Below are positions 1 through 64,000 of a stretch of DNA of 64,000 nucleotides, piece after piece. The notes under the pieces are model-generated. The model had not been told where the DNA came from and did no database searches. It saw only the letters and a list, made by a program, of their open reading frames with translations. The stretch lies in NCBI RefSeq assembly GCF_009914755.1, contig NC_060941.1; one strand, given 5' to 3'. A program made the translations under genes and the position numbers. Source of the DNA: the human T2T-CHM13v2.0 reference genome, Homo sapiens. Position 1 is the stretch's first letter, and each line of letters starts with the position of its first letter.

Positions 1-1157
1 TGTCTCTCTGTCCTCTGGCTCCTCTGGCTGAGCCCAGGGCTTGTTTGGGCCTCAGAGGGGGGAAGTGTGTGTGGATTGGTCCATGGGCAGCCATGGGCAG
101 GCCCAGGAGAAAGCACTGTAATTCCCCTTCTGCTCTGTAGGACTGGCAGCCTGGCCCCCAGGCTTCAGGCCTGCTCTGTCCTGAAGGTAGGGCTTCACTG
201 GGGACCCACCCCTTTCCACCCAGAAGTCTGTCTGCCTCCCTCGGCCATCCATGGTGCCCAGGCTATTGGCACCAAGGGGCACCTGCAGGCCAGCACCCAG
301 CCACCTTCAGCCCCCCTTCAACTTCCCCCACCCCACGCTCCTTGGTGCCCAAAGTTTGGAGGGGGCTGACGCAGCAGGGGGCTGGCATGTCAGCACCACC
401 CCAAGCCTGTGTATACCTGGCCGGGCTGTGACAACACCCAGGCTTGGCCCCAAACCCTGCTCCAAGATCAGAGCAGGAGCCTGGAGTGGGGAGAGCCGGG
501 CAGTGGGAGCAGGAACCTCCAAGCCTGCAAGGGCAAGGGGGGCCTTCCCAGGCTCCCCAAGAGTGCAGGGATGCCTGGGTCTGCAACCCTGGTTTGTGTG
601 ACTGCAGCTGTGCTCAGGGCCATGGGGCTCCTGCCTGCTCCATGGAGTTCGAGGCCCAGATCCACAGCTATGACTTGGGCAGCTACAGCCCTGCCCAGGG
701 AGGTGGGACTCCTGCCTACTCCCGGCTCCCAAGAGCACAGGGGTGCCTGAGTTACAGCTGTGGCTTGGGTGGCTGCAGTTTGCACCTTGGGAGCTCCTGC
801 CCCACCAACTTGGAAGGGGCAGGGATCCCACTTGTCCCCAGCTCCCACCAGCTCTGTGGAGCATGGCACTGGGCTGTGACCCCTTGCAGCCTGGGCTGGG
901 GGCTCCAGGTCCTCACTGGGTCTGGGTCATCATCCGGGCAGGAGTGACATTGCTGCGAACGCCCGCTGTGGCCCTGACGCTCGGGGGCAGCCGGGAGCTC
1001 TCCCTCCCCCAGCACACAACCCGGCCTGGCCCCATCGCAGAGGTCCCAGGGTGGCGGGCTGCTGGGCAGGGCTGTTTGCCTCCTCCCTGTGTCCTCCCTG
1101 CAGCGGCCAGTGTGATGGCAGCTAGTAGCTGCACCAGATGGCCTGCTACTGCCATCA
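1..1157 (-). mobile_element. MER52-family ERV1 LTR (runs off the window start)
   Basis: GC-rich LTR with 'gattggtccatgggcagccatgggc...ggactggcagcctggcccccaggcttcaggcc'. Ends in 'gtgatggcagc...ccagatggcctgctactgccatca', the reverse complement of the MER52 5' terminus as I recall it. Confidence 0.8.
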
Positions 1158-1420
1158 CTAAGAATTTGGGAGGCCGAAGAGGGCAAATCACTTGAGCCCA
1201 GGAGTTCAAGACCAGCCTGGGCAACATGATGAAACCCCATCTGTACAAAAATATACAAAAAATTAGGTGGGCATGGTGGCACACAGCTGTAGTCACAGCT
1301 ACTTGGGAGCTCGCCTGAGCTTAGGAGGTTGAGGCTGCAGTGAGCCGTGACTGCACCACTGCACTCCAGCCTGGGTGATAGAGCAAGGCTCTTGCTAAAA
1401 ACAAAAATGATAAAACAACA
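1158..1420 (+). mobile_element. AluJ lacking the first ~30 nt
   Basis: 'tttgggaggccgaag...cttgagcccaggagttcaagaccagcctgggcaac...gaggctgcagtgagccgtga' with an A-rich tail. Confidence 0.9.
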
Positions 1421-1520
1421 ATTGCAAAACCCAGGCTACCATAGACGTACTGATTCAGAATCTGAATCTAACAAGGTGCCCAGGTGACCTCTTAGTATGT
1501 GAGAGTCTGAGAAAGCGTGG
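1421..1520. mobile_element. MER5-type hAT MITE, partial
   Basis: 'agacgtactgattcagaatctg...taacaaggtgcccaggtgac...gagagtctgagaa'. Confidence 0.6.
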
Positions 1521-2504
1521 CTTGCTGCCCAACTAACAGCTCTTTCTGCCCACTCCCTCGCTGACAGCTTGTAAAACAAGTGCTATTTCAGGAAGGAATA
1601 ACCCGCTTAGGTCTTTAGGGACTCTGGAAGGAGTTGTAAGGTGAGACTATAATCAAGGAAAGTTCTAAGAATTATGGGCTTCAACCACATAGAGACAGGT
1701 TTAACCTCATCACGGCGGGTGCCTTGGACAGCCTTCCTCCACTGCCTCTTAACACAGTTCGTACTTTTGAAGACCCAGGGATGCTGGAGCTCACCAGCAT
1801 TACACCCACTCATTTTGATATTAGGGTTGTGGTGAGTCATCAAATCAGCCGGAACCAATTAAGACTGAACCGTTAAGATCCCTGCTGGCATCACCGCACA
1901 TGGTCCTGGAAACAGAGGGACTGATCCAGTGAAACCCCACGTGGGGCAGCAGCTCATTGATGGGACACAGGATGTTTCCACAATGCTCCTTAAGTCAGCA
2001 GGGTACCCCCATTAACATATGGCCGCTTCCAATGCCCAGCCTGCAGGTGGCGGCCATTCTATTTCCATTTACACCGCAGCAGCGTCCTAACTGCTGCTTT
2101 GCTGAATTAGCCCTGCAGGGCTCAAAGGAAGCGCTTCGCAGAGCTCCCGTTCAGATTAACGTGTAAAATTTAATTACGGAGGCCTGGGCTATCGCAAGGT
2201 TTAAAGCCATTTACTAAGCCTGGGAGCTACAGAGTCCTCCCTGAGACTCCTGTGTCTAGGGAGGCCCAAGCAGCCCTTTGATCATTAAGGGCTGAGAATA
2301 TCTCAGCTTGCATATTAGGGTCAGGAAATTATCTTTCCACTTTCCCTACTAAATGGACAAAGTATTCATCTTGGGGCGAAAGAGCAATTCTGAAACTCCA
2401 AGAGAAAGCAAGGACTTCCAGAAGCCATTGGTCCAGGTCCCCATCTCTAAGTGGCTTGATAGCTAAATCCAATAACCAGATAAAAATAAAAAGTACAAGG
2501 GAGG

Positions 2505-2748
2505 CAAAGTCCCTGTCCCCTAGGAACTCAAAGATGAATAGAGCAATAGTCACAAGACACATAGATAAGTAAATGCAGTACAGTGAGTGAGTCAATAGAA
2601 TAAGAAGATTCACTCAGCCCTTGGGAATATTCCAGGAAGGCTTCCCAGAGGAGGTGGCTCATCCTCAGGGTTTTGAAGAATAAAAAGGAGTTATTTTTAC
2701 AAATAAAGGAGTGAGTGGCTGTGGGGAAGGACATTTCAGGCAGAAGAG
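2505..2748 (-). mobile_element. L2 fragment
   Basis: 'caggaaggcttcccagaggaggtg...ttttgaagaat...ggaaggacatttcaggcaga', typical of L2 antisense. Confidence 0.7.
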
Positions 2749-2987
2749 TTCTGCTAGCTCTAGAATTTATAGGAGCAAAACTTCTTCAGTCCAGCGTACG
2801 TGTCTGGAAGATTCTCTGCTGCTCAGCTCTATATGGAGTTGGACAACTGGTCGGCATCTGTTCCCTAAAAACTTTAGATTGTCACCTCCTCAAGGGCATA
2901 GCTATGCCTCCTAGATTCCCAGCAGTATCAGAAGGAGACGCTGAGCTCGTAAGAGAATTTTAGTGCAGTGCTGGAGCCCTTAACACC

Positions 2988-3118
2988 CAATTCCCAGGCC
3001 CCCACCCTGCATGAACCAACTCTTGTCCAGGTTTCAAACTTGGACACACAATTCCCTTAATGCACAATTCTCAGGCCCCTCCCCTGCATGAGCCAACCCT
3101 TGCCCAGGTTTCAAACTT
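2988..3118 (+). repeat. 54-bp direct duplication (2988-3041 and 3065-3118)
   Basis: The two copies align without gaps at 48/54 identity. Confidence 0.9.
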
Positions 3119-3526
3119 CAATTCCTTTTACCTATAGCGAAGTATGATTTTTTTCTCCATCACTTTATACCAAATAGAATGAAGAAAGTGAGGCAGGATG
3201 AGTGGATTTACGGCCTCAAATGAATTTCAAGATGAATAAGAACAGTCGCAATTAAAATCAAATTTCTGAGACAGGATTTGATCTCTTTCAAGGAGAGAGC
3301 GGGCCTGGCCTTGCCCACAGCCACAGATGCCCCTTAATGGGGTTTGAGATGCTAGGATGTGGGACTCGGGAGGAAACACCTGGGGAACGCCGCACCTTTG
3401 AAGCTCATTTTGTCAAGGTTCTTTCACGGCGGTATCACCGGAGACCAAATACCATTTTTAATTACTCACGAAAGCACGAGATGGTTGCCTCTTCTCAGGC
3501 ACACTCCTCGCTCTTCACTTCAATCC

Positions 3527-3821
<295 letters not shown>

Positions 3822-3969
3822 TCTTCACTTCAGTCTTATCTTCAGGCTGTCTCTGTCTCCTTGGCTGGGGGAAAGACGCCAGTCAGCTATTTTTTCTGTG
3901 GCCCAGGTGAGGATAAATGAGGGCTCCAGGGGGTCAGGGATTTGCTCAGAGTTGGTTAGAAAAAAGCTT

Positions 3970-4158
3970 AATAGCTGCTGATACTGAGCACCTGCCAGGG
4001 GCTTGACACACTTTTTCTTTCATCTCGTGACTCCCGAGGTAGGTATGGTTAGTTTTATTTTGTGGGTGAGAAAACAGGCTCAGAAAGGTTATGAAACTGG
4101 CTCAGGGTCACATAGCGGGTGGCTGAAATTTAAATCTGGGTCTTCTGACCCAAAGCCT
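3970..4158 (-). mobile_element. MIR
   Basis: Core 'gagaaaacaggctcagaaaggtt...ctcagggtcacatagc'. Confidence 0.8.
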
Positions 4159-4509
4159 GGTGGTTTCCCATCTGCCCTCTTGATGCAGGAGTCCAAAGAG
4201 GAGGCCAGGGGGCATGCTCAGAAGCTGCGAAGGGGAGCTAGACCTGCCTCCATCAAGGAGTCCAGGTGTCTGGGATCCACCTGTCTACCTCCCTCCCAAC
4301 CTTATGGAATATTCCTCAGAGTCTCCCCCTACCCAAATTTGGTAGGGTTTCTCTTCGTTCAGAAGCTCTGGCCTTCTTCTTCAGCTATTTCCTTATTTTG
4401 GTGGTGTCTGAGTGAACCCAGGACAAGACCTGCCAAGGAATTTTCTATGTCAGTCTGAAAGAAAAGCTCACCTCCTCCATCGCTTGCAGCAGGGGTTCCA
4501 GCTGGAGTC

Positions 4510-4722
4510 TGCAAAGCCAGGGCGATTCTCCCTTCCCCATAAGGGACATCTGGATATGTCTGGACACATTTCTGATTGTCACATCTGGGAGGGTGGGTGC
4601 TGATGACGTCTGGTGGGTAAATGCCAGGAGTGGTGTTAAACATCCGGCAAGGCCCGGGACAGCCCCCGCCACAAAGAATAATTCAGCTCAAAGTGTCACC
4701 ACTGCTGTGGTTGAGAAACCTG
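4510..4722 (+). mobile_element. MER20 hAT MITE
   Basis: 'gggacatctggatatgtctggacacatttctgattgtcaca...acaaagaataattc...gttgagaaacctg'. Confidence 0.85.
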
Positions 4723-4803
4723 CTGTGAAAAATGCCAGGAGGGAGGAGAAAGGAGCCCCTTAACTTCAGTGCCTTATGTCCATGGGACACTGACACCCCC
4801 AGG

Positions 4804-4950
4804 CAGAAGCAGCCACTTCACTTGGCAGGGCGGCACAAAATGAAAATGTTGCAATTCTTGTGAAAAATGATTTAAAATTTCAAGACAGCAACAGCAGACC
4901 ATTAAACAAGGGCCTGTGGGACTGGCCAGGACACCCACCTAGGAAGCTGG
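4804..4950 (-). mobile_element. MER45A-like hAT MITE
   Basis: 'caaaatgaaaatg...aatttcaagacagcaacagcagaccattaaac' matches the reverse of MER45A as I recall it. Confidence 0.7.
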
Positions 4951-5510
4951 AAAGAGCTCTCTGCTGGTCCCTGGGATCCCCTGGGTGCCCTGTCCTCAGC
5001 TCTCAGGCTTGTAGTCACACGACTCCTCCAAAGAGTTCAGGCCAGAACACTGAGACGGCAGTGCCTGCTGAGAATCTGAAGTGGCAGACTCACCTTTCCT
5101 TTATGGAGGAAAAAATCTCACTTTTGACTGTCAGGGAATGAAGGGACAGGACTCAGAGGACTGTCTAGGAGGTCCTGAGTCCTCCCCCGTCCTACTGCTT
5201 CTTGGGAGGGTCAATATGCCACGAGGGTTTTCAAGCACAAAGTAATTAAGAGGAGGAGCAGAAAGCTTCCAGTCTCCAAGCTGGTAGCCCCCAGGGCTGA
5301 ATCTGTGGTTTTCTGTTTGCTGTGACACTTCATCTGTAGAGGGCCGCTCTGGGAAAGAGCGGTGCATACTGGGCTCCATCTGAGGAACAGATCCTGGAAA
5401 TGACCTTCTCTCCTTGTCTCTCCCTGTCTCTCCCACACCCCCTCAATAAGCAGCCTCCTGCCATTTATTTCAATGATATTGCTTTTGTTTTGTTTCATTT
5501 TTCTTAAGCA

Positions 5511-5812
5511 TTTTATTTTTATTTTTATTTTTGAGAGGGAGTCTTCCTCCGTCACCCAGGCTGGAGTGCAGTGGCATGATTTTGGCTCACTGCAACTCTG
5601 CCTCCCAGGTTCAAGCGATTCTCCTGCCTCAGCCTCTGGAGCAGCTGAGATTACAGGCACACACCACCACACCTGGATAATTTTTGTATTTTAGTAGAGA
5701 CCCGTTTTTGTCATGTTGGCCAGGCTGGTCTCGAACTCCTGGCTTTAAGTGATCTGCCCGCCTCGGCCTCCCAAAGTGCTGGGATTACAGGCGTGAGCCA
5801 CTGTGCCCAGCC
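5511..5812 (-). mobile_element. AluS
   Basis: Full-length antisense Alu; TSD 'tt(a/g)agcatttta'. Confidence 0.95.
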
Positions 5813-6239
5813 TTGAGCATTTTACAGTTAGATTGTTCTTCAGGGTTGAGGGTGTTTTTGCAAACCATCTCACATGCCTTTGAGAAGATCGGAGGGAGGG
5901 CTGCAGGGGTGTGAGTGGTAGCCCAGGTGGACAGGAGCAGCCACGAGGGGCCCACCGTGAATCAGATCGTCTGTGGAACAGGAGAGAAGGGCCCTGCCAC
6001 CTGCTCAGGCAGCCCCCACAGCAGATAGTTGTAGATTTCCAGAGCTTCAGCTTCCCTTTCAAGAGTGGAGGGGAAAAAAAGCAAGAGGAAGGCCTGGGGG
6101 CTAGGGCAACCCACCCACCAGACAATGATCACAGACCAGCCACCATCAGCCACAAATTCTGCAGCTCAGGTCTAATAGTAATCACTGGTGCTGTAAACAT
6201 TTAAGCACCTACTGCCTTCTGGTACGCATATGGGCATCA

Positions 6240-6450
6240 GCATGGTAAGTAGCGAAGAGCATGGATGGACCCTTGAACCAGACTCCAGCTTGAATTCCAA
6301 CTGCCACTTAATGGCTGTATAACCTTAATCTCTCTGTGACTTAGTTTCCTTGTGTATAAAGTGTGGGACCTACCTCATCGGGGTCACTATCCATAGCTTA
6401 ATTTTTATAAAGTGCTTAGGAAAGTATTTGACACGTGGTAAGCACTAATA
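6240..6450 (+). mobile_element. MIR
   Basis: 'cttaatctctctgtgacttagtttccttgtgtataaa...aaagtgcttag...tggtaagcact'. Confidence 0.75.
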
Positions 6451-6470
6451 TAAAGAGGTGTAAAGAAAAA

Positions 6471-6916
<446 letters not shown>

Positions 6917-8029
6917 TCTGTAGGACTGTGTCCTCTCTCCAAGGGGAGGATGGAGCTTGACCACCTGTGTTCAGGTCCTGGCTTACCCATCAATTAGCTT
7001 GGGCTCCAATATCCTCCTCTGAAGTCAAGGAGGTTCCCCAGATGTCGTGGATGACTCCCATGAGTGGCTCTTAGAGGCCAGGAGGCCTGGGTGTCTAGTC
7101 AGTGTCCTGGCCTCAGTCCTGGCCTCTGGGACAAGGGAATTGTGGATAGGGGAGCAGCTGTCCCTGAGCAGGGTGGATGGATGTGGCAGTTTCCAGCCCA
7201 GCTCACTGCACCCGCTGTCAGCCGTTATTGAAACACATAGCCAGGGCTGGGTAACAAGACGGCCACAGAAATGATCTGAAGTGGATTTAATCATTGCCCT
7301 GGTCCCTGCCAACTCTTGTCCACTTAGGGGTTTTGCCTGTCTCGCTCGGACTTGACAGTCTGGACACTCAAGGTGATGAGCTGCCCAGAGCACCCAAGAC
7401 CCAGACTCCACCCAGGACTGTCCTCTCCTGGACCACCTGCCTGAAACTTCCATCCTGACCCTTCTCCACCTTCTCAATGGGACCTGGGGTGAGAGCCCAA
7501 GCTGGGAGCGCCGGCCTGGCATTGTGTAGTTTAGACAAGTCCTTGAAGCAGGGCAGGTGGGGGAATGGGGAGGAGTCGGGGGCTCAGGCCCCCATGTTCC
7601 TCCCCAGCACAGCCTCACCTGCTCTGCCTCAGAGTGACTCAGGACAAAATCCCCAGGTGGCTCTGATGGTACTTGAAGTGACAGAGGGAAGGAGGAATCT
7701 GGAATGGAGACCCCAGCCCCAGGCCCTTGAGCTCAACCCAGCACCAGCCCCCAGACCTGTTCACTCTTTGGCCTTCCAGGGCCAGCCCCAGGCTGGGCTG
7801 TCACTGATGTGGGTGAGCAGGAGTGGTCCCCGTTCCTCACAGGGGCTTCTCTCTATGCACACCTCACATCATCCCCCGACCTCCAGGCATAAACCAGCCT
7901 TGCAGCCCTGACTCCAGACCTGTCCAGAGAAAGTGCCACCTGCCTGGGGAGCTGATGCAGATGAGAGGGAAGGAGAGAGAGACAGTGTCCCCTGCACCAT
8001 GCCCTGAACTTCCCAAGGGACCTTCATCA

Positions 8030-8337
8030 AGCTCCCCTGGGGGCTGTATTGTTAAAATGCACAGATTCTTGGACCTCGACTCTGGACTTCCAGAAGCGAA
8101 ATCTCTGCGGGGGTGGAGGAATTGGGCACTGATTCTAATGAAGTCCCCAGGGCAATCTCACCTGCTTTAGAGCAGAGGTTGGTACCCTGGCTGCACATCA
8201 GAGTCTCATGGGAAATCTAAACACATCCGTTCCAGGGCCTCACCCCCAGACCAAGCAGACCAGTGTCAGGGCTGGGCATCAGGCATTCGTATTTTGTAAA
8301 AAATGATTAAAATGTGCACCCAGGGTTGAGAACTGCT
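8030..8337. mobile_element. Two adjacent MER5-type MITEs (~8030-8165 and ~8173-8337)
   Basis: 'ttgttaaaatgcacagattcttgg...' and 'ccctggctgcacatcagagtc...cagggttgagaactgct'. Confidence 0.65.
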
Positions 8338-9189
8338 TCAGAATTTGCAGACCTCCAGCTGGGTCTGACCCAGGAAAACAGGAAACAAGAGAGATGGTGT
8401 CAGCTGGGGCCCTTCACTGGTGGGGCCAGGTGGGTGGGGGGAACATCCCCACGATCCAGGCGACCCCCACCGCTGGCCAGGCAACCTCATGGCTGAAGGC
8501 GAGGAGGGACGCAGGCACGAGGGCCTTGGCGTAAGGAAGCTGGCTCTGCAGTCAGGCCCTGCCCTGGGGCTGTTCAGATGCCCAGGAGGGCAGGTTTATG
8601 CGAATGAAGCAATTACAGAACCATTTAAAAGAGTGAGGGAACTTGGTCCAGAAATGCCTGTGGAGCTTTCAAAAGGGGTGAGTGACCTCATCCAGCCAAG
8701 AAAGGGTCTGGGAGAGAAGCTGGAGGCCGAGGTCTTCAGTCTAGGCTAGGGGAGGGGAGAGAACGTTTAAGAGGGTGGCAGGCATTCCTGTCCCAAGTCA
8801 CCAACTGGGTAGCGCTCTTGTTTGTCTTATGCAAGAGTGTTTAGATAAGAACAGGCTTTTGCATTTCAAAAAGGAGCCTGTTCTTCCTCGCCTTGCTTCT
8901 TCCTGTGCTGAGTAAACGGAAGGCACACCCTTGTTTCCCTCCCTATTCACAGCTCCTCTGTCCGCCACAAAGACAACCTCCTCCCCTTCTGCCCTCGTCT
9001 TCTGCCTGTGGACATTCAAGGGACCCCGCTCCTCCTTCATCCTTTCTCTCCTGCACGAATGAATCGTTTCCCGTGAATCTGCTCTTTGAAAAACCCCTTC
9101 CTAACTTCCATCTCTCTTCCTCTGCTCTCTTTGATGCCATCGCTTCTTAAAAGGGAGGCCTAGACTCACTGCTGTCTCACTTTTGTACG

Positions 9190-9605
9190 TTTATTTTCAT
9201 CATGGTAAAATATACATAGCATAATATTTACCATTTGAGCCCTTTTAAGGTGTACAATTCAGTGGCATTTACATTCAAAACATTGTGCAACCATCCTGAT
9301 GATCTATTTCCAGAGCTTTTTTTTTTTTTTTTAAATCATCCCAAACAAATTCTGGAACTGTGAGATAATAATGTCCCATTCTTTTCTCCTCCCAGTTCCT
9401 GGTAACCTCCATTCTTTCTGTCTCTATGAATTTGCCTATTGTAGAAACCTCGTGTAAGTGACATCATTCCATATGGGGCCTTTGTGTCTGGCTTATTTCA
9501 CCTAACATCATGTTGCAGCAAGGTTCATTTCATTTCTTTTTATGGCTGAATAATATTCCCTCGTACAGATGGACAGCAGGTGTTGACCTATTCATCGGTT
9601 GTCTA
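9190..9605 (-). mobile_element. L1MB-type 3' end
   Basis: 'ggtaaaatatacatagcataa...tgtacaattcagtggcatt...ctttttatggctgaataatattcc'. Confidence 0.85.
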
Positions 9606-9619
9606 TTCGGCCTCCACAA

Positions 9620-9720
9620 TCCACTGTTTTCATCCCTTCTTGCTGTCTCTACTTCTATGACCCTGGCCTAAGTCACCATTTTCTTCCACCAGAGTGCTCA
9701 GTGGCCTCCTCTGAGATTTC
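9620..9720 (+). mobile_element. L2 fragment (continues at ~10400)
   Basis: 'ccctggcctaagtcaccattttcttcc...gcctcct'. Confidence 0.55.
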
Positions 9721-9724
9721 ACTC

Positions 9725-10385
9725 TTTTTTTTTTCTTTTAAACAGCGTTATTGAAATGTAATTCATATATTATGTAATTCTCCCATTTAAAGTGGACAAT
9801 TCAGGCTACTCTGCCTATGGAGTGGCCATGCTTTTGTTTCTTTACTTCTCTAATAAGCTTGCTTTCACTTAAAAAAAAAAAGTATACAATTCAATGGTTG
9901 CTAGTATATTCCATGTAGCTGCAATCGTCACCGTGGTCCATTTTACAGCATTTGTATCACCTCAAAAAGAAGCTCTGACCCTTCAGCTATCTCCCCTCCC
10001 CAACGCTCACCCTTACAGCCCTAGGCAACTAGTAATCTACTTTCTGTCTCTAGAGATTTGCCTCTTCTGGGCATTTTGTCTAAATGGAATCATACAATCC
10101 GTGGTCTTTTGTGAATGGCTTCCTTCACTTATCGTGATGGTTCCCGGGTTCATTCATGCTGTCCTATCGGCACTTCATTCCTTTCTATGGCCAAATAACT
10201 ACCTCATTGTATGGATTCATTGGTGGACATTTATGTCGTTTCTATCTTTGGGCTATTACAAATAATGCTGCTTTAAACATTTTGTACAGGTTTCTGTATG
10301 AATATATGTTTTCGTTTCTCGTGGGTCTATACAGAGGAGTGGAACTGTGGGTCACACGGTAACTCTGTGTAATCGTTTGAGGACC
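9725..10385 (-). mobile_element. L1MB-type 3' end, interrupted at 9804-9878
   Basis: 'ttattgaaatgtaattcatat...ctaggcaactagtaatctactttctgtctctagagatttgcct...aataatgctgct'. Confidence 0.85.
9804..9878 (+). mobile_element. Retroposed, polyadenylated 3' end of a MER41-family LTR transcript
   Basis: 'ggctactctgcctatggagtggccat...taataagcttgctttcactt' plus an A tract. TSD aaagt(gg/at)acaattca at 9789-9803 and 9879-9893; TTT|AAAG target site. Confidence 0.85.
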
Positions 10386-10399
10386 TGCAGGCCACAGTG

Positions 10400-10725
10400 G
10401 CTGTCCTGCCTCCTCTCTTGCCTCTTTCAAAACTCCTCTTCACAGAGCAGCTGATGCGATCTTTCAAAAATGAACTTCAAATCATGTTTCATCTTTCTTG
10501 TAAAATCCTTCAATGACTTCCCAGCGTTCTTAGAATAAAACAAACATCATCACCATGGTCTACAAGACCCTGTGGCTGGGCACCAACTCCTTCTGGGACC
10601 ATCCCTGCCTGCCTGTAGGGCTCCCGCTCCTTTGGGCGTCCCGGCCGCTGCTCCAGCAGGCCTAGGAACTTTCTCGTGAAGTCATCTGCGCTGGCTCCTC
10701 CCTCTGCTGGAACAGTCTTCGCTCT
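10400..10725 (+). mobile_element. L2 fragment
   Basis: 'gatctttcaaaaatg...aaaatccttcaatgacttccca...cttagaataaaa...catggtctacaagaccctg'. Confidence 0.8.
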
Positions 10726-10727
10726 TG

Positions 10728-11358
10728 TTTCAGCCTCCTGTGGACGCTGTAACCAATTGCCATCAACTGGGTGCCTTCAAACAACAGAAATGGCTTCTCT
10801 CATCATTGTGGAGGCCCAGCTCTAAAGTCAAGGTCTTGCCAGGGGCCTGTTCCCTCTGAAGGCTGTGGGAGAGCATCCTCTTTGCCTCTTCCAGCTGCAG
10901 GTGGTTACCACCAATCCTCCGGGTTCCCTGGCTTGTAGCTGCATCGCTGCAGCCTCTGCCACTGTTGTCACGAGGCCATCTCCCTCTGCGTGTCTGTGCT
11001 TTCACTGTCTTTCCTCTGTGCATGGCTGTGTCTCTTCTCCCTTCATATGAGGACACAAATCATATTGGGTTAAGGGCCCATCTTACTCTAGTATGACCTC
11101 ACATTAACTACATCTGCAATGATCCTATTTGCACATAAGATCATATTCTGGCAGGGCATGGTGGCACACGCTGCAATCCCTGCACTTTGGGAGGTCAAGG
11201 TGGGAGGATTGCTTGAGGCCAGGATTCAAGACCAGCCTGGGCAACACACTAAGACCCTGATTCTTTAAAAAAAAAAAAAAAAAAAAAAAATTCTGAGGTT
11301 CCTGGAGAAAATATGAATGGTGGTGGGGGCAGGGGAGGGCACTATTCAACCCTGTATA
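10728..11358 (-). mobile_element. MLT1C-like MaLR solo LTR, interrupted by a FLAM
   Basis: 'gctgtaaccaattgccatcaactggg...aaacaacagaaat...gaggacacaaatcatattgg...actattcaaccc'. Confidence 0.85.
11150..11290 (+). mobile_element. FLAM (free left Alu monomer)
   Basis: Single monomer followed by a poly(A) tract; 'attctg' occurs on both sides. Confidence 0.85.
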
Positions 11359-11689
11359 GCACAGTTCCTCATGTCCCAGCTCAGATTTCAACTCCTTCTC
11401 ACCCACTATCCCCACCCCAGCTCCCCTCTCCCAGGGCACCTTTCTGGTTTCTTTTTGGCACCTTCACAAGCTGTAAGTAGGTGTTGTTGTTGGTTATTCA
11501 TCCATTTCCCCTACTGGGTGAAAGCTCCCTGAAGGCTGCTCCTTGTCTATCAAGCTCATCACTCTGCCACTGTGATCCACTGCCTGATGCAGGGTGACTC
11601 TTCAGCAACGTGGAAGGAGACAGGGAAGATCCTGGTCCTGCAAGAGGAAGCCTGGACACAAGGTGTGCATGGGCCCCGAGCAGTCCACC

Positions 11690-12068
11690 AACACACGCTG
11701 TGGCGTGTATCAGCACTTCCTTCCTTTACATGGACAAATGCGATCCCATCATATGGACACACACACTCCGTTTATCCATTCACCAGTTGATGGACATTGG
11801 CATCGTTTCCATCTTTTAAAAAGAACATATAGTTGTACATATTTATGGGGTATAGTGTGATGTGTCCACACATGTATAGCTTGTGTAAGGATCAAATCAG
11901 GGTAATTAGCAAATTCATCACCTCCAATATTTGTCATGTCTTTGCGGTGAGCACATTCGAAGTCCTCTCTTCTAGGTATTTTGAAATATTCCGTACATTA
12001 GTATTAACAATAGCCACTCTTCTGTGCCAGAGAAGAACAGAATGTTTTCCTCCCATCTAATTGTATGT
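11690..12068 (-). mobile_element. L1M fragment (11690-11817) plus L1MA 3' end (11820-12068)
   Basis: 'tttatccattcaccagttgatggacattgg' and 'ttgtacatatttatggggta...gatcaaatcagggtaattagc'. Confidence 0.8.
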
Positions 12069-12779
12069 TGTTTTCATCATGGTGTCCACCGTGAGGCCTT
12101 GGCCTTTGGCGTACCAGTCACTGAGTGCTCAGTGGGTGACTCCAGCCCATCTCAACAACGTTGGTGACAGTGTCAGCTCTCAAGGGCAGGATTCAGTCAT
12201 CCAACCCACTTTGCACCTCCAAGCATCGATGACAGGTGGGTATTCAGAAAACGTGCTGAAAACTTCATGGAAGCTACAGCTCGACTCCCAAGAGAGAAGC
12301 CTGTCTTTGAAGTGCCTGTGGAATGAGAATGACCTTCCTCTGTCAAACTTCCTTTCCAGTATGATGTTTTAGTCAATCCAGAGATGTATTCCTTCCTGTG
12401 CATTGGGGATGGACTTGCATCTGGGGAGGGTGTCTGGGGTCAGATCATCCCAGGCCACTAGGACCTGAGGTGTTGAAAATCCTGGAGGATCACTGCTGTA
12501 CCCAGTGCATTGACGGCCCCACTCTCCTGGCCGTCTGCCTTCTACAGCCTCTGCTGAGATGAAGGCAATTTGGCTGGATGTGGTGAGGAATCTGTACAGG
12601 GAAGAGAGGCTGTTGCAGAGGAGGCAGCTGTAGGAGCGTCAGCACCCAGGAACGCACTCTCTGGAGCCTGGTGCAGAAATAGCACCCACTGCGTGTGGTG
12701 AGTGTCTGGTGTCTGGCATTCTGTGATGCTCTTCGGTTTTAAGACACCTGCCAGGAACAAAGTGGGGACTGGTAAACCA

Positions 12780-13668
12780 AGGTGCAAGATTGCAAAAGAG
12801 GCTCTACTTCCCCCTGCCTTCCTGTATTCTCATCCTTTGCAATATGACTTTGCATCTTCCCCCATCAAGAGCTGGAGTCTATTTCCCTCCCATATTAGCT
12901 TCCTAGGGCTGCTGTAGCAAATTGCCATAAAGCAGGTGGCTGAAACAACAGAATAAGTCCAAAGTCAAGTTGTTGGAAGGGCCATGCTCTCTCTGAAGGC
13001 TCTAGGGGAGAATCCACTCCAGATCTCTCTCCTGGTGTCAATCCTTGGACTTGCTTGGCTTGTAGCTCCATCACTCCAATCTCTGCCTCTGACTTTGTGT
13101 GTCTTTCTCACTGTGTCTCTCTGTCTCTGTGTCTTCCTCTCTTCTTACAAGGATGCCGGTCATTGGATTTGGAGCCCACTCTAAATCTAGGATGTTTGCA
13201 CCTGGAGATCCCTAATTATTTACATCTGCAAAGACCCTATTTCCAAGGAAAGTCACATTCTGAGGTTCCAGATGGACACGCATTTTTTGGGGACACTATT
13301 CAAACTACTACACCACCCCTTGAATCTGAACTGGCCATTTGTCTTGCTGTGGTCAACAGAAGCTGGTAGAAGTGACAATGTGTCCACTCTAAGGCCATGA
13401 AGCCTCCACTCTTGACCGTGGAACACTAAGACCACCTGTGAACAAGCCTGAACTAGCCCATGGCCCAGCTAGGCCAACCAGCCTCCAGCCCACCCAGCAG
13501 TTGTGCAGATGAATGCAGCTGAGCTCAGTGAAGCTCAGTAGAACATCTCAGACCAGCTGAGTCCACTGTAAATTGGCAAACCACAGAATTGAGACTGAGT
13601 ATATGGTTGTTGTTTGAGGCCACACCAAGTTTAGGGTTATTTGTTACACAGTAGTCGATGACTGATTC
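12780..13668 (+). mobile_element. Old MLT1 (G/H-like) LTR, split by a younger MLT1
   Basis: 'tgactttgca...cccatcaagagctggagtctatttc' resumes as 'ccaccccttgaatctg...gtttagggttatttgttacacag'. Confidence 0.75.
12891..13312 (-). mobile_element. MLT1B/C-like solo LTR
   Basis: 'tattagcttcctagggctgctgtagcaaattgcc...ggggacactattcaaactactaca'; 5-bp TSD cctcc/ccacc. Confidence 0.85.
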
Positions 13669-13750
13669 ACAAGGTGTTATTGGTTTAGGGCAAATGGGAG
13701 ATGAGTGCCATTTCTGGGTGCTGCCCACGTATAACAAAAACCAAAGTCTT

Positions 13751-14062
13751 GGCTGGGCGCAGTGGCTCACACCTGTAATCCCAGCACTTTGGGAGTCCGA
13801 GGTGGGAGGATCACGAGGTCAGGAATTCGAGACCAGCCTGGCTAAGATGGTGAAACGCTGTCTCTACTAAAAATACAAAAATTAGCTGGGCATGGTTGCA
13901 GGCACCTGTAGTACCAGCTGCTCGGGAGGCTGAGGCAGAAGTTTGAACCTGGGAAGTGAAGGTTGCAGTGAGCCGAGATAGTGCAATTGCACTCCAGCCT
14001 GGGTGACAGGGTGAGACTCCATCTCAAAAAAATAAAAAAATAAATAAATAAAATAAAATAAA
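13751..14062 (+). mobile_element. AluS (Sg/Sg4-like)
   Basis: 'gatcacgaggtcagg...ctggctaagatgg'; TSD aaaaac(c/t)aaag(t/g)ctt. Confidence 0.95.
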
Positions 14063-14148
14063 AAACTAAAGGCTTGGATCTAAACCATCTACTAGTGGCA
14101 GGAAGTCTAGGCATCTTCTGAGCCACCCTCAGGATCAAATAAAGCTAC

Positions 14149-14470
<322 letters not shown>

Positions 14471-15639
14471 GCTACTGAATCCCTTCACCAATGGAGGCAC
14501 GCTCATATACCTCTTGGCATCTCTCTACAGTCCCCTTAATGTGCAGCCATGCACACAGTGGTGCCTATTAAAGGCGTGGAGGTGGTGGTGGAGAACATGA
14601 CAGAAGCTAGGTTCGTAGCCCATTAGAGTCATGAAAAAAAATGAGTAATTCCCAGCTTCTTCCGCTCACTGCCTCTCCATCTTCTGGAGCATGACAAGAG
14701 GCATATTCCTCCTGTGACTCGCAGTCACGTGGAAGCAGAGAAGCTGCCAGTTTGAAATCCCAGAGATGGGACCCCCCACCTGGCCAGGGCCACCGATTAA
14801 GAGCCCGAGAGCCAGCCATCAGCAGGAGCCTCAAAAATGCTGGCTGAAATTAATCACTTGCCTTGCAAGGGTATTTATTTTCTCCTTTATACCTGGAGAG
14901 AAATGGGCTGTGAACTGGAAATTTCCAGAGCAGTAGGCTGAACTTTTTGTGTGAATGGCAACGACTTTCTTTTAAAGTGCCACCATTTGCTCAGTTCAAT
15001 TTCACCATTAAAGGACAATGGCCAATTTTCTGTGGACCTGGGATGTCGGTTTTGTCTAAAGCGTGAGCGTGTGGGGAATTTACTAACCTGGCTGTGATTG
15101 CCCATGAAAACAGGTTATTTAACAGGATTTAAATACTGTGCTCTGAAGCTCAACAGCAGTGAGGAGGCAGCCGGAGAATTGGAGTGGCGCATTTCCCTTC
15201 CAGCGCTAATGAGAGAAGGCAGGAAAAGCGAGCGTGATAGATAAGAGGCGGGCGGAGAGAGACAAGACAGAACTAGGGCCAAAGAGATGGGTGAGGGACC
15301 CCAATCAAGAGACAACGCCTGCTTTTAAAAAGGTGACCTTAAAATTCAGTCACTTGTTCACAGGTTTTATTCAACAAGTGTTTGTTAAAGGGTCTGCTGG
15401 GCTCAAGGTTCTCAGGTGCCATGAAAACCAAGCCCGCTACCAATTTTTGCAGGATTCTTGGAGGAGGTGTTTTGGAGCCGATTTTTAACTTAATTTTTTG
15501 ATGCTTCTGCCAGTCGTTCCCTGCCAACCTTCTGAACTCTCCCTGCCTTGCTGGCTTGCTAAGTGAAGCCCTGAACAGAATATGGGGATGAGTGTCAGGA
15601 GGTTGGTCCTTCCATAAACTGACTCGAATCTTCGATTAC

Positions 15640-15745
15640 GGTGTGGCCTCAGTTTTCTCATCTGTCAAATGGGAGTCATTATACCTAACTCACGTCTTCA
15701 GGCTTAAACAAGAGCGTAGGTAAAGATTCTGACACAATACCAGCT
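15640..15745 (+). mobile_element. MIR fragment
   Basis: 'gcctcagttttctcatctgtcaaatggg...tatacctaactca'. Confidence 0.75.
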
Positions 15746-15909
15746 ACTTGTGAGATGGACACAGCCGCCGTTTCCTTTTTCTTCCCTCTTGACATTTGCC
15801 AGGCTAGAATACGTCCTTTCTAAAATTTTGCTTAGGGGTGTGTCTCTTCCAGAAAGTCTTCCCTCTACCTAGGTGCTATTGAACTTTGGCATGGCCCTGC
15901 CCTTCGCAG

Positions 15910-16145
15910 CACAGGGCGGTGTCTAAGAGTGAGGGCTGGGGACGGGCTTTGAGATTCACATCTTGGCTCCCGGGCTCACCTGCAGTGTGATAGTGAATGA
16001 GATGTTTATCTCTTTCAATTCTCAGTTTCTCGTTAGAAACAGTACGTGCTCTGTAGGGCTGTTAGGGTTAAATGAGGCAGCCCATATAAAACGCTTTCCT
16101 GGGTCCTGGCACGTAGTATGTGTTCAATAAATGACAGCTGTTACC
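15910..16145 (+). mobile_element. MIR
   Basis: 'ctcagtttctc...gggttaaatgag...cctggcacgtagtatgtgttcaataaatgacagct'. Confidence 0.75.
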
Positions 16146-17029
16146 CATCATCCTCATGAACCATGACCCTGATCACCGGTGGTTTCCTAGAGGACTGCAA
16201 GTCTATTCTACAACTGCCATTAATAAAGAAATCTTTCTTCTTATTTGAAAAACAAAAGCAAAACACCCCTGCCCAAACCCACCTCAGTGAAATGCTGCCT
16301 GCCTCCTCTGCAGAGTCCTGCCCCTTCCAAGTAGAAAGAATTTTACTTCCAGGCTTAATTCGCCCAATTACTCCATCCGTTACAACTTACTCCTCTCCTC
16401 TAGTGTACCCAGAATCTTTGAAGACAGACTGTACTGGGTGAGGAAACAGAAAATGCTCAATTTTCTATACAAACGGCAGGAAAGAAACACTTTTTTTCCA
16501 CTGGGCTTGAGAATGAATTATGTGACCTCTCTACACCACAACCTGTCTCGCTTATTCTGTTTTGCTTACTCTAATTTCCAAACGGCTTTTCATTTCCTGC
16601 GTAAGCACTGTCTGAGATAGACGGTGGGGGACTGGACAGAGAAGGGTGGGAGTTAGGGGAGGAGGAAGCAGTAGTGGCTGAGCAGTATAATTCCCCCACA
16701 ACACATTTTCCAAACCTCAAATCAGGACCCGGAGCCCTGGAAGATTTGCGTGCAAGTGGATTTGAGAGAAGGCAATCTAGGAGACATTGTTTGGTTGCTG
16801 AAAATATTGACGTTTCTATGGTTTATGAGAACAAAGGAATAGAATTCTTGAAATCAGAGCTGTTCTGAAAAGTCCAGGGAGTGTGGTGACCGTGGTGGGT
16901 CCAGGGAATCTCATCTTGAATTTTAAGTTTGCTACAAAATGAAAGATCAGAAGTGAATGACACGTCACAGTGGCAGTCTAGGGGCACCTGTAAGAGCTGA
17001 GCTTATTGTATGATATCAGGTTTTCTGTT

Positions 17030-17230
17030 ATAGTCTCTCACTGCCCCAAACATCGACTATTTGTCATTATTTATCGATTAACGGTCATTAATTATTGGCA
17101 TGCTATTTTCCTAATGGTGCTCCCCCCGCCTCCCCATCGCTCTATCCTGAGCTCCTGAGTGGGGTTGTGCCTGACTACTGTGTTCAACATCATGCCGTTA
17201 GGAGATGCTCAGTATACTTGTTGAATAAAA
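17030..17230 (+). mobile_element. L2 3' end
   Basis: 'gagctcctgag...gatgctcagtatacttgttgaataaa'. Confidence 0.55.
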
Positions 17231-17594
17231 TGGACACAAGTGTATTCCTGAAACATGCTCTTTACCTTGGTAGGAAGTGACCAGAAGAGTCAGCACCAAG
17301 AAATCTTGCTGTCCACTTGGGCCCACCAGCGGCTCTCCCTGCATACCTAGCCACCAGACTGGAGGAAACCAGCAGTAGTTGTGGATTGGACCCCACAGTC
17401 AGCCCCACTCAGGACTCCAGAAGATGTTTTGTCTGTTTGCTGTTTCTGGTGTGCGGATGCTTGTTTAGTGTTCTGGCCAGCCACTGCCCCACCCAGACTT
17501 TAGGCACCTGTGTGGCCATTGCCTGGGCCACACGGGAGCTGGTGGGGGCAGAGCCCTCAGTGTCTGTCTTCCTCATGTCTTTTCCTTCCCTGTC

Positions 17595-17969
17595 GGATAC
17601 GGTTTGGCTGTGTCCCCACCCAAATCTCATCTTGAATTGTAGCTCCCATAATTTCCATGTGCTGTGAGAGGAACCCAGTGGGAGATCATTGAATCATGAG
17701 AGCAGTTTCCCTCATACTGTTCTCATGGTGGTGAATAAGTCTCAAGAGATCTGCTGGTTTTATAAGGGGAAACCCCTTTCACTTGGCTCTCTCATTCTCT
17801 CTTGTCTGCCGCCATGTAAGATGTGCCTTTCACTTTCTGCCATGATTGTGAGGCCTCCCCAGCCACATGGAACTGTAAGTCCATTAAACCTCTTAGTCTT
17901 TATAAATTTTTCTTTATAAACCCAGTCCCAGGTGTGTCTTTATCAGCAGCGTGAAAATGGACTAATACA
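17595..17969 (+). mobile_element. THE1 (B/C-like) solo LTR
   Basis: 'gatacggtttggctgtgtccccacccaaatctcatcttgaattg...gtgaaaatggactaataca'; TSD ctgtc/ctctc. Confidence 0.92.
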
Positions 17970-18144
17970 CTCTCCCTGGATCACATTAACACCTTCTCCC
18001 CCTGGGGTTCTGGCCTCCTCTGGGTCGTGTCCAACATGATCTGTCAGTCTCTGGTCAACAGTGATTTTCCAACGTGCCCCGTGTTGGGAAGAGATGAGGG
18101 GAGGAAAGTGTGGATCTTAAATATGGAGTGGGAAGAGGGAGGAG

Positions 18145-18903
<759 letters not shown>

Positions 18904-19984
18904 TAGAGCTCACATTAGGTTGGTGTATCTTTTGTGCTTTGTGCACAGAGGTGTCCGCTTTCTTACTAAAATAATTCCCAAGTCACAGAGAACTTCCTTA
19001 GCCTCAAGAGGCTGTAGGAAGTATGTATGGTAGGAGTGAGGGAATCACCATTTTCACCAGGGAAAAATGAATAGTTAACCTGTTTGGTTCAAAACAGATA
19101 CCAATTACTTGAGGCTAAAGTCACAGGCTGCTGGAGAGCTGGTCTACTTCCAAACGGTATAAATATTTAAGTCCAGAGCCACAAGCGAACGGTGACAGAG
19201 GACCTGTCTGTCTCTGTGCCTGTCTCCATCAGCTCCCTCACTGGCTCCCCTGGGACCCTTCCCTCCTGTGAGCCCCCATGTCCCAAGGGGTGCTAGAGGC
19301 TTCAGCACTGCTGGAAGGGGACAAATTTGTGTTCTCCTGCATTCTTCTTAAAGCCATGCCCATGTCAAAGCAACGTATAGAGGCTCAGTGACCAGGAAGA
19401 CTTTATTCTTAGTCCAGCTTTGTCACCTTACACCCAGGTGAATCTGGGCCCTGGAACATCAAGAGGCTTGCCCAGGTCGCACAGCCAGATAATGGTGGGC
19501 GTGACTCTAAACCATGTCACAGCATGCCCTCCAGAGCTCTTTCCAATCCACCTTCGAGAAACTGGGAAGACCCCTGAAGGTCATGGGGGTTGGGCAGCCT
19601 GTCCCCTGGGCTGGCTGTCTCTCCTGGCCCCCTGCTTTCCATCACCAGGGTAGTTTAATTCATGGCCTTTTGAGGCCCCCGTTCTGTCTGCTGGGGAACA
19701 GCTCTACTGCCAGCCTCCCTCGGGCTGTAGGCCACCATGGAGGATAGCAGGAGTCTCCACCTCCCTCCAAGGTGACAGCTGGAGGCAGCAGCCCACAGAC
19801 AAGAGTCCGCTCAATCCCAGCCCTCTTCACTTGGCTGCCAGCCCAGCTTGGCTCTGCATCCCCTGGGAGCCAGCCCTCCAGCCCACCCTGGTACCGAGAA
19901 AGGGTAGATGGACTCAGGTCACAGGACATCAGAGGAGGCAGGCAGTGGACAACAGCTGCTAGGGAGGAGGCACTGGGCACTCAG

Positions 19985-20029
19985 GGTCCCGAGGCTGGGG
20001 TAGGGGTGGAGGTGTGGGTGTGGGGACAG
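19985..20029 (+). repeat. 45-bp G-rich segment duplicated at 21401-21445
   Basis: 44/45 identical to 21401-21445. Confidence 0.92.
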
Positions 20030-20479
20030 TGCCAGGGAAGTTTGGCACTACAGTGGAGCAAAAGAACAGAAGGGGAAGAGGAGTTCCATGCAGTTGGGCA
20101 TGTCACATAATTACAGGAGAAAAATCAGGCCAGAGCCTGGCTCTCTCTACCTCTGTCTGAGTGATCATCACCCTTATTATAAAGCAACTAATTATTAGTC
20201 TGGCTCATTAGCAATTATAAATCTCTAACTCCAGAACTTCATTTAAAAAATGAAAAGTTAGCACTTAATGATTTTCCTAACTGCTTAGATCATGCGCAGA
20301 GCTTACACATGCAGCTCCCGTGGTTCCTGGGAGCGGGGCTGGCCTTCAGGTACTGGGGAGGGGTCCCTGCTTTCCCATCCAGAAACCTGGATGTCCCCCC
20401 AGTGGCCGGAAATCAAGCGCTCTGAGATGTGAGAAGTGGAGAAAGAGCGGTGAACTTCCTTCTCCTTCTGTTTTCCAGT

Positions 20480-20675
20480 AAAAATAGAAACAATGTGTTT
20501 ATTGAGCCTTTCTGCGTGCCACGTGCTTGGTGTTGTGATGCCTTATTTCATTTAAATCTCCCCATAACCTGATACTGTTCATCTCCATTCTATTGATGTA
20601 GCACTTGCAGTCATGGCACCTGCCATAGGATCATGAGCTGGATGACACCCAGGTTGCCCTGACTTAACCACTACC
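20480..20675 (-). mobile_element. MIR
   Basis: 'tttattgagcctttctgcgtgcca...tttcatttaaatctccccataacc'. Confidence 0.65.
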
Positions 20676-21934
20676 CTTAACTAAGCCCCTACCCTTAACC
20701 ACTACCCCATGCTCAACCACAGCTCTCCATGGCTCTAATGAGGGAAGAGCCTTGGGTAGATTGATGGTTGTACCCTTTGCAAATGCTCCCTAAGATTGGA
20801 CTGCTAGAGAAAGGTGGCCTGTTAGATCCTGGTGTGTCTTGTGGGTCCATGGTGTGTGGGCAGGTGAGTGGATGGAGGGAAGATTCCTTCCCAGTTACTA
20901 GGATGGACACTTTTCATTATCCTGTGGCTCTTTAAGGCTTTTCTAGCCTCCTCATCCTGCCCCAAACTTTTCCAATTCTTTGCTACTTCTTCCGTTTCTT
21001 GAGCACTCACTGAAGGTTGGAACAAAGCTGAAGAGGTTGCATGAGGAAGGCCCTGTTCCCTCAGGCAGCCCTTCCCTTTTCTCTTTCTTTCTTCCAGGTG
21101 GAGGGGAATGGCTGGAGCCAGGAAGAGCTGCCTGAGAGCCACAGGCAAAGGTGGGAGGCGAAAGGAAGACAGAGCATGGATGCTCAGGCCCAGAAGTTGG
21201 AGGAAACACCCACCTGGGCACGTGAGACCCCCATCAAAGCAGCCTAGCAAGACAAGATGATCCCAGAACAAGGGAGGGCCCTTGGGTTCACCCTAACTGT
21301 GTGCATTTGACAGTGGCAGTGTCTTCCCACCTGTGAAAGTAAGGGGTAGGGGTTAGACAGTTCTTCCAGCTCCGGTGTTGGTTTCTGTAAAGAACCTTCT
21401 GGTCCCGAGGCTGGGGTGGGGGTGGAGGTGTGGGTGTGGGGACAGCAATTCAAACAGACAGTCCCCATCCCTACAGTCTGAGATTCACAACCTTAGTTGG
21501 AAGCTGTAACTATAAAATACCCAAATCACAAAACTTAAAGAAATGAATGACTTATATGACTTTGTGTATTTCTACAGAGAAAAGGGAAGATAGCCATTAG
21601 ATAGAAGAGTGGACATTAGTGACTCATGCATTTTGTCAGGGGTTCAAATTCCGGGTCTCCAAGTGACAAGGTCTAAAAAAATCTCAGAGTGGAACAGATT
21701 GGAGTACATATCATCAGATGTCTTGAAGATGTGGCATGGATAGAGCCTGTTCCTCTCATCCTACAAACCCAGGAAGGCTTCCTGGAGGAAGTGACCTCCA
21801 CATCAGAGCCAGGTCAGCAGGCAGGGCAGCTAGATAGGGCAGGTGCCCAAATGCCAGCTCACACAGCTCAGTAGAAATCACTGGAATACTGCTAGAGATC
21901 CTGGTGAGGGTGAAAGGAATCTTCTGATGAGCAG

Positions 21935-22116
21935 CTTGGGGGATGCAAAAGTCCTGCAAGTAACTGCACCATCCTCCTTGCTCTCCAAGGAGAGCAAGAA
22001 TCTGAGCATCTCAGAGCAGACCAGGCCCTTCCAGCCCAGTGTGGGGTAGAGAGCCCAGCCCCCTTGCTCTCCAAGGAGGATGGTACAGTTACTTGAGGGA
22101 CTTTTGTATCCCCAAG
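21935..22116. repeat. Fold-back inverted repeat with an internal templated segment
   Basis: 21935-21980 is the reverse complement of 22072-22116; 21997-22047 is the reverse complement of 23434-23484. Confidence 0.9.
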
Positions 22117-22149
22117 GGGCAGAAAGTCTGGGGTCAAGGACAAATGACC

Positions 22150-22338
22150 AAAAGCTTAGGGCTGACACACATGGGGCACTTCTTAAATGCTCCACGTGCA
22201 TTCAAGTCACTTAACTCAAATATTATCCTCATTGAACAGATGCGGAAACGGAGGCATGGAGCAATGATTACATAGCCTGGGAATGGAGGAGGCAGGATTT
22301 AAACTAGATGGTCTGGCTGCAGGGCTGTGTGACCTTCA
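22150..22338 (-). mobile_element. MIR
   Basis: 'tattatcctcattgaacagatgcggaaacggaggca...gcaggatttaaac'. Confidence 0.75.
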
Positions 22339-23094
22339 CATACTCATACTCATACTGTCCTACTCATACTGTCAGTATGACCTACTCATACTGTCTCTGG
22401 ATGAAGAAGTTGTGCTCACCCTGAGGGAAGGGCAAAGGAGGGGGCTCTCCTGGCAGAATATTGGTTTCCTACTGTGCCCCACACTAACCTATAGCCCAGT
22501 GGCCACATTCCTCCCATGAGATGCTCCTGGGACAGCAAGAGGTCCCTGGAGGAGAAGTGAGCCCCTGGTGGGTCCCGACCATGTGGTACCTGTCTTTGAA
22601 TCCCCACCTCCCAACAGTGCCCAGCATGGCCTGGTGGCACTGATGCCATGGAGCACAGCATCCTCTACTGACCAGAATGGGAACATGCCCCAGGGAGAAA
22701 CCCAAACCAGAAGGAAGCCCAAGCTAATTAGGCCTCCAGAGTCATATGATTTTAGAGAGAGGCTCCAAGGAATTTCTGGGGCCTTGAGAACAAGGAGGGA
22801 GCAGGAAAAGAGATAAAGACAAGATGACTCCACTGATCCTCAAAGACACATCCTAAGTTCAGGATAAACAGGCAGGGAGGGTATCCCAGGGTCAAGTCCC
22901 CCAGCCCAGGGGTGCCCAGACTGTCTTGGTGGAGTAGAAACTTTGTATGTTTCAGAGCCCGAGGACAGCTGGAGTGGCTGATTGTGATGCTCCTGAGTGG
23001 CGGGGAGTGGGTAGCTGGTGTTGATAGTTGAGCCCTAGAGCTTGGGGCACACGATTAAGGGTTGAGATGGGTTAACGGGGCACCAATGGGGGAA

Positions 23095-23240
23095 CACTAA
23101 GAAGAAATTCTGACTCAGTCCGGGTCAGCCCTGTGGTCCAAAGCAAATGGATCACCTCTCCACCTAGTGAGCTCCCTGTCTACTGAGGTATTCAAGAGAG
23201 GCTGGGCGACCCCTGGCAGGAATCAAGCACTAGGTGGAGG
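23095..23240 (+). mobile_element. L3/CR1 3' fragment
   Basis: 'gtgagctccctgtctactgaggtattcaagagaggctggg'. Confidence 0.6.
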
Positions 23241-24624
23241 TAAGGCTAAAATGTAATTACCATCAGCCTGATAAGGTGGGTCTCCTTCTTAACCCATTTT
23301 TCCCTAAGAATCTGCAGGCACAGAGAGGTTAAGAAACTGCTTGAGATCACATAGGGCCAGGATTCCCTTCAGGCTGCCCCCAACTTCAGAGCCCTTGTGT
23401 TTAGGGCCACCCTTGCTTCACCTCTGTATGGCAACCTCACACTGGGCTGGAAGGACCTGGTCTGCCCTGAGATGCTCAGATTCTGTTAGAAAAGCCCCTC
23501 TGCCCGGGGACCCCAGAACCTTTTTGCTCCCTGCACAACCCCCCAAGCCTTCACCCCAAGCCTCTGTCTGGATTGGCCTTGCTAGGATAGAGGCCTAGAT
23601 GGCGTTCTCTTGCTGAGGGCTGGTCAGAGGCCAGCAGTGCTCTGTCCTCCCCCGCTCCCCTCTGGCTGCCCATGGTGTGGCCCTCACAGCCCTGGGTGCC
23701 CCTCCCAGCCAACTGATTTTCTATGAAAGCTGTGGCAAGTGACGGCTTCTTGCCTGGGAACAGCACCTCTCGGCAAACTGACAGGTAATTGGCCCCTAAA
23801 TCCCCCAGGAGACACGGGGAGGATGAGGAAAAATTACGGCTGTGGAACTGAGTCTTAAAAATTATATCACCTTTGCTGACAGTGTAATTACTCCTTTTTC
23901 TCAAGATTTAGTGCAGATCTCCAATCCTTAAACAGTTGAGGGATATTTTAAGGGTTCTCCTTTTCTGTTCTTCTTTTCCCCTTGGCCTGCAGAGGCTAGA
24001 TTCCTGGCATTGGCCAGTTTCCCTGCTTCTTCTAGGAAGCAAAATGTCCCTGGGCTGGCCGTGCAGAGATCACGCAAGGTGGGAAGGGGAGATGGAGCAT
24101 GAGAAAGGGGGCTTGACCCAGGAGTCACTGTGTTTGGGCCACCCAGGGCAGCCACACAGTCCTGTATGAACCCCTGGCCACCTGTTTGAATGTCAGGCAA
24201 GGTCCCTTGGCTTCCAGAAGCTCTCCCTAGCCAACGCAGTCAGTGCCCACCCATAGCCCCTTAGTCTACTGCAGAGGCCATCTGTAGGCGGGTCCCATCC
24301 TTGACCTGAAGGTGATCTTAGTCATGGAGCAGGCTGCCAACCCCTGTGGGTTCATCTTCATCCTCCAGGAGCAACCCCCATCCAAAGTGGTAGAGTCCGT
24401 GGGAAGGACCCCAGTCCTGAGACATGTTCCCCACAGTCTCACAGAGGCTCCCCTGTGGGCCACGGGCCTCAGGGCTGGATTCTGAGCTGGGACTGGTACT
24501 TGTACCCAAACGGCCCTGAATCCCTCATTGAGTCTCACTGGAGCTTCAGGAAGTTGAGGAGGTTGCCAGCCCCTCCTATCCTAGGTCTCTAATGCAGAGG
24601 GGCCCTCACCTTGGGGGGCAGGAT

Positions 24625-24790
24625 GGGCCAGAGGCCCACAGCAGTGACCCACTCATTTACACACCTTCTACTGGCTTTCCCACCTTCCCTGCCGCAGTCT
24701 CCCCACTCCCCTCACGCCCCCAAATAAGCTACCTGCACCCAAATCCTTGTCTCAGCATCTGCTTTTGGGGAAACCCAAACTTGAGGCCCC
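24625..24790 (+). mobile_element. LTR16-like ERVL LTR, 3' part
   Basis: 'cccaaataagctacctgcacccaaatccttgtctcagcatctgcttttggggaaacccaaac'. Confidence 0.75.
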
Positions 24791-25764
24791 CTCCCCTGAA
24801 GCTTGGCACTAGTGCTGTGTGGGCACCAACTTCTGGTTGGGAGCAGGTGTTTTCTGAAGGCAAAGGAATGGTTTGCGTGGTCCAGGGGGCTCTTGTCCTA
24901 TTGGCTGCAACATACTCTAGAGACAGTGCCCCTTCTCTCAAAATTGAGGAAAGCGGTTTAGGGACCTGAACTCCAGAAACCACAATGTCTTTCTCCCTAG
25001 GAGGCTGTCACCCTTTCTTTAGCCTCTGGGTCCACAGATGAAGGTCTTTCTGCATTAGATACCTAGGAGGGGAGGGACTGGTGGTCTCCTTAACTTTTTG
25101 AAGTTCTTGATCAGAGCTAATGTGGGATTCAGGGTGCTGTGGCTAGAAGCACCAGTCTTACTTCAGAATCCAGTGAGCTCAGGAATCAGAACTCTGGGAT
25201 TTTGTCTTTGAATGACTGTCGGGATAGCGTCCTAACAGGTGGAGGCAGAGGGTGGGTACAGAGAATCGCAGGCCTGTGCTGACAAGGAATCGGATTTCTG
25301 CTGCTGTCAAAAAGGCCTTAAAATGGTCACCAAGCCCACAGCCAAGGACCAGTTTAGGAGATGAGACAATACGCTCGGGCCAAGGGACTCAAGCTAGCTC
25401 AAGATGGCATCTTTGGCCACTCCGAAGTGCCAGGCTTTGCACTAGACTCATGCCAGACTCATGAATGTCTTTGTTGTTCACGGAGATGCCTCGGTCAGGG
25501 CAAAGGCAGGATCTGGGCAGGAATTTAAGTTTCCCAAAGGTAGCCGCCAGACAGAATCTGCCTGTCCTTGGATCTTCTCATCTTGGAATCTCCAACAGGA
25601 CCCCTGTGAGACCTGGAGCTGGCAGCAGGGCTAGCTTCCTAGTCCCAGCTCTCCTGACAAGTCCACACCATCTCATGGCCACTTCATTCCCACCTAACTA
25701 TGCACTTTCAACATTACAGCTGTAACCCAATCCTGCAGCATCCTATCTCCTGGAGGGAAATGAA

Positions 25765-27014
<1,250 letters not shown>

Positions 27015-27701
27015 GTGAGGCTGTGGACTTCCTTCATGGGCACCAAAGTTCTCCATTTCCTTGGGGGCACTGCTGTTGTTCCAGCCAATAGTGGGGATGC
27101 TGCTGGTGGAGACCCGCCTTGAAGAGATGTAGCAGGAAAGAGCAGTGGAAGGTCCACTGGGTGTCATTTAGCAATCGGCACAGGCATGAACCCATCGGAA
27201 CTGGCTCTGGACATAAATGGCAGGTGAGAACTGCCTTGCGTATGTCCCAACTCCAGTGACAATACTAGAGCACAAAGAAGATGGCTATTTTGGGCCATCC
27301 AGAATCCACCTCCCCTCTGTATGTTTGGAAAAAGTCCCCGATATAGAATCTAAGCATGCCAGTGACGCACTCTGCCAGCCTGCATTGCTTGTGACCAGGC
27401 TTGACAACCGGATGTGCCCTTCCTGGACCTTTTGTCTGGAGCTGGCCACACAGATGCAGGATACACAGATGCAAGATAGACAGATGCAGGACGAATGGAG
27501 AACCTGTGGTCGTGGTTACTAACAGCCTCTATCCAGTTCCCAGGGGACAGTGGCCTCGTAGTGGCTGCAGTGGCATCCTGTATCCAGGACCCACAAAATG
27601 GGGCCCCTGGTGCTCCATGGAGGTGGTGGAGGGTCCTCACCAGACCATGCCTAGGCTGTGACTTTGGCTGTGGTCCTGTATACATTGTCACAAAGCCAAG
27701 C

Positions 27702-28379
<678 letters not shown>

Positions 28380-28519
28380 CAAGCCCTCCCAGAAATTCTG
28401 CAACCTCCTGATACCCTTTCAGCAAATTTCTCTGCTGCTTCAATTAGCCAGAATCAGTTTCTATTGCTTGGATCTAGAACCCTAATTGCAGCAGCCAACT
28501 CTGGGCTAGGAACTCCACA

Positions 28520-28700
28520 GTCTACTCACATCATCTCCTTTAGCCCTACCCAGGCCTTGAGGAAGGTGGCTTTATCTCAGCAAAACTGAGGCTCAGAGAG
28601 GTTGAGTAATTTTTCCCCAGATCACAGAGCTTTTGGTGGAGCTAGGATTCAAACCCAAGTCTTACTGACCTCAAAGACATGGAATCCTCAGCCACTAAGA
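28520..28700 (-). mobile_element. MIR
   Basis: 'aaaactgaggctcagagaggttgagtaat...ggattcaaacccaagtct'. Confidence 0.8.
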
Positions 28701-29924
28701 TCCCCAACTCCTTTTCTGCCCCCACTGCTTTAATTATACCAATAAGCAAGGGAAAAGCAGAAACAAGCCCACCACGCAGGGACCAGCCTGGGAGCCAAAT
28801 TGCTTCTGAGCTGAATGTTTCTCTCCCAGTCTTCAGTGAGGTGGTGGCAGCTCTTTAACTCCAGCTGCGGCGAGAACACAGTGCTCATATATATTCACAA
28901 GCGGGAGATGAAAAGCTGCACAATGCCCGGCCATTAATCCTAACTCAGGCCTTCCAAGCGGCGTGTGATGATCTGCCTGAAGCAGCGCCACATTCGTGCT
29001 CGGGAGCTGGGAATGCACCCCAAATCCACCGCCAGGGGCACACAGTCCAGGCTCCCCCACCACACTTTACCGTCCACCCTCATGCCCTAATGGCCTCATC
29101 AATGTTTCGTGGCCGCCTCAGTGCTCCTGACAGATAAATTAATGAGTTGGCCCTGAGCTATAGGAAGCACACCCCAAGAGAAGACAGAACTTAAGGAATT
29201 TAAGCCCCACTGCGCCTCTTGTGCCCAAGGTGGGAGAGTTGAAAGCTGGTTTCCTGGCGAGGGTGAGTGGAGATGGTCATTTTTCTGGCATTGATTCGTG
29301 GGTTTTCATTTCCCAGGAGCAGCCTGGAGCAAAGGAGAACGTGCAAGATGAATCTGGAAGGCCTCCCCCAACACGGCATGAAGAGGACCCGAGCCAGCCA
29401 GTCTGTGGATGGGCAGGAGACACAGGGAGCCCTGCTCAGGAGCCCGTGTGAGCACAGAAGGGGCAGCCAGGCTCCAGGTTTGTTAGTTGTCCAGACACCT
29501 GGAGCCTATGGGAGGCACAGAAGCTGGGAAGCTGGAGGTCCGTGTCTGGCTACACACGGCTGGGACTAAAGGATTGAGGTTAGTGCTTCCAAACGCACTT
29601 GGTGTTCTAGGCATGGGCTTCCAGACCTGGACCTGGCTCCCTGGCAAGGCCTCCCCTCTGTCCTTCTCTCCACCCACCTCTGTCCCCTCCCTGCTCAGTG
29701 CTCGACACCCACCATGTCACCCAGCCCCTTACTTACTTCTGACCTCTGACCCTCCTCACTGCCATTGACTGCAGCTCATTATTGTCCTTCCATCAGGTGC
29801 CTCCTCTCTGGACATGGGAGGCCACACAGTTCTGCTCTCGGGACTCAGATGCCACCCAGCACCCCCTGAGCATGTCCTGCAGCCTGGCCTCCTTCGCTGC
29901 TTCCTGGCAGCCAACCAATGCAGA

Positions 29925-30092
29925 GCGAGCTTTGGAACCTGGCCTGGGCATACATTTGGTCTCTACTACCCTGCAGTGGTGAGCCCTGGGCAGGTCATTT
30001 AAACTCTGAGCCTCTGCTTCGTGTGCAGTGTAGTGCAGTGGGTGGGACCCACCTTGCAGAGTTGTGATGAGGTTGAATGAAACTGCATTCAA
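29925..30092 (+). mobile_element. MIR
   Basis: 'ccctgggcaggtcatttaaactctgagcctc...gagttgtgatgaggttgaatga'. Confidence 0.65.
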
Positions 30093-30359
30093 GGGAGAGA
30101 TTATTTCCCTCCCCACTCCATGTATAACTACAACTGATTCCTAAAGAGTGGACTCATTCCCTGGAGGCCTCTGTGTTCTGAGTACTTTGATGAGTCTGGA
30201 GACACAGAAATGTGCCTGGGGTTAGTGTGAGTGCCTGAGAACACTGAATGAACTTCTTTGCACAAAAGAAGGAAAATGAACAACAGAGGAAAATTCACAG
30301 CTCTGAGGTCGGAGGGGGGAAGGGAACATGAAGAGATGGGAGGATGACTAAGAAAAGAA

Positions 30360-30667
30360 GGCCGGGCGCGGTGGCTCACGCCTGTAATCCCAGCACTTTG
30401 GGAGGCCGAGGCGGGCGGATCATGAGGTCAGGAGATCGAGACCATCCTGGCTAACACGGTGAAACCCCATCTCTACTAAAAATACAAAAAGTTAGCCGAG
30501 CGTGGTGGTGGGCACCTGTAGTCCCAGCTACTCGGGAGGCTGAGGCAGGAGAATGGTGTGACCCGGGAGGCAGAGCTTGCAGTGAGCCAAGATTGCGCCA
30601 CTGCACTCCGGCCTGGGCAACAAAGTAAGGCTCTATCTCAAAACAAAAACAAAACAAAAAAAAAAAA
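30360..30667 (+). mobile_element. AluY
   Basis: Diagnostic 'gagatcgagaccatcctggctaacacggtg', 'gaatggtgtga' and 'gagcttgcagtg'; CpG-rich left arm. Confidence 0.93.
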
Positions 30668-31679
30668 GGTGGGGGGCCAGCAAGATGAGGAAGATGGCGG
30701 AGACCATCCTGGGGACAAGTGACCATTGGAAGTCGACACTGTTGTGCCACCAAAGAACTCGATGTCTAGGAAGTTCACAGAGCTGTGTGCAGTTTCTCTA
30801 TCCCTCTCCAAACCCCAAAGCTGGAAGAGGAGCAGGAGTGAGTCTTCCCTTTTTTTGTTGAAAACCAAGAAAGGACTTGATTGTCTCAAGGCCCAAGACA
30901 GAGACAGCCCACATGGGATGGGGGGTGGATATTCAGTCCAGAAATGAAATCAAATCCACAGAAGCAGGGTTCTGGAGCTGGAGGGGGGCATGAGGACATG
31001 GCTTGACCTCCTGGGGTATGAAAGGGGCATAGGACCCTTTCTCTAGATTTCAAGGGACAGGGAGGCTCCATCTGACATCTGGTTATGTCTAATCCACCTG
31101 GCCTCTGGTGGGCTTCCAGATGTGGATTCATTCCCACTTCCATCCTGAAAGTCAGTGCAAGGGTCACAGGCATAGGCTGGAATGCCCTTCTAGAGAGTCC
31201 CACTCTACCCTTGAAGCAGGCCAGGAAGGGAAAGGGTGGAGGACTGACCGTCAAGGCCACATCCTCAGAGGACCAGCTGCCTGGGGTTCATGACTCCTCA
31301 GTCCCCTTCCAGCCCCCCAGGCCAGAGCCACATGCGAGCAGGCAGCACAGGACTCAGAGGAAAACCTGTTACCGCTCCTACTAACAGGGGATGACAATGC
31401 CAACAGCACAGCCACTTCCAAAATAGGAACTGATAAATCATTAAACTTGTCAGATTACTCAAGAAAGGCTGGGCCCTGGTCAGCAGGGAGGCAGGCTGCC
31501 CTGGGCACCTGGTTTAACCTCTCCAGTCAGAGGGAGACCAGTGGAAAGGCTGCAGAGACCCCCACCCCAATCCACCCTCTCCAGGACTTGTGTGCCACGT
31601 GGCTCATGAGGCCGCCTCCTCCCTTTCTTTCCTCTGAGGCTTTTCTGCAAACTCGTGGACTCTGGAGTCAGATGCTCAG

Positions 31680-31840
31680 ATCCAAATCCCACTGTATACT
31701 CTCTGGGTTACCTTGAGCAGGTTGTTTAACCTCTTTATGCCTCAGTTTTCTGAACGGTAAAATGGGAATAATAACACCATGGACTGCAAAGTGTCTGGAA
31801 TAATGCCCAGGCATAGACAGCCCTGAAAGCACTGGGGGTC
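31680..31840 (+). mobile_element. MIR
   Basis: 'accttgagcaggttgtttaacctctttatgcctcagttttc...taaaatgggaataataac'. Confidence 0.8.
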
Positions 31841-32251
31841 ATGATTTATCCCTACTGACCCCTTGAGGCTGCCCCTGCCACAAACAAGGCCAGGCTGCTG
31901 CTCTCAGGATTGGGAGATAATATTTCATTAATCTTTGTGCCACCTCTGACTTGCTGACATGGGCAGGGATGTCAGCTTCCTCTTCCTGTATCTTAGCAAC
32001 ATCATGACCACAGGGAGGAGGTGGGCATAAAGGGCTTCCAGTTCTTTAGCGGAAAAAAAAGGAGAATCGGTCAGCTTTCTGTGATACACCTCCAGAAAGG
32101 AGTCATTGCAGTGGAAAATTCAGGAGGAAGAAGGAGGGGAACCCAGTGTCTCATCTCAGCCTCTGAGCAGGCCAAGGACACTTCATTCCACCCTGCACAT
32201 GAGTGTATTTTTGTCTGCCTTTCACAGTCTTTGAGGAACTTCCTCCTGAAT

Positions 32252-32563
32252 CTATCAGTGTTCTGGTTGCAAGCAATGGAAACTGATGCTGAAGGAATGT
32301 TTTGGAAGGATATGGGGGCACACACTGTTGATGGGAGGAAAGAAAGAAGGCTTGGAAAGTAGGGAGCAAGAGGGTTCTGGAAGCTGGAAAGCAGAATCTG
32401 TCTGACACTTCTGCCTCCATGGTCTCCACACACAGCCGCTATGTCAAGAGGCTACTACAAGCAAATTCTAACTGTTTCTATGTCTTTTCACTACTCAGCC
32501 AAAGTCAAAGCCAGAATGTATGATTGGCTAAGCTTGCTCACCTGACTGGACTCTGGCTGTCAG
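32252..32563 (-). mobile_element. Old ERVL/MaLR LTR (LTR33/MLT1-type), running into the minisatellite
   Basis: Starts 'ttctggttgcaagcaatggaaactga' and reaches 'tgattggctaagcttgctcacctg', the CCAAT/E-box region of such LTRs. Confidence 0.5.
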
Positions 32564-33015
32564 GATTGGCCACAATGGGTCACCTGACAGGACTCTACCT
32601 GTCAGGATTGACCATAATGGGTCACTTGACTGGGTATTGGTTGTTGGGACTGGCCAAACCAGTTACCTGACTGGACTGTCAGGACTGGCCCGCAGTGGGT
32701 CACCTGACATTATTGGCTGTTGGGATTAGCCAAACCGGTTACCTGACTGGACTCAGTCAGGATTGGCCACAACAGGTCACCTGACATTATTGGTTGTTGG
32801 GATTGGCCAAACCAGTTACCTGACTGGACTCTAGCTGTCAGGATTGACCATAATGGGTCACCTGACTGGACCCTGGCTGTTGGGATTGGCCAATCCTGTC
32901 ACCTCACTCAACTGTGGCTGTCAGGATTGGTCACATTGGTCACATTGGTCACCTGACTGGGTCCTGGCTGTTGGGATTGGTCAAGACAGGTCACCTGACT
33001 GACCCAGGCTATCAG
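32522..33015. repeat. Minisatellite: 12 units of ~35-50 bp with dimeric higher-order structure
   Basis: Consensus ~gattggccacaatgggtcacctgactggactctggctgtcag. Unit starts: 32522, 32564, 32606, 32648, 32683, 32724, 32761, 32801, 32842, 32884, 32925, 32975. Confidence 0.92.
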
Positions 33016-34099
33016 AGTAATGAGAAGAAGGTCTCTCCCTTGGGCTGAGCAGAAGGTTCTGGGGAACTGTGCCTTGCCACACTGCCTACAATGGGGGCAA
33101 CCCCAGATGTACAAGTCTGCTGCTGTCCTTGAAGTTTTTTCCCTTGCCTCCTCCCCAGTTTGCCTGTTGGTCCCACTAGGGCAGTGCCATATTGGCAACT
33201 TCCCATGTCCTCCACTTACAGCAGACAAATTGGAAACCTCCCTTGTGGGAGGAAGGATGGGAGGATGGGCTCCATTACAAAGCAATATTCTGAAGGAGAA
33301 GAGAGCCATTTGGACGGGAAGATGGAGCTGGTAAATCTGGCTTGTCTCCCTGCATCGGGGGCAAGATGGATTTTATTCATAAATATTCTCAGTGATCTTG
33401 AGCTTCAAGCAGCCTGCAAATAGCTTCTAATGAGAACCCCTTGACCTTCCCTCTACCCACCACCACCATCGCCCTGCCCAGACCCTGCCCCTTTCTTCTC
33501 TATCACTTCATTTGTTACCCAAGTCTCCCATCTTTCTACCTCTCATTCAGAGTCACACTGGGGGCCCTTTCCCTGCAGCCTGGATGACATCTGTGTGTCC
33601 TCAGCATCGCACCTTCCTGGCCCAGCCTTGGGCCCCTAACTTGTTTCCCACAATCTAAAGCTGAGTCTCCCCACTGCCACCCAGACCTATCACAGTCTTT
33701 CTGTCCTCATTGACTGATGAGAGTAATTGGTACCCATCCTCCAAGGACCCTCTCTGTGTGGATCTGTAGACGACAGATTTCAAATTGATTTAAAGCCTGT
33801 GTCATGCTGGCTTAAAGAAAAATCCCTACAGAAATTAGCCAGTTTAACATTTGGGAGATGCTTAGCAAAACCTGCACTGGGTAATTACAAAGGAGGCGCC
33901 ATTTCCCCTCAAGGATGGAGGGAATGCAGAGGAGGGTAGAGCAGTGTCCCTACTCCAAACTGCCCAAGGACGCCAGGGCATCGCTGCCACTGCTCTCTGA
34001 GTCCATCTCTTCTGAGACGGGATGAAACTGGCTTAACTGATGATTTGCTCATTTGTTCGCTCACACCTTCATCCATCAAGCCAGATGAGTGCCAAGCGT

Positions 34100-34609
34100 G
34101 CATTTCAGTCTAGCCCCTCATCATCTGTTGCCTGAATCACTTTACCAGTTGCCTAAATGATCTTCCTGTGTCCAGTCTCTTCCTCATCCAGCCTGCCCCG
34201 TGTGGGGCCACAAGGGCAATCTTCCCCCAACATGAAGCTAAATAAGTCACTCTCCCAAAGAAACCCTGTAATGTCCTTCCCATTACCTACAAGCTACAGG
34301 TAGTCACTCCGAAGTAAGGCACGAAAAGCTGGTCTCTTCCTGGCTGCTGCTGAGGTCTCTGGCCCATCTCCCCAACTGCCCAGCACTTCGATGCCATAAC
34401 TTTGCCACACTGATGTTTCGCAGGCCAGCGCATACTGTTCCCGCTCCCTGGAACTGCTGGCAAGTTGACTTTCCTCCCAGCACCCTGCCAGGCATCCCCA
34501 CTTCCACAGGGCCTCCTTCAGGAGGGATCATCCCCATCTCCTGGGTATGATTTCTGTACCTTCCGATACCTTTGGTCCTCACATATGTGGTCACTGTTAA
34601 CTTACGTGG
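34100..34609 (+). mobile_element. L2
   Basis: 'gtctagcccctcatcatctgttgcctg...gcctaaatgatcttcctg...cttcccattacctaca'. Confidence 0.7.
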
Positions 34610-34964
34610 TGATATGGTTTGGCTGTGTCCCCACCCAAATCTCATCTTGAATTGCAACTCCCATAATTCCCATGTGTTGTGGGAGGGACCCAGTGGAGAT
34701 CACTGAATCATGGGGGCGGTTTCCCCTATACTGTTCTCATGGTAGTAAATAAGTCTCACAAGATCTGATTGTTTTATAACGGTTTTCCCCTTTTTCTTGG
34801 CTCTCATTCTCTCTTGCCTGCCGCCATGTAAGACATGCCTTTCACCTTCTGCCATGATTGTGAGGCCTTCCCAGCCACATGGAACTGTGAGTCCATTAAA
34901 CCTCTCTTTCTTTATAAATGACCCAGTCTCAGGTAAGTCTTTATCAACAGCATGAAAACTAACA
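34610..34964 (+). mobile_element. THE1 (B/C-like) solo LTR
   Basis: 'tgatatggtttggctgtgtccccacccaaatc...ctttatcaacagcatgaaaac'; TSD cgtgg/catgg. Confidence 0.92.
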
Positions 34965-35227
34965 CATGGAAAACCCTTGACATATCTGACGGCAAATAGA
35001 GGCAAGGCCCAGCCCCAGCGCAGTGCCTAGCTCAAGGCCGATAACCATGTTGAACCCCAAGCAGCACACTTGGGACTGAGAAGCTGAATAGACACAGCCC
35101 TGCCCTCAGGGAGCTCACCTTCTAATGGGACACTGGCCCTTTTGCTGTGTTGCCTTCCAATTAACCAAGTGGCCATGGTGAGTGACATTTTTGTCAGCTG
35201 TTGACCAACATTTATCTATTCAGTACT

Positions 35228-35494
35228 AGCCAGGTACAGCGTCTCATGCCTGTGATCCCAACACTTTGAGAAGCCAAGACAGGAGGATCATTGGAGGCCA
35301 GGAGTTTGAGACCAACTTGGGCAACATAGTGAGACCAGGCATGGTGGTGCCTGCCTGTAATCCTAGCTGCTTGGGAGGCTGAGACAGGAGGATCACTTGA
35401 GCCCAGGAATTTGATGCTGCAAGTGAGCTATGATTGCACCACTGCACTCCGGCCTGGGCAGCAGAACAAGACCCTGTCTCTAGAAAAAATAAAT
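35228..35494 (+). mobile_element. AluJ with the central A-rich linker deleted
   Basis: Left arm joins the right arm directly at 'gtgagaccaggcatggtgg'; TSD ~tttat(c/t)ta(t/c)tcagtact. Confidence 0.9.
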
Positions 35495-35564
35495 ATTTAT
35501 TTACTCAGTACTTATTTTGGGTGGGGACTTTTTAAGGCATTTTAGACCCATCACTTTATTTAAT

Positions 35565-36018
<454 letters not shown>

Positions 36019-36115
36019 GGGAATTGCCCCAATGTACAGGGGAGGACACTGAGGTTCAGCCAGGTTAAGTAACCCACCCAGGATCCCACAGTGAGGCCAC
36101 GTCTTGGTCGGAGAG

Positions 36116-36573
36116 TGTGGTAGGCTGAAAAATAGCTCCCTCTGCAAAAGATAGCCACGTCAAATCCCTGGGACTTGTGAAAGTGACTTCGTTTGGAAAA
36201 AGGGTCTTTGTAGACATAAGGAAGGATCTTGAGATGGGATTATCCCGGATTATCTGAGCGGACCCTGAATGCCAGCACGAGTGTCTTTATAAGAAGGCAG
36301 AAGGCGTTCAACACCCAGAGAAGAGAAGGAGGCACTGTGACTGCAGGGGCAGATATGGGAGTGGTGCTGCCACAAGCCAAGGGTTACTGGTAGGCCCCAT
36401 AAGCTGGAAGGGGCAGAGGAAGAGTCTTCCCTAGAGCCTCTGGAAGGCACGTGGTCCTGCCAACACTTGGATTTCGACTTCTGGCCTCCAGAACTGTGAG
36501 AAAATGAATTTCTGTGGTTTGGAGCCTCCCAGTTTCTGGTAATTTGTTACAGCAGCCCCCGGAAACTAATATA
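36116..36573 (+). mobile_element. MLT1C/D-like solo LTR
   Basis: 'tgtggtaggctgaa...ggtaatttgttacagcagcc...ggaaactaatata'; perfect TSD gagag. Confidence 0.9.
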
Positions 36574-36999
36574 GAGAGCCACAAAAGGCTGGTGCTGCTC
36601 TTGGAAATGTGATCAGATTCCCATGCCAAGAGGACAAGATGCTTGGCGATAGTCCCGTGGGACCAGCCTTTCTCTCTGGCATCTTTTCAGCCTCGTGGGA
36701 GAGAGTCTTCCTGTTTCTGCGAGAGAGGCAGTCCCCTGAGGACAGGGAGTGGGTCCTGCTTCTCACTTTATCCCCAGGCTTGTTAAGTGGTTCATCGAAT
36801 GAAGATTTTCATCTCGAGGTTCAAACCGCAAGAGGCGGCTGGGATATTGGAGCTGGCTCCTTCGCAGAGCTAAGGTTCTCAGGCAGGAAGTTAATCTCCG
36901 TAGAAGTTTTCTGAGGCCAGAGAAGATGGTGAGTCATTCCCTTTGAGAGATTTCTTATACATGTTCATCTCTGAAGTAGCCAAATGAACAGAAGCATAG

Positions 37000-37176
37000 A
37001 CACGCTTCTTACACTGTAATGTGCGTATGAAGCACCAGGGGATCTTGTTAAAAGGCAGATTCTGATTCTTCTGATTCAGCGGAACTAGGCAGGGCCTGAG
37101 AGCCTGCATTTCTAACAGGTCCCCCCCGGGCATGACCGGGCTGCTGGCCCATGGCCTATCCTCAGAGTCACAAGGC
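37000..37176. mobile_element. MER5B
   Basis: 'ggggatcttgttaaaaggcagattctgattc...gcctgagagcctgcatttctaaca'. Confidence 0.8.
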
Positions 37177-38073
37177 ACTGACTCTGGAGACAATTCTAAA
37201 ATCACCTGCTGCAACACCCTCATGCTAAAGAGAAGGAAACTGAGGCCAAGAGGAGGGAGGTGGCTCCCCCAAGGTCACAGAGCCGGAAATCAATATTTGA
37301 TGCTAATCTAAGTGGCCGCCCTGGCTTGTAGAGGCCGGAAGGGGAATGGAGGATGTTCCCTTTGGGGCATGAGGTTCCCCTGACGACCCTACCTCTGACA
37401 ACCCTACCCGGCCAGCTCTGTTGCTCACCCTCCTCTACATTTTGAAACAAACGTCAGCTGCCAGGCTGATCGATAAGCCTGCTCATCTGTGAGGCTTGAG
37501 GCTCTCTCCACAGATGTAATCAGGGCTCCGGAGACGTCCTGGCAGCGGGCATGTGGGGAGGGAGTGCAGCGATACATTTAATCAAGGAACAGATGGGGAG
37601 CTGATAGAGTGTGTAGAAAAATCAGGTTTCTGTGATAACATTCTCTTCCCCCACTCAGCCTCCGCATCCCTTGACTTCTCCAACAAGAACTCCCGGTGCC
37701 AACTCCAGCCCTGCCCTTTCCAAAGATGTTTTTCCCAGGAACCTCCGGGCCCTTGAAGATGCAGGGGTGGGAGTGGGGTGGGGGTTGCTGCCTGCGGAGC
37801 CCTCCTCCCACCAAAGCTTCCTCTATTTGCTCCTTTCTCCGACCAAAGCGGGAGGAGGCCAGGAAGCCAGGGAGCTGATGGCCAAGCACTAAATAGTCCA
37901 CCCAGAAGGCTTCCGAGATGCTGGCAGCCACAGACTCCTGGAAGCTTGCAGGGAGGAAATGGAGATCATCCGCCTCTTGAACCCCTTGCCCACTGCCAAG
38001 TTCACAGGTCTTCAGCCCTCATCGCCTCCACAGGTGTCTGAGTCCAAGGAGTGGAAGTATCGGGATTCTATAG

Positions 38074-38287
38074 CAGTGGTTCTCCCTGGGGGCGACTTGA
38101 CGCCTAGGGGATGTTTAGCAATATCTGGAGATCTTTCCTGATGGTCACGACTGGGGTTGGGAGATGCTGCTGGTATTTAGTGAGCAGAGCCTGGGATGTT
38201 GGTAAACAACCTGTAGTGCATGGGACAGCCCCACAACATGATTTATCCCTCCCCAAATGTCAGCAAAGCCCAGCTTGAGAAACCCCG
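38074..38287 (+). mobile_element. MER20
   Basis: 'cagtggttctc...gggacagccccacaac...ttgagaaaccccg'; degenerate 8-bp TSD ttctatag/ctctatgg. Confidence 0.88.
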
Positions 38288-39049
38288 CTCTATGGAAAGA
38301 AAGCCAGATAGTGGCAGGGGCTTTACTGAGACCAGGCTAACCTGTTCCTGGGTGGAGTCATCTGGCTTTTTCCCCATCTATATTCGATCCTCAAACTAGC
38401 ACATTCACGACCTACGCAGGTTCTCCATACATACCCCACCCCCCCCAAATGATGTGGCCTCAGAGGGGTCCTGATAGAGTTGAGGGTTGGCTGGGGCAGG
38501 AGATTTCCTGCTGGGGTCTCACGTGCTCACAGCAATAGTGCCATTCACCCTTCAGGTTCCTGTGAAGACAGGCTACACCGGGTGTGGAATTTAGTGGGTA
38601 GGTAGTAAACAAACAAATGCATGAAGTACTCCTCCCCTCCCACCCCTGCAGGTCCCATCTCTTATTTAATCCCAGGAAATTCACTGTATAAGCAGGGGTG
38701 TGGGGAGGGTGGCTGGGGCATCCCAGGCACCTGGCCTAGCCCTCCCTCCTCCCTCAGGGCCCCCTCGCTGCCCAGTGGCTTCAATCCGGACCAGGCTTCT
38801 TTAGGTGACAGGTCTGAGAGGTGTGAGGCTGTGTTTGTGTCATCTCCCGCCCTGATGCCAGGCTCTGTCCCTCCTGGGCACACTATGAGGAGGCCTCATA
38901 GTGGAGCTACCCTGAGAGCAGGCTCCCTGCCTTTGAAGTCACCACTCAGAGCTTGGGGTGACCTGTGGAGGCAGCAGCCTGGAGAACAGGCGTTTCCCCT
39001 CTTGCCCTGATCTTCCGAGTTAAGCTTTGGCCTGGCTGTGATGTATTAT

Positions 39050-39285
39050 TAGTAATAATGCAAGCCCCCTTATTTATTACTTTTTAGCAGAGCCCAGAGC
39101 TCAACGTATTGAACTCACATCACCAAATCTTCTCGGCCATCGCATGACGATGTTTAATTCCCATTTGACTAATGGAGAAACCGAGTTTTAGAGAGGTTAA
39201 GTAACTTCTGCAAGGTCACAGAGCTGGTAAATAAGCAGGACACCCAGGATTCCCACCCTCGACTGACTCCAAAGGCCATCCTTTT
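39050..39285 (-). mobile_element. MIR
   Basis: 'agagaggttaagtaacttctgcaaggtcacagagctggtaaat'. Confidence 0.8.
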
Positions 39286-39324
39286 AGTAGCAGGGGCCCC
39301 ACTGTCCCCCTGGTCGCCCCCCTG

Positions 39325-39455
39325 AGCGGTCCACACGCCCCACCACCAGCATTACCTGGAAGCTTGTTAGAGTCACAGAATCCCAGCTCCACCCTAGAAT
39401 ATGAAATTGGCATCCGCACTTTCATATAAAGACCCTGGGGACTCAGGGTGCATTA
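39325..39455. mobile_element. MER5A fragment
   Basis: 'ccagcattacctggaagcttgttagagtcacagaatccc'. Confidence 0.6.
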
Positions 39456-39785
39456 CAGTGACAATTCTCCAGGACAAGTGCTACGTTCCCGGAGGGTGGG
39501 GGGTGTTGGGGTGAATGGAGGGGGATGAGCATGTAGAGGCTCTAAGGAACCCAGGGAACTGGGGGCAGGTGCAGAGTTCGTCTGGGCCAGTTTGGTCCAG
39601 CTTACCAGATGTTTCACTTGCTGACCTCCAGGGCCGGATGACACCTGTGTCTAGCCACATCCCGGCCTTCACTCTGGATATTCGAGAATGTTGACTCCCC
39701 ACTTGAGAAGTTCCCCTACTTCCAACTCCCTGGACCCCCTCCCCTCCTGCTCGTGGAGGCAGCTGGCTGGGTCTGATCTCTAGGC

Positions 39786-40568
39786 ATTTGTGTTAGCCAC
39801 ATTACCAGAAGGGGCCCTGATCCAGACACCCAAGAGAGGGTTCTTGGATCCTGCACAAGAAAATAATCTGGGGCGAGTCCATAAAGTGAAAGCAAGTTGA
39901 TTCAGAAAGTAAAGGAAAAAAGAATGCCCTTACCCAAATGCTGCCAGCAAGGGAACACCCTCTCTGGCTGCAGCCCCTCTGAATGGCTCATGTCATTGAG
40001 CCTTACTTTCTCATTACAAGTCCCACTGGCAGCATGAATGGGGGGTCTGGAGTCCCCTATATGTGACTGTCAGAGGTGTTTGAACAAGAGCAACTCCATC
40101 TTGAATGGGGGCTGGATAAACTGAGGCTGAGACCTACTGGCGCCAGTTATGGTTAAGGCATTGTAAGTCACAGGATGAGACAGGAGGTCAGCACAAGATA
40201 CAGGTTATAAAGACCTTGCTGATAAAACAGGTTGCAGTAAAGAAGCTGGCTAAAAGCCACCAAAACCAAGATGGCAATGAGAGTGACCTCTGGTCATCCT
40301 CATTGTTCATTATATGCTAATTATAATGCATTGGCATGATAAAAGACACCCCCACCAGCACCAAGACAGTTTACAGATGCCATGGCAACATCAGGAAGTT
40401 ACCCTATATGGTCTAGAAAGGGGAGGAACCCTCAGGTCAGGGGATTGCCCACCCCTTTCCTGGAAAACTGATGAATAATCCACCCCTTGTTTAGCATATA
40501 ATCAAGAAATAACCATAAAAATGGGCAACCAGCGGCACTCAGGGCTGCTCTGCCTATGGAGTAGCCAT
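39786..40568. repeat. TSD-flanked, part-inverted copy of 42772-43562 (MER41B plus unique flanks)
   Basis: TSD tctgatctctaggc at 39772-39785 and 40569-40582. 39785-39926 matches 42772-42913 (direct); 39926-40571 is the reverse complement of 42908-43562. Confidence 0.95.
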
Positions 40569-41046
40569 TCTGATCTCTAGGCCCAGACAAGCCCACTCTC
40601 CCCTCTGCCAGAACAAACTTCCCCTGGTCCCCACTTCCTGAGCATTTTCCCAACTGCCTCCTGCATTTTTCTTCTGCATCAGTCTCTCTCATTGGAAACA
40701 CTTTCATCTCCCCTTTGAGCTGGATTTGGGGCTTCCCCTGAGCCTCTGAGGTATTGTCTCTGTCACCAATTAGAATATAAAAGCTCAGCCATTTATCAAA
40801 GATACCCAGAAAGCAGTACCTGGACTGAAGTGCAGACAGGCATGTGTCTGCAAACCCAGATGCAGCCTCGCCTGGCGTGCACCGTTTCCACCCAACGTGG
40901 TCAGGAGGCTGGGAATGCATTTACAGACGGTCCCTGTAATCCCACAGGTGGGTGAGGGGATTTCCATTTTACATCTGAGGCTCAGGGAGGCAAGGGACTC
41001 CCTTAAGTCCTATGAGTGTGTGTATAAGTACAGCCAAAAAAAAACG

Positions 41047-41321
41047 GGCCGGGCACGGTGGCTCACGCCTGTAATCCCAGCACTTTGGGAGGCCAAGGCG
41101 GGTGGATCATGAGGTCAGGAGATCGAGACCATCCTGGCTAACATGGTGAAACCCCGTCTCTACTAAAAAATAGAACAAAAATTAGCCAGGCATGGTGGTG
41201 GGTGCCTGTAGTCCCAGCTGCTCAGGAGGCTGAGGCAGAAGTTGCAGTGAGCCAAGATCACGCCACTGCACTCCAGCCTGGGCGGCAGAGTGAGACTCCA
41301 TCTCAAAAAAAAAAAAAAAAA
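41047..41321 (+). mobile_element. AluSc/Y-like with an internal right-arm deletion
   Basis: 'gagatcgagaccatcctggctaac'; 'gaggctgaggcagaagttgcagtg' shows loss of the segment between the two gaggc motifs. Confidence 0.92.
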
Positions 41322-42312
41322 GAGGCAACGACTCAATTAAACAAGTTACTCTCTTGCCAATTCTGATCCACTTCCTCCTTCACCCCACACCACACCCAAT
41401 GTGCCCAAGACCAGCTGAGAACTCAAACATTCCTCTGGGTGTGTCAGGATCAATGAACACAGAAAGTCCAGGAACACATTCTAATGAAACACGGTGGCTC
41501 ACAGTGTTCCTACGTAAGCTTTAGGCTTATTTGCACATTTTTAGACAGTAAATAGGCTCAACTCTGAGACAATGAAATGCATCATTTGCCAGGAGGCGAC
41601 TCCATGTGATGGAAACTGCTAGAACTTGGCTGGACCCGGTTGCCACTTTCCCCCTTGGTGACTCGAGGCTGGGATCTTCAAATATTTTTTAAAGTTGTCC
41701 TATTTAAAAAGGAATTGATTTATTCTGAATTGTTCAAAGGTTGTGTTAGGACCAGAAGGCAGAAGAACAGGGAGAAACTTGGCTTTCTAACCCTTACTAA
41801 CAGTAATGGCACGCAATTACTGGCCTCGGAGAGCAATGTCTCAGACACGCAGGGCCCTCTTCCTCCTACCCTTAAGATTCCACCTTGGTCTACAGGTGAG
41901 AGCCTTCCAGGACCTCCTGTGTGACCCAGAGTGTGTGGGGAGAGTCCTCACTCCCTCCTAAACGAAGAGAATCAGGGCCTAGTTGGGAGATACCTGATCT
42001 CAACTGGGCCACATCCCAGCCTGATAAACAGATTCATGGCTGGGTCAGGCTAGCCTGGAGGCCACCACCCACCGCTCTCTACTCCTGGTGCCAGCTCTCC
42101 GTTCCATGCATGACGGGGTCTGCAAGGCAGGCAGTAACCCTTTGGGGAACCAATGGGTGAGGTGGTGAGTCCAGAGCCTGCCTGGTGGGCCCAGGTCTCC
42201 TCCGGGCAGACTCTAATGTCTCAGTTTGAGAGAGAAGTAGGTAGAAGACTCTGACTTTGGCCCTATGAGCATTTTCCACTCAAGCGTTTTCAGGAGACCC
42301 TGCCCATTAAAG

Positions 42313-42537
42313 CAGGGGTCTGCAAATGTTTTCATAAAGGTCTAGATAGTAAATACTTTGGGCTTTTTGCCCCAAACAGTCTCTGTTGCAACCACTCGAT
42401 GCCATTGTCATGCAAAAGCAGCCACAAACAATATGTAAATGAATGAGAGTGGCTGTGTTCTAATAAAGCTTTATTTATAAAAGCAGGCCACAGCAGGGCT
42501 GGATTTGACCTGTGGGCCAGAGTTTGCCAATCTGCTT
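42313..42537 (+). mobile_element. MER58A
   Basis: 'caggggtctgcaaa...gatagtaaatacttt...ggctgtgttctaataaagctttattta...gtttgcc'. Confidence 0.88.
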
Positions 42538-42649
42538 GAGAGTTACTGGGCCTCCAAGACTCTGACACGCATTTGGCTCCATGAGTTCAGAGGGCAAGGT
42601 GGGTGAAAGATCGATGCTCCCATTTGTCAATTGGAACCTTGGGGGTCAC

Positions 42650-42786
42650 CCATTAACCTGGTAGATCTTCCAAAAGCACCCTGGGGTCCATGCTGTCATC
42701 ATCCCCATTTTACAGATGAGAAAGTAGAGACTCAGGCTCAGGACCTTGCCCTGGATTCATATTGGTGGTGACATTTGTGTTAGCCA
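42650..42786 (-). mobile_element. MIR fragment
   Basis: 'atcatccccattttacagatgagaaagt'. Confidence 0.65.
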
Positions 42787-43420
42787 CATTACCAGAAGGG
42801 GCCCTGATCCAGACCCCCAAGAGGGGGTTCTTGGATCCTGCACAACCAGATAATTTGGGGCGAGTCCATAAAGTGAAAGCAAGTTGATTCAGAAAGTAAA
42901 GGAATAAAGAATGGCTACTCCATAGGCAGAGCAGCCCTGAGTGCCGCTGGTTGCCCATTTTTATGGTTATTTCTTGATTATATGCTAAACAAGGGGTAGA
43001 TTATTCATCAGTTTTCGGGGAAAGGGGTGGGCAATCCCCTGACCTGAGGGTTCCTCCCCTTTCTAGACCATATAGGGTAACTTCCTGATGTTGCCATGGC
43101 ATCCGTAAACTGTCAAGGTGCTGGTGGGAGTGTCTTTTAGCATGCTAATGCATTATAATTAGCATATAATGAACAATGAGGATGACCAGAGGTCACTCTC
43201 ATTGCCATCTTGGTTTTGGTGGGTTCTAGCCAGCTTCTTTACTGCAACCTGTTTTATCAGCAAGGTCTTTATAACCTGTATCTTGTGCTGACCTCCTGTC
43301 TCATCCTGTGACTTAGAATGCCTTAACCCTGACTGGGGAATGCAGCCCCAGTAGGTCTCAGCCTCATTTTATCCAGCCCCCATTCAAGATGGAGTTGCTC
43401 TTGTTCAAACACCTCTGACA
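42787..43420 (-). mobile_element. MER41B ERV1 solo LTR (634 bp)
   Basis: The reverse strand reads tgtcagaggtgtttgaacaagagcaactccatcttgaat...ggggcccttctggtaa; 4-bp TSD gcca at 42783-42786 and 43421-43424. Confidence 0.92.
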
Positions 43421-44179
43421 GCCACATAGAGGGGACTCCAGACCCCCCATTCATGCTGCCAGTGGGACTTGTAATGAGAAAGTAAGGCTCAATGACATGA
43501 GCCATTCAGAGGGTCTGCAGCCAGAGAGGGTGTCCCCTTGCTGGCAGCATTTGGGTGAGGGCTGCCTAGCTGGGCGTGGGGGCCTGATTCCCTCCGAGGC
43601 TTCCTCCAGCTCTCTGCAGGTGACACCAGGCTCTTTATAAATAGCAGGGCCTGCTTTCACCAGGACTTGCTGGTCTGCTGCTTTGTAAACAGGCTTTCTT
43701 CTATTTGTGCTCTCTTCTGAGCATCGTTCTATACTCCTTGAGGTTAGGGACACCTTGGTAGTGACCACACCCTGCCCCACACAGCCTGGACAGATCTCTG
43801 TTCACTGGGGGCCTGGCTGACCAGTGATGGAAGGTGAGTACGGGAGCACCGTCACCCAGAGTTCACTAAACCTTGGGAGTGGACGACCTGAGAGCCCCAA
43901 GGTGGCCTTGGTCTCTGCCCATCATGCCTGATAGAGAGCACCTACCTCCAGGAATGGAAGCAGTGAGGGAGGCTTTGTGTTTTTCAAAAGAATAAAGTGC
44001 AAATTGGTGGTCTGACTCCAATGCCAAACACCGTGCCCAACAGGAGATCCCTGCGCAGCCTGCCAGCGCTGACAAGGAGGAAACAGTAACAAATGCCATC
44101 TCCACGAAAATCACATCGCAGCATTCGCAGGCAAGAGTGGGGGCCTGGGCCACACACTGGCTGCTGTGTTTCCCTGCAA

Positions 44180-44335
44180 GTTTCCAAGTCACTGACCACT
44201 AGGGATCCCTGCCACTTTACAGATGTGGAAACTGATGCTCTATCAATGTCATCAGTGCGAACATCTACCCAGCGCTTGGATCTCCTTAGCAGGATTGCAA
44301 ACCTAGAGTTAGTTCTAGAATCACTTGAGGGGCCG
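44180..44335 (-). mobile_element. MIR fragment
   Basis: 'cactttacagatgtggaaactgatgct'. Confidence 0.55.
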
Positions 44336-44343
44336 GGGTTCTG

Positions 44344-44484
44344 TTTTATTTTATTATATTTTATATTTTGATTTTTATAGACAAGGGGTCTCACCTTGTT
44401 TCCCAGGCTGGTATTGAACTCTGGGTCTCAAACAATCATTCTACCTTAGCCTCTCAAAGTTCTGGGCTTACAGGCGTGAGCCAG
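44344..44484 (-). mobile_element. FLAM
   Basis: Single antisense Alu monomer; TSD gggttctgt. Confidence 0.85.
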
Positions 44485-45854
44485 GGTTCTGTCTGACTTA
44501 TTCACGGCTCTCTCCAGAGGGCATTGCCCAGCACTGACACACAGTAGGTGCTCAAAAAACATGCATCTCAGGAATAGGTGGCAACTGGGGACTGAGAGGG
44601 GAGAGTTGGCTGAATCCCACAGCCCAGCACTCGGCCCCTCTTCCCTCCTGCACCCCCAGCCAGGTACAGAGTTACATCTGCTCAGCATCCAGACACCAGA
44701 GATGCTCTGGCGAGATGGACGCGTGCTTTGTGAATTAGCGATCTGCCTCCTACAAGACAATAAAAAGGACTAATTAATTTAAAGCCAACATAAGGCAGCA
44801 GCGAGGTGAGCATTACTTGTGTACAAGCCTGTATGGGTCCAGCATTTTCCGATGAAAACAAGATCCACCCAGCGGGAGCTTCTGCTGGGCCAGACCAACT
44901 CCAGGTAGCTCCCTGCTGGGCAGTGGCTGGTGCCAAAACAGGGCACACGGCTGGAGCAGGTCTCCCTGTATGGGGTTATCTGCCAGAGCACAGAGCTGCA
45001 GAACCGGCCAGCAGCAGGCCAAGGCCTCGGTGACAAGCTGCCCCCAGCAGCTCCTGCCTCCAGCCTCCAGGCCCGGCGGAGTCAGCTGCCGCACCTGGTA
45101 CTTCATTTACAGATGGAAGCTGGCATCTCTCAGAGGTCTTCAGCCTCTGGAAACAGGCCCAGGGGACTGACCGACCCTCAGCATTTGATGTTGGCAACAT
45201 CTTGGCTTCCACTAAAACCTCGAGTCTGCAGAGGGAAACGGACTTCGCATGGGGCTGGGGTCAAGTCTTGACTTAGCCACACCTTCCCAGCTGCCCCTGG
45301 GCAAGTTATTCAGCCTCCAAGTCACAGTGTCCTCCTCTACAAAAGAGACGATATATGTAAAGCTCTAAGAAAACTGCCAGGCCAATAGCAATTAAGCAAG
45401 GAAGCCGGCCTGCTGATATTCTCAGGGATGAATTCTCCAGTCTCAACACCATCGGCCAGGGAAGAGAAATGGCTATTATAAAGCAAGAAGAAACCCCAGT
45501 TTCTGTTCAGCCTGGCAGAGGGGCCAGGTCCTGTCTCCTTTCTTTGCACCTCTGACTCCACTGATCCCTCCAGCCTGGCACCAGCTAAAGGCTCAGGAGA
45601 AAATTCAATCTGCTCAGAGAAATTTCTGCACCACTACTTGCTTTTCTTTTCAAGGGCATCGTTCCAGGTGGATTGGATCCAGGACATCTCCCCCTGCCTA
45701 TGTAGAGAGTGGCCTGACCTGAGGTCACAGCCCTCCTGGGCAGCCCTGCATCTCATGACTGAGCCAGGTCATGGGGGGCTAAAGGCTTGGCTGTTTGGGC
45801 CCAACTTCTACCTCTGTCTAATCCTGTATCCTCCCCCTCCCTATACAAAGTTGA

Positions 45855-46190
<336 letters not shown>

Positions 46191-46530
46191 TGTTTCTATC
46201 TGCAGAACCCAACCAAGGACAGCCACCTCCTCCCAGCACAGGCGCCCACTGCGCTGCTCTCCCAGCCCCACCCTCTGTGGGAACGCCCCACGCAGGACCC
46301 TCTCATCTTCACTCTTTCTACCCCTGACACCCCTCAGCTCAGCTCAAATCTTACCTGAAGGCATCTCTCTCTTCTTCTCCCTTTTCCCTTCCAAACATCT
46401 TAATTTCCTGCTGCTGGCTGTATGAGGAATTGTTTACCACCATAAACCACAATACAATTCCATAAATACGTTATTTATCCCTCCTGTTATTATTCCCCAT
46501 TATTTATTTCTGAAACTCTATTATTAAATC

Positions 46531-46594
46531 TGTAAAGTGTTCGGTGATACACTGGCAATGAAAGACACTATATAAAGGCGAGTTTATTATTATT
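46531..46594 (+). mobile_element. Probable ancient SINE 3' tail (AmnSINE/LF-SINE-like)
   Basis: 'tgtaaagtgttcggtgatac...atgaaagacactatataaaggcgagtttattattatt' resembles the tail 'tgtaaagcgctttgggatcc...atgaaaggcgctatataaatgtaag(tta)n' as I recall it. Confidence 0.5.
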
Positions 46595-47244
46595 TTTACT
46601 CCGTGATTAAAACAAGGAAGAAAAATGAACCATATTAAATCAAACTGGATTTCCTTTTGCCCGCAGGGGCCCCTGCTTTGAGGTGAAGGACGGACCCCCA
46701 GGGCCTGGGCTGGGTGAACGCTCTCTCCTCCACACTGGCTGCTCTCCCAGCTTCTTTCTCGGCTGCTGTTGGTGACACTAGGGAGAACTGCAGATTTGAA
46801 GGAGGCTCCATCGCCGGGCGGAGTTTGTTCCGGGCAAAGCAAAAACGATTCCGTTTGCAATCTTACTTTTTGCCATCAGTCACTGCCAGTGACATGAAAA
46901 GGTAATAGAAGTACCCAGGAATCCTGCATTTTATTTCCACTCAGCAGCATTTCTCTTGCAGGGGAAACATAAATTCAGCCGATTTTTGTGCAGATTTTGC
47001 AAAATTAGTCTCTTTCCATCTAGCTCTGTGTATATATATATACACACTCCATGCAGGGGCGGAGGGGTGGTTCTGCCCTGTGATAAGAGAGAATCTCACA
47101 TAGAAAAACTCATCCAGGGAGAGATGGAAGGAGGGCAGGAACAGGAGGCCCAGAGGAGAGACGCCGGGTCAGCGCACAGGTGGGAGGATTAGGGGCAAGG
47201 GCGGGGAGGCTCTCTGCATCACCTGGCAAAGCCCTGGCCTTTAG

Positions 47245-47577
47245 TGCAATGGTTCCCTGGACCAGCAGCATCAGCGTCACCCGGGAAGCTATTAGAAATG
47301 CAGATTCTCAGGTCCCACTTCAGGCCTGCTGAATCGGAAATTCTAGAGGTACAACCTAGCGATCTGTGTTAACAAGCTCGAGAGGTGATTCTGATGCCAG
47401 AGTTGGAGAATTGCTGCTTAACTACCTTGCAACTCAAAGGGAGAGGAGGCAGCATCACCCGGGAGCTTCTTAGAAGCGCAGAATCTTCAGCTTTCTCAAG
47501 ACCTGCTGAATCTGAATCAGCAGTTCCACGAGGGTCCCAGGTGCTTCCCTCACCCATTAACGTTTAAGGAGCATGGC
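47245..47577. mobile_element. Tandem MER5A (47245-47417) and MER5A/B (47425-47577)
   Basis: 'ggaccagcagcatcagcgtcacccgggaagctattagaaatgcagattctcagg' and 'agcatcacccgggagcttcttagaagcgcagaatc'. Confidence 0.8.
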
Positions 47578-48154
47578 TTTGGTGTTTTGGGCGCTGGGTT
47601 CAGGCCTGGCAGGGCAGGGGTTAGGAAAGAGCTTTTGAGGGTGGGAGCTATGGACTGGAGCTCTGGGGTGACAGAGCAATGAGTGGGACATTTAGGGATA
47701 AAGGAGCTGGGGCCGTTGGAGCTGAGTACCCAGAGGCTAATGAGAAAGGCCCAAACAATCGAATCCAACTCCAACTTTTCGCATGTCAGAGTTAAAGGCA
47801 AAAATCATCTCAATGGGCTGAACCTGAGACGTCTGAGTCCTTAGGAGCCAAACTGACATCCTGTCATTGTTGTTAAATCTTTATGACATGCTCACCAAAG
47901 AGGAAGCACAGTTGAGCACGCGATGGAATGATCGTGTGACGGCCTTCAGATACTTTTATGTACTGTGGGGTGTCACAAAACCAAGCGTACTCGCTGCCAA
48001 GTTGGGATTTGTTGCTATGGAAACCGTTGGACTGAGCATGGAGAGACTGAAGTTTCGGACCTCAATCCCCACGCTGGCCCACTGTGTTGCTCGAGCCAAG
48101 TCACCCCACATTTCCATAGCCGGCTCCCACTTTTTAAATGTCTGTTCTGTCCCA

Positions 48155-48350
48155 GGCACAGTCATTTTTTTGTGGCAAGAATATTGAAGATCTACTCTCT
48201 CAGCAATTTTCAACAACTTTCAAGTATGGCACACACTCTTACTAACTCTAGCCACCATGCTGCATGCTAGGTCCCCAGAACTCATTCATCCTAATGAAAA
48301 TCTTGAACTCCCCCGGCCCCTGGCAATCACCATGCTACTGTCCACCTCTA
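48155..48350 (-). mobile_element. L1MA 3' fragment
   Basis: 'aagatctactctctcagcaattttcaa...caccatgctg...ccagaactcattcatcct'. Confidence 0.8.
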
Positions 48351-48504
48351 CAAGGAGGCCTGGGACGTTTTACAACTCATTGTTATCTCTGACAATGCAT
48401 TTCATCGTCATTAACAATGCATCGCTTAATCATTACTCTATTCTGCCTCAGTTTGCCCAGAAAGAATAATGTCCCCCTTGGTTTTCCTTCCCATGTGATC
48501 CACA

Positions 48505-48822
48505 GTTTGTTTTTTATTTTTTTATTATTTCTTTCTTTATTTTTAGATGGAGTCTTGCTCTATCGCCCAGCCTGGAGGACAGTGGTGTGATAGCTCACTG
48601 CAACCTCTGCCTCTCAGGTTCAAGCAATTCTCCTGCCTCAGCCTCCTGAGTAGCGGGGATTATAGATGCGCACCACCACGCCCAGCTATTTTTTGTATTT
48701 TTAGTAGAGACGGGGTTTCACCACGTTGACCAGGCTGGTCTCAAACTCTTGACCTCAGGCGATCCACCCGCCTCAGCCTCCCAAAGTGCTGGGATAACAG
48801 GCATAAGCCATCGTGCCCGGCC
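48505..48822 (-). mobile_element. AluS
   Basis: Full-length antisense Alu. Confidence 0.95.
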
Positions 48823-49739
48823 TCGTTTGTTTATCTTAAAAGAAGAGCTGATCTTTGCACCTATACCCTTGCTCATAAACTCCAAACGCTTAGCAGTTCA
48901 GGCCAGCATGGATTCAGCGCTCTACAGATGCGATCTTTCGTCACTCAGAACAGCCCTCTACCTTCTGCCCGGCTCGCTCCCCTCTACTGGTGGCCACCCA
49001 CATGTGGCGTGTTCACTTGCCCCTTCCACAGAACCATGTCCACCTTGGAGTGTGGTCAGCCTGAAACCATGAGGGCCATGCTCAGGGGAGGTCACCACTG
49101 AGCAGTTCAGGGGAGGCTCTGGACTTTGGGACCCCTCGAGCAGCTTCCTAGGAGGACGCTGAGTGGATCCTCATTCTCACTGTGAGCTGGAGTCAAAGCA
49201 GACCAGGAAAGAGTGGATCTGAGCAGACCACCTCTACAAGCCTGATCAGAGCACAGATGGACACTTCTTGGAAAGACCCACAACTCCCCAGTGAGTGGCA
49301 GCCACTTCTGCACCCTCCACCCCGAGGAAGGAAAAGAGCAGCTGCTGTTCCTGGGGACCAGCCTCGGGCCAGAACCTGCACAGTGCTTTAGAGGTGTCCC
49401 CCACCCCACTGGGTCCTGAGTGTACACCCCTCCCTGAAGCCTCTCCTTGCCTATCCTGGTCTCTGCTGGAGTCGCAGGATCTAATGGATGGAAGGCCTCT
49501 TACAGACCACATGGTCTCATTTCACAAAGGAGCAGCTTGACTTGCTGGTGCTCAGAGCTGGCTCACACCACACCTGGGATTAAAACTCAGGCCGTGGGAC
49601 TTGCTGTTGAGGAATTGTGTCCAAACCAACCACAGGGAGAGGAAGGAGTCAAATGCCCCCAGGGAGGCCCTGCTGAGGCACCAGCCACCTGGAGAACTAG
49701 CACTTGATGGGGAGAGGCAAGCATGCCTTTGTGCACTCA

Positions 49740-49870
49740 TTGATTTGTTTATTCATCCACCTGTTTGCTCGCTTGTTCATTTATTCAACAGCTATTTGTG
49801 TCCTGCCATGTGCCAAACACCACTAGGCATGGAAGATATAGTTTGGACCCTAGAAGGGTTAACAGGTGAA
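49740..49870 (-). mobile_element. L2 3' end
   Basis: 'ttcatttattcaacagctatttg...atgtgccaaacac'. Confidence 0.65.
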
Positions 49871-52244
49871 ATGGTCTGCCCTATGCTCAGCCTGATTGAC
49901 TGCAAGCAAAGCCTGAGGAAGTCAGGATTGCCTGGGGAAAGACCCGATAGGCCCCCAAATGTTTGCTGAATGAATGCATGGCAAAAGAGAAGCTGCTGCA
50001 AGCATAGGGACCTGTAAATTCTGGGAGGGGGCTTGCTTGATGGGTAAATAGGTGCCCTGAGGTTTGTGCCCTAAATGACCAGCAGTGTGGTCGATCTCTT
50101 TAGACGTCTACCCTTTTTGAAAATGGACTTTAATTTCCAAGTATTTGGGCCTCTTGACACCTGAGTCCTTTCCCATGAACTCATCCCCCTGGGGAGCCTG
50201 GCTGGATCTGTCACCCATCTCATGCTGCAATTCCCCTGCACAACTCTGGATTCATGCAGGAGGTCATTTATTTCTTCCCTGGAAACATCTGTCATCAGCG
50301 TTAGTGATGAGTTATGAGGCTGGAGAGCCCTCAGTTTCTCTCAGGACGTATTTCAACCTGGACAGCTCCTGAACAGTTCTCCCTGCAGCTGCTATGATAT
50401 TTCTCAGCCCCAATTTGCCCTCTTGGCTCTGCCAGGAGGTACAGGGTGCTGGGAATGAAACCCTAGGAAAGAGAGTTCTTCCTTGAGTCCAGTCCAACGA
50501 GCCTGTCTTTGCACAGGCACCTGAGAAACAAAGTGGTCAGCCTTGTAATTAATGTTTCTGGCCTCTGACGAACCCTTTCCTCTTGGAACTGGGGCCTTGC
50601 TGGTAACCAGAGAGGTACTGGGCCTACCCTTCTCTGCTGCTCTGGGAGGGAACTGTCTCTCCCACCTGGGCCTCTTTGGGTAAGAAGCAAGGGAAAAGGC
50701 AAATCTCAACCCTGAAGACTTTATGGAGGAAGTTGCCTTTGCCTCTGAGTCTGCTGTCTTCCATCCACCTCTAAGCCATTGCTGTCTCCTTTGTCCCTAC
50801 CTACTTCTTCTCCACCCTCTTCACACACCGTCACTTATTAACTCCAACCTGCAAAAATAGCCAAATGATTTCCAAGCCCTGAAAGAGGCAGATAGATAAT
50901 GACAGAGCGAGTTGGTACGGCGGTAACAAATTGTCCGTATTATAGCACTTTACATCTTGATATCCATTCTCCTCAACGGGCTTATCTGTAAACTGACTGA
51001 ATTCACACTGGGATGCTAAGAAAATAGCTGTCATATAATAGATGGGGTCTCCCAGAAAATGAACATTTACAAATGGCTGTAGCATTTACTTAAAATGTCA
51101 TGCCAATTGCTTGCTGTTGTCTTTATGCAATGAGATTGATTTTACTGCTCCTTGGAGTCCTCAGCCTTGATGGGTAGTTTTTAATGCAGCAGTGAGATGC
51201 TTTTGCATTTAATTTATAAATACAGCATGCCAAGCCATGCGCTCTTTAAGGTGCAGCCTTGAGAACTGTCCAACCCTCTTTTGCTGGGATCCTCCTCTCC
51301 TCTCCTCTCTTCTCTCCTCCTCTTCCTCCCTAGAGGATAAGTTGGACCTGGGCAGGGTCTGAGTTGATCCTATTCATGTATTCAAATGTATGCAGATGTA
51401 TGCATTTTGTTTAACAAGTTAATTCATTTGCGAGGCCAGGCAGTTGGGGGTTTTCACAGTGTAATACCCACACTCCATTCTCCCTTCCACACCAGATTAT
51501 GCCCTGGAGTTTTACTTGCAGAATTTCTGGAGTTGGAGCCTAATATAGGCTGGGGGGAGGGGCTGCTTGCCTGTTGGAGAAGATGGCTGCAGGGTCTCCC
51601 CAGGATAAGATCAAGGGCTCTGTCCAGCCTCCCGGTTATTCTAGAAGCCCTGGGAAGTCCAGTGCACCTGGAGAAGTGTGCCTCCTTGAGACCACAAAAC
51701 ATGACCACTCGTTTCTCCCTTATCTGCTGAAAAGCTACTTACAACTATCCTTTGACTGGCAGCCCCAGATGGGGAAACAGAACTCCCTGCCACCCCCAGA
51801 CCCAATGCCCTGTGTTCCCTGTGGTGTTTTGCATCCTCTTCCTTGAGGAGGTAAAATGAAAGAGCTGAGGGAGGAAGGGACGGATGAGCTGCCAAGGCTA
51901 GATGGAATGGCCCGTTGCTTCTCCCTCCTGTCTGCCCTGGGAAGATTTCCCACAGCATCTAGGAGCCTTGATAGAGCCCTTTCCATCTCTAGAAGCCTGG
52001 CTGTGCCTATGAGGGAATGGCATTTTCATTCAAGGCATTCTCGGTGTGCAGATCTGGATAGGAGCTGGAATTCCTTTGGATGCGGGTGTGTCCTTCAGCC
52101 GAGGAGCAGCTGATGATAAGCATCGGCTGCTTATCATCATTATTGATACTAATGATGCCTCACCTGGGTCCCACTCTGCAGGACGGCTCGCACATCCATT
52201 ATGCCACCAGATCCTAGGAAGCAGAGGCATTGGCATTCTCTCTA

Positions 52245-52566
52245 TCAATCATTTGTTCAGCAACTATTTATTGAGCATCTACTACAAGCCTGAGGCTGTG
52301 TGAGGACCTGGGAACAGATCAGGGGGCACAACAGATTTGGTGGCTGCTATTGAAAGCAGCTCTATTCTGGCAGGGAATGGAGACACATCCATTGGTGCAG
52401 CGTCCCTGCTGCACCTGAGCCTGCAGCAGCAAGGAAGGGTTGAGGGCGGGCTTCCTGGAGGAAGTGCTATGGAAGCCAAGGCTTGAGGGATGCATAGAAG
52501 CCGACAGGCTGGGATTGAGGGAGGAGTGAGGTACAAAGGCAGAGTGTTTTCAGGCAGAGGGGACAA
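52245..52566 (-). mobile_element. L2
   Basis: 'ttcagcaactatttattgagcatctact...ggcttcctggaggaagtg...tcaggcagagggga'. Confidence 0.75.
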
Positions 52567-53133
52567 TATTTTCCAAGAAACTGAAGCTCAGAGAAGATGA
52601 GACATTCTAAGTCACATGACTAGGAAATGAGTGGGAGACCAGTTTCTATGCCCTTGGGGTCCCCTGGTGGGAAACTTCACAGGTGAGGAAACTGAGGCAA
52701 TGGTCAACACAAGTCTCCTGATTTTGGGAATCACCCCTCCCCTTAGGAGGATAAACCAATGAGCCAGCCCCTTTCATGGAAAATGATCACCTCTCAGATA
52801 GATTACAGACAGCTGTGGTTATCAATGCTGGTCTAAAAAAGTGATTAGACAGAATTTAAATAATGATTTAGATTAATCATGTGCAAATGACCCTCTGTGG
52901 GGACAAGAAAATAATAAAGAAAGCCAACGTGTTCAGAGCGTTATTACTTACAACCAAGGCCTAGCACATTGTTAATGTTCAATAAATTGCTGAAGGAAGG
53001 AGAGACCCCCCCCCCCCACCAACTTCCTCCATGGAGTCTCAGGCCTCTCCCTCCTCTTTGCACTGGGTAGTGAAACCCCCAAGATCAGATGCAGAGCCCC
53101 CATGCAAAGCCAGGTCAAGGTGTCAAGTGATAG

Positions 53134-53505
53134 GGGCCGAGCTCAGTGGCTCACGCCTGTAATCCCAGGCTGAGGCAGACAGATCACTTGAACCCAGAAG
53201 TTCAAGACCAACTAGGGCAACATAGTGAGATCTCATTTCTACAAAAAATATAAAAATTAGCCGGGTGTGGTGGCGCATGCCTGTAGTCCCAGCTACTCGA
53301 GAGGCTGAGAAGTGAGAGAATGGCTTGAGCCCAGGAGATCAAGGCATCAGTGAGCTGCGATCACACCACTGCACTCCAGCCTAAGTGACAGAGTGAGGCC
53401 CTGTCTCAAAAAAAAAAAAAAAAAAAAAAGAAAAAGAAAAAGAAAAAGAAATAAGAAAAGAAAAGAAAAGAAAAGAAAAGAAAAGAAAAGAAAAGAAAAG
53501 AAAAG
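53134..53505 (+). mobile_element. AluJ with an A22/(AAAAAG)3/(AAAAG)10 tail
   Basis: Alu body 53134-53407; purine-rich tail 53408-53505. Confidence 0.92.
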
Positions 53506-53886
53506 AAACCACTGATAGAAGCCTGGAGCTGAGAGGGGCCTAAGTTCACCTTATCCAACCTGCTCCTTATGTAGAGGGGGAAATTGAAAGCTGCAGACAG
53601 ATGAGGCTGTGTCTAAAGTCCTGAGAGAACTGGTGTCAGAGTAAGAACTAGAAGGAAGAGCTTTAGATTCTTCTGCACTGGCCAGGCCTTGAAAATGCAA
53701 GTATTCTCTTCTAAGGAAAGCAGCCCCAGGCGCTTCCTTGAAAAGTCTGCTCCCACCTCTTGTGCCAGGGGACCTGGTTACCTTGGCAACCACGCTGGGC
53801 CAGGGAGACTGCACTCCAGCCAAAAGCAGTTATGGGTAAGCCAGACACAAGGGAGGCCAGCCAGGGTGTTCCATGTGGATACTGAC

Positions 53887-54792
53887 TGTATCAGTTGTCT
53901 ATTACTGGGTAACAAGTCATCCCAAAACTTAGCGGATTAACACAATAATCACTTTATTATCTCTCATGATTTCTGTGGGTCAGGAATTTGAACAGGCAAC
54001 AGTGGGAACTTATCTCTATTCTCTGATGTCTGGGACCTTGGCTGGGAAGTCAAGAAGCTAGGAACAACTCAACAGTTTGAGGCTGAAATCATCTGGAGGC
54101 ATCTTCACTCACAAGTCAGGTTGTTGATGCCTGTTACTGGCTGGGAACTCAGCTGGACTTCCAACCAGAACATCTCCATGGTATCTAAGTGGGCTAGTTT
54201 GGGCTTCCCACCATCATGGCTGCTGGGTTCCAAGAATGAGAGTCTCCAGGAGAGCTAGGCGGGATTGCATGGCCTTTTTATAATCTCGCCTTAGAAGTCA
54301 CTTCATGTCACCTCTATATATTCTATTGGTCAAGGCAATCACAGAGGTCCTTCCAGGACTGAGGGAGAATAATGTCAAGGTCAGATGGACATCGATATGG
54401 TTTGGCTGTGTCCCCACCCAAATCTCTTCTTGAATTGTAGCTCCCATAATCCCCACGTGTCATGAGAAGGACCCCACCACACATGGTCATTGAATCGTGG
54501 GGCGGGTTTTTCCTGTGCTGTTCTTGTGACAGTAAGTCTCACAGGAGCTGACGGTTTTATAAAGGGCAGTTCCCCTGCACATGCTCTCTTGTCTGCCGCC
54601 ATGTAAGACGTGACTTTCCTCCTCCTTCGCCCTCCGCTGTTATTGTGAGGCCTCCCCCGCCATGTGGAACTGTAAGTCCATTAAACCTCTTTTTCTTTAT
54701 AAATGACCCAGTCTCGTGTGTGTTTTTATTAGCAGCGTGAGAATGGCCTAATACAGATCTGGAAGAGGAGATATTACTGGGGCCATCTTTGC
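53887..54792 (-). mobile_element. MLT1H-like LTR, interrupted by THE1
   Basis: 'tgtatcagttgtctattactgggtaacaa...ccaaaacttag...tctgtgggtcaggaatttg...ctattggtcaa'; resumes 'ggagatattactggggccatcttt'. Confidence 0.8.
54393..54755 (+). mobile_element. THE1 (C-like) solo LTR
   Basis: 'gatatggtttggctgtgtccccacccaaatc...gcagcgtgagaatggcctaataca'. Confidence 0.92.
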
Positions 54793-56222
54793 CCCAGTAA
54801 TCTGCGCCTAAGCAGGGCCTCAGCAATCTACTCAAATTCAGTTATTTTAAGAAGTATATTATTGAGTGCCTGTTATGTGCCAGACAGTGCACTAGGGGAT
54901 CTCCTGTGTCTTGGGGAGTTTGAAGAAAAGTACACAGCAGCTGCTGAGTCACACTAGGGAGAAGCAGACAGAAACAAGTTCATGCGTGGCTGGGGAGTCC
55001 CTGCCTGCAGGCCTTTCCCTCAGAAGCAGCCGCCTTTGTACAGACACAGGTGTCCATCTCCACCCTGGCCCCCAGCAAGGTCAGTGCGTGGGCCATATCA
55101 GTGTGGGTGTGACAACCTGGGGTCTGGCTGACCCTGAGGTCTTGCTATATCATATGTGCAGCATCCCCTGCCCTTGAGTTCACAGGAGGGCAAGGGAGAA
55201 ATTCTGTGTTTATAGCCTGCCATGGAGCAGAGTCGTGGTTCCCCATTTTCCCCTCCTGCTGAGCATGACCCAAAGCCTGCCATCATCTTCCCTTTCCACA
55301 TCCCCACCTGGGCTCCTGCCTCCAAGGCACAGAAGCCTTCTCAGGGTCCTTTCCGGCCCCAGCCTCCCCAGCCTCCTTTCAACCAACTGAATCTCATAGA
55401 AGCAGCTGGTTTTGCTTTTTCCCTCTGTCCCAAAGATTTTCAATCTGCATTGCCATTTTTATTTTCAATGCACCCCCATTAACTCATAAGGGTTCTCAGA
55501 GGCCACCTGATTCTTGCATACACCCAGCCATGGGCAGCTCAATCCAACTCATGTCGTTTGCAGACAGCTGAACCCCTTAGGAGGTTCTGCAATCTCATTC
55601 AAACAACACTAAACTCATCTCTAGATCCCACTGTGCCTCTCTCGCCCCACTGAAATAATTGTGGATTAAAGGAATCTCCCCAGGCAGGACTGGCATTTGT
55701 GCTTATATATAAATAGGGAACCTTCTGAAAAGTTAATTGTGGTGGTGGATTATGGTGGTGACTTCCCAGAGAGAGACAGGGATTGCTTTAATGAAATGAA
55801 TGTGTGCAGTGCAAGGGTTGAGTCTAAGCTGAGGGGTTTGGCAAGGGGCAGGGAGGAAGGGTGGTCTGATCCAGGAGGAACTGTTTAGGAAATGATGATT
55901 TCAGAGAGGAAGGAGGTCAGCGGAAGCTGGATAATTTGTGGCAGAGCAGATCTGATGAGGAGAAAGGCCAGAAGGAAGGGCAAGAGAAAGTAAAGATGAA
56001 GCCGTTAGCATTCCTAGGGGCGGATGAAGGCCAGAGGGCTCCGGAGGGTTAATGGGAAAGGTGGCTGCTGGGCAGCTGCTTCAGGCAGACGCCAAACTGG
56101 AGAGATCTGGGCTCAAAGCAGAAGAGGACCTGCTTCTCCAGCAGACTTGGGGGCAAACAGGTACAACTCTGAGTTGGACTGGAGGGTAGGAAGTAAGGGT
56201 GGAGCAGCAACAAAAGCTGTAA

Positions 56223-56305
56223 CATTCATTCATTCATTCATTCATTCATTCGTTTTTTCAACAATCACTTACTGGGTTTCTACTGTGTGCAAAGCACTGA
56301 ATTAC
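56223..56305 (-). mobile_element. L2 3' end with (ATTC)n
   Basis: (cattc)n-like tract followed by 'caacaatcacttactgggtttctactgtgtgc'. Confidence 0.7.
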
Positions 56306-56827
56306 GCAACTCCCTAGCAGAGGGAATTCCCAGGGTGAGCTGAGGAAGTGACCTTGTGTGCAATCAAAGGTCATCCTCAGCAGAGTGGACTAAGGGGTCC
56401 AGGGAGCCCCCAAGAATGCCACAGAGGGAGGATCTCATTTTGAGGTGTTTGGGAGCCAAGGAGGATAGGTGGCTCTTATAGGGGGCAGGACCCTTTCTGT
56501 CTCACCTACAGCTTAGAAAAGCTGCATCCCTGCTTCCCTCTCCTGTGGCTCCCCAGTGCCATCCGCATCCTGTGCCCCTCCTCACTCTGGGTTTCCAAGT
56601 CCTCTGTGCACGCCTCCCTTCATCTGATGGTCATCTCGTTGGTCTTCTGTCCCCTCTGTCATCGTAGCCTGTCTTGACCCACCCTCCTAAACCCCAAACC
56701 TCGGGCTAGACCTGCCTCTCTATCCATTCAAGGAAGTTACCCCAAGGACTTTCCAACCTGTGCCTCACCCACAAACGGTGGTGCAGCTTGGGAGTGGCCA
56801 TTCCCCTCCTCTTAGAACTCCATGACT

Positions 56828-57032
56828 CAGTGGCTGTCAACTGGGGCAATACTGCCCATCTACTGGACATTTGGAAATGGGGCAGGGGCAGTTGTCGCAA
56901 TGGCCAGGGGGTGCTGCTGGCATTTGGAGCATGGACGCCAAGCGTAACCAGCCCCGTGCAGTGCCCTGCACAGACCCACATGGTGACCAGTCGCCACCCC
57001 CCAATCCCCGAGTTGCCCTGCTGAGAAATATG
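56828..57032 (+). mobile_element. Diverged MER20-like MITE
   Basis: 'cagtggctgtcaactggggcaat...ggacatttggaaatg...gggggtgctgctggcatt...tgctgagaaa'. Confidence 0.7.
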
Positions 57033-58214
57033 AAGCAGGGGCCTTCCCAGCACCCCCTCCTACCCCCACTCTCTCCAGGCTATCAGGGAGCGTGACCTAA
57101 TCACGCATGCCTGGCTCAGCCCCTCTGGCCTCTTGCACTCCTTCTGAGCTGCGGAAAGATTTCCATCCTTGTAGATATCTTGCCCTGCCAGGTGCTGGCT
57201 GCCATTCTGGGGAGTATTTTCAATTCAGCAGGGAGGACACAGCAGCCCCCTGTGGCCCCACAGCTGTGCCAATACAGCTTTTATGGTAATAAGGCTGCAA
57301 TCTTTGAACTCCTGGTTCCAAAGGAGTTTGACGCCAGAGTCCCTCTCTCATCTGGCTCCAAACTCAGAGAAAGGACCACCGTTGTGACTGACCACCAGTG
57401 CTCAAAGCCTAACAGACCCTGCTGGGGAGGTTAGGAGGGTCTGGGCCCGGAGCCTGCAAATCCAACCAGCAAAACCCATCCAGGGCATTTCCAGGAAATG
57501 GGCATTCCCGCCCGTCTCCAACATGAGCACTGGAAACGCTTTTGTGTATCTTCATTATAACCTTCTCTGCCCTGCTGCTTCCCTTGTGCATTGGAGATCA
57601 GGTTTCTGTAGACACCCAGGGCATCATGGGTGCAGCCATGAAGCCCCAGCACCTGAACTGGAAAAAGATTCCTTTTCCTTTGGTCTAAGGACAATGGGGG
57701 AAGGGAGGGCTAAAAACAGGCCTTTGATACACCTGATCGATGTGAGAAAATTGTTCTTTCATTTTAAAATTGCTCTTGGCCATGAGGACATCTGCACCCC
57801 ATGCACCTTTTACAGTTGTTCTGTGTTTGGCTCCAAACCACTAGAAGACAGATTTGTTGGCAGTTCCCAGATGTCCAGGCCAGAACTGCCTCTTCTGACC
57901 TTGGTCAAGGTCAAGGGAAGAACTAGCCTGCCTTCCTCTCCCTTGCAGCTCTTTCTGCTTCTTCCTGGGCAACAGCAAGGGGCTGTGGTGTTTGAAAACT
58001 CACCTGAGAAGAGGTGACACCTGCCATGGAGCTGCTGGTGGAGAGGGAGGCCTCACTGCTCCAGAGAGAGTGAGAAACCAGCCACATTCAACTGCTCAGC
58101 CCTGGTGAGCTTGCCTGAGATTGGAGTCCCCGTCTGTGGCTGTTTGAAAGAGGGCCTCACTTCATAAAGAAGGCAAGCAATCCTTCCTCACCTCCCATCC
58201 ACAGAGGAATCCTG

Positions 58215-58305
58215 GCTACAGCTGGAGCAAGGCTGGGTCAGCTTCCAGACCCTCCAGCTCCAACTCCAGCTCTGGAAGCTGACCCAGCCTTGCTCCAAAT
58301 GTAGC
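58215..58305. repeat. Near-perfect inverted repeat/hairpin (27-bp perfect stem, 21-nt loop)
   Basis: 58223-58249 is the exact reverse complement of 58271-58297; a further 6 bp pair after a 2-nt mismatch. Confidence 0.95.
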
Positions 58306-58621
58306 TTCCAATACACGAGTGTCCACCATGCATCCCAAGCAGGATCTGTGCCATCTTCTGGCCATCACACCCACCCTGACTCTCACTCTCCCTGTGTGCC
58401 TCACTCCAGCCCGGCCCATTGTCCCCGAGTAGATGCTATCCCCAGACAGGAAGGAAGCCCCTCAAGATGCCAGGTGAGTTCGGGTTCAGACCCCAGGCTG
58501 AGCTGCCCGGGCTATGTTGGGGAAACCCTTGGGGCACTGACCAGGAGCCAATTAACCCCCACAAGCCACTCCCAGGGCTCCAGGTGGAAGAACAGACTTA
58601 TCTCCCTGGTCATCCTTTGTC

Positions 58622-58719
58622 TCCATGCTCCAAATGCCAGCAGCACCCCCTCTGCACTGCGACAACTTACCCCTGCCCCATTTCCAAATGCCTGGCACAT
58701 GGGCAACATTGCCCCAATT
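58622..58719 (-). repeat. Inverted copy of 56839-56935
   Basis: About 86% identity, with the first 30 bp identical. Confidence 0.88.
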
Positions 58720-60825
58720 CCTCCCAATGCCTTGCTCTCAGTAGATCCCCTGCCCCTGTGCCCCAGGGGAGGAGAGGGACGGCCGGGGGTGAAGGGCAGA
58801 GGGAGAGACCGACCTCCAGAGCAACTCCTGAGTCCACAGGAACAATCCACCCATCTCGGTGGCTGGAGCCGCCCCCGTGCCCAGCAGGCCCTGTCCTGGC
58901 TCAGCACCGCAGGGGGGCTGCTCCAGGAGCCTCTCCTCTCTCAGCCAGGGAGGCCCACAGCCTAGTGCCGCCTGGGTCTTCAGGGGGTGTGTAGACACCA
59001 GAACACTCAGGCTACCCTGGAGGTATTCTGAACACCTGGGCCAGCCCTGGATTTTTCTTTTCTTTTCGTTTTTTTAACCACTGATGGCATCCTGTCCTCC
59101 CACAGCTCTGTGGAACAGGCAGGGCCAGTGTCACAATCCCATTTTGCAAATGGAAAAACCTGGAGGCGGCCCCTTTACCATTTCCCTTTATAAGGCCCAC
59201 CAGAGCTGGCACAGATGTGAGCTCCTTTTCCATGTGGTCCCTCCTGAAGCTGTGTTCTTCTGCCTCTGGCTGCCTCCCTTTGCTGTTGTGGCTGGGGTTG
59301 GGAGGTGGTTGTGGTGCTGCTGCTCCCAGAGAGCTCCGGGACTCTAGTCTCCTCATCTCTCTTCCCACTGGCTCCAATCCCCACCATCTACTCCAGCACC
59401 AGAAAGACCTGGACCAAAGGAGGTGGGTAAATACAGAGGAAGCAAGGCACAGAAGCCGCTAAGGTGTGAAAACCTTCAGGATCCTGATGATATTCAAACC
59501 CGGAAAGGTCTCCAAGGAGGAAGTGCAAGCCGTATGCTCTCTGAACCATTCCCCATCTTTGCATGTGGCATTTGGCAAAAATCAGGTCGGACTGGACATC
59601 CCCGAGATGGAGAAAAAGAGGTGGAGGATTGGGTTCACTGGGTCTTTGGCAAAATCAGAGAGCCAGGACAGCCTGTCTCCAGGTCACAGAGAGGAGGCAC
59701 CCAGGCCCCATGACAGAGGGTGGGAACTGAGGGTCACAGAATGCCCTTTCCTGAAGAGTCGGCAGGGGCCTCAGGCCAGTCTTTGGGGGCTGCAAGACTC
59801 TGAGTCTCAAGGTACCCGGCGGAGCCCACCACACATGACCTGCACGAGGGACTCGGGAGTCCAGGCCATCGGCCAGGATCCCCGGCGCCCTGCGGTCTGT
59901 CCAGCCCCTGGTTGGAAGTAGAGACGACGTCACCTTGGGCATCAGGGAGGAGAATGATGCACGAGCCAGCACAATAAGTGGAGACAGATCTAGTTTGAGA
60001 GTCTCCGAAGATGATATTACTCAGCAGCCTCACGCTTTTCATCTGGAACTTATTGGAAAACCTCGCTAAGGGGATCAGCTGCCTCCCAGGTTCCGACTCC
60101 CAGCTCCCATCCAATTGGCATTAAGGCCCTTTAAAGTATTACTTCTCGACACCATGAGCATTGTATGTTCCTGACAGGATAAGCCTGCCACAAATTAATA
60201 CCTGGGGCAGATCCTAAAACACAATTCTTCCCGGCTGCAATAATTCCAGCCAACCCCTCTATCTGCGCTGACAGATGCAGTAAATCTTTCATCGTTGCAA
60301 TTCATATTGTTTTTTTCCTCTGGTACCTGAAATAGCCAAGACAATAAACTTTACCTCCTTTTATGATTATCGATGTGCTTATAGGGCACCCATGCTGCCT
60401 GCACCAGCACCGACCCACCCGGGGTCCCATTGAGCCTGTAGGGAAGCGGCTCCCTTTATCCTGCAGGCTCACAAGCCCCATGTGGAGGCTGGAAGAGTTG
60501 GTGGGCTGGTGTCTGGGAGAGACAGAGGTGAGAGGCTCCTGTCTCTGAGAAGCTGAGGGTGGCAGTCAAGGAGGAGGGAGGGGACCTCAGCCCTGAGGTT
60601 GCAGGGAGAGACCAGGGCCAGTGAGGACAGCGGGGAGAGCCTCAGGACACAGAGGTCCTCTGCCTGCCCTTGTGCCGGCCAAGGTACATGAGTGACAAAC
60701 TCTGCCAAGGTCCTCTGTGCAGGGGACTCTGAGAATTGCCATGCGACCTGCCTCATTCCACGTTCTCCTTATTGACAAGCACATCACAGAGAGCCAGATC
60801 TAGGTCCTAGCCCCACAGGCCTTGA

Positions 60826-60898
60826 TTTCTCCATCTGCAAAATGGGATTTGTGACAGGAGCCCTGCCTGTTCCACAGAGCTGCGGGAGGACAGGATGC
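60826..60898 (-). repeat. Inverted copy of 59087-59158 (MIR-derived)
   Basis: About 66/73 identical. Confidence 0.88.
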
Positions 60899-61039
60899 AG
60901 GCTGTACATGGCAAGAAGCCAAAACATGACGTCCAGGGCTGGGCCCAGGTGCCCAGAATGCCTCCAGGGTAGCCTGGACTAAGCAAGTCTGCACATTAGC
61001 AGGTCAGCCCTGCAGGGCCTGGGGGCGTGGAGGCTGCCT

Positions 61040-61814
<775 letters not shown>

Positions 61815-62113
61815 GGAGTTGGGGGTGGTGACTCTGCCTGAGGGGCTCCTAACAGGGCCCACCCCCAGTCATCTTCAGGTCCCCTGCAGTCAGCACTCCC
61901 TCCAAGGACACTTCTCTATCTGTCCCACCCCAAGAACTGCTCAGAGGCAAGGCCATCACCTCGCCCAACTACTCCCTGAAGACTTGGGGTTCCCTACGGA
62001 GTCCAAGGAAGCACAGCTTAGCCCTGAAAACATGCCAGCTGCTCATTTGGCTGAGATGCAGCTGATCCCTATCCACACCTTGGTCACCTGTTCTTAACAA
62101 ACTAGCACCTGCT

Positions 62114-62536
<423 letters not shown>

Positions 62537-64000
62537 TTAGCTGTCACCCTATAGAAGCACATTCCCAAATTGCAGGTAAATTATACATTTGCCTTTTAAG
62601 TAGCACTTTAAGCTGGCAGGGAGACAGATTTCTATCAGTGGTGAATGCCCACCTCGGGCTGCTAGATTTCATGCAGGGTTCGTGTGATGGGTAATAACTC
62701 TCACCTCCCTCCCTTTATGAAGAGACATGGCTCTTGTCTTTCCGCACGGAGGGAACAATAACACACACATCTTGCCCCGAGGTCTCAGAGGCTGCGGGCT
62801 CCTCACCTCCTGGGTCTGGAGCCCACCCACCAGTGCCTTTACTGCCATGGCAACTGCCCGTGGGGCCTGAAAAGGTCCCATCATGACCCCTGTCCGCGGT
62901 GCCCATGCCAAAGCAGCTGCCACTGTTGTTGTGCCCGAGAACACGAGGATATTTGCTTTCCAATAACTGTCCTCCTGTTTAATCGCTGGAGAGAGGTGCT
63001 TTTGTCACCTGCTCTATAAGTAAATGGTCTTGGCATTTTTGGCAACAGGCTCTTCTCAAAGGGGGAGATGCTTCCCCCTGGGCAGGGCTTCTGGAGAGAG
63101 GAGGCCAAGCTGTTTTGCAGAATTCTCCTGGGCATTTGTCCTTCCCGATCTCCTCCCACACTTCCTCAATGGGAGGTGTCTGCTTCCTAACCCCTCTCCA
63201 GATCTCTGAGCCTTGACTGTCCCAGATGACCTCCTTTCCCTCCCCAGCCAGGGCTGAACCCCCCTTCCATGCCATCTCCACTGTGCCTTCTCCTGGGACC
63301 CTGCTGAGGCTGGAGGCTCTGCCACCAGCCTGGGCACTTGGGAGATGAAGTCTATGGTTCTGCTGTCAAAAGCATGAGCACCCCAGGCTGTCTACCATGT
63401 GAAAAGACTTCCCAGAGACTTCTCTGTCCTAGATAAGTTGTGAAAAGCCAAGATCAATTTGCTTCTGAAAATCAGGTAGATCAATATGAATAGCACCATC
63501 TGCTGAGGAGCACGTGTGTCCATGAGCAGTGCATGTGTCCGTGCTCACGCACCCTCGGGGGTGCCCACACCCCCGCTCCCTTCCTCACTCTCCCACCCCC
63601 ACCCTCCCCATCTTATTTGAATCTGCTCACTATTTCCTGACTTAACCCTTTTTTTTCATTTCAGAAGCAACAAGACAGTAAACCTAAATCCCAGGGAAGT
63701 GGCTGTGTGTTCACTCTGAGTGCAGGGGACATTGGGATGTGCAGTTTCTGGGAGGAGGGTCCCCTGCCCTGTGCACCCCCATCTCCAGCCCCACTCTTCT
63801 GCCTCCCAAGCCCCAGGCAAAATCATCAGCCTGTGACTAACTTTGGGGGACTAACATAGCAGCCACCAGGAGGCCAGAGGTCCCAAAGGCTGGGCAGGTG
63901 TCACTGAAGTCCCACTGCCTATCTTAAATCACATCTCTGCCCTCAAGAAGGTATGTGGTGTTGGATGTGGGTGATGAACCCTACCAAGCTTCAAGGTCTT

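What the first reader, a model, noticed from the sequence alone, without database searches (positions are those of the whole stretch)
19985..60898. Window-wide pattern: recurrent short-range, mostly inverted, self-templated copying
Seen: five donor/copy pairs with gaps of about 1.37 kb (direct, 45 bp), 1.39 kb (inverted, 51 bp), 2.2-2.3 kb (twin-primed, ~780 bp), 1.69 kb (inverted, ~97 bp) and 1.67 kb (inverted, 73 bp). There are also three fold-backs (21935, 22364, 58215). They cluster at 20-23.5 kb, 40-43.5 kb and 57-61 kb, and identities range from ~86% to 98%, so the events differ in age. None has poly(A). Inference: a persistent local mutational process with a 1.4-2.3-kb reach, such as repair of germline breaks (e.g. 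resected meiotic breaks at recombination hotspots, or R-loops) from nearby ssDNA or nascent RNA. Standard repeat and segmental-duplication annotation would miss these. I cannot compute whether the density exceeds background.
Basis: partly seen in the sequence, partly recalled or inferred. Interest (0 to 1): 0.72.

Follow-up and report, generated by a model that had tools for sequence, protein, structure and literature searches.

The report
Ordinary nearby DNA-repair copy scars
This stretch of human chromosome 17 holds five short pieces of DNA that are duplicated 1.4-2.3 kb away, likely scars left when broken DNA was patched by copying a neighbouring sequence; this is a known process, and neighbouring DNA carries such scars at a rate that my small control set could not tell apart.

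Summary
All five pairs and three fold-backs are real. They are far above a shuffled null (0 pairs in 30 shuffles). In each pair the local partner is the best or only other genome hit.

They match proximal repair-mediated duplications (RDs; Pace et al. 2009, PMC2671141): donor <5 kb away, peak ~1.2 kb, no poly(A).

The hotspot inference is not supported. 260 kb of control DNA holds 7 similar pairs, so 2.15 are expected per window. Orientation (P=0.24), spacing (P=0.64) and clustering (P=0.12) do not stand out. A 2-4x excess is not excluded (P=0.03-0.06 counting six events, post hoc).

Corrections: the 21935 fold-back and the 51-bp copy are one four-piece insertion, and the 22364 'fold-back' is mostly a tandem expansion.

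The best piece is the 783-bp copy at 39786-40568. It has twin-priming geometry and a 14-bp target-site duplication but no poly(A) or L1 nick motif. Both broken ends likely copied the same donor strand.

The parts
19985..20029 (+). P1 copy a (45 bp, G-rich, matches a four-G-run quadruplex-type pattern); donor or acceptor undetermined
   Evidence: (2 hits genome-wide)
21401..21445 (+). P1 copy b, direct, 1/45 differences
21935..22047 (+).
22062..22117 (+). Adjacent template of the first three pieces (14-69 bp from the inferred break)
23434..23484 (-). P2 likely donor; lies inside a weakly detected old repeat that continues across both ends
   Evidence: nhmmer E 7e-4 to L023
22339..22395 (+). Small tandem expansion (three 13-mers) with an 8-nt snap-back, at the end of a multi-copy old repeat (MIR-like, name recalled)
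39772..39785 (+). Left copy of the 14-bp target-site duplication flanking the P3 acceptor
39786..40568 (+). P3 acceptor, 783 bp, permuted: direct piece (donor 42773-42913) joined to inverted piece (donor 43562 down to about 42908, ends overlap the target-site duplication by 3 nt); no poly(A)
40569..40582 (+). Right copy of the 14-bp target-site duplication
42772..43562 (-). P3 donor: intact solo LTR at about 42790-43420 (MER41-like, name recalled) with a short flanking direct repeat, plus 142 bp of unique upstream flank
   Evidence: (colinear with 8 of 8 other copies, 2 of them split by their own insertions)
56832..57058 (+). P4 donor: full-length old dispersed repeat (MER20-like, name recalled); the duplicated part is 56839-56951
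58606..58719 (-). P4 acceptor, inverted fragment of the donor
58215..58305 (.). Fold-back: 35-bp arms (94%) around a 21-bp spacer made of two short repeats complementary to the left arm
59008..59158 (+). P5 likely acceptor: two inverted blocks (59008-59052, 59087-59158) around a 34-bp T-rich replacement
60826..60976 (-). P5 likely donor; its old-repeat homology (MIR-like, name recalled) runs on beyond 60826 (weak, E 0.07-0.4)

Best explanation
The pairs are real local duplications with microhomology junctions and no terminal poly(A), likely fixed scars of separate germline double-strand breaks that were patched by copying nearby DNA (proximal repair-mediated duplications), at a density not shown to exceed that of surrounding DNA.

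Mechanism I favour (inferred): after a break, one arm is resected and exposes a long 3' single strand. A 3' end anneals to it through 1-5 nt of microhomology, a polymerase copies 45-650 nt, lets go, and the ends are joined. The resected arm's own end folding back gives inverted copies; the opposite end priming on that strand gives direct copies.

P3 needs both at once. Its donor lies to the right, and both new pieces read as extensions templated by the bottom strand, which is the strand that resection of the right arm would expose. The 14-bp target-site duplication would come from a staggered break with 3' overhangs.

Shown: coordinates, uniqueness, junction overlaps, the target-site duplication, donor identity for P3 and P4, control density. 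Inferred: the breaks, the resection, the polymerase, the cell type and the order of events.
For: - Local partner is the best or only other hit for 5 of 5 pairs.
- Gaps of 1.37-2.34 kb lie in the RD range: 824 of 1,136 within 5 kb, 753 within 3 kb, peak ~1.2 kb, 0 of 39 proximal cases with poly(A), 6 of 39 with a target-site duplication (PMC2671141).
- Microhomology of 5/4/2 nt in the 21935-22047 insertion and 1/1/3 nt in P3.
- 7 like pairs in 26 control stretches; 3 of 3 tested were local-best genome-wide. Window vs control P=0.13-0.43.
- No excess of close neighbours among 260 of 824 published RDs (4 vs 2.3 expected within 64 kb, P=0.19).
- Self-annealing of resected 3' ends giving inverted duplications is proposed in 10.1101/2024.12.14.628481 section 9. 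A sub-2-kb SV excess at human hotspots is reported in PMC7615360.
Against: - Point estimates of enrichment are all above 1 (1.4-3.1). Counting six independent events gives P=0.06, or 0.03 if two low-complexity controls are dropped. Strong non-Alu fold-backs (>=55 bits) are 2 here vs 0 in 260 kb.
- 20 of 26 controls come from the same chr17 region, so a regional excess is barely tested (1 pair in the other 6).
- P3 (783 bp) exceeds the longest published RD (619 bp). It needs a 2.2-3.0-kb reach, and only 1% of mouse meiotic resections exceed 1.8 kb (PMC7263140).
- Single-piece events cannot tell which strand was the template. No outgroup empty site was seen.
Confidence: 0.75

Rival explanations
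1. A true local hotspot: this interval broke and was repaired from nearby templates repeatedly over tens of millions of years (persistent break site, R-loops or successive recombination hotspots), at 2-4 times background.
For: Rate ratio 2.3-3.1 on the relaxed count; six events vs 5-7 in controls, P=0.03-0.06; ages differ (P3 3.6% vs P4 13.4%); three published RDs lie within 31 kb elsewhere on chr17q.
Confidence: 0.15
2. P3 (and possibly others) was copied from RNA: a nascent, non-polyadenylated minus-strand transcript read by L1 ORF2p or a repair polymerase, with twin priming at a nearby break.
For: Twin-priming order of pieces with the minus strand (LTR sense) as template, a 14-bp target-site duplication and a 6-bp overlap at the inversion point. 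Transcription-coupled templated insertions through DNA/RNA hybrids are reported (10.1101/2022.09.30.509517, abstract only). The reach exceeds typical mouse meiotic resection.
Against: No poly(A), no AATAAA/ATTAAA on that strand of the LTR, and neither nick resembles 5'-TTTT/A. The copy starts 142 bp upstream of the LTR. No annotated transcript covers 42.7-43.6 kb in the hub's table. The same geometry follows from a resected DNA arm.
Confidence: 0.2
3. The pairs are independent insertions of ordinary dispersed repeats, perhaps homogenised by local gene conversion.
For: P3, P4 and P5 overlap old repeats.
Against: P3 shares 142 bp of unique flank found only at the two sites and is 95% identical locally vs <=87% to other copies. 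P4b is a fragment with sharp ends. P1 and P2 have only two copies.
Confidence: 0.04
4. The inverted pairs are duplicated breakpoints of 1.4-2.3-kb micro-inversions made by staggered breaks.
For: Three simple inverted pairs flank similar-sized intervals.
Against: The P4 donor repeat runs colinear across both ends of the duplicated part, and so, weakly, does the P2 donor. P3 is a clean insertion between 14-bp target-site duplications. P5 is not excluded.
Confidence: 0.05

Closest known systems
Proximal repair-mediated duplications (RDs), Pace, Sen, Batzer & Feschotte 2009, PMC2671141 (read parts 1-5 of 8, search passages, and Table S1 parts 1-4 of 15 plus 60 of 74 chr17 places, which cover all chr17 rows of the <5-kb sheet)
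   Same: Donor <5 kb away with peak ~1.2 kb; no poly(A); microhomology, filler and occasional target-site duplication; chimeric multi-template acceptors; an inverted example; spread over primate evolution.
   Different: P3 is longer (783 bp vs maximum 619) and copies an LTR, which their pipeline excluded. P1 (45 bp) is under their 50-bp floor. None of their 28 proximal chr17 rows lies between hg18 68.3 and 75.3 Mb, where I place the window by gene order (recalled). Orientation and strand geometry were not analysed in the passages I searched.
Doublets, Thomas et al. 2004 PNAS (not held; seen only as described in PMC2671141, otherwise recalled)
   Same: Short two-copy local duplications, proposed to come from imperfect break repair; P1 and P2 are of this size.
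   Different: Recalled as exact 25-100-bp matches, mostly same-strand; four of five pairs here are mainly inverted.
L1 twin priming / class 1 templated sequence insertion polymorphisms (PMC5110952 abstract; twin-priming passages in 10.1101/2024.12.14.628481)
   Same: P3 has a target-site duplication and an inverted-plus-direct two-piece order.
   Different: No poly(A), no polyadenylation signal, no 5'-TTTT/A site, and the donor is only 2.2 kb away.
Polymerase-theta / template-switch insertions and fold-back inverted duplications at resected ends (PMC7615360 passages; 10.1101/2024.12.14.628481 section 9; 10.1101/2024.03.07.583931 search listing only)
   Same: Microhomology-linked multi-piece insertions from flanking single-stranded DNA, as at 21935-22047, 22339-22395 and 58215-58305.
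   Different: Those studies observe recent or induced events; here the enzyme and cell type are unknown.

Membership tests
Proximal repair-mediated duplication (Pace 2009) | Donor on the same chromosome within 5 kb, not tandem | tested here: met
   5 of 5 pairs, gaps 1372-2337
Proximal repair-mediated duplication (Pace 2009) | Copy traceable to one donor, not a dispersed repeat | tested here: met
   P1, P2, P4, P5: only the local partner found (the tool warns that common words are skipped). P3: unique flank has 2 hits and local identity is 95% vs <=87%
Proximal repair-mediated duplication (Pace 2009) | No poly(A/T) tail at the ends | tested here: met
   Longest A/T run <=5 at the ends of 6 of 6 copies checked; the one run of 5 lies inside the copied repeat of P5a; P5a also has an internal T-rich tract
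Proximal repair-mediated duplication (Pace 2009) | Microhomology, filler, deletion or target-site duplication at breakpoints | tested here: inconclusive
   Clear for P2 (5/4/2 nt) and P3 (1/1/3 nt, 14-bp duplication); P1, P4 and P5 cannot be resolved without an empty site
Proximal repair-mediated duplication (Pace 2009) | Length within the published 50-619 bp | tested here: not met
   Met by P2, P4, P5; P1 is 45 bp and P3 783 bp. The bounds reflect their pipeline and sample
Proximal repair-mediated duplication (Pace 2009) | Empty site in outgroup primates | not testable with these tools
   No other primate genome is held (no relatives)
L1 twin-primed / class 1 templated insertion (P3) | Target-site duplication | tested here: met
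   14 bp, 39772-39785 / 40569-40582
L1 twin-primed / class 1 templated insertion (P3) | Inverted 5' piece joined to a colinear 3' piece from one template strand | tested here: met
L1 twin-primed / class 1 templated insertion (P3) | Poly(A) tail downstream of a polyadenylation signal | tested here: not met
   No tail; 0 AATAAA/ATTAAA on the minus strand of 42760-43430
L1 twin-primed / class 1 templated insertion (P3) | 5'-TTTT/A endonuclease site | tested here: not met
   Neither inferred nick is T-rich on its 5' side
L1 twin-primed / class 1 templated insertion (P3) | RNA template (splicing, transcript ends) | not testable with these tools
   No intron in the donor and no expression data
Local mutational hotspot | Density above matched background | tested here: inconclusive
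   Rate ratio 1.4-3.1, all CIs include 1, P=0.07-0.43; six-event count P=0.03-0.06 post hoc
Local mutational hotspot | Overlap with DMC1/PRDM9 hotspots, R-loops or germline transcription | not testable with these tools
   No such tracks available

The most novel reading that the evidence does not exclude
Proximal repair duplications are mostly templated by the resected single strand of the broken molecule itself. P3 would then be 'twin priming without RNA': both 3' overhangs of one staggered break extended on the same exposed DNA strand 2-3 kb away, leaving an L1-like signature (target-site duplication plus 5' inversion) with no L1 involvement. Such pairs would be tens of times commoner than the 2009 catalogue (26-35 per Mb in my controls vs 0.62 per Mb of TE DNA) and could map ancient break sites, with this window a 2-4x enriched one.
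Probability: 0.15. Interest if true: 0.5.

Novelty: new member of a known kind. Interest (0 to 1): 0.16.

Why it matters
As instances these are ordinary: uncatalogued members of a class described in 2009, in intergenic DNA with no annotated exon in any copy (hub table).

The useful residue is a strand-geometry test. Two-piece copies like P3 record which strand was the template. A genome-wide tally could separate resected-DNA from RNA templating and explain why these duplications peak at 1-2 kb. That question got little follow-up: 8 papers in the library hold 'Pace' plus 'repair-mediated duplication', and none appeared from title or abstract to be a mechanistic follow-up.

Tried and rejected
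- Dispersed-repeat origin: rejected by genome-wide searches and the unique flank.
- Micro-inversion breakpoints: rejected for P3 and P4, weakly for P2, open for P5.
- Canonical L1 retrotransposition of P3: no tail, signal or nick motif.
- Inverted bias, gap distribution and spatial clustering: none significant.
- Clustering of published RDs, prompted by three chr17 rows within 31 kb: not seen in 260 of 824 rows ('All primates' rows on 17 chromosomes; P=0.19 at 64 kb, 0.06 at 100 kb, 0.21 at 100 kb without chr17).
- The first filter run counted the window's self-hit as distal and dropped P3; fixed.
- Rows dropped before counting: 208 control and 25 window alignments as dispersed repeats, and 10 control and 1 window as tandem. 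Two of the tandem-dropped control pairs (L012, L033) were restored after inspection, and results are given with and without them. Five L029 alignments (66-74%, a local family cluster) and three L033 array hits were left out of every count. Two old control pairs (69-72%) and P6 enter only the any-identity count.
- The planned 1.2 Mb of genome-wide control could not be obtained; only 260 kb was analysed, which leaves region-versus-genome density open.
- Thomas 2004 is not held and earlier findings were not available.
- Absolute ages depend on the assumed rate (P3 about 8 My at 2.2e-9, 18 My at 1e-9) and are not relied on.
- Supplements of the bioRxiv preprints and of PMC7615360 (its Fig. S13 of complex hotspot SVs) were not seen and may already show P3-like geometry.
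Full report
1. Observation. Self-BLAST and repeat finding recover every pair at the stated spacing. P1 is direct (45 bp, 1 difference, gap 1372). P2 is inverted (51 bp, 3 differences, 1387). P3 is two-piece (28 differences in 788 columns, 2337). P4 is inverted (13/97 in the core, 1655). P5 is inverted (two blocks, 9/116, 1668). None arises in 30 of 30 composition-preserving shuffles (best 36.5 bits). Genome-wide searches return only the local partner for P1, P2, P4 and P5. The tool notes that it skips common words, so this shows best match rather than strict uniqueness. For P3 the partner is 95% identical, against <=87% for the 40 scored of 3,791 candidates, and the 142-bp non-LTR flank occurs only at the two sites.

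2. Anatomy of P3. The right-hand segment is colinear with 8 of 8 other genomic LTR copies over about 42790-43420, so it is the donor. The family name MER41-like is recalled, not from a call. The left copy (39786-40568) is permuted and sits between exact 14-bp direct repeats. Its junction overlaps are 1, 1 and 3 nt, and about 6 bp appear in both pieces. Read from the two 3' overhangs that such a duplication implies, both extensions spell the donor's top strand, so both would have been templated by the bottom strand. That is twin-priming geometry, but there is no poly(A), no AATAAA/ATTAAA and no TTTT/A nick.

3. Anatomy of the other events. The 21935 fold-back and P2 form one insertion of four pieces linked by 5-, 4- and 2-nt overlaps. 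Three of the four pieces are inverted copies of DNA to the right, 14-69 bp and 1.4 kb away, as expected if the right arm's 3' tail folded back repeatedly (inferred). P4's left copy lies in a full-length old repeat that aligns end to end with a control copy, so the right copy is the acceptor and no inversion breakpoint crosses the donor. P5's left copy has a 34-bp T-rich tract where its partner has unrelated 33 bp; its origin is unexplained. The 22364 feature is three 13-mers with an 8-nt snap-back. The 58215 feature is a 35-bp fold-back with a spacer made of two short arm-derived repeats.

4. Background. I ran one filter on the window and on 26 10-kb control stretches: 20 spaced evenly over about 450 kb around the window and 6 drawn at random from GC-rich bands; GC 36-54%. 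Controls hold 7 pairs at >=85% identity, gaps 796-4306, 2 of them inverted. Three of three tested were local-best genome-wide. Corrected for edge loss, 2.15 are expected per 64 kb (1.59 without two low-complexity pairs).

Orientation gives P=0.24, gaps P=0.64 and spatial clustering P=0.12.

Against my reading: adding the 58215 fold-back gives six events and P=0.06 or 0.03, and strong non-Alu fold-backs are 2 vs 0. These tests are post hoc, on a window chosen for looking rich. At the control rate, 2-7% of windows would hold five or more. Most controls are regional, so a broad 17q25 excess is neither shown nor excluded.

5. What is known. Pace et al. 2009 (PMC2671141) described 824 human duplications with donors within 5 kb. 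They peak near 1.2 kb, average 162 bp, carry microhomology, filler or occasional target-site duplications, have no poly(A) in 39 of 39 examined, include chimeric cases, and show no tendency to cluster. The authors call their count a minimum and link the class to the doublets of Thomas et al. 2004. None of their 28 proximal chr17 rows falls near the window (hg18 placement by recalled gene order). My test on 260 of their 824 rows finds no clustering. Hinch et al. (PMC7615360, passages) report template switching and a sub-2-kb size excess for SVs at human hotspots. Mouse meiotic resection mostly ends 0.3-2 kb out, with 1% beyond 1.8 kb (PMC7263140, passages). P2, P4 and P5 (reach 1.4-1.8 kb) fit that range; P3 (2.2-3.0 kb) does not fit comfortably.

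6. Mechanism. Most likely each event is a separate germline break repaired by microhomology-primed synthesis on nearby single-stranded DNA, then end-joining (0.75 for the class). Within it I favour the resected arm of the same molecule as template, at roughly even odds against a D-loop in the sister or homologue, because it yields both orientations, the 1-2-kb reach and P3's two-ended geometry without extra assumptions. An RNA template for P3 remains possible (0.2). A true hotspot is about 0.15.

7. Novelty. These are new instances of a known class. Searches for a prior description of twin-priming-like proximal copies without poly(A) returned none by title or abstract. The closest was inverted duplication at resected L1-cut ends. 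The library lacks most subscription papers, so absence in print is not established. Verdict: observation confirmed, hotspot inference unsupported, interest 0.16.

Noticed in passing
A genome search found no other copy and also missed the partner. It could be an ancient repair duplication or the long terminal inverted repeats of an old element.
   Followed up: partly
window 2977-3118: Near-tandem duplication, 77-bp period, 86% identity.
   Followed up: no
window 32522-33015: Degenerate 41-42-bp minisatellite rich in GATTGG/CCAA words.
   Followed up: no
window 59053-59086: 34-bp T-rich tract (A-rich on the minus strand) replacing 33 bp inside the P5 copy; no local template of 11 bp or more was found within 3 kb.
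   Followed up: partly
window 19985-20029 and 21401-21445: Both P1 copies match a four-G-run quadruplex-type pattern with loops up to 12 nt.
   Followed up: no
L022 1495-1662/2466-2633; L025 5351-5541/6337-6528; L030 2884-3096/7402-7616; L016 3644-3716/6144-6216: Clear uncatalogued proximal duplications (87-95%) in flanking chr17 DNA, implying 26-35 such pairs per Mb in these controls, far above the published minimum.
   Followed up: partly
L029 2205-7041: Four mutually similar ~380-bp segments (66-74%) within 5 kb with no match in the other pooled sequence: a local family cluster of unknown nature.
   Followed up: no
PMC2671141 Table S1, hg18 chr17:67.367-67.398 Mb: Three published repair duplications within 31 kb, though the rows tested show no general clustering.
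   Followed up: yes

What the first reader, a model, noticed from the sequence alone, without database searches (positions are those of the whole stretch)
39772..43562. Tailless 'twin-primed' local copy of a MER41B locus: candidate fossil of break repair templated by nascent RNA or ssDNA
Seen: a 14-bp TSD (tctgatctctaggc at 39772-39785 and 40569-40582) encloses two segments. One is a direct copy of 42772-42913; the other is an inverted copy of 42908-43562. Together they tile the donor exactly once, with a 6-bp overlap, and include unique flank on both sides of the LTR (15 bp and ~140 bp), so this is not a second ERV integration. Junction microhomologies are 1, 1 and 3 bp, and segment 1 differs from the donor at ~7/141 positions. 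Both 3' ends of the staggered break extended by copying the same (minus, LTR-sense) donor strand, and the first product stops where the second primed. Established: this is the twin-priming geometry of 5'-inverted L1 retrocopies, whereas two-ended repair from a duplex donor gives a non-inverted insert. However, there is no poly(A), the target is not TT/AAAA, and the donor is only 2.2 kb away. The LTR poly(A) signal is mutated to AATCAA in both copies, consistent with read-through RNA. Inference: in-cis capture of a nascent transcript (or displaced ssDNA) at a break by a reverse transcriptase (L1 ORF2p) or polymerase theta.
Basis: partly seen in the sequence, partly recalled or inferred. Interest (0 to 1): 0.87.

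Follow-up and report, generated by a model that had tools for sequence, protein, structure and literature searches.

The report
Split, half-inverted local DNA copy
About 790 bases of human chromosome 17 were copied once into a staggered break 2.2 kb away, one part forwards and the other backwards, which looks like an old repair scar where both broken ends copied the same single strand.

Summary
A perfect 14-bp duplication (39772-39785, 40569-40582) encloses a direct copy of 42772-42913 and an inverted copy of 42908-43562. The two pieces cover the donor once, with a 6-bp overlap, and the junction microhomologies are 1, 1 and 3 bp. There is no A-tail and no L1 endonuclease motif.

The donor is the older arrangement. 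It is an intact LTR (about 42778-43420, minus sense) that runs colinear with 8 of 8 other family copies examined. The 136 bases of its flank searched (43427-43562) occur only twice in the genome, at the donor and in the copy.

Divergence is 28 substitutions in 788 aligned sites plus one 9-bp gap, which suggests roughly 10-35 million years.

The geometry requires two 3' ends extended on the same minus-polarity single strand, with one product stopping where the other primed. That is the twin-priming geometry, and I put it at about 0.8.

The sequence cannot identify the template. I favour DNA, namely the break's own resected 3' tail (0.45). On the donor's side of the break that tail is the minus strand, and the donor lies within the published resection range.

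This is a new variant of known break-repair and retrocopy scars, of moderate interest.

The parts
39772..39785 (+). Left copy of the 14-bp target-site duplication TCTGATCTCTAGGC. Its last base, C, is shared with donor position 42772 (1-bp microhomology).
   Evidence: D12; 2 matches in the window, 0.03 expected.
39785..39926 (+). Segment A, a direct copy of donor 42772-42913. It holds the 3' end of the LTR (LTR sense is minus) plus 6-17 bp of flank. 7 of 142 positions differ.
   Evidence: (D1).
39926..40571 (-). Segment B, an inverted copy of donor 42908-43562. It holds the rest of the LTR plus about 142 bp of unique flank. There are 21 substitutions in 646 aligned positions, and 9 bp of the donor (43339-43347) are absent near 40141-40143. 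G at 39926 is shared with segment A, and TCT at 40569-40571 is shared with the right duplication.
   Evidence: (I1, I2).
40569..40582 (+). Right copy of the 14-bp target-site duplication.
42772..43562 (-). The donor, 791 bp, whose minus strand served as template. It contains an intact solo LTR at about 42778-43420 (5'-TGTCAGAGG...GGCTAACA-3' on the minus strand), flanked by 42772-42777 and 43421-43562.
   Evidence: 40 hits scored, and all 38 outside this locus lie within query positions 39-686, about 42778-43425; 8 of 8 other copies are colinear across 42796-43419; termini; the flank stretch 43427-43562 occurs only twice in the genome.
42908..42913 (.). AGAATG, the 6 bp of the donor present in both segments. 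Its first 3 bp are the priming microhomology of the right-hand 3' end. The left-hand product ends 3 nt beyond them.
43564..43569 (+). GCCTAG, 1 nt beyond the far end of segment B. It equals the first 6 nt of the reverse complement of the duplication. It may be an anchor or a loop-out microhomology, or it may be chance.
   Evidence: only 6-mer hit near a breakpoint. Empirical frequency is 0.029 for a terminal 6-mer within 3 nt of a breakpoint. The test is post hoc.

Best explanation
This is a one-off scar of break repair, made roughly 10-35 million years ago.

The target was opened with 14-nt 3' overhangs, which is why the 14 bp are now duplicated. Both 3' ends were then extended on the same single strand, the minus strand of 42772-43562.
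- The left (top-strand) end primed at 42772 on 1 nt of pairing and copied up to 42913.
- The right (bottom-strand) end primed at 42908-42910 on 3 nt (AGA:TCT) and copied up to 43562.
- The left product stopped where it ran into the right primer, which gives the 6-bp overlap.
- The two new strands were released, paired at a single G:C and filled in, giving direct A followed by inverted B.

This is the twin-priming geometry, and I put it at about 0.8.

For the template I commit to DNA, namely the break's own 3' tail. 5'-to-3' resection running rightwards from the break removes the plus strand and leaves the minus strand single-stranded as far as the donor, 2.2-3.0 kb away. The right end snapped back onto its own tail, and the left end primed on that tail in trans. 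This would be a kilobase-scale form of synthesis-dependent microhomology-mediated end joining. Synthesis would be started by an end-joining polymerase such as Pol theta and probably continued by a more processive enzyme.

Shown: the anatomy, the strand logic, which copy is the donor, and the uniqueness of the flank. Inferred: the staggered break, that the two primings were simultaneous, the nature of the template, and the enzymes. The confidence below is for the DNA-tail version.
For: - Geometry: direct A, inverted B, exact single coverage with a 6-bp overlap, and seamless 1/1/3-bp junctions.
- One event from this donor: the flank stretch 43427-43562 is found only at the donor and in the copy in 3.1 Gb. 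This is the only high-identity duplicate pair in the window. A and B do not differ in divergence (7/142 against 21/646, Fisher p=0.32).
- Direction: the donor LTR is colinear with 8 of 8 other copies, while the copy is split.
- Strand: the strand used as template is the one that resection from a break on the donor's left would expose. Its chance is 1 in 2 if the strand were free. This is derived.
- Distance: the far end of B lies 2,980 nt from the break. In human cells the 5' strand is resected up to 3.5 kb (PMC3919611, abstract seen in the listing).
- Staggered breaks: paired-nick breaks with overhangs gave more insertions, including complex ones, and 26% of all donor sequences came from the cut locus itself. 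Resected ends were proposed there as templates after microhomology pairing (bioRxiv 10.1101/2022.09.30.509517, sections 8 and 13).
- Known repair modes: snap-back, loop-out and trans priming on single-stranded tails are described for SD-MMEJ (PMC5728401, passages). Two fragments from one locus in inverted orientation, adjacent with little or no overlap, are the common complex insertion in yeast RPA mutants (PMC11724301, sections 19 and 22).
- Against an L1/RNA route: no A-tail, no TTTT/A-like nick site, and the donor lies in cis.
- Fidelity: the changes on the copy's lineage are rich in transversions (3 transitions to 9 transversions, against 65-69% transitions in the family; binomial p about 0.005, post hoc). 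That fits low-fidelity synthesis.
Against: - Resection alone does not make a duplication. A break with 14-nt 3' overhangs must be assumed, and I have no cause for it at this GC-rich site. That stagger length is the L1 hallmark (peak 14-16 bp, PMC2912911; 12-18 bp for 5'-inverted insertions, PMC11702581).
- Published snap-back and templated insertions are mostly under about 150 bp and use templates within tens of bp of the break. Here 142 and 655 nt were synthesised from a template 2.2-3.0 kb away.
- In yeast the junction between inverted fragments has a median 6-bp microhomology, range 2-11. Here it is 1 bp.
- The 6-bp overlap and 14-bp duplication fit L1 twin priming quantitatively.
- Strand polarity and distance are each weak tests.
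- The transversion excess is post hoc. Other LTR copies range from 7:8 to 16:3, and copy against donor lineage is not significant (Fisher p=0.17).
- No orthologous empty site could be examined. The target flanks have no paralogue in the assembly, and no primate genomes are available here.
Confidence: 0.45

Rival explanations
1. RNA template. A minus-strand read-through or nascent transcript covering 43562 to 42772 was reverse-transcribed from both 3' ends of the break. This would be true twin priming, by L1 ORF2p acting at a non-consensus site, or by a cellular polymerase with reverse-transcriptase activity (Pol theta or Pol zeta).
For: - The geometry is that of 5'-inverted L1 insertions. Published values are a median TSD of 13 bp (quartiles 10-15). 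In 46% (132 of 287) of 5'-inverted insertions the two cDNAs end within 20 bp of each other, and overlaps have a median of 12 bp (quartiles 4-17) (PMC12016303). 5'-inverted insertions have discrete 12-18-bp TSDs with microhomology (PMC11702581).
- Only 63-70% of L1-mediated insertions show a canonical cut motif.
- Retrocopies without tails but with TSDs exist (PMC2912911 and PMC5322556).
- RNA-templated break repair is shown in human cells, independent of L1 and Pol theta, with Pol zeta as candidate (PMC12065846, abstract and section headings). Pol theta can reverse-transcribe RNA (PMC8195485, listing only).
- The LTR poly(A) hexamer reads AATCAA in donor and copy, against AATAAA in 5 of 8 other copies. 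A transcript would therefore not be cut there.
Against: - There is no A-tail.
- Both nick sites match 0 of 6 positions of TTTT/AA. Even tailless retrocopies use TT/WAAAAWW targets with 2-18 nt of complementarity to the RNA. Here the complementarity is 1 nt.
- A template drawn from the RNA pool would almost never come from 2.2 kb away. The nascent-RNA-in-cis version has to be assumed.
- The transcript must begin at least 142 nt upstream of the LTR, so the LTR promoter is not its source.
- No minus-strand gene is annotated across 39.7-43.6 kb in the table supplied with the finding.
- A TATA-like motif at 43634-43643 is wrongly spaced for a start at 43562.
- No RNA-specific mark is present, neither splicing nor clustered A-to-G changes (2 of 12 copy-lineage changes).
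Confidence: 0.25
2. Serial template switching by one nascent 3' end (FoSTeS/MMBIR type). The top strand leaves the target at 39785 and copies 42772 to 42913. It then switches to the opposite strand at 43562 and copies back to 42908. It returns to the target 14 nt behind where it left, which creates the apparent target-site duplication.
For: - Local donor, microhomology at every junction, no tail, and no need for a staggered break.
- The second switch could be stabilised by loop-out pairing of the duplication's 3' end, CTAGGC plus the next A, with TGCCTAG at 43563-43569.
- Templated insertions attributed to MMBIR are widely reported (PMC8421209, listing only).
Against: - It gives no reason why the backward copy should stop at 42908, within 6 nt of where the forward copy stopped at 42913. 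Across a 650-nt segment that coincidence is of the order of 1 in 50-100 (my estimate).
- It needs three switches, two of them on 1 nt of pairing.
- The GCCTAG match is only marginally unusual (0.029, post hoc).
Confidence: 0.15
3. Both 3' ends invaded an intact duplex copy of the donor, on the same chromatid, the sister or the homologue. They did so through microhomology, happened to pair with the same strand, and one D-loop blocked the other.
For: The junctions and tiling are the same as in the best explanation. RAD51-bound donor loci contribute disproportionately to templated insertions at human breaks (bioRxiv 10.1101/2022.09.30.509517, section 13).
Against: Invading a duplex on 1-3 nt of pairing is inefficient. 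Use of the same strand by both ends would be a 1 in 2 accident rather than a consequence of the mechanism. The short distance to the donor is not required by this model.
Confidence: 0.1
4. Two separate events: a plain, non-inverted insertion of 42772-43562, followed later by an inversion of its right-hand 650 bp.
For: Nothing specific.
Against: One inversion breakpoint would have to coincide to within 0-3 bp with the end of the insert. The other would have to duplicate AGAATG at both ends of the inverted block. A and B also show the same divergence.
Confidence: 0.03

Closest known systems
L1 twin priming (5'-inverted L1 insertions and processed pseudogenes; Ostertag and Kazazian 2001, known to me only from the reference lists and text of PMC12016303 and PMC2912911)
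   Same: Two 3' ends of a staggered break extend on one single-stranded template. The product is inv(5' part) followed by the 3' part, flanked by a TSD of about 14 bp. There is a small overlap at the inversion point and microhomology at the junctions.
   Different: There is no poly(A) and no TTTT/A-type nick site. The template is not an L1 or an mRNA. The donor lies 2.2 kb away in cis, and RNA origin is not shown.
Tailless retropseudogenes (Schmitz et al. 2004, not read; Noll et al. 2015, PMC5322556)
   Same: TSD-flanked retrocopy-like inserts without an A-tail, primed internally on the template.
   Different: Those derive from small structured RNAs and use TT/WAAAAWW targets with 2-18 nt of complementarity to the RNA. 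None of the passages I saw describes an inverted form (the term 'inver' has 0 occurrences in PMC5322556). Here the complementarity is 1 nt, the target is GC-rich and the source is 791 nt of intergenic sequence.
Synthesis-dependent MMEJ and Pol theta-mediated end joining with snap-back, loop-out and trans templated insertions (PMC5728401; PMC4912351 seen in a listing only)
   Same: 3' single-stranded tails prime on 1-4 nt microhomologies in cis or across the break. Synthesis is aborted, the strand is released, and the ends are joined at new microhomology. New direct and inverted repeats of nearby sequence are left behind.
   Different: The scale differs. Templates there lie within tens of bp and the insertions are tens of nt. 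Here the template is 2.2-3.0 kb away and 783 bp were inserted. A 14-bp TSD is not a feature of that pathway.
Paired inverted insertions from one locus at yeast double-strand breaks (PMC11724301)
   Same: [quoted passage not shown]
   Different: Those donors are distant. The fragments have a median length of 50-150 bp, and the junction between them has a median 6-bp microhomology. The authors explain them by a template switch at the donor followed by capture. This case is local, 142 plus 655 bp, with a 1-bp inner junction and TSD-flanked.
Templated sequence insertions (TSIP class 1 and class 2, PMC5110952) and RNA-templated DSB repair (PMC12065846)
   Same: Non-mobile genomic sequence is copied into a break while the donor stays intact. 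Class 1 has TSDs, and class 2 has microhomology junctions and no tail.
   Different: This case mixes the two classes. It has the TSD of class 1, but lacks the tail, poly(A) signal and TTTT/A site, like class 2. It is split and half-inverted, and its donor is local rather than distant.

Membership tests
L1-mediated twin-primed retrocopy | Target-site duplication of about 7-20 bp | tested here: met
   A perfect 14-bp duplication lies exactly at both ends of the insert.
L1-mediated twin-primed retrocopy | inv(5' part)-(3' part) order relative to one template strand, with the two parts meeting or overlapping | tested here: met
   Read on the minus strand, the insert is inv(43562..42908) followed by 42913..42772, with a 6-bp overlap.
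L1-mediated twin-primed retrocopy | Poly(A) tail at the 3' end of the non-inverted part | tested here: not met
   The junction reads ...CTAGGC|ATTTGTG, with no A or T run. By contrast the Alu at about 41046-41322 carries an A-run of about 17.
L1-mediated twin-primed retrocopy | First-strand nick at a TTTT/AA-like site | tested here: not met
   The inferred nicks are AGGC/CC on the top strand and CAGA/CC on the bottom strand, 0 of 6 matches each. Shifting the nicks by the microhomology lengths does not help.
L1-mediated twin-primed retrocopy | Template is an RNA (processed, or bounded by transcript ends) | not testable with these tools
   The donor has no intron. Its ends are not at a poly(A) site or a recognisable start. 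No expression data are available here.
Tailless retropseudogene | TSD present and A-tail absent | tested here: met
Tailless retropseudogene | Target complementary to the last 2-18 nt of the copied RNA, with a TT/WAAAAWW-type target (PMC5322556) | tested here: not met
   There is 1 nt of complementarity at 42772. Only 3 of 14 positions of the overhang match the donor upstream. The target is GC-rich.
SD-MMEJ / Pol theta-type templated insertion | Insert templated from sequence near the break, primed at short microhomologies, creating direct and/or inverted repeats | tested here: met
   The donor is 2.2 kb away on the same chromosome, with 1/1/3-bp junctions and one direct plus one inverted repeat.
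SD-MMEJ / Pol theta-type templated insertion | Usual scale: template within tens of bp, insertion up to tens of nt | tested here: not met
   The insert is 783 bp (39786-40568) and the template lies 2,189-2,980 bp from the break.
SD-MMEJ / Pol theta-type templated insertion | Dependence on Pol theta (or Pol delta) and on end resection | not testable with these tools
   This needs genetics in cells.
FoSTeS/MMBIR complex rearrangement | Several template switches at microhomology within a local region | tested here: inconclusive
   The junctions fit. The exact tiling of the two segments and the TSD are not predicted by this model.
Second, independent ERV/LTR integration | Insert bounded by the LTR termini with a short (4-6 bp) duplication and no donor flank | tested here: not met
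   The insert carries about 142 bp plus 6-17 bp of the donor's non-LTR flank. The LTR in it is split and half-inverted, and the duplication is 14 bp.

The most novel reading that the evidence does not exclude
The insert is a germline fossil of RNA-templated break repair in cis. A nascent, non-polyadenylated transcript still tethered to the locus was reverse-transcribed from both ends of a staggered break 2.2 kb downstream, independently of the L1 endonuclease. That would make tailless twin-primed local copies a readable genomic signature of this pathway, besides whole-intron loss.
Probability: 0.2. Interest if true: 0.8.

Novelty: new variant of a known kind. Interest (0 to 1): 0.5.

Why it matters
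The exact tiling of a direct piece and an inverted piece records which strand was copied. An ordinary duplicate never shows that. A genome-wide collection of such scars could therefore answer an open question using sequence alone.

The question is whether breaks in the mammalian germline are patched from nascent RNA or from their own resected single-stranded tails. If RNA is the template, the copied strand should follow the direction of transcription. If the resected tail is the template, the copied strand should follow the side on which the donor lies, and donors should lie within resection range.

This single locus does not settle the question. It shows that the signature exists, that it can be kilobase-sized, and that it can carry an L1-like 14-bp duplication without any other L1 mark.

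The insertion also left a 646-bp inverted repeat of about 97% identity around a 2.3-kb spacer. That is a possible substrate for recurrent inversion.

Tried and rejected
- Empty-site proxy: I searched the whole assembly with the left flank (39300-39785) and the right flank (40569-41040). Each found only itself, so there is no paralogue to stand in for the pre-insertion site. No primate genomes are held by these tools.
- L1 endonuclease site and poly(A): looked for at both junctions and not found.
- Natural RNA ends: the template's 3' end (42772) lies about 110 nt past the LTR hexamer, not 10-30 nt. The TATA-like motif at 43634-43643 is about 75 nt from 43562. I rejected both as support for RNA.
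- APOBEC-type damage of a single-stranded template: of the four copy-lineage changes at C on the template strand, only one (43316) sits in a TpC context, reading by eye. Rejected.
- Excess mutation in the copy: 13 changes on the copy lineage against 8 on the donor lineage, binomial p=0.38. Not significant. Only the transition/transversion ratio stands out.
- Different age of the two segments: rejected (Fisher p=0.32).
- Longer hidden pairing between the overhangs and their priming sites: 3 of 14 and 5 of 14 matches, read by eye. None.
- Alternative right junction at TCAGA (42889-42893): it needs an extra 17-nt deletion. Rejected as less parsimonious.
- Capture of two adjacent lagging-strand fragments by ligation: I considered this and dropped it. 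The junction microhomologies point to priming, and the 655-nt piece is too long for one such fragment.
- NAHR inversion between the two inverted arms as the origin of the arrangement: the pre-inversion state would put the two 14-mers in opposite orientation and is no simpler. Rejected.
- Literature: searches did not turn up a TSD-flanked, tailless, half-inverted local copy in a germline genome. This covers only the held open-access library. The supplementary figures S9-S10 of PMC11702581, which show insertions with sequence templated near the integration site, were not seen and may hold similar cases.
- One search was repeated with valid terms. One search was not repeated.

Full report
**1. 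What is in the sequence**

- A perfect 14-mer, TCTGATCTCTAGGC, lies at 39772-39785 and again at 40569-40582.
- Between them, 39785-39926 is a direct copy of 42772-42913 (142 nt, 95%).
- 39926-40571 is the reverse complement of 42908-43562. It is reported as two ungapped arms of 218 and 429 nt, 97% each, offset by a small indel.

The 14-mer occurs only at those two places in the window even with one mismatch allowed. Shuffles give 0.03 expected, and 0 of 100 reached two matches. A self-BLAST of the whole window finds no other pair of at least 60 bp at 90% identity or more.

Global alignments show seamless junctions.
- C at 39785 is shared between the duplication and donor 42772.
- G at 39926 is shared between the end of segment A (42913) and the complement of 43562.
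- TCT at 40569-40571 is shared between the end of segment B (complement of 42908-42910) and the right duplication.
- Donor bases 42908-42913 (AGAATG) are represented in both segments.

There are no untemplated bases and no A or T run at either end.

**2. Which copy is the donor, and is it one event?**

A search of the whole assembly with 42740-43600 returned 41 matches from 4,252 first-look candidates, of which 40 were scored. Three matches are the locus itself and the two segments of the copy (95% identity). The other 38 are 83-87% identical and cover only query positions 39-686. They are members of an LTR family.

A pairwise BLAST of the donor against eight of them gives contiguous matches from 42778-42796 to 43419-43425 in 8 of 8. 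Their ends show the termini 5'-TGTCAGAGG and, in the longer copies, GGCTAACA-3' on the window's minus strand. I therefore place the LTR at about 42778-43420 in minus orientation.

The donor is colinear with the family, whereas the copy is split and half-inverted. So the donor arrangement is ancestral.

The copy carries 6-17 bp of non-LTR flank on one side and about 142 bp on the other. A genome search with 43427-43900 finds its first 136 bases (43427-43562) only at the donor and in the copy.

This is therefore a copy of this particular locus and not a second integration. The two segments do not differ in divergence (7 of 142 against 21 of 646, Fisher p=0.32), as expected for a single event.

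**3. Age and mutation pattern**

There are 28 substitutions in 788 aligned sites (Kimura distance 0.036) plus one 9-bp gap. With recalled per-year rates of 0.5 to 1.2 x 10^-9, this gives about 15-36 million years.

I used the eight other LTR copies only to say which lineage changed.
- About 12 substitutions and the 9-bp deletion fall on the copy's lineage.
- Eight fall on the donor's lineage, including three changes within 4 bp at 42846-42849.
- Three are unresolved.
- The five differences in the flank cannot be polarised.

The totals do not differ significantly (13 against 8, p=0.38).

The copy-lineage changes are 3 transitions to 9 transversions. The family background is 65-69% transitions (binomial p about 0.005; Fisher p=0.011 against private changes in the other copies). 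This fits some errors being made during the copying itself. In that case the donor lineage alone (8 in about 643 sites) gives about 10-25 million years.

The test is post hoc. The other copies range from 7:8 to 16:3, and copy against donor lineage gives p=0.17. I treat the result as a hint only.

**4. What the geometry forces**

The new top strand at the left end reads 42773 to 42913 in plus sense. The new bottom strand at the right end reads 42911 to 43562, also in plus sense.

Both 3' ends therefore copied the minus strand of the donor. They moved in the same direction, one starting at the template's 3' side and one internally. The first product ends 3 nt beyond the 3-nt site where the second primed.

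Both 3' ends carry the 14 nt, so the break had 14-nt 3' overhangs. The two products were then joined 3' end to 3' end at a single G:C and filled in.

It is the only model I could construct in which the exact tiling is a consequence and not a coincidence. I give about 0.8 to 'two ends on one single strand at the same time'.

**5. What the template was**

*L1/RNA reading.* Three quantities match L1 twin priming.
- TSD: peak 14-16 bp (PMC2912911, passages), median 13 bp (PMC12016303, passages), and 12-18 bp for 5'-inverted insertions (PMC11702581, passages).
- Junction microhomology.

Three other features do not match.
- There is no A-tail.
- Both nick sites (AGGC/CC and CAGA/CC) match TTTT/AA at 0 of 6 positions. 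Even tailless retropseudogenes use TT/WAAAAWW targets with 2-18 nt of complementarity (PMC5322556, passages).
- The donor is 2.2 kb away in cis. A template taken from the RNA pool would almost never be that close.

The Alu at about 41046-41322 shows what canonical L1-mediated insertion looks like in this same stretch: a long A-tail in an A-run target.

An RNA would also have to start at least 142 nt upstream of the LTR and be primed internally 6-17 nt past its end. The AATCAA hexamer (AATAAA in 5 of 8 other copies) is compatible with read-through, but it is not evidence that a transcript existed.

RNA-templated break repair is real in human cells and independent of L1 and Pol theta (PMC12065846, abstract and headings). 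The reading therefore stays open, at 0.25.

*DNA reading.* A break at the target is resected 5' to 3'. On the right-hand fragment the plus strand is removed and the minus strand remains as a 3' tail. That is the strand that was copied.

The far end of segment B is 2,980 nt from the break in present coordinates, which include an Alu that may be younger. Resection of up to 3.5 kb is reported in human cells (PMC3919611, abstract in the listing).

In this model the right 3' end snaps back onto its own tail at TCT (42910-42908) and copies outwards, possibly up to the resection limit. The left end primes on the same tail in trans and stops at the snapped-back primer. Both products are then unwound and joined, and the long gap is filled.

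Snap-back, loop-out and trans priming on tails, followed by release and re-annealing, are the defining steps of SD-MMEJ (PMC5728401, passages).

Other published results bear on this model.
- In human cells, paired-nick breaks with overhangs give more insertions, including complex ones. 26% of all donor sequences come from the cut locus itself. Resected ends are proposed as templates after microhomology pairing (bioRxiv 10.1101/2022.09.30.509517, sections 8 and 13).
- In yeast, two fragments of one locus in inverted orientation are the common complex insertion. In one RPA-related mutant the fragments are adjacent with little or no overlap (PMC11724301, sections 19, 20 and 22).

The weaknesses are these.
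- Scale: hundreds of nt copied from kilobases away, against tens of nt from tens of bp in the published cases.
- The 1-bp inner junction, against a median of 6 bp in yeast.
- The unexplained 14-nt stagger.

A hybrid is conceivable, in which an ORF2p-type staggered break is repaired from nearby DNA. PMC11702581 reports three L1 insertions with extra sequence templated near the integration site (its supplementary figures were not seen). The nick sites here argue against ORF2p.

I put the resected-tail version at 0.45. Invasion of an intact duplex by both ends gets 0.10.

*Serial template switching by one end (0.15).* This explains the local donor and can produce the duplication by re-entry 14 nt upstream. 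It could also use a loop-out pairing. GCCTAG at 43564-43569, 1 nt beyond segment B, is complementary to the 3' end of the left overhang.

That match has an empirical frequency of 0.029 for a terminal 6-mer within 3 nt of a breakpoint, and 0.18 for any 6-mer, so it is only suggestive. In the two-ended model the same motif could anchor the right overhang and explain why B stops at 43562.

Serial switching does not explain why the two segments tile.

*A plain duplication followed by an inversion (0.03).* This needs one inversion breakpoint to coincide with the end of the insert, and it needs a 6-bp duplication at both ends of the inverted block.

**6. Comparison with what is known, and novelty**

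The locus works like twin priming. It fails two defining tests for an L1-mediated retrocopy (tail and nick site), and a third test (RNA origin) cannot be run here.

It works like SD-MMEJ or templated insertion, but lies far outside their usual scale and has a TSD.

It mixes the two published classes of templated sequence insertion (PMC5110952, passages). It has the TSD of class 1 and, like class 2, lacks the tail and the cut site.

My searches found no description of a TSD-flanked, tailless, half-inverted local copy in a germline genome. They cover only the held open-access library, and I did not see the supplements.

I rate it a new variant of a known kind.

**7. Verdict**

The RNA inference is unsupported, though it is not excluded.

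The value of the locus is that this class of scar records the template strand. A genome-wide collection could therefore decide between RNA and resected-DNA templates. One locus cannot. Interest 0.5.

Noticed in passing
39926-40571 and 42908-43562; also 39785-39926 and 42772-42913: The insertion created a 646-bp inverted repeat of about 97% identity around a 2,336-bp spacer, and a 142-bp direct repeat 2,987 bp apart. These are possible substrates for recurrent inversion of 40572-42907, or for deletion, in human populations.
   Followed up: no
copy 39785-40571 compared with donor 42778-43420: Changes assigned to the copy's lineage are 3 transitions to 9 transversions, plus a 9-bp deletion with three further changes within about 10 bp of it (43329-43337). 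The family background is 65-69% transitions.
   Followed up: partly
42846-42849: Three substitutions within 4 bp fall on the donor's lineage. The copy and all informative other LTR copies agree with one another here. This looks like a multi-nucleotide mutation that happened after the copying.
   Followed up: no
43564-43569 and 42923-42927: GCCTAG lies 1 nt beyond segment B, and TAGGC lies 10 nt beyond the end of segment A. Both match the 3' end of the 14-bp duplication, in opposite orientations, so segment B is bracketed by a short inverted motif related to the target. This is marginal statistically.
   Followed up: partly
about 41046-41322: An Alu lies between the copy and the donor, with an A-tail of about 17 in an A-run target. 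It is a canonical L1-mediated insertion. If it is younger than the event, the donor was about 0.3 kb closer to the break at the time.
   Followed up: no
43634-43643: A TATAAATA / TATTTATA motif is readable on both strands, about 75 nt upstream (in minus sense) of the far end of the copied segment. The spacing does not fit a start at 43562.
   Followed up: no
42885-42890 and 39898-39903: The LTR poly(A) hexamer reads AATCAA in both donor and copy, while 5 of 8 other family copies have AATAAA. The change therefore predates the copying.
   Followed up: yes
39786-40568 and 42778-43420: In the repeat-mask list supplied with the finding, only 43114-43330 of the donor LTR is masked and none of the copy is. 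Mask-based scans would miss most of this LTR and its duplicate.
   Followed up: no
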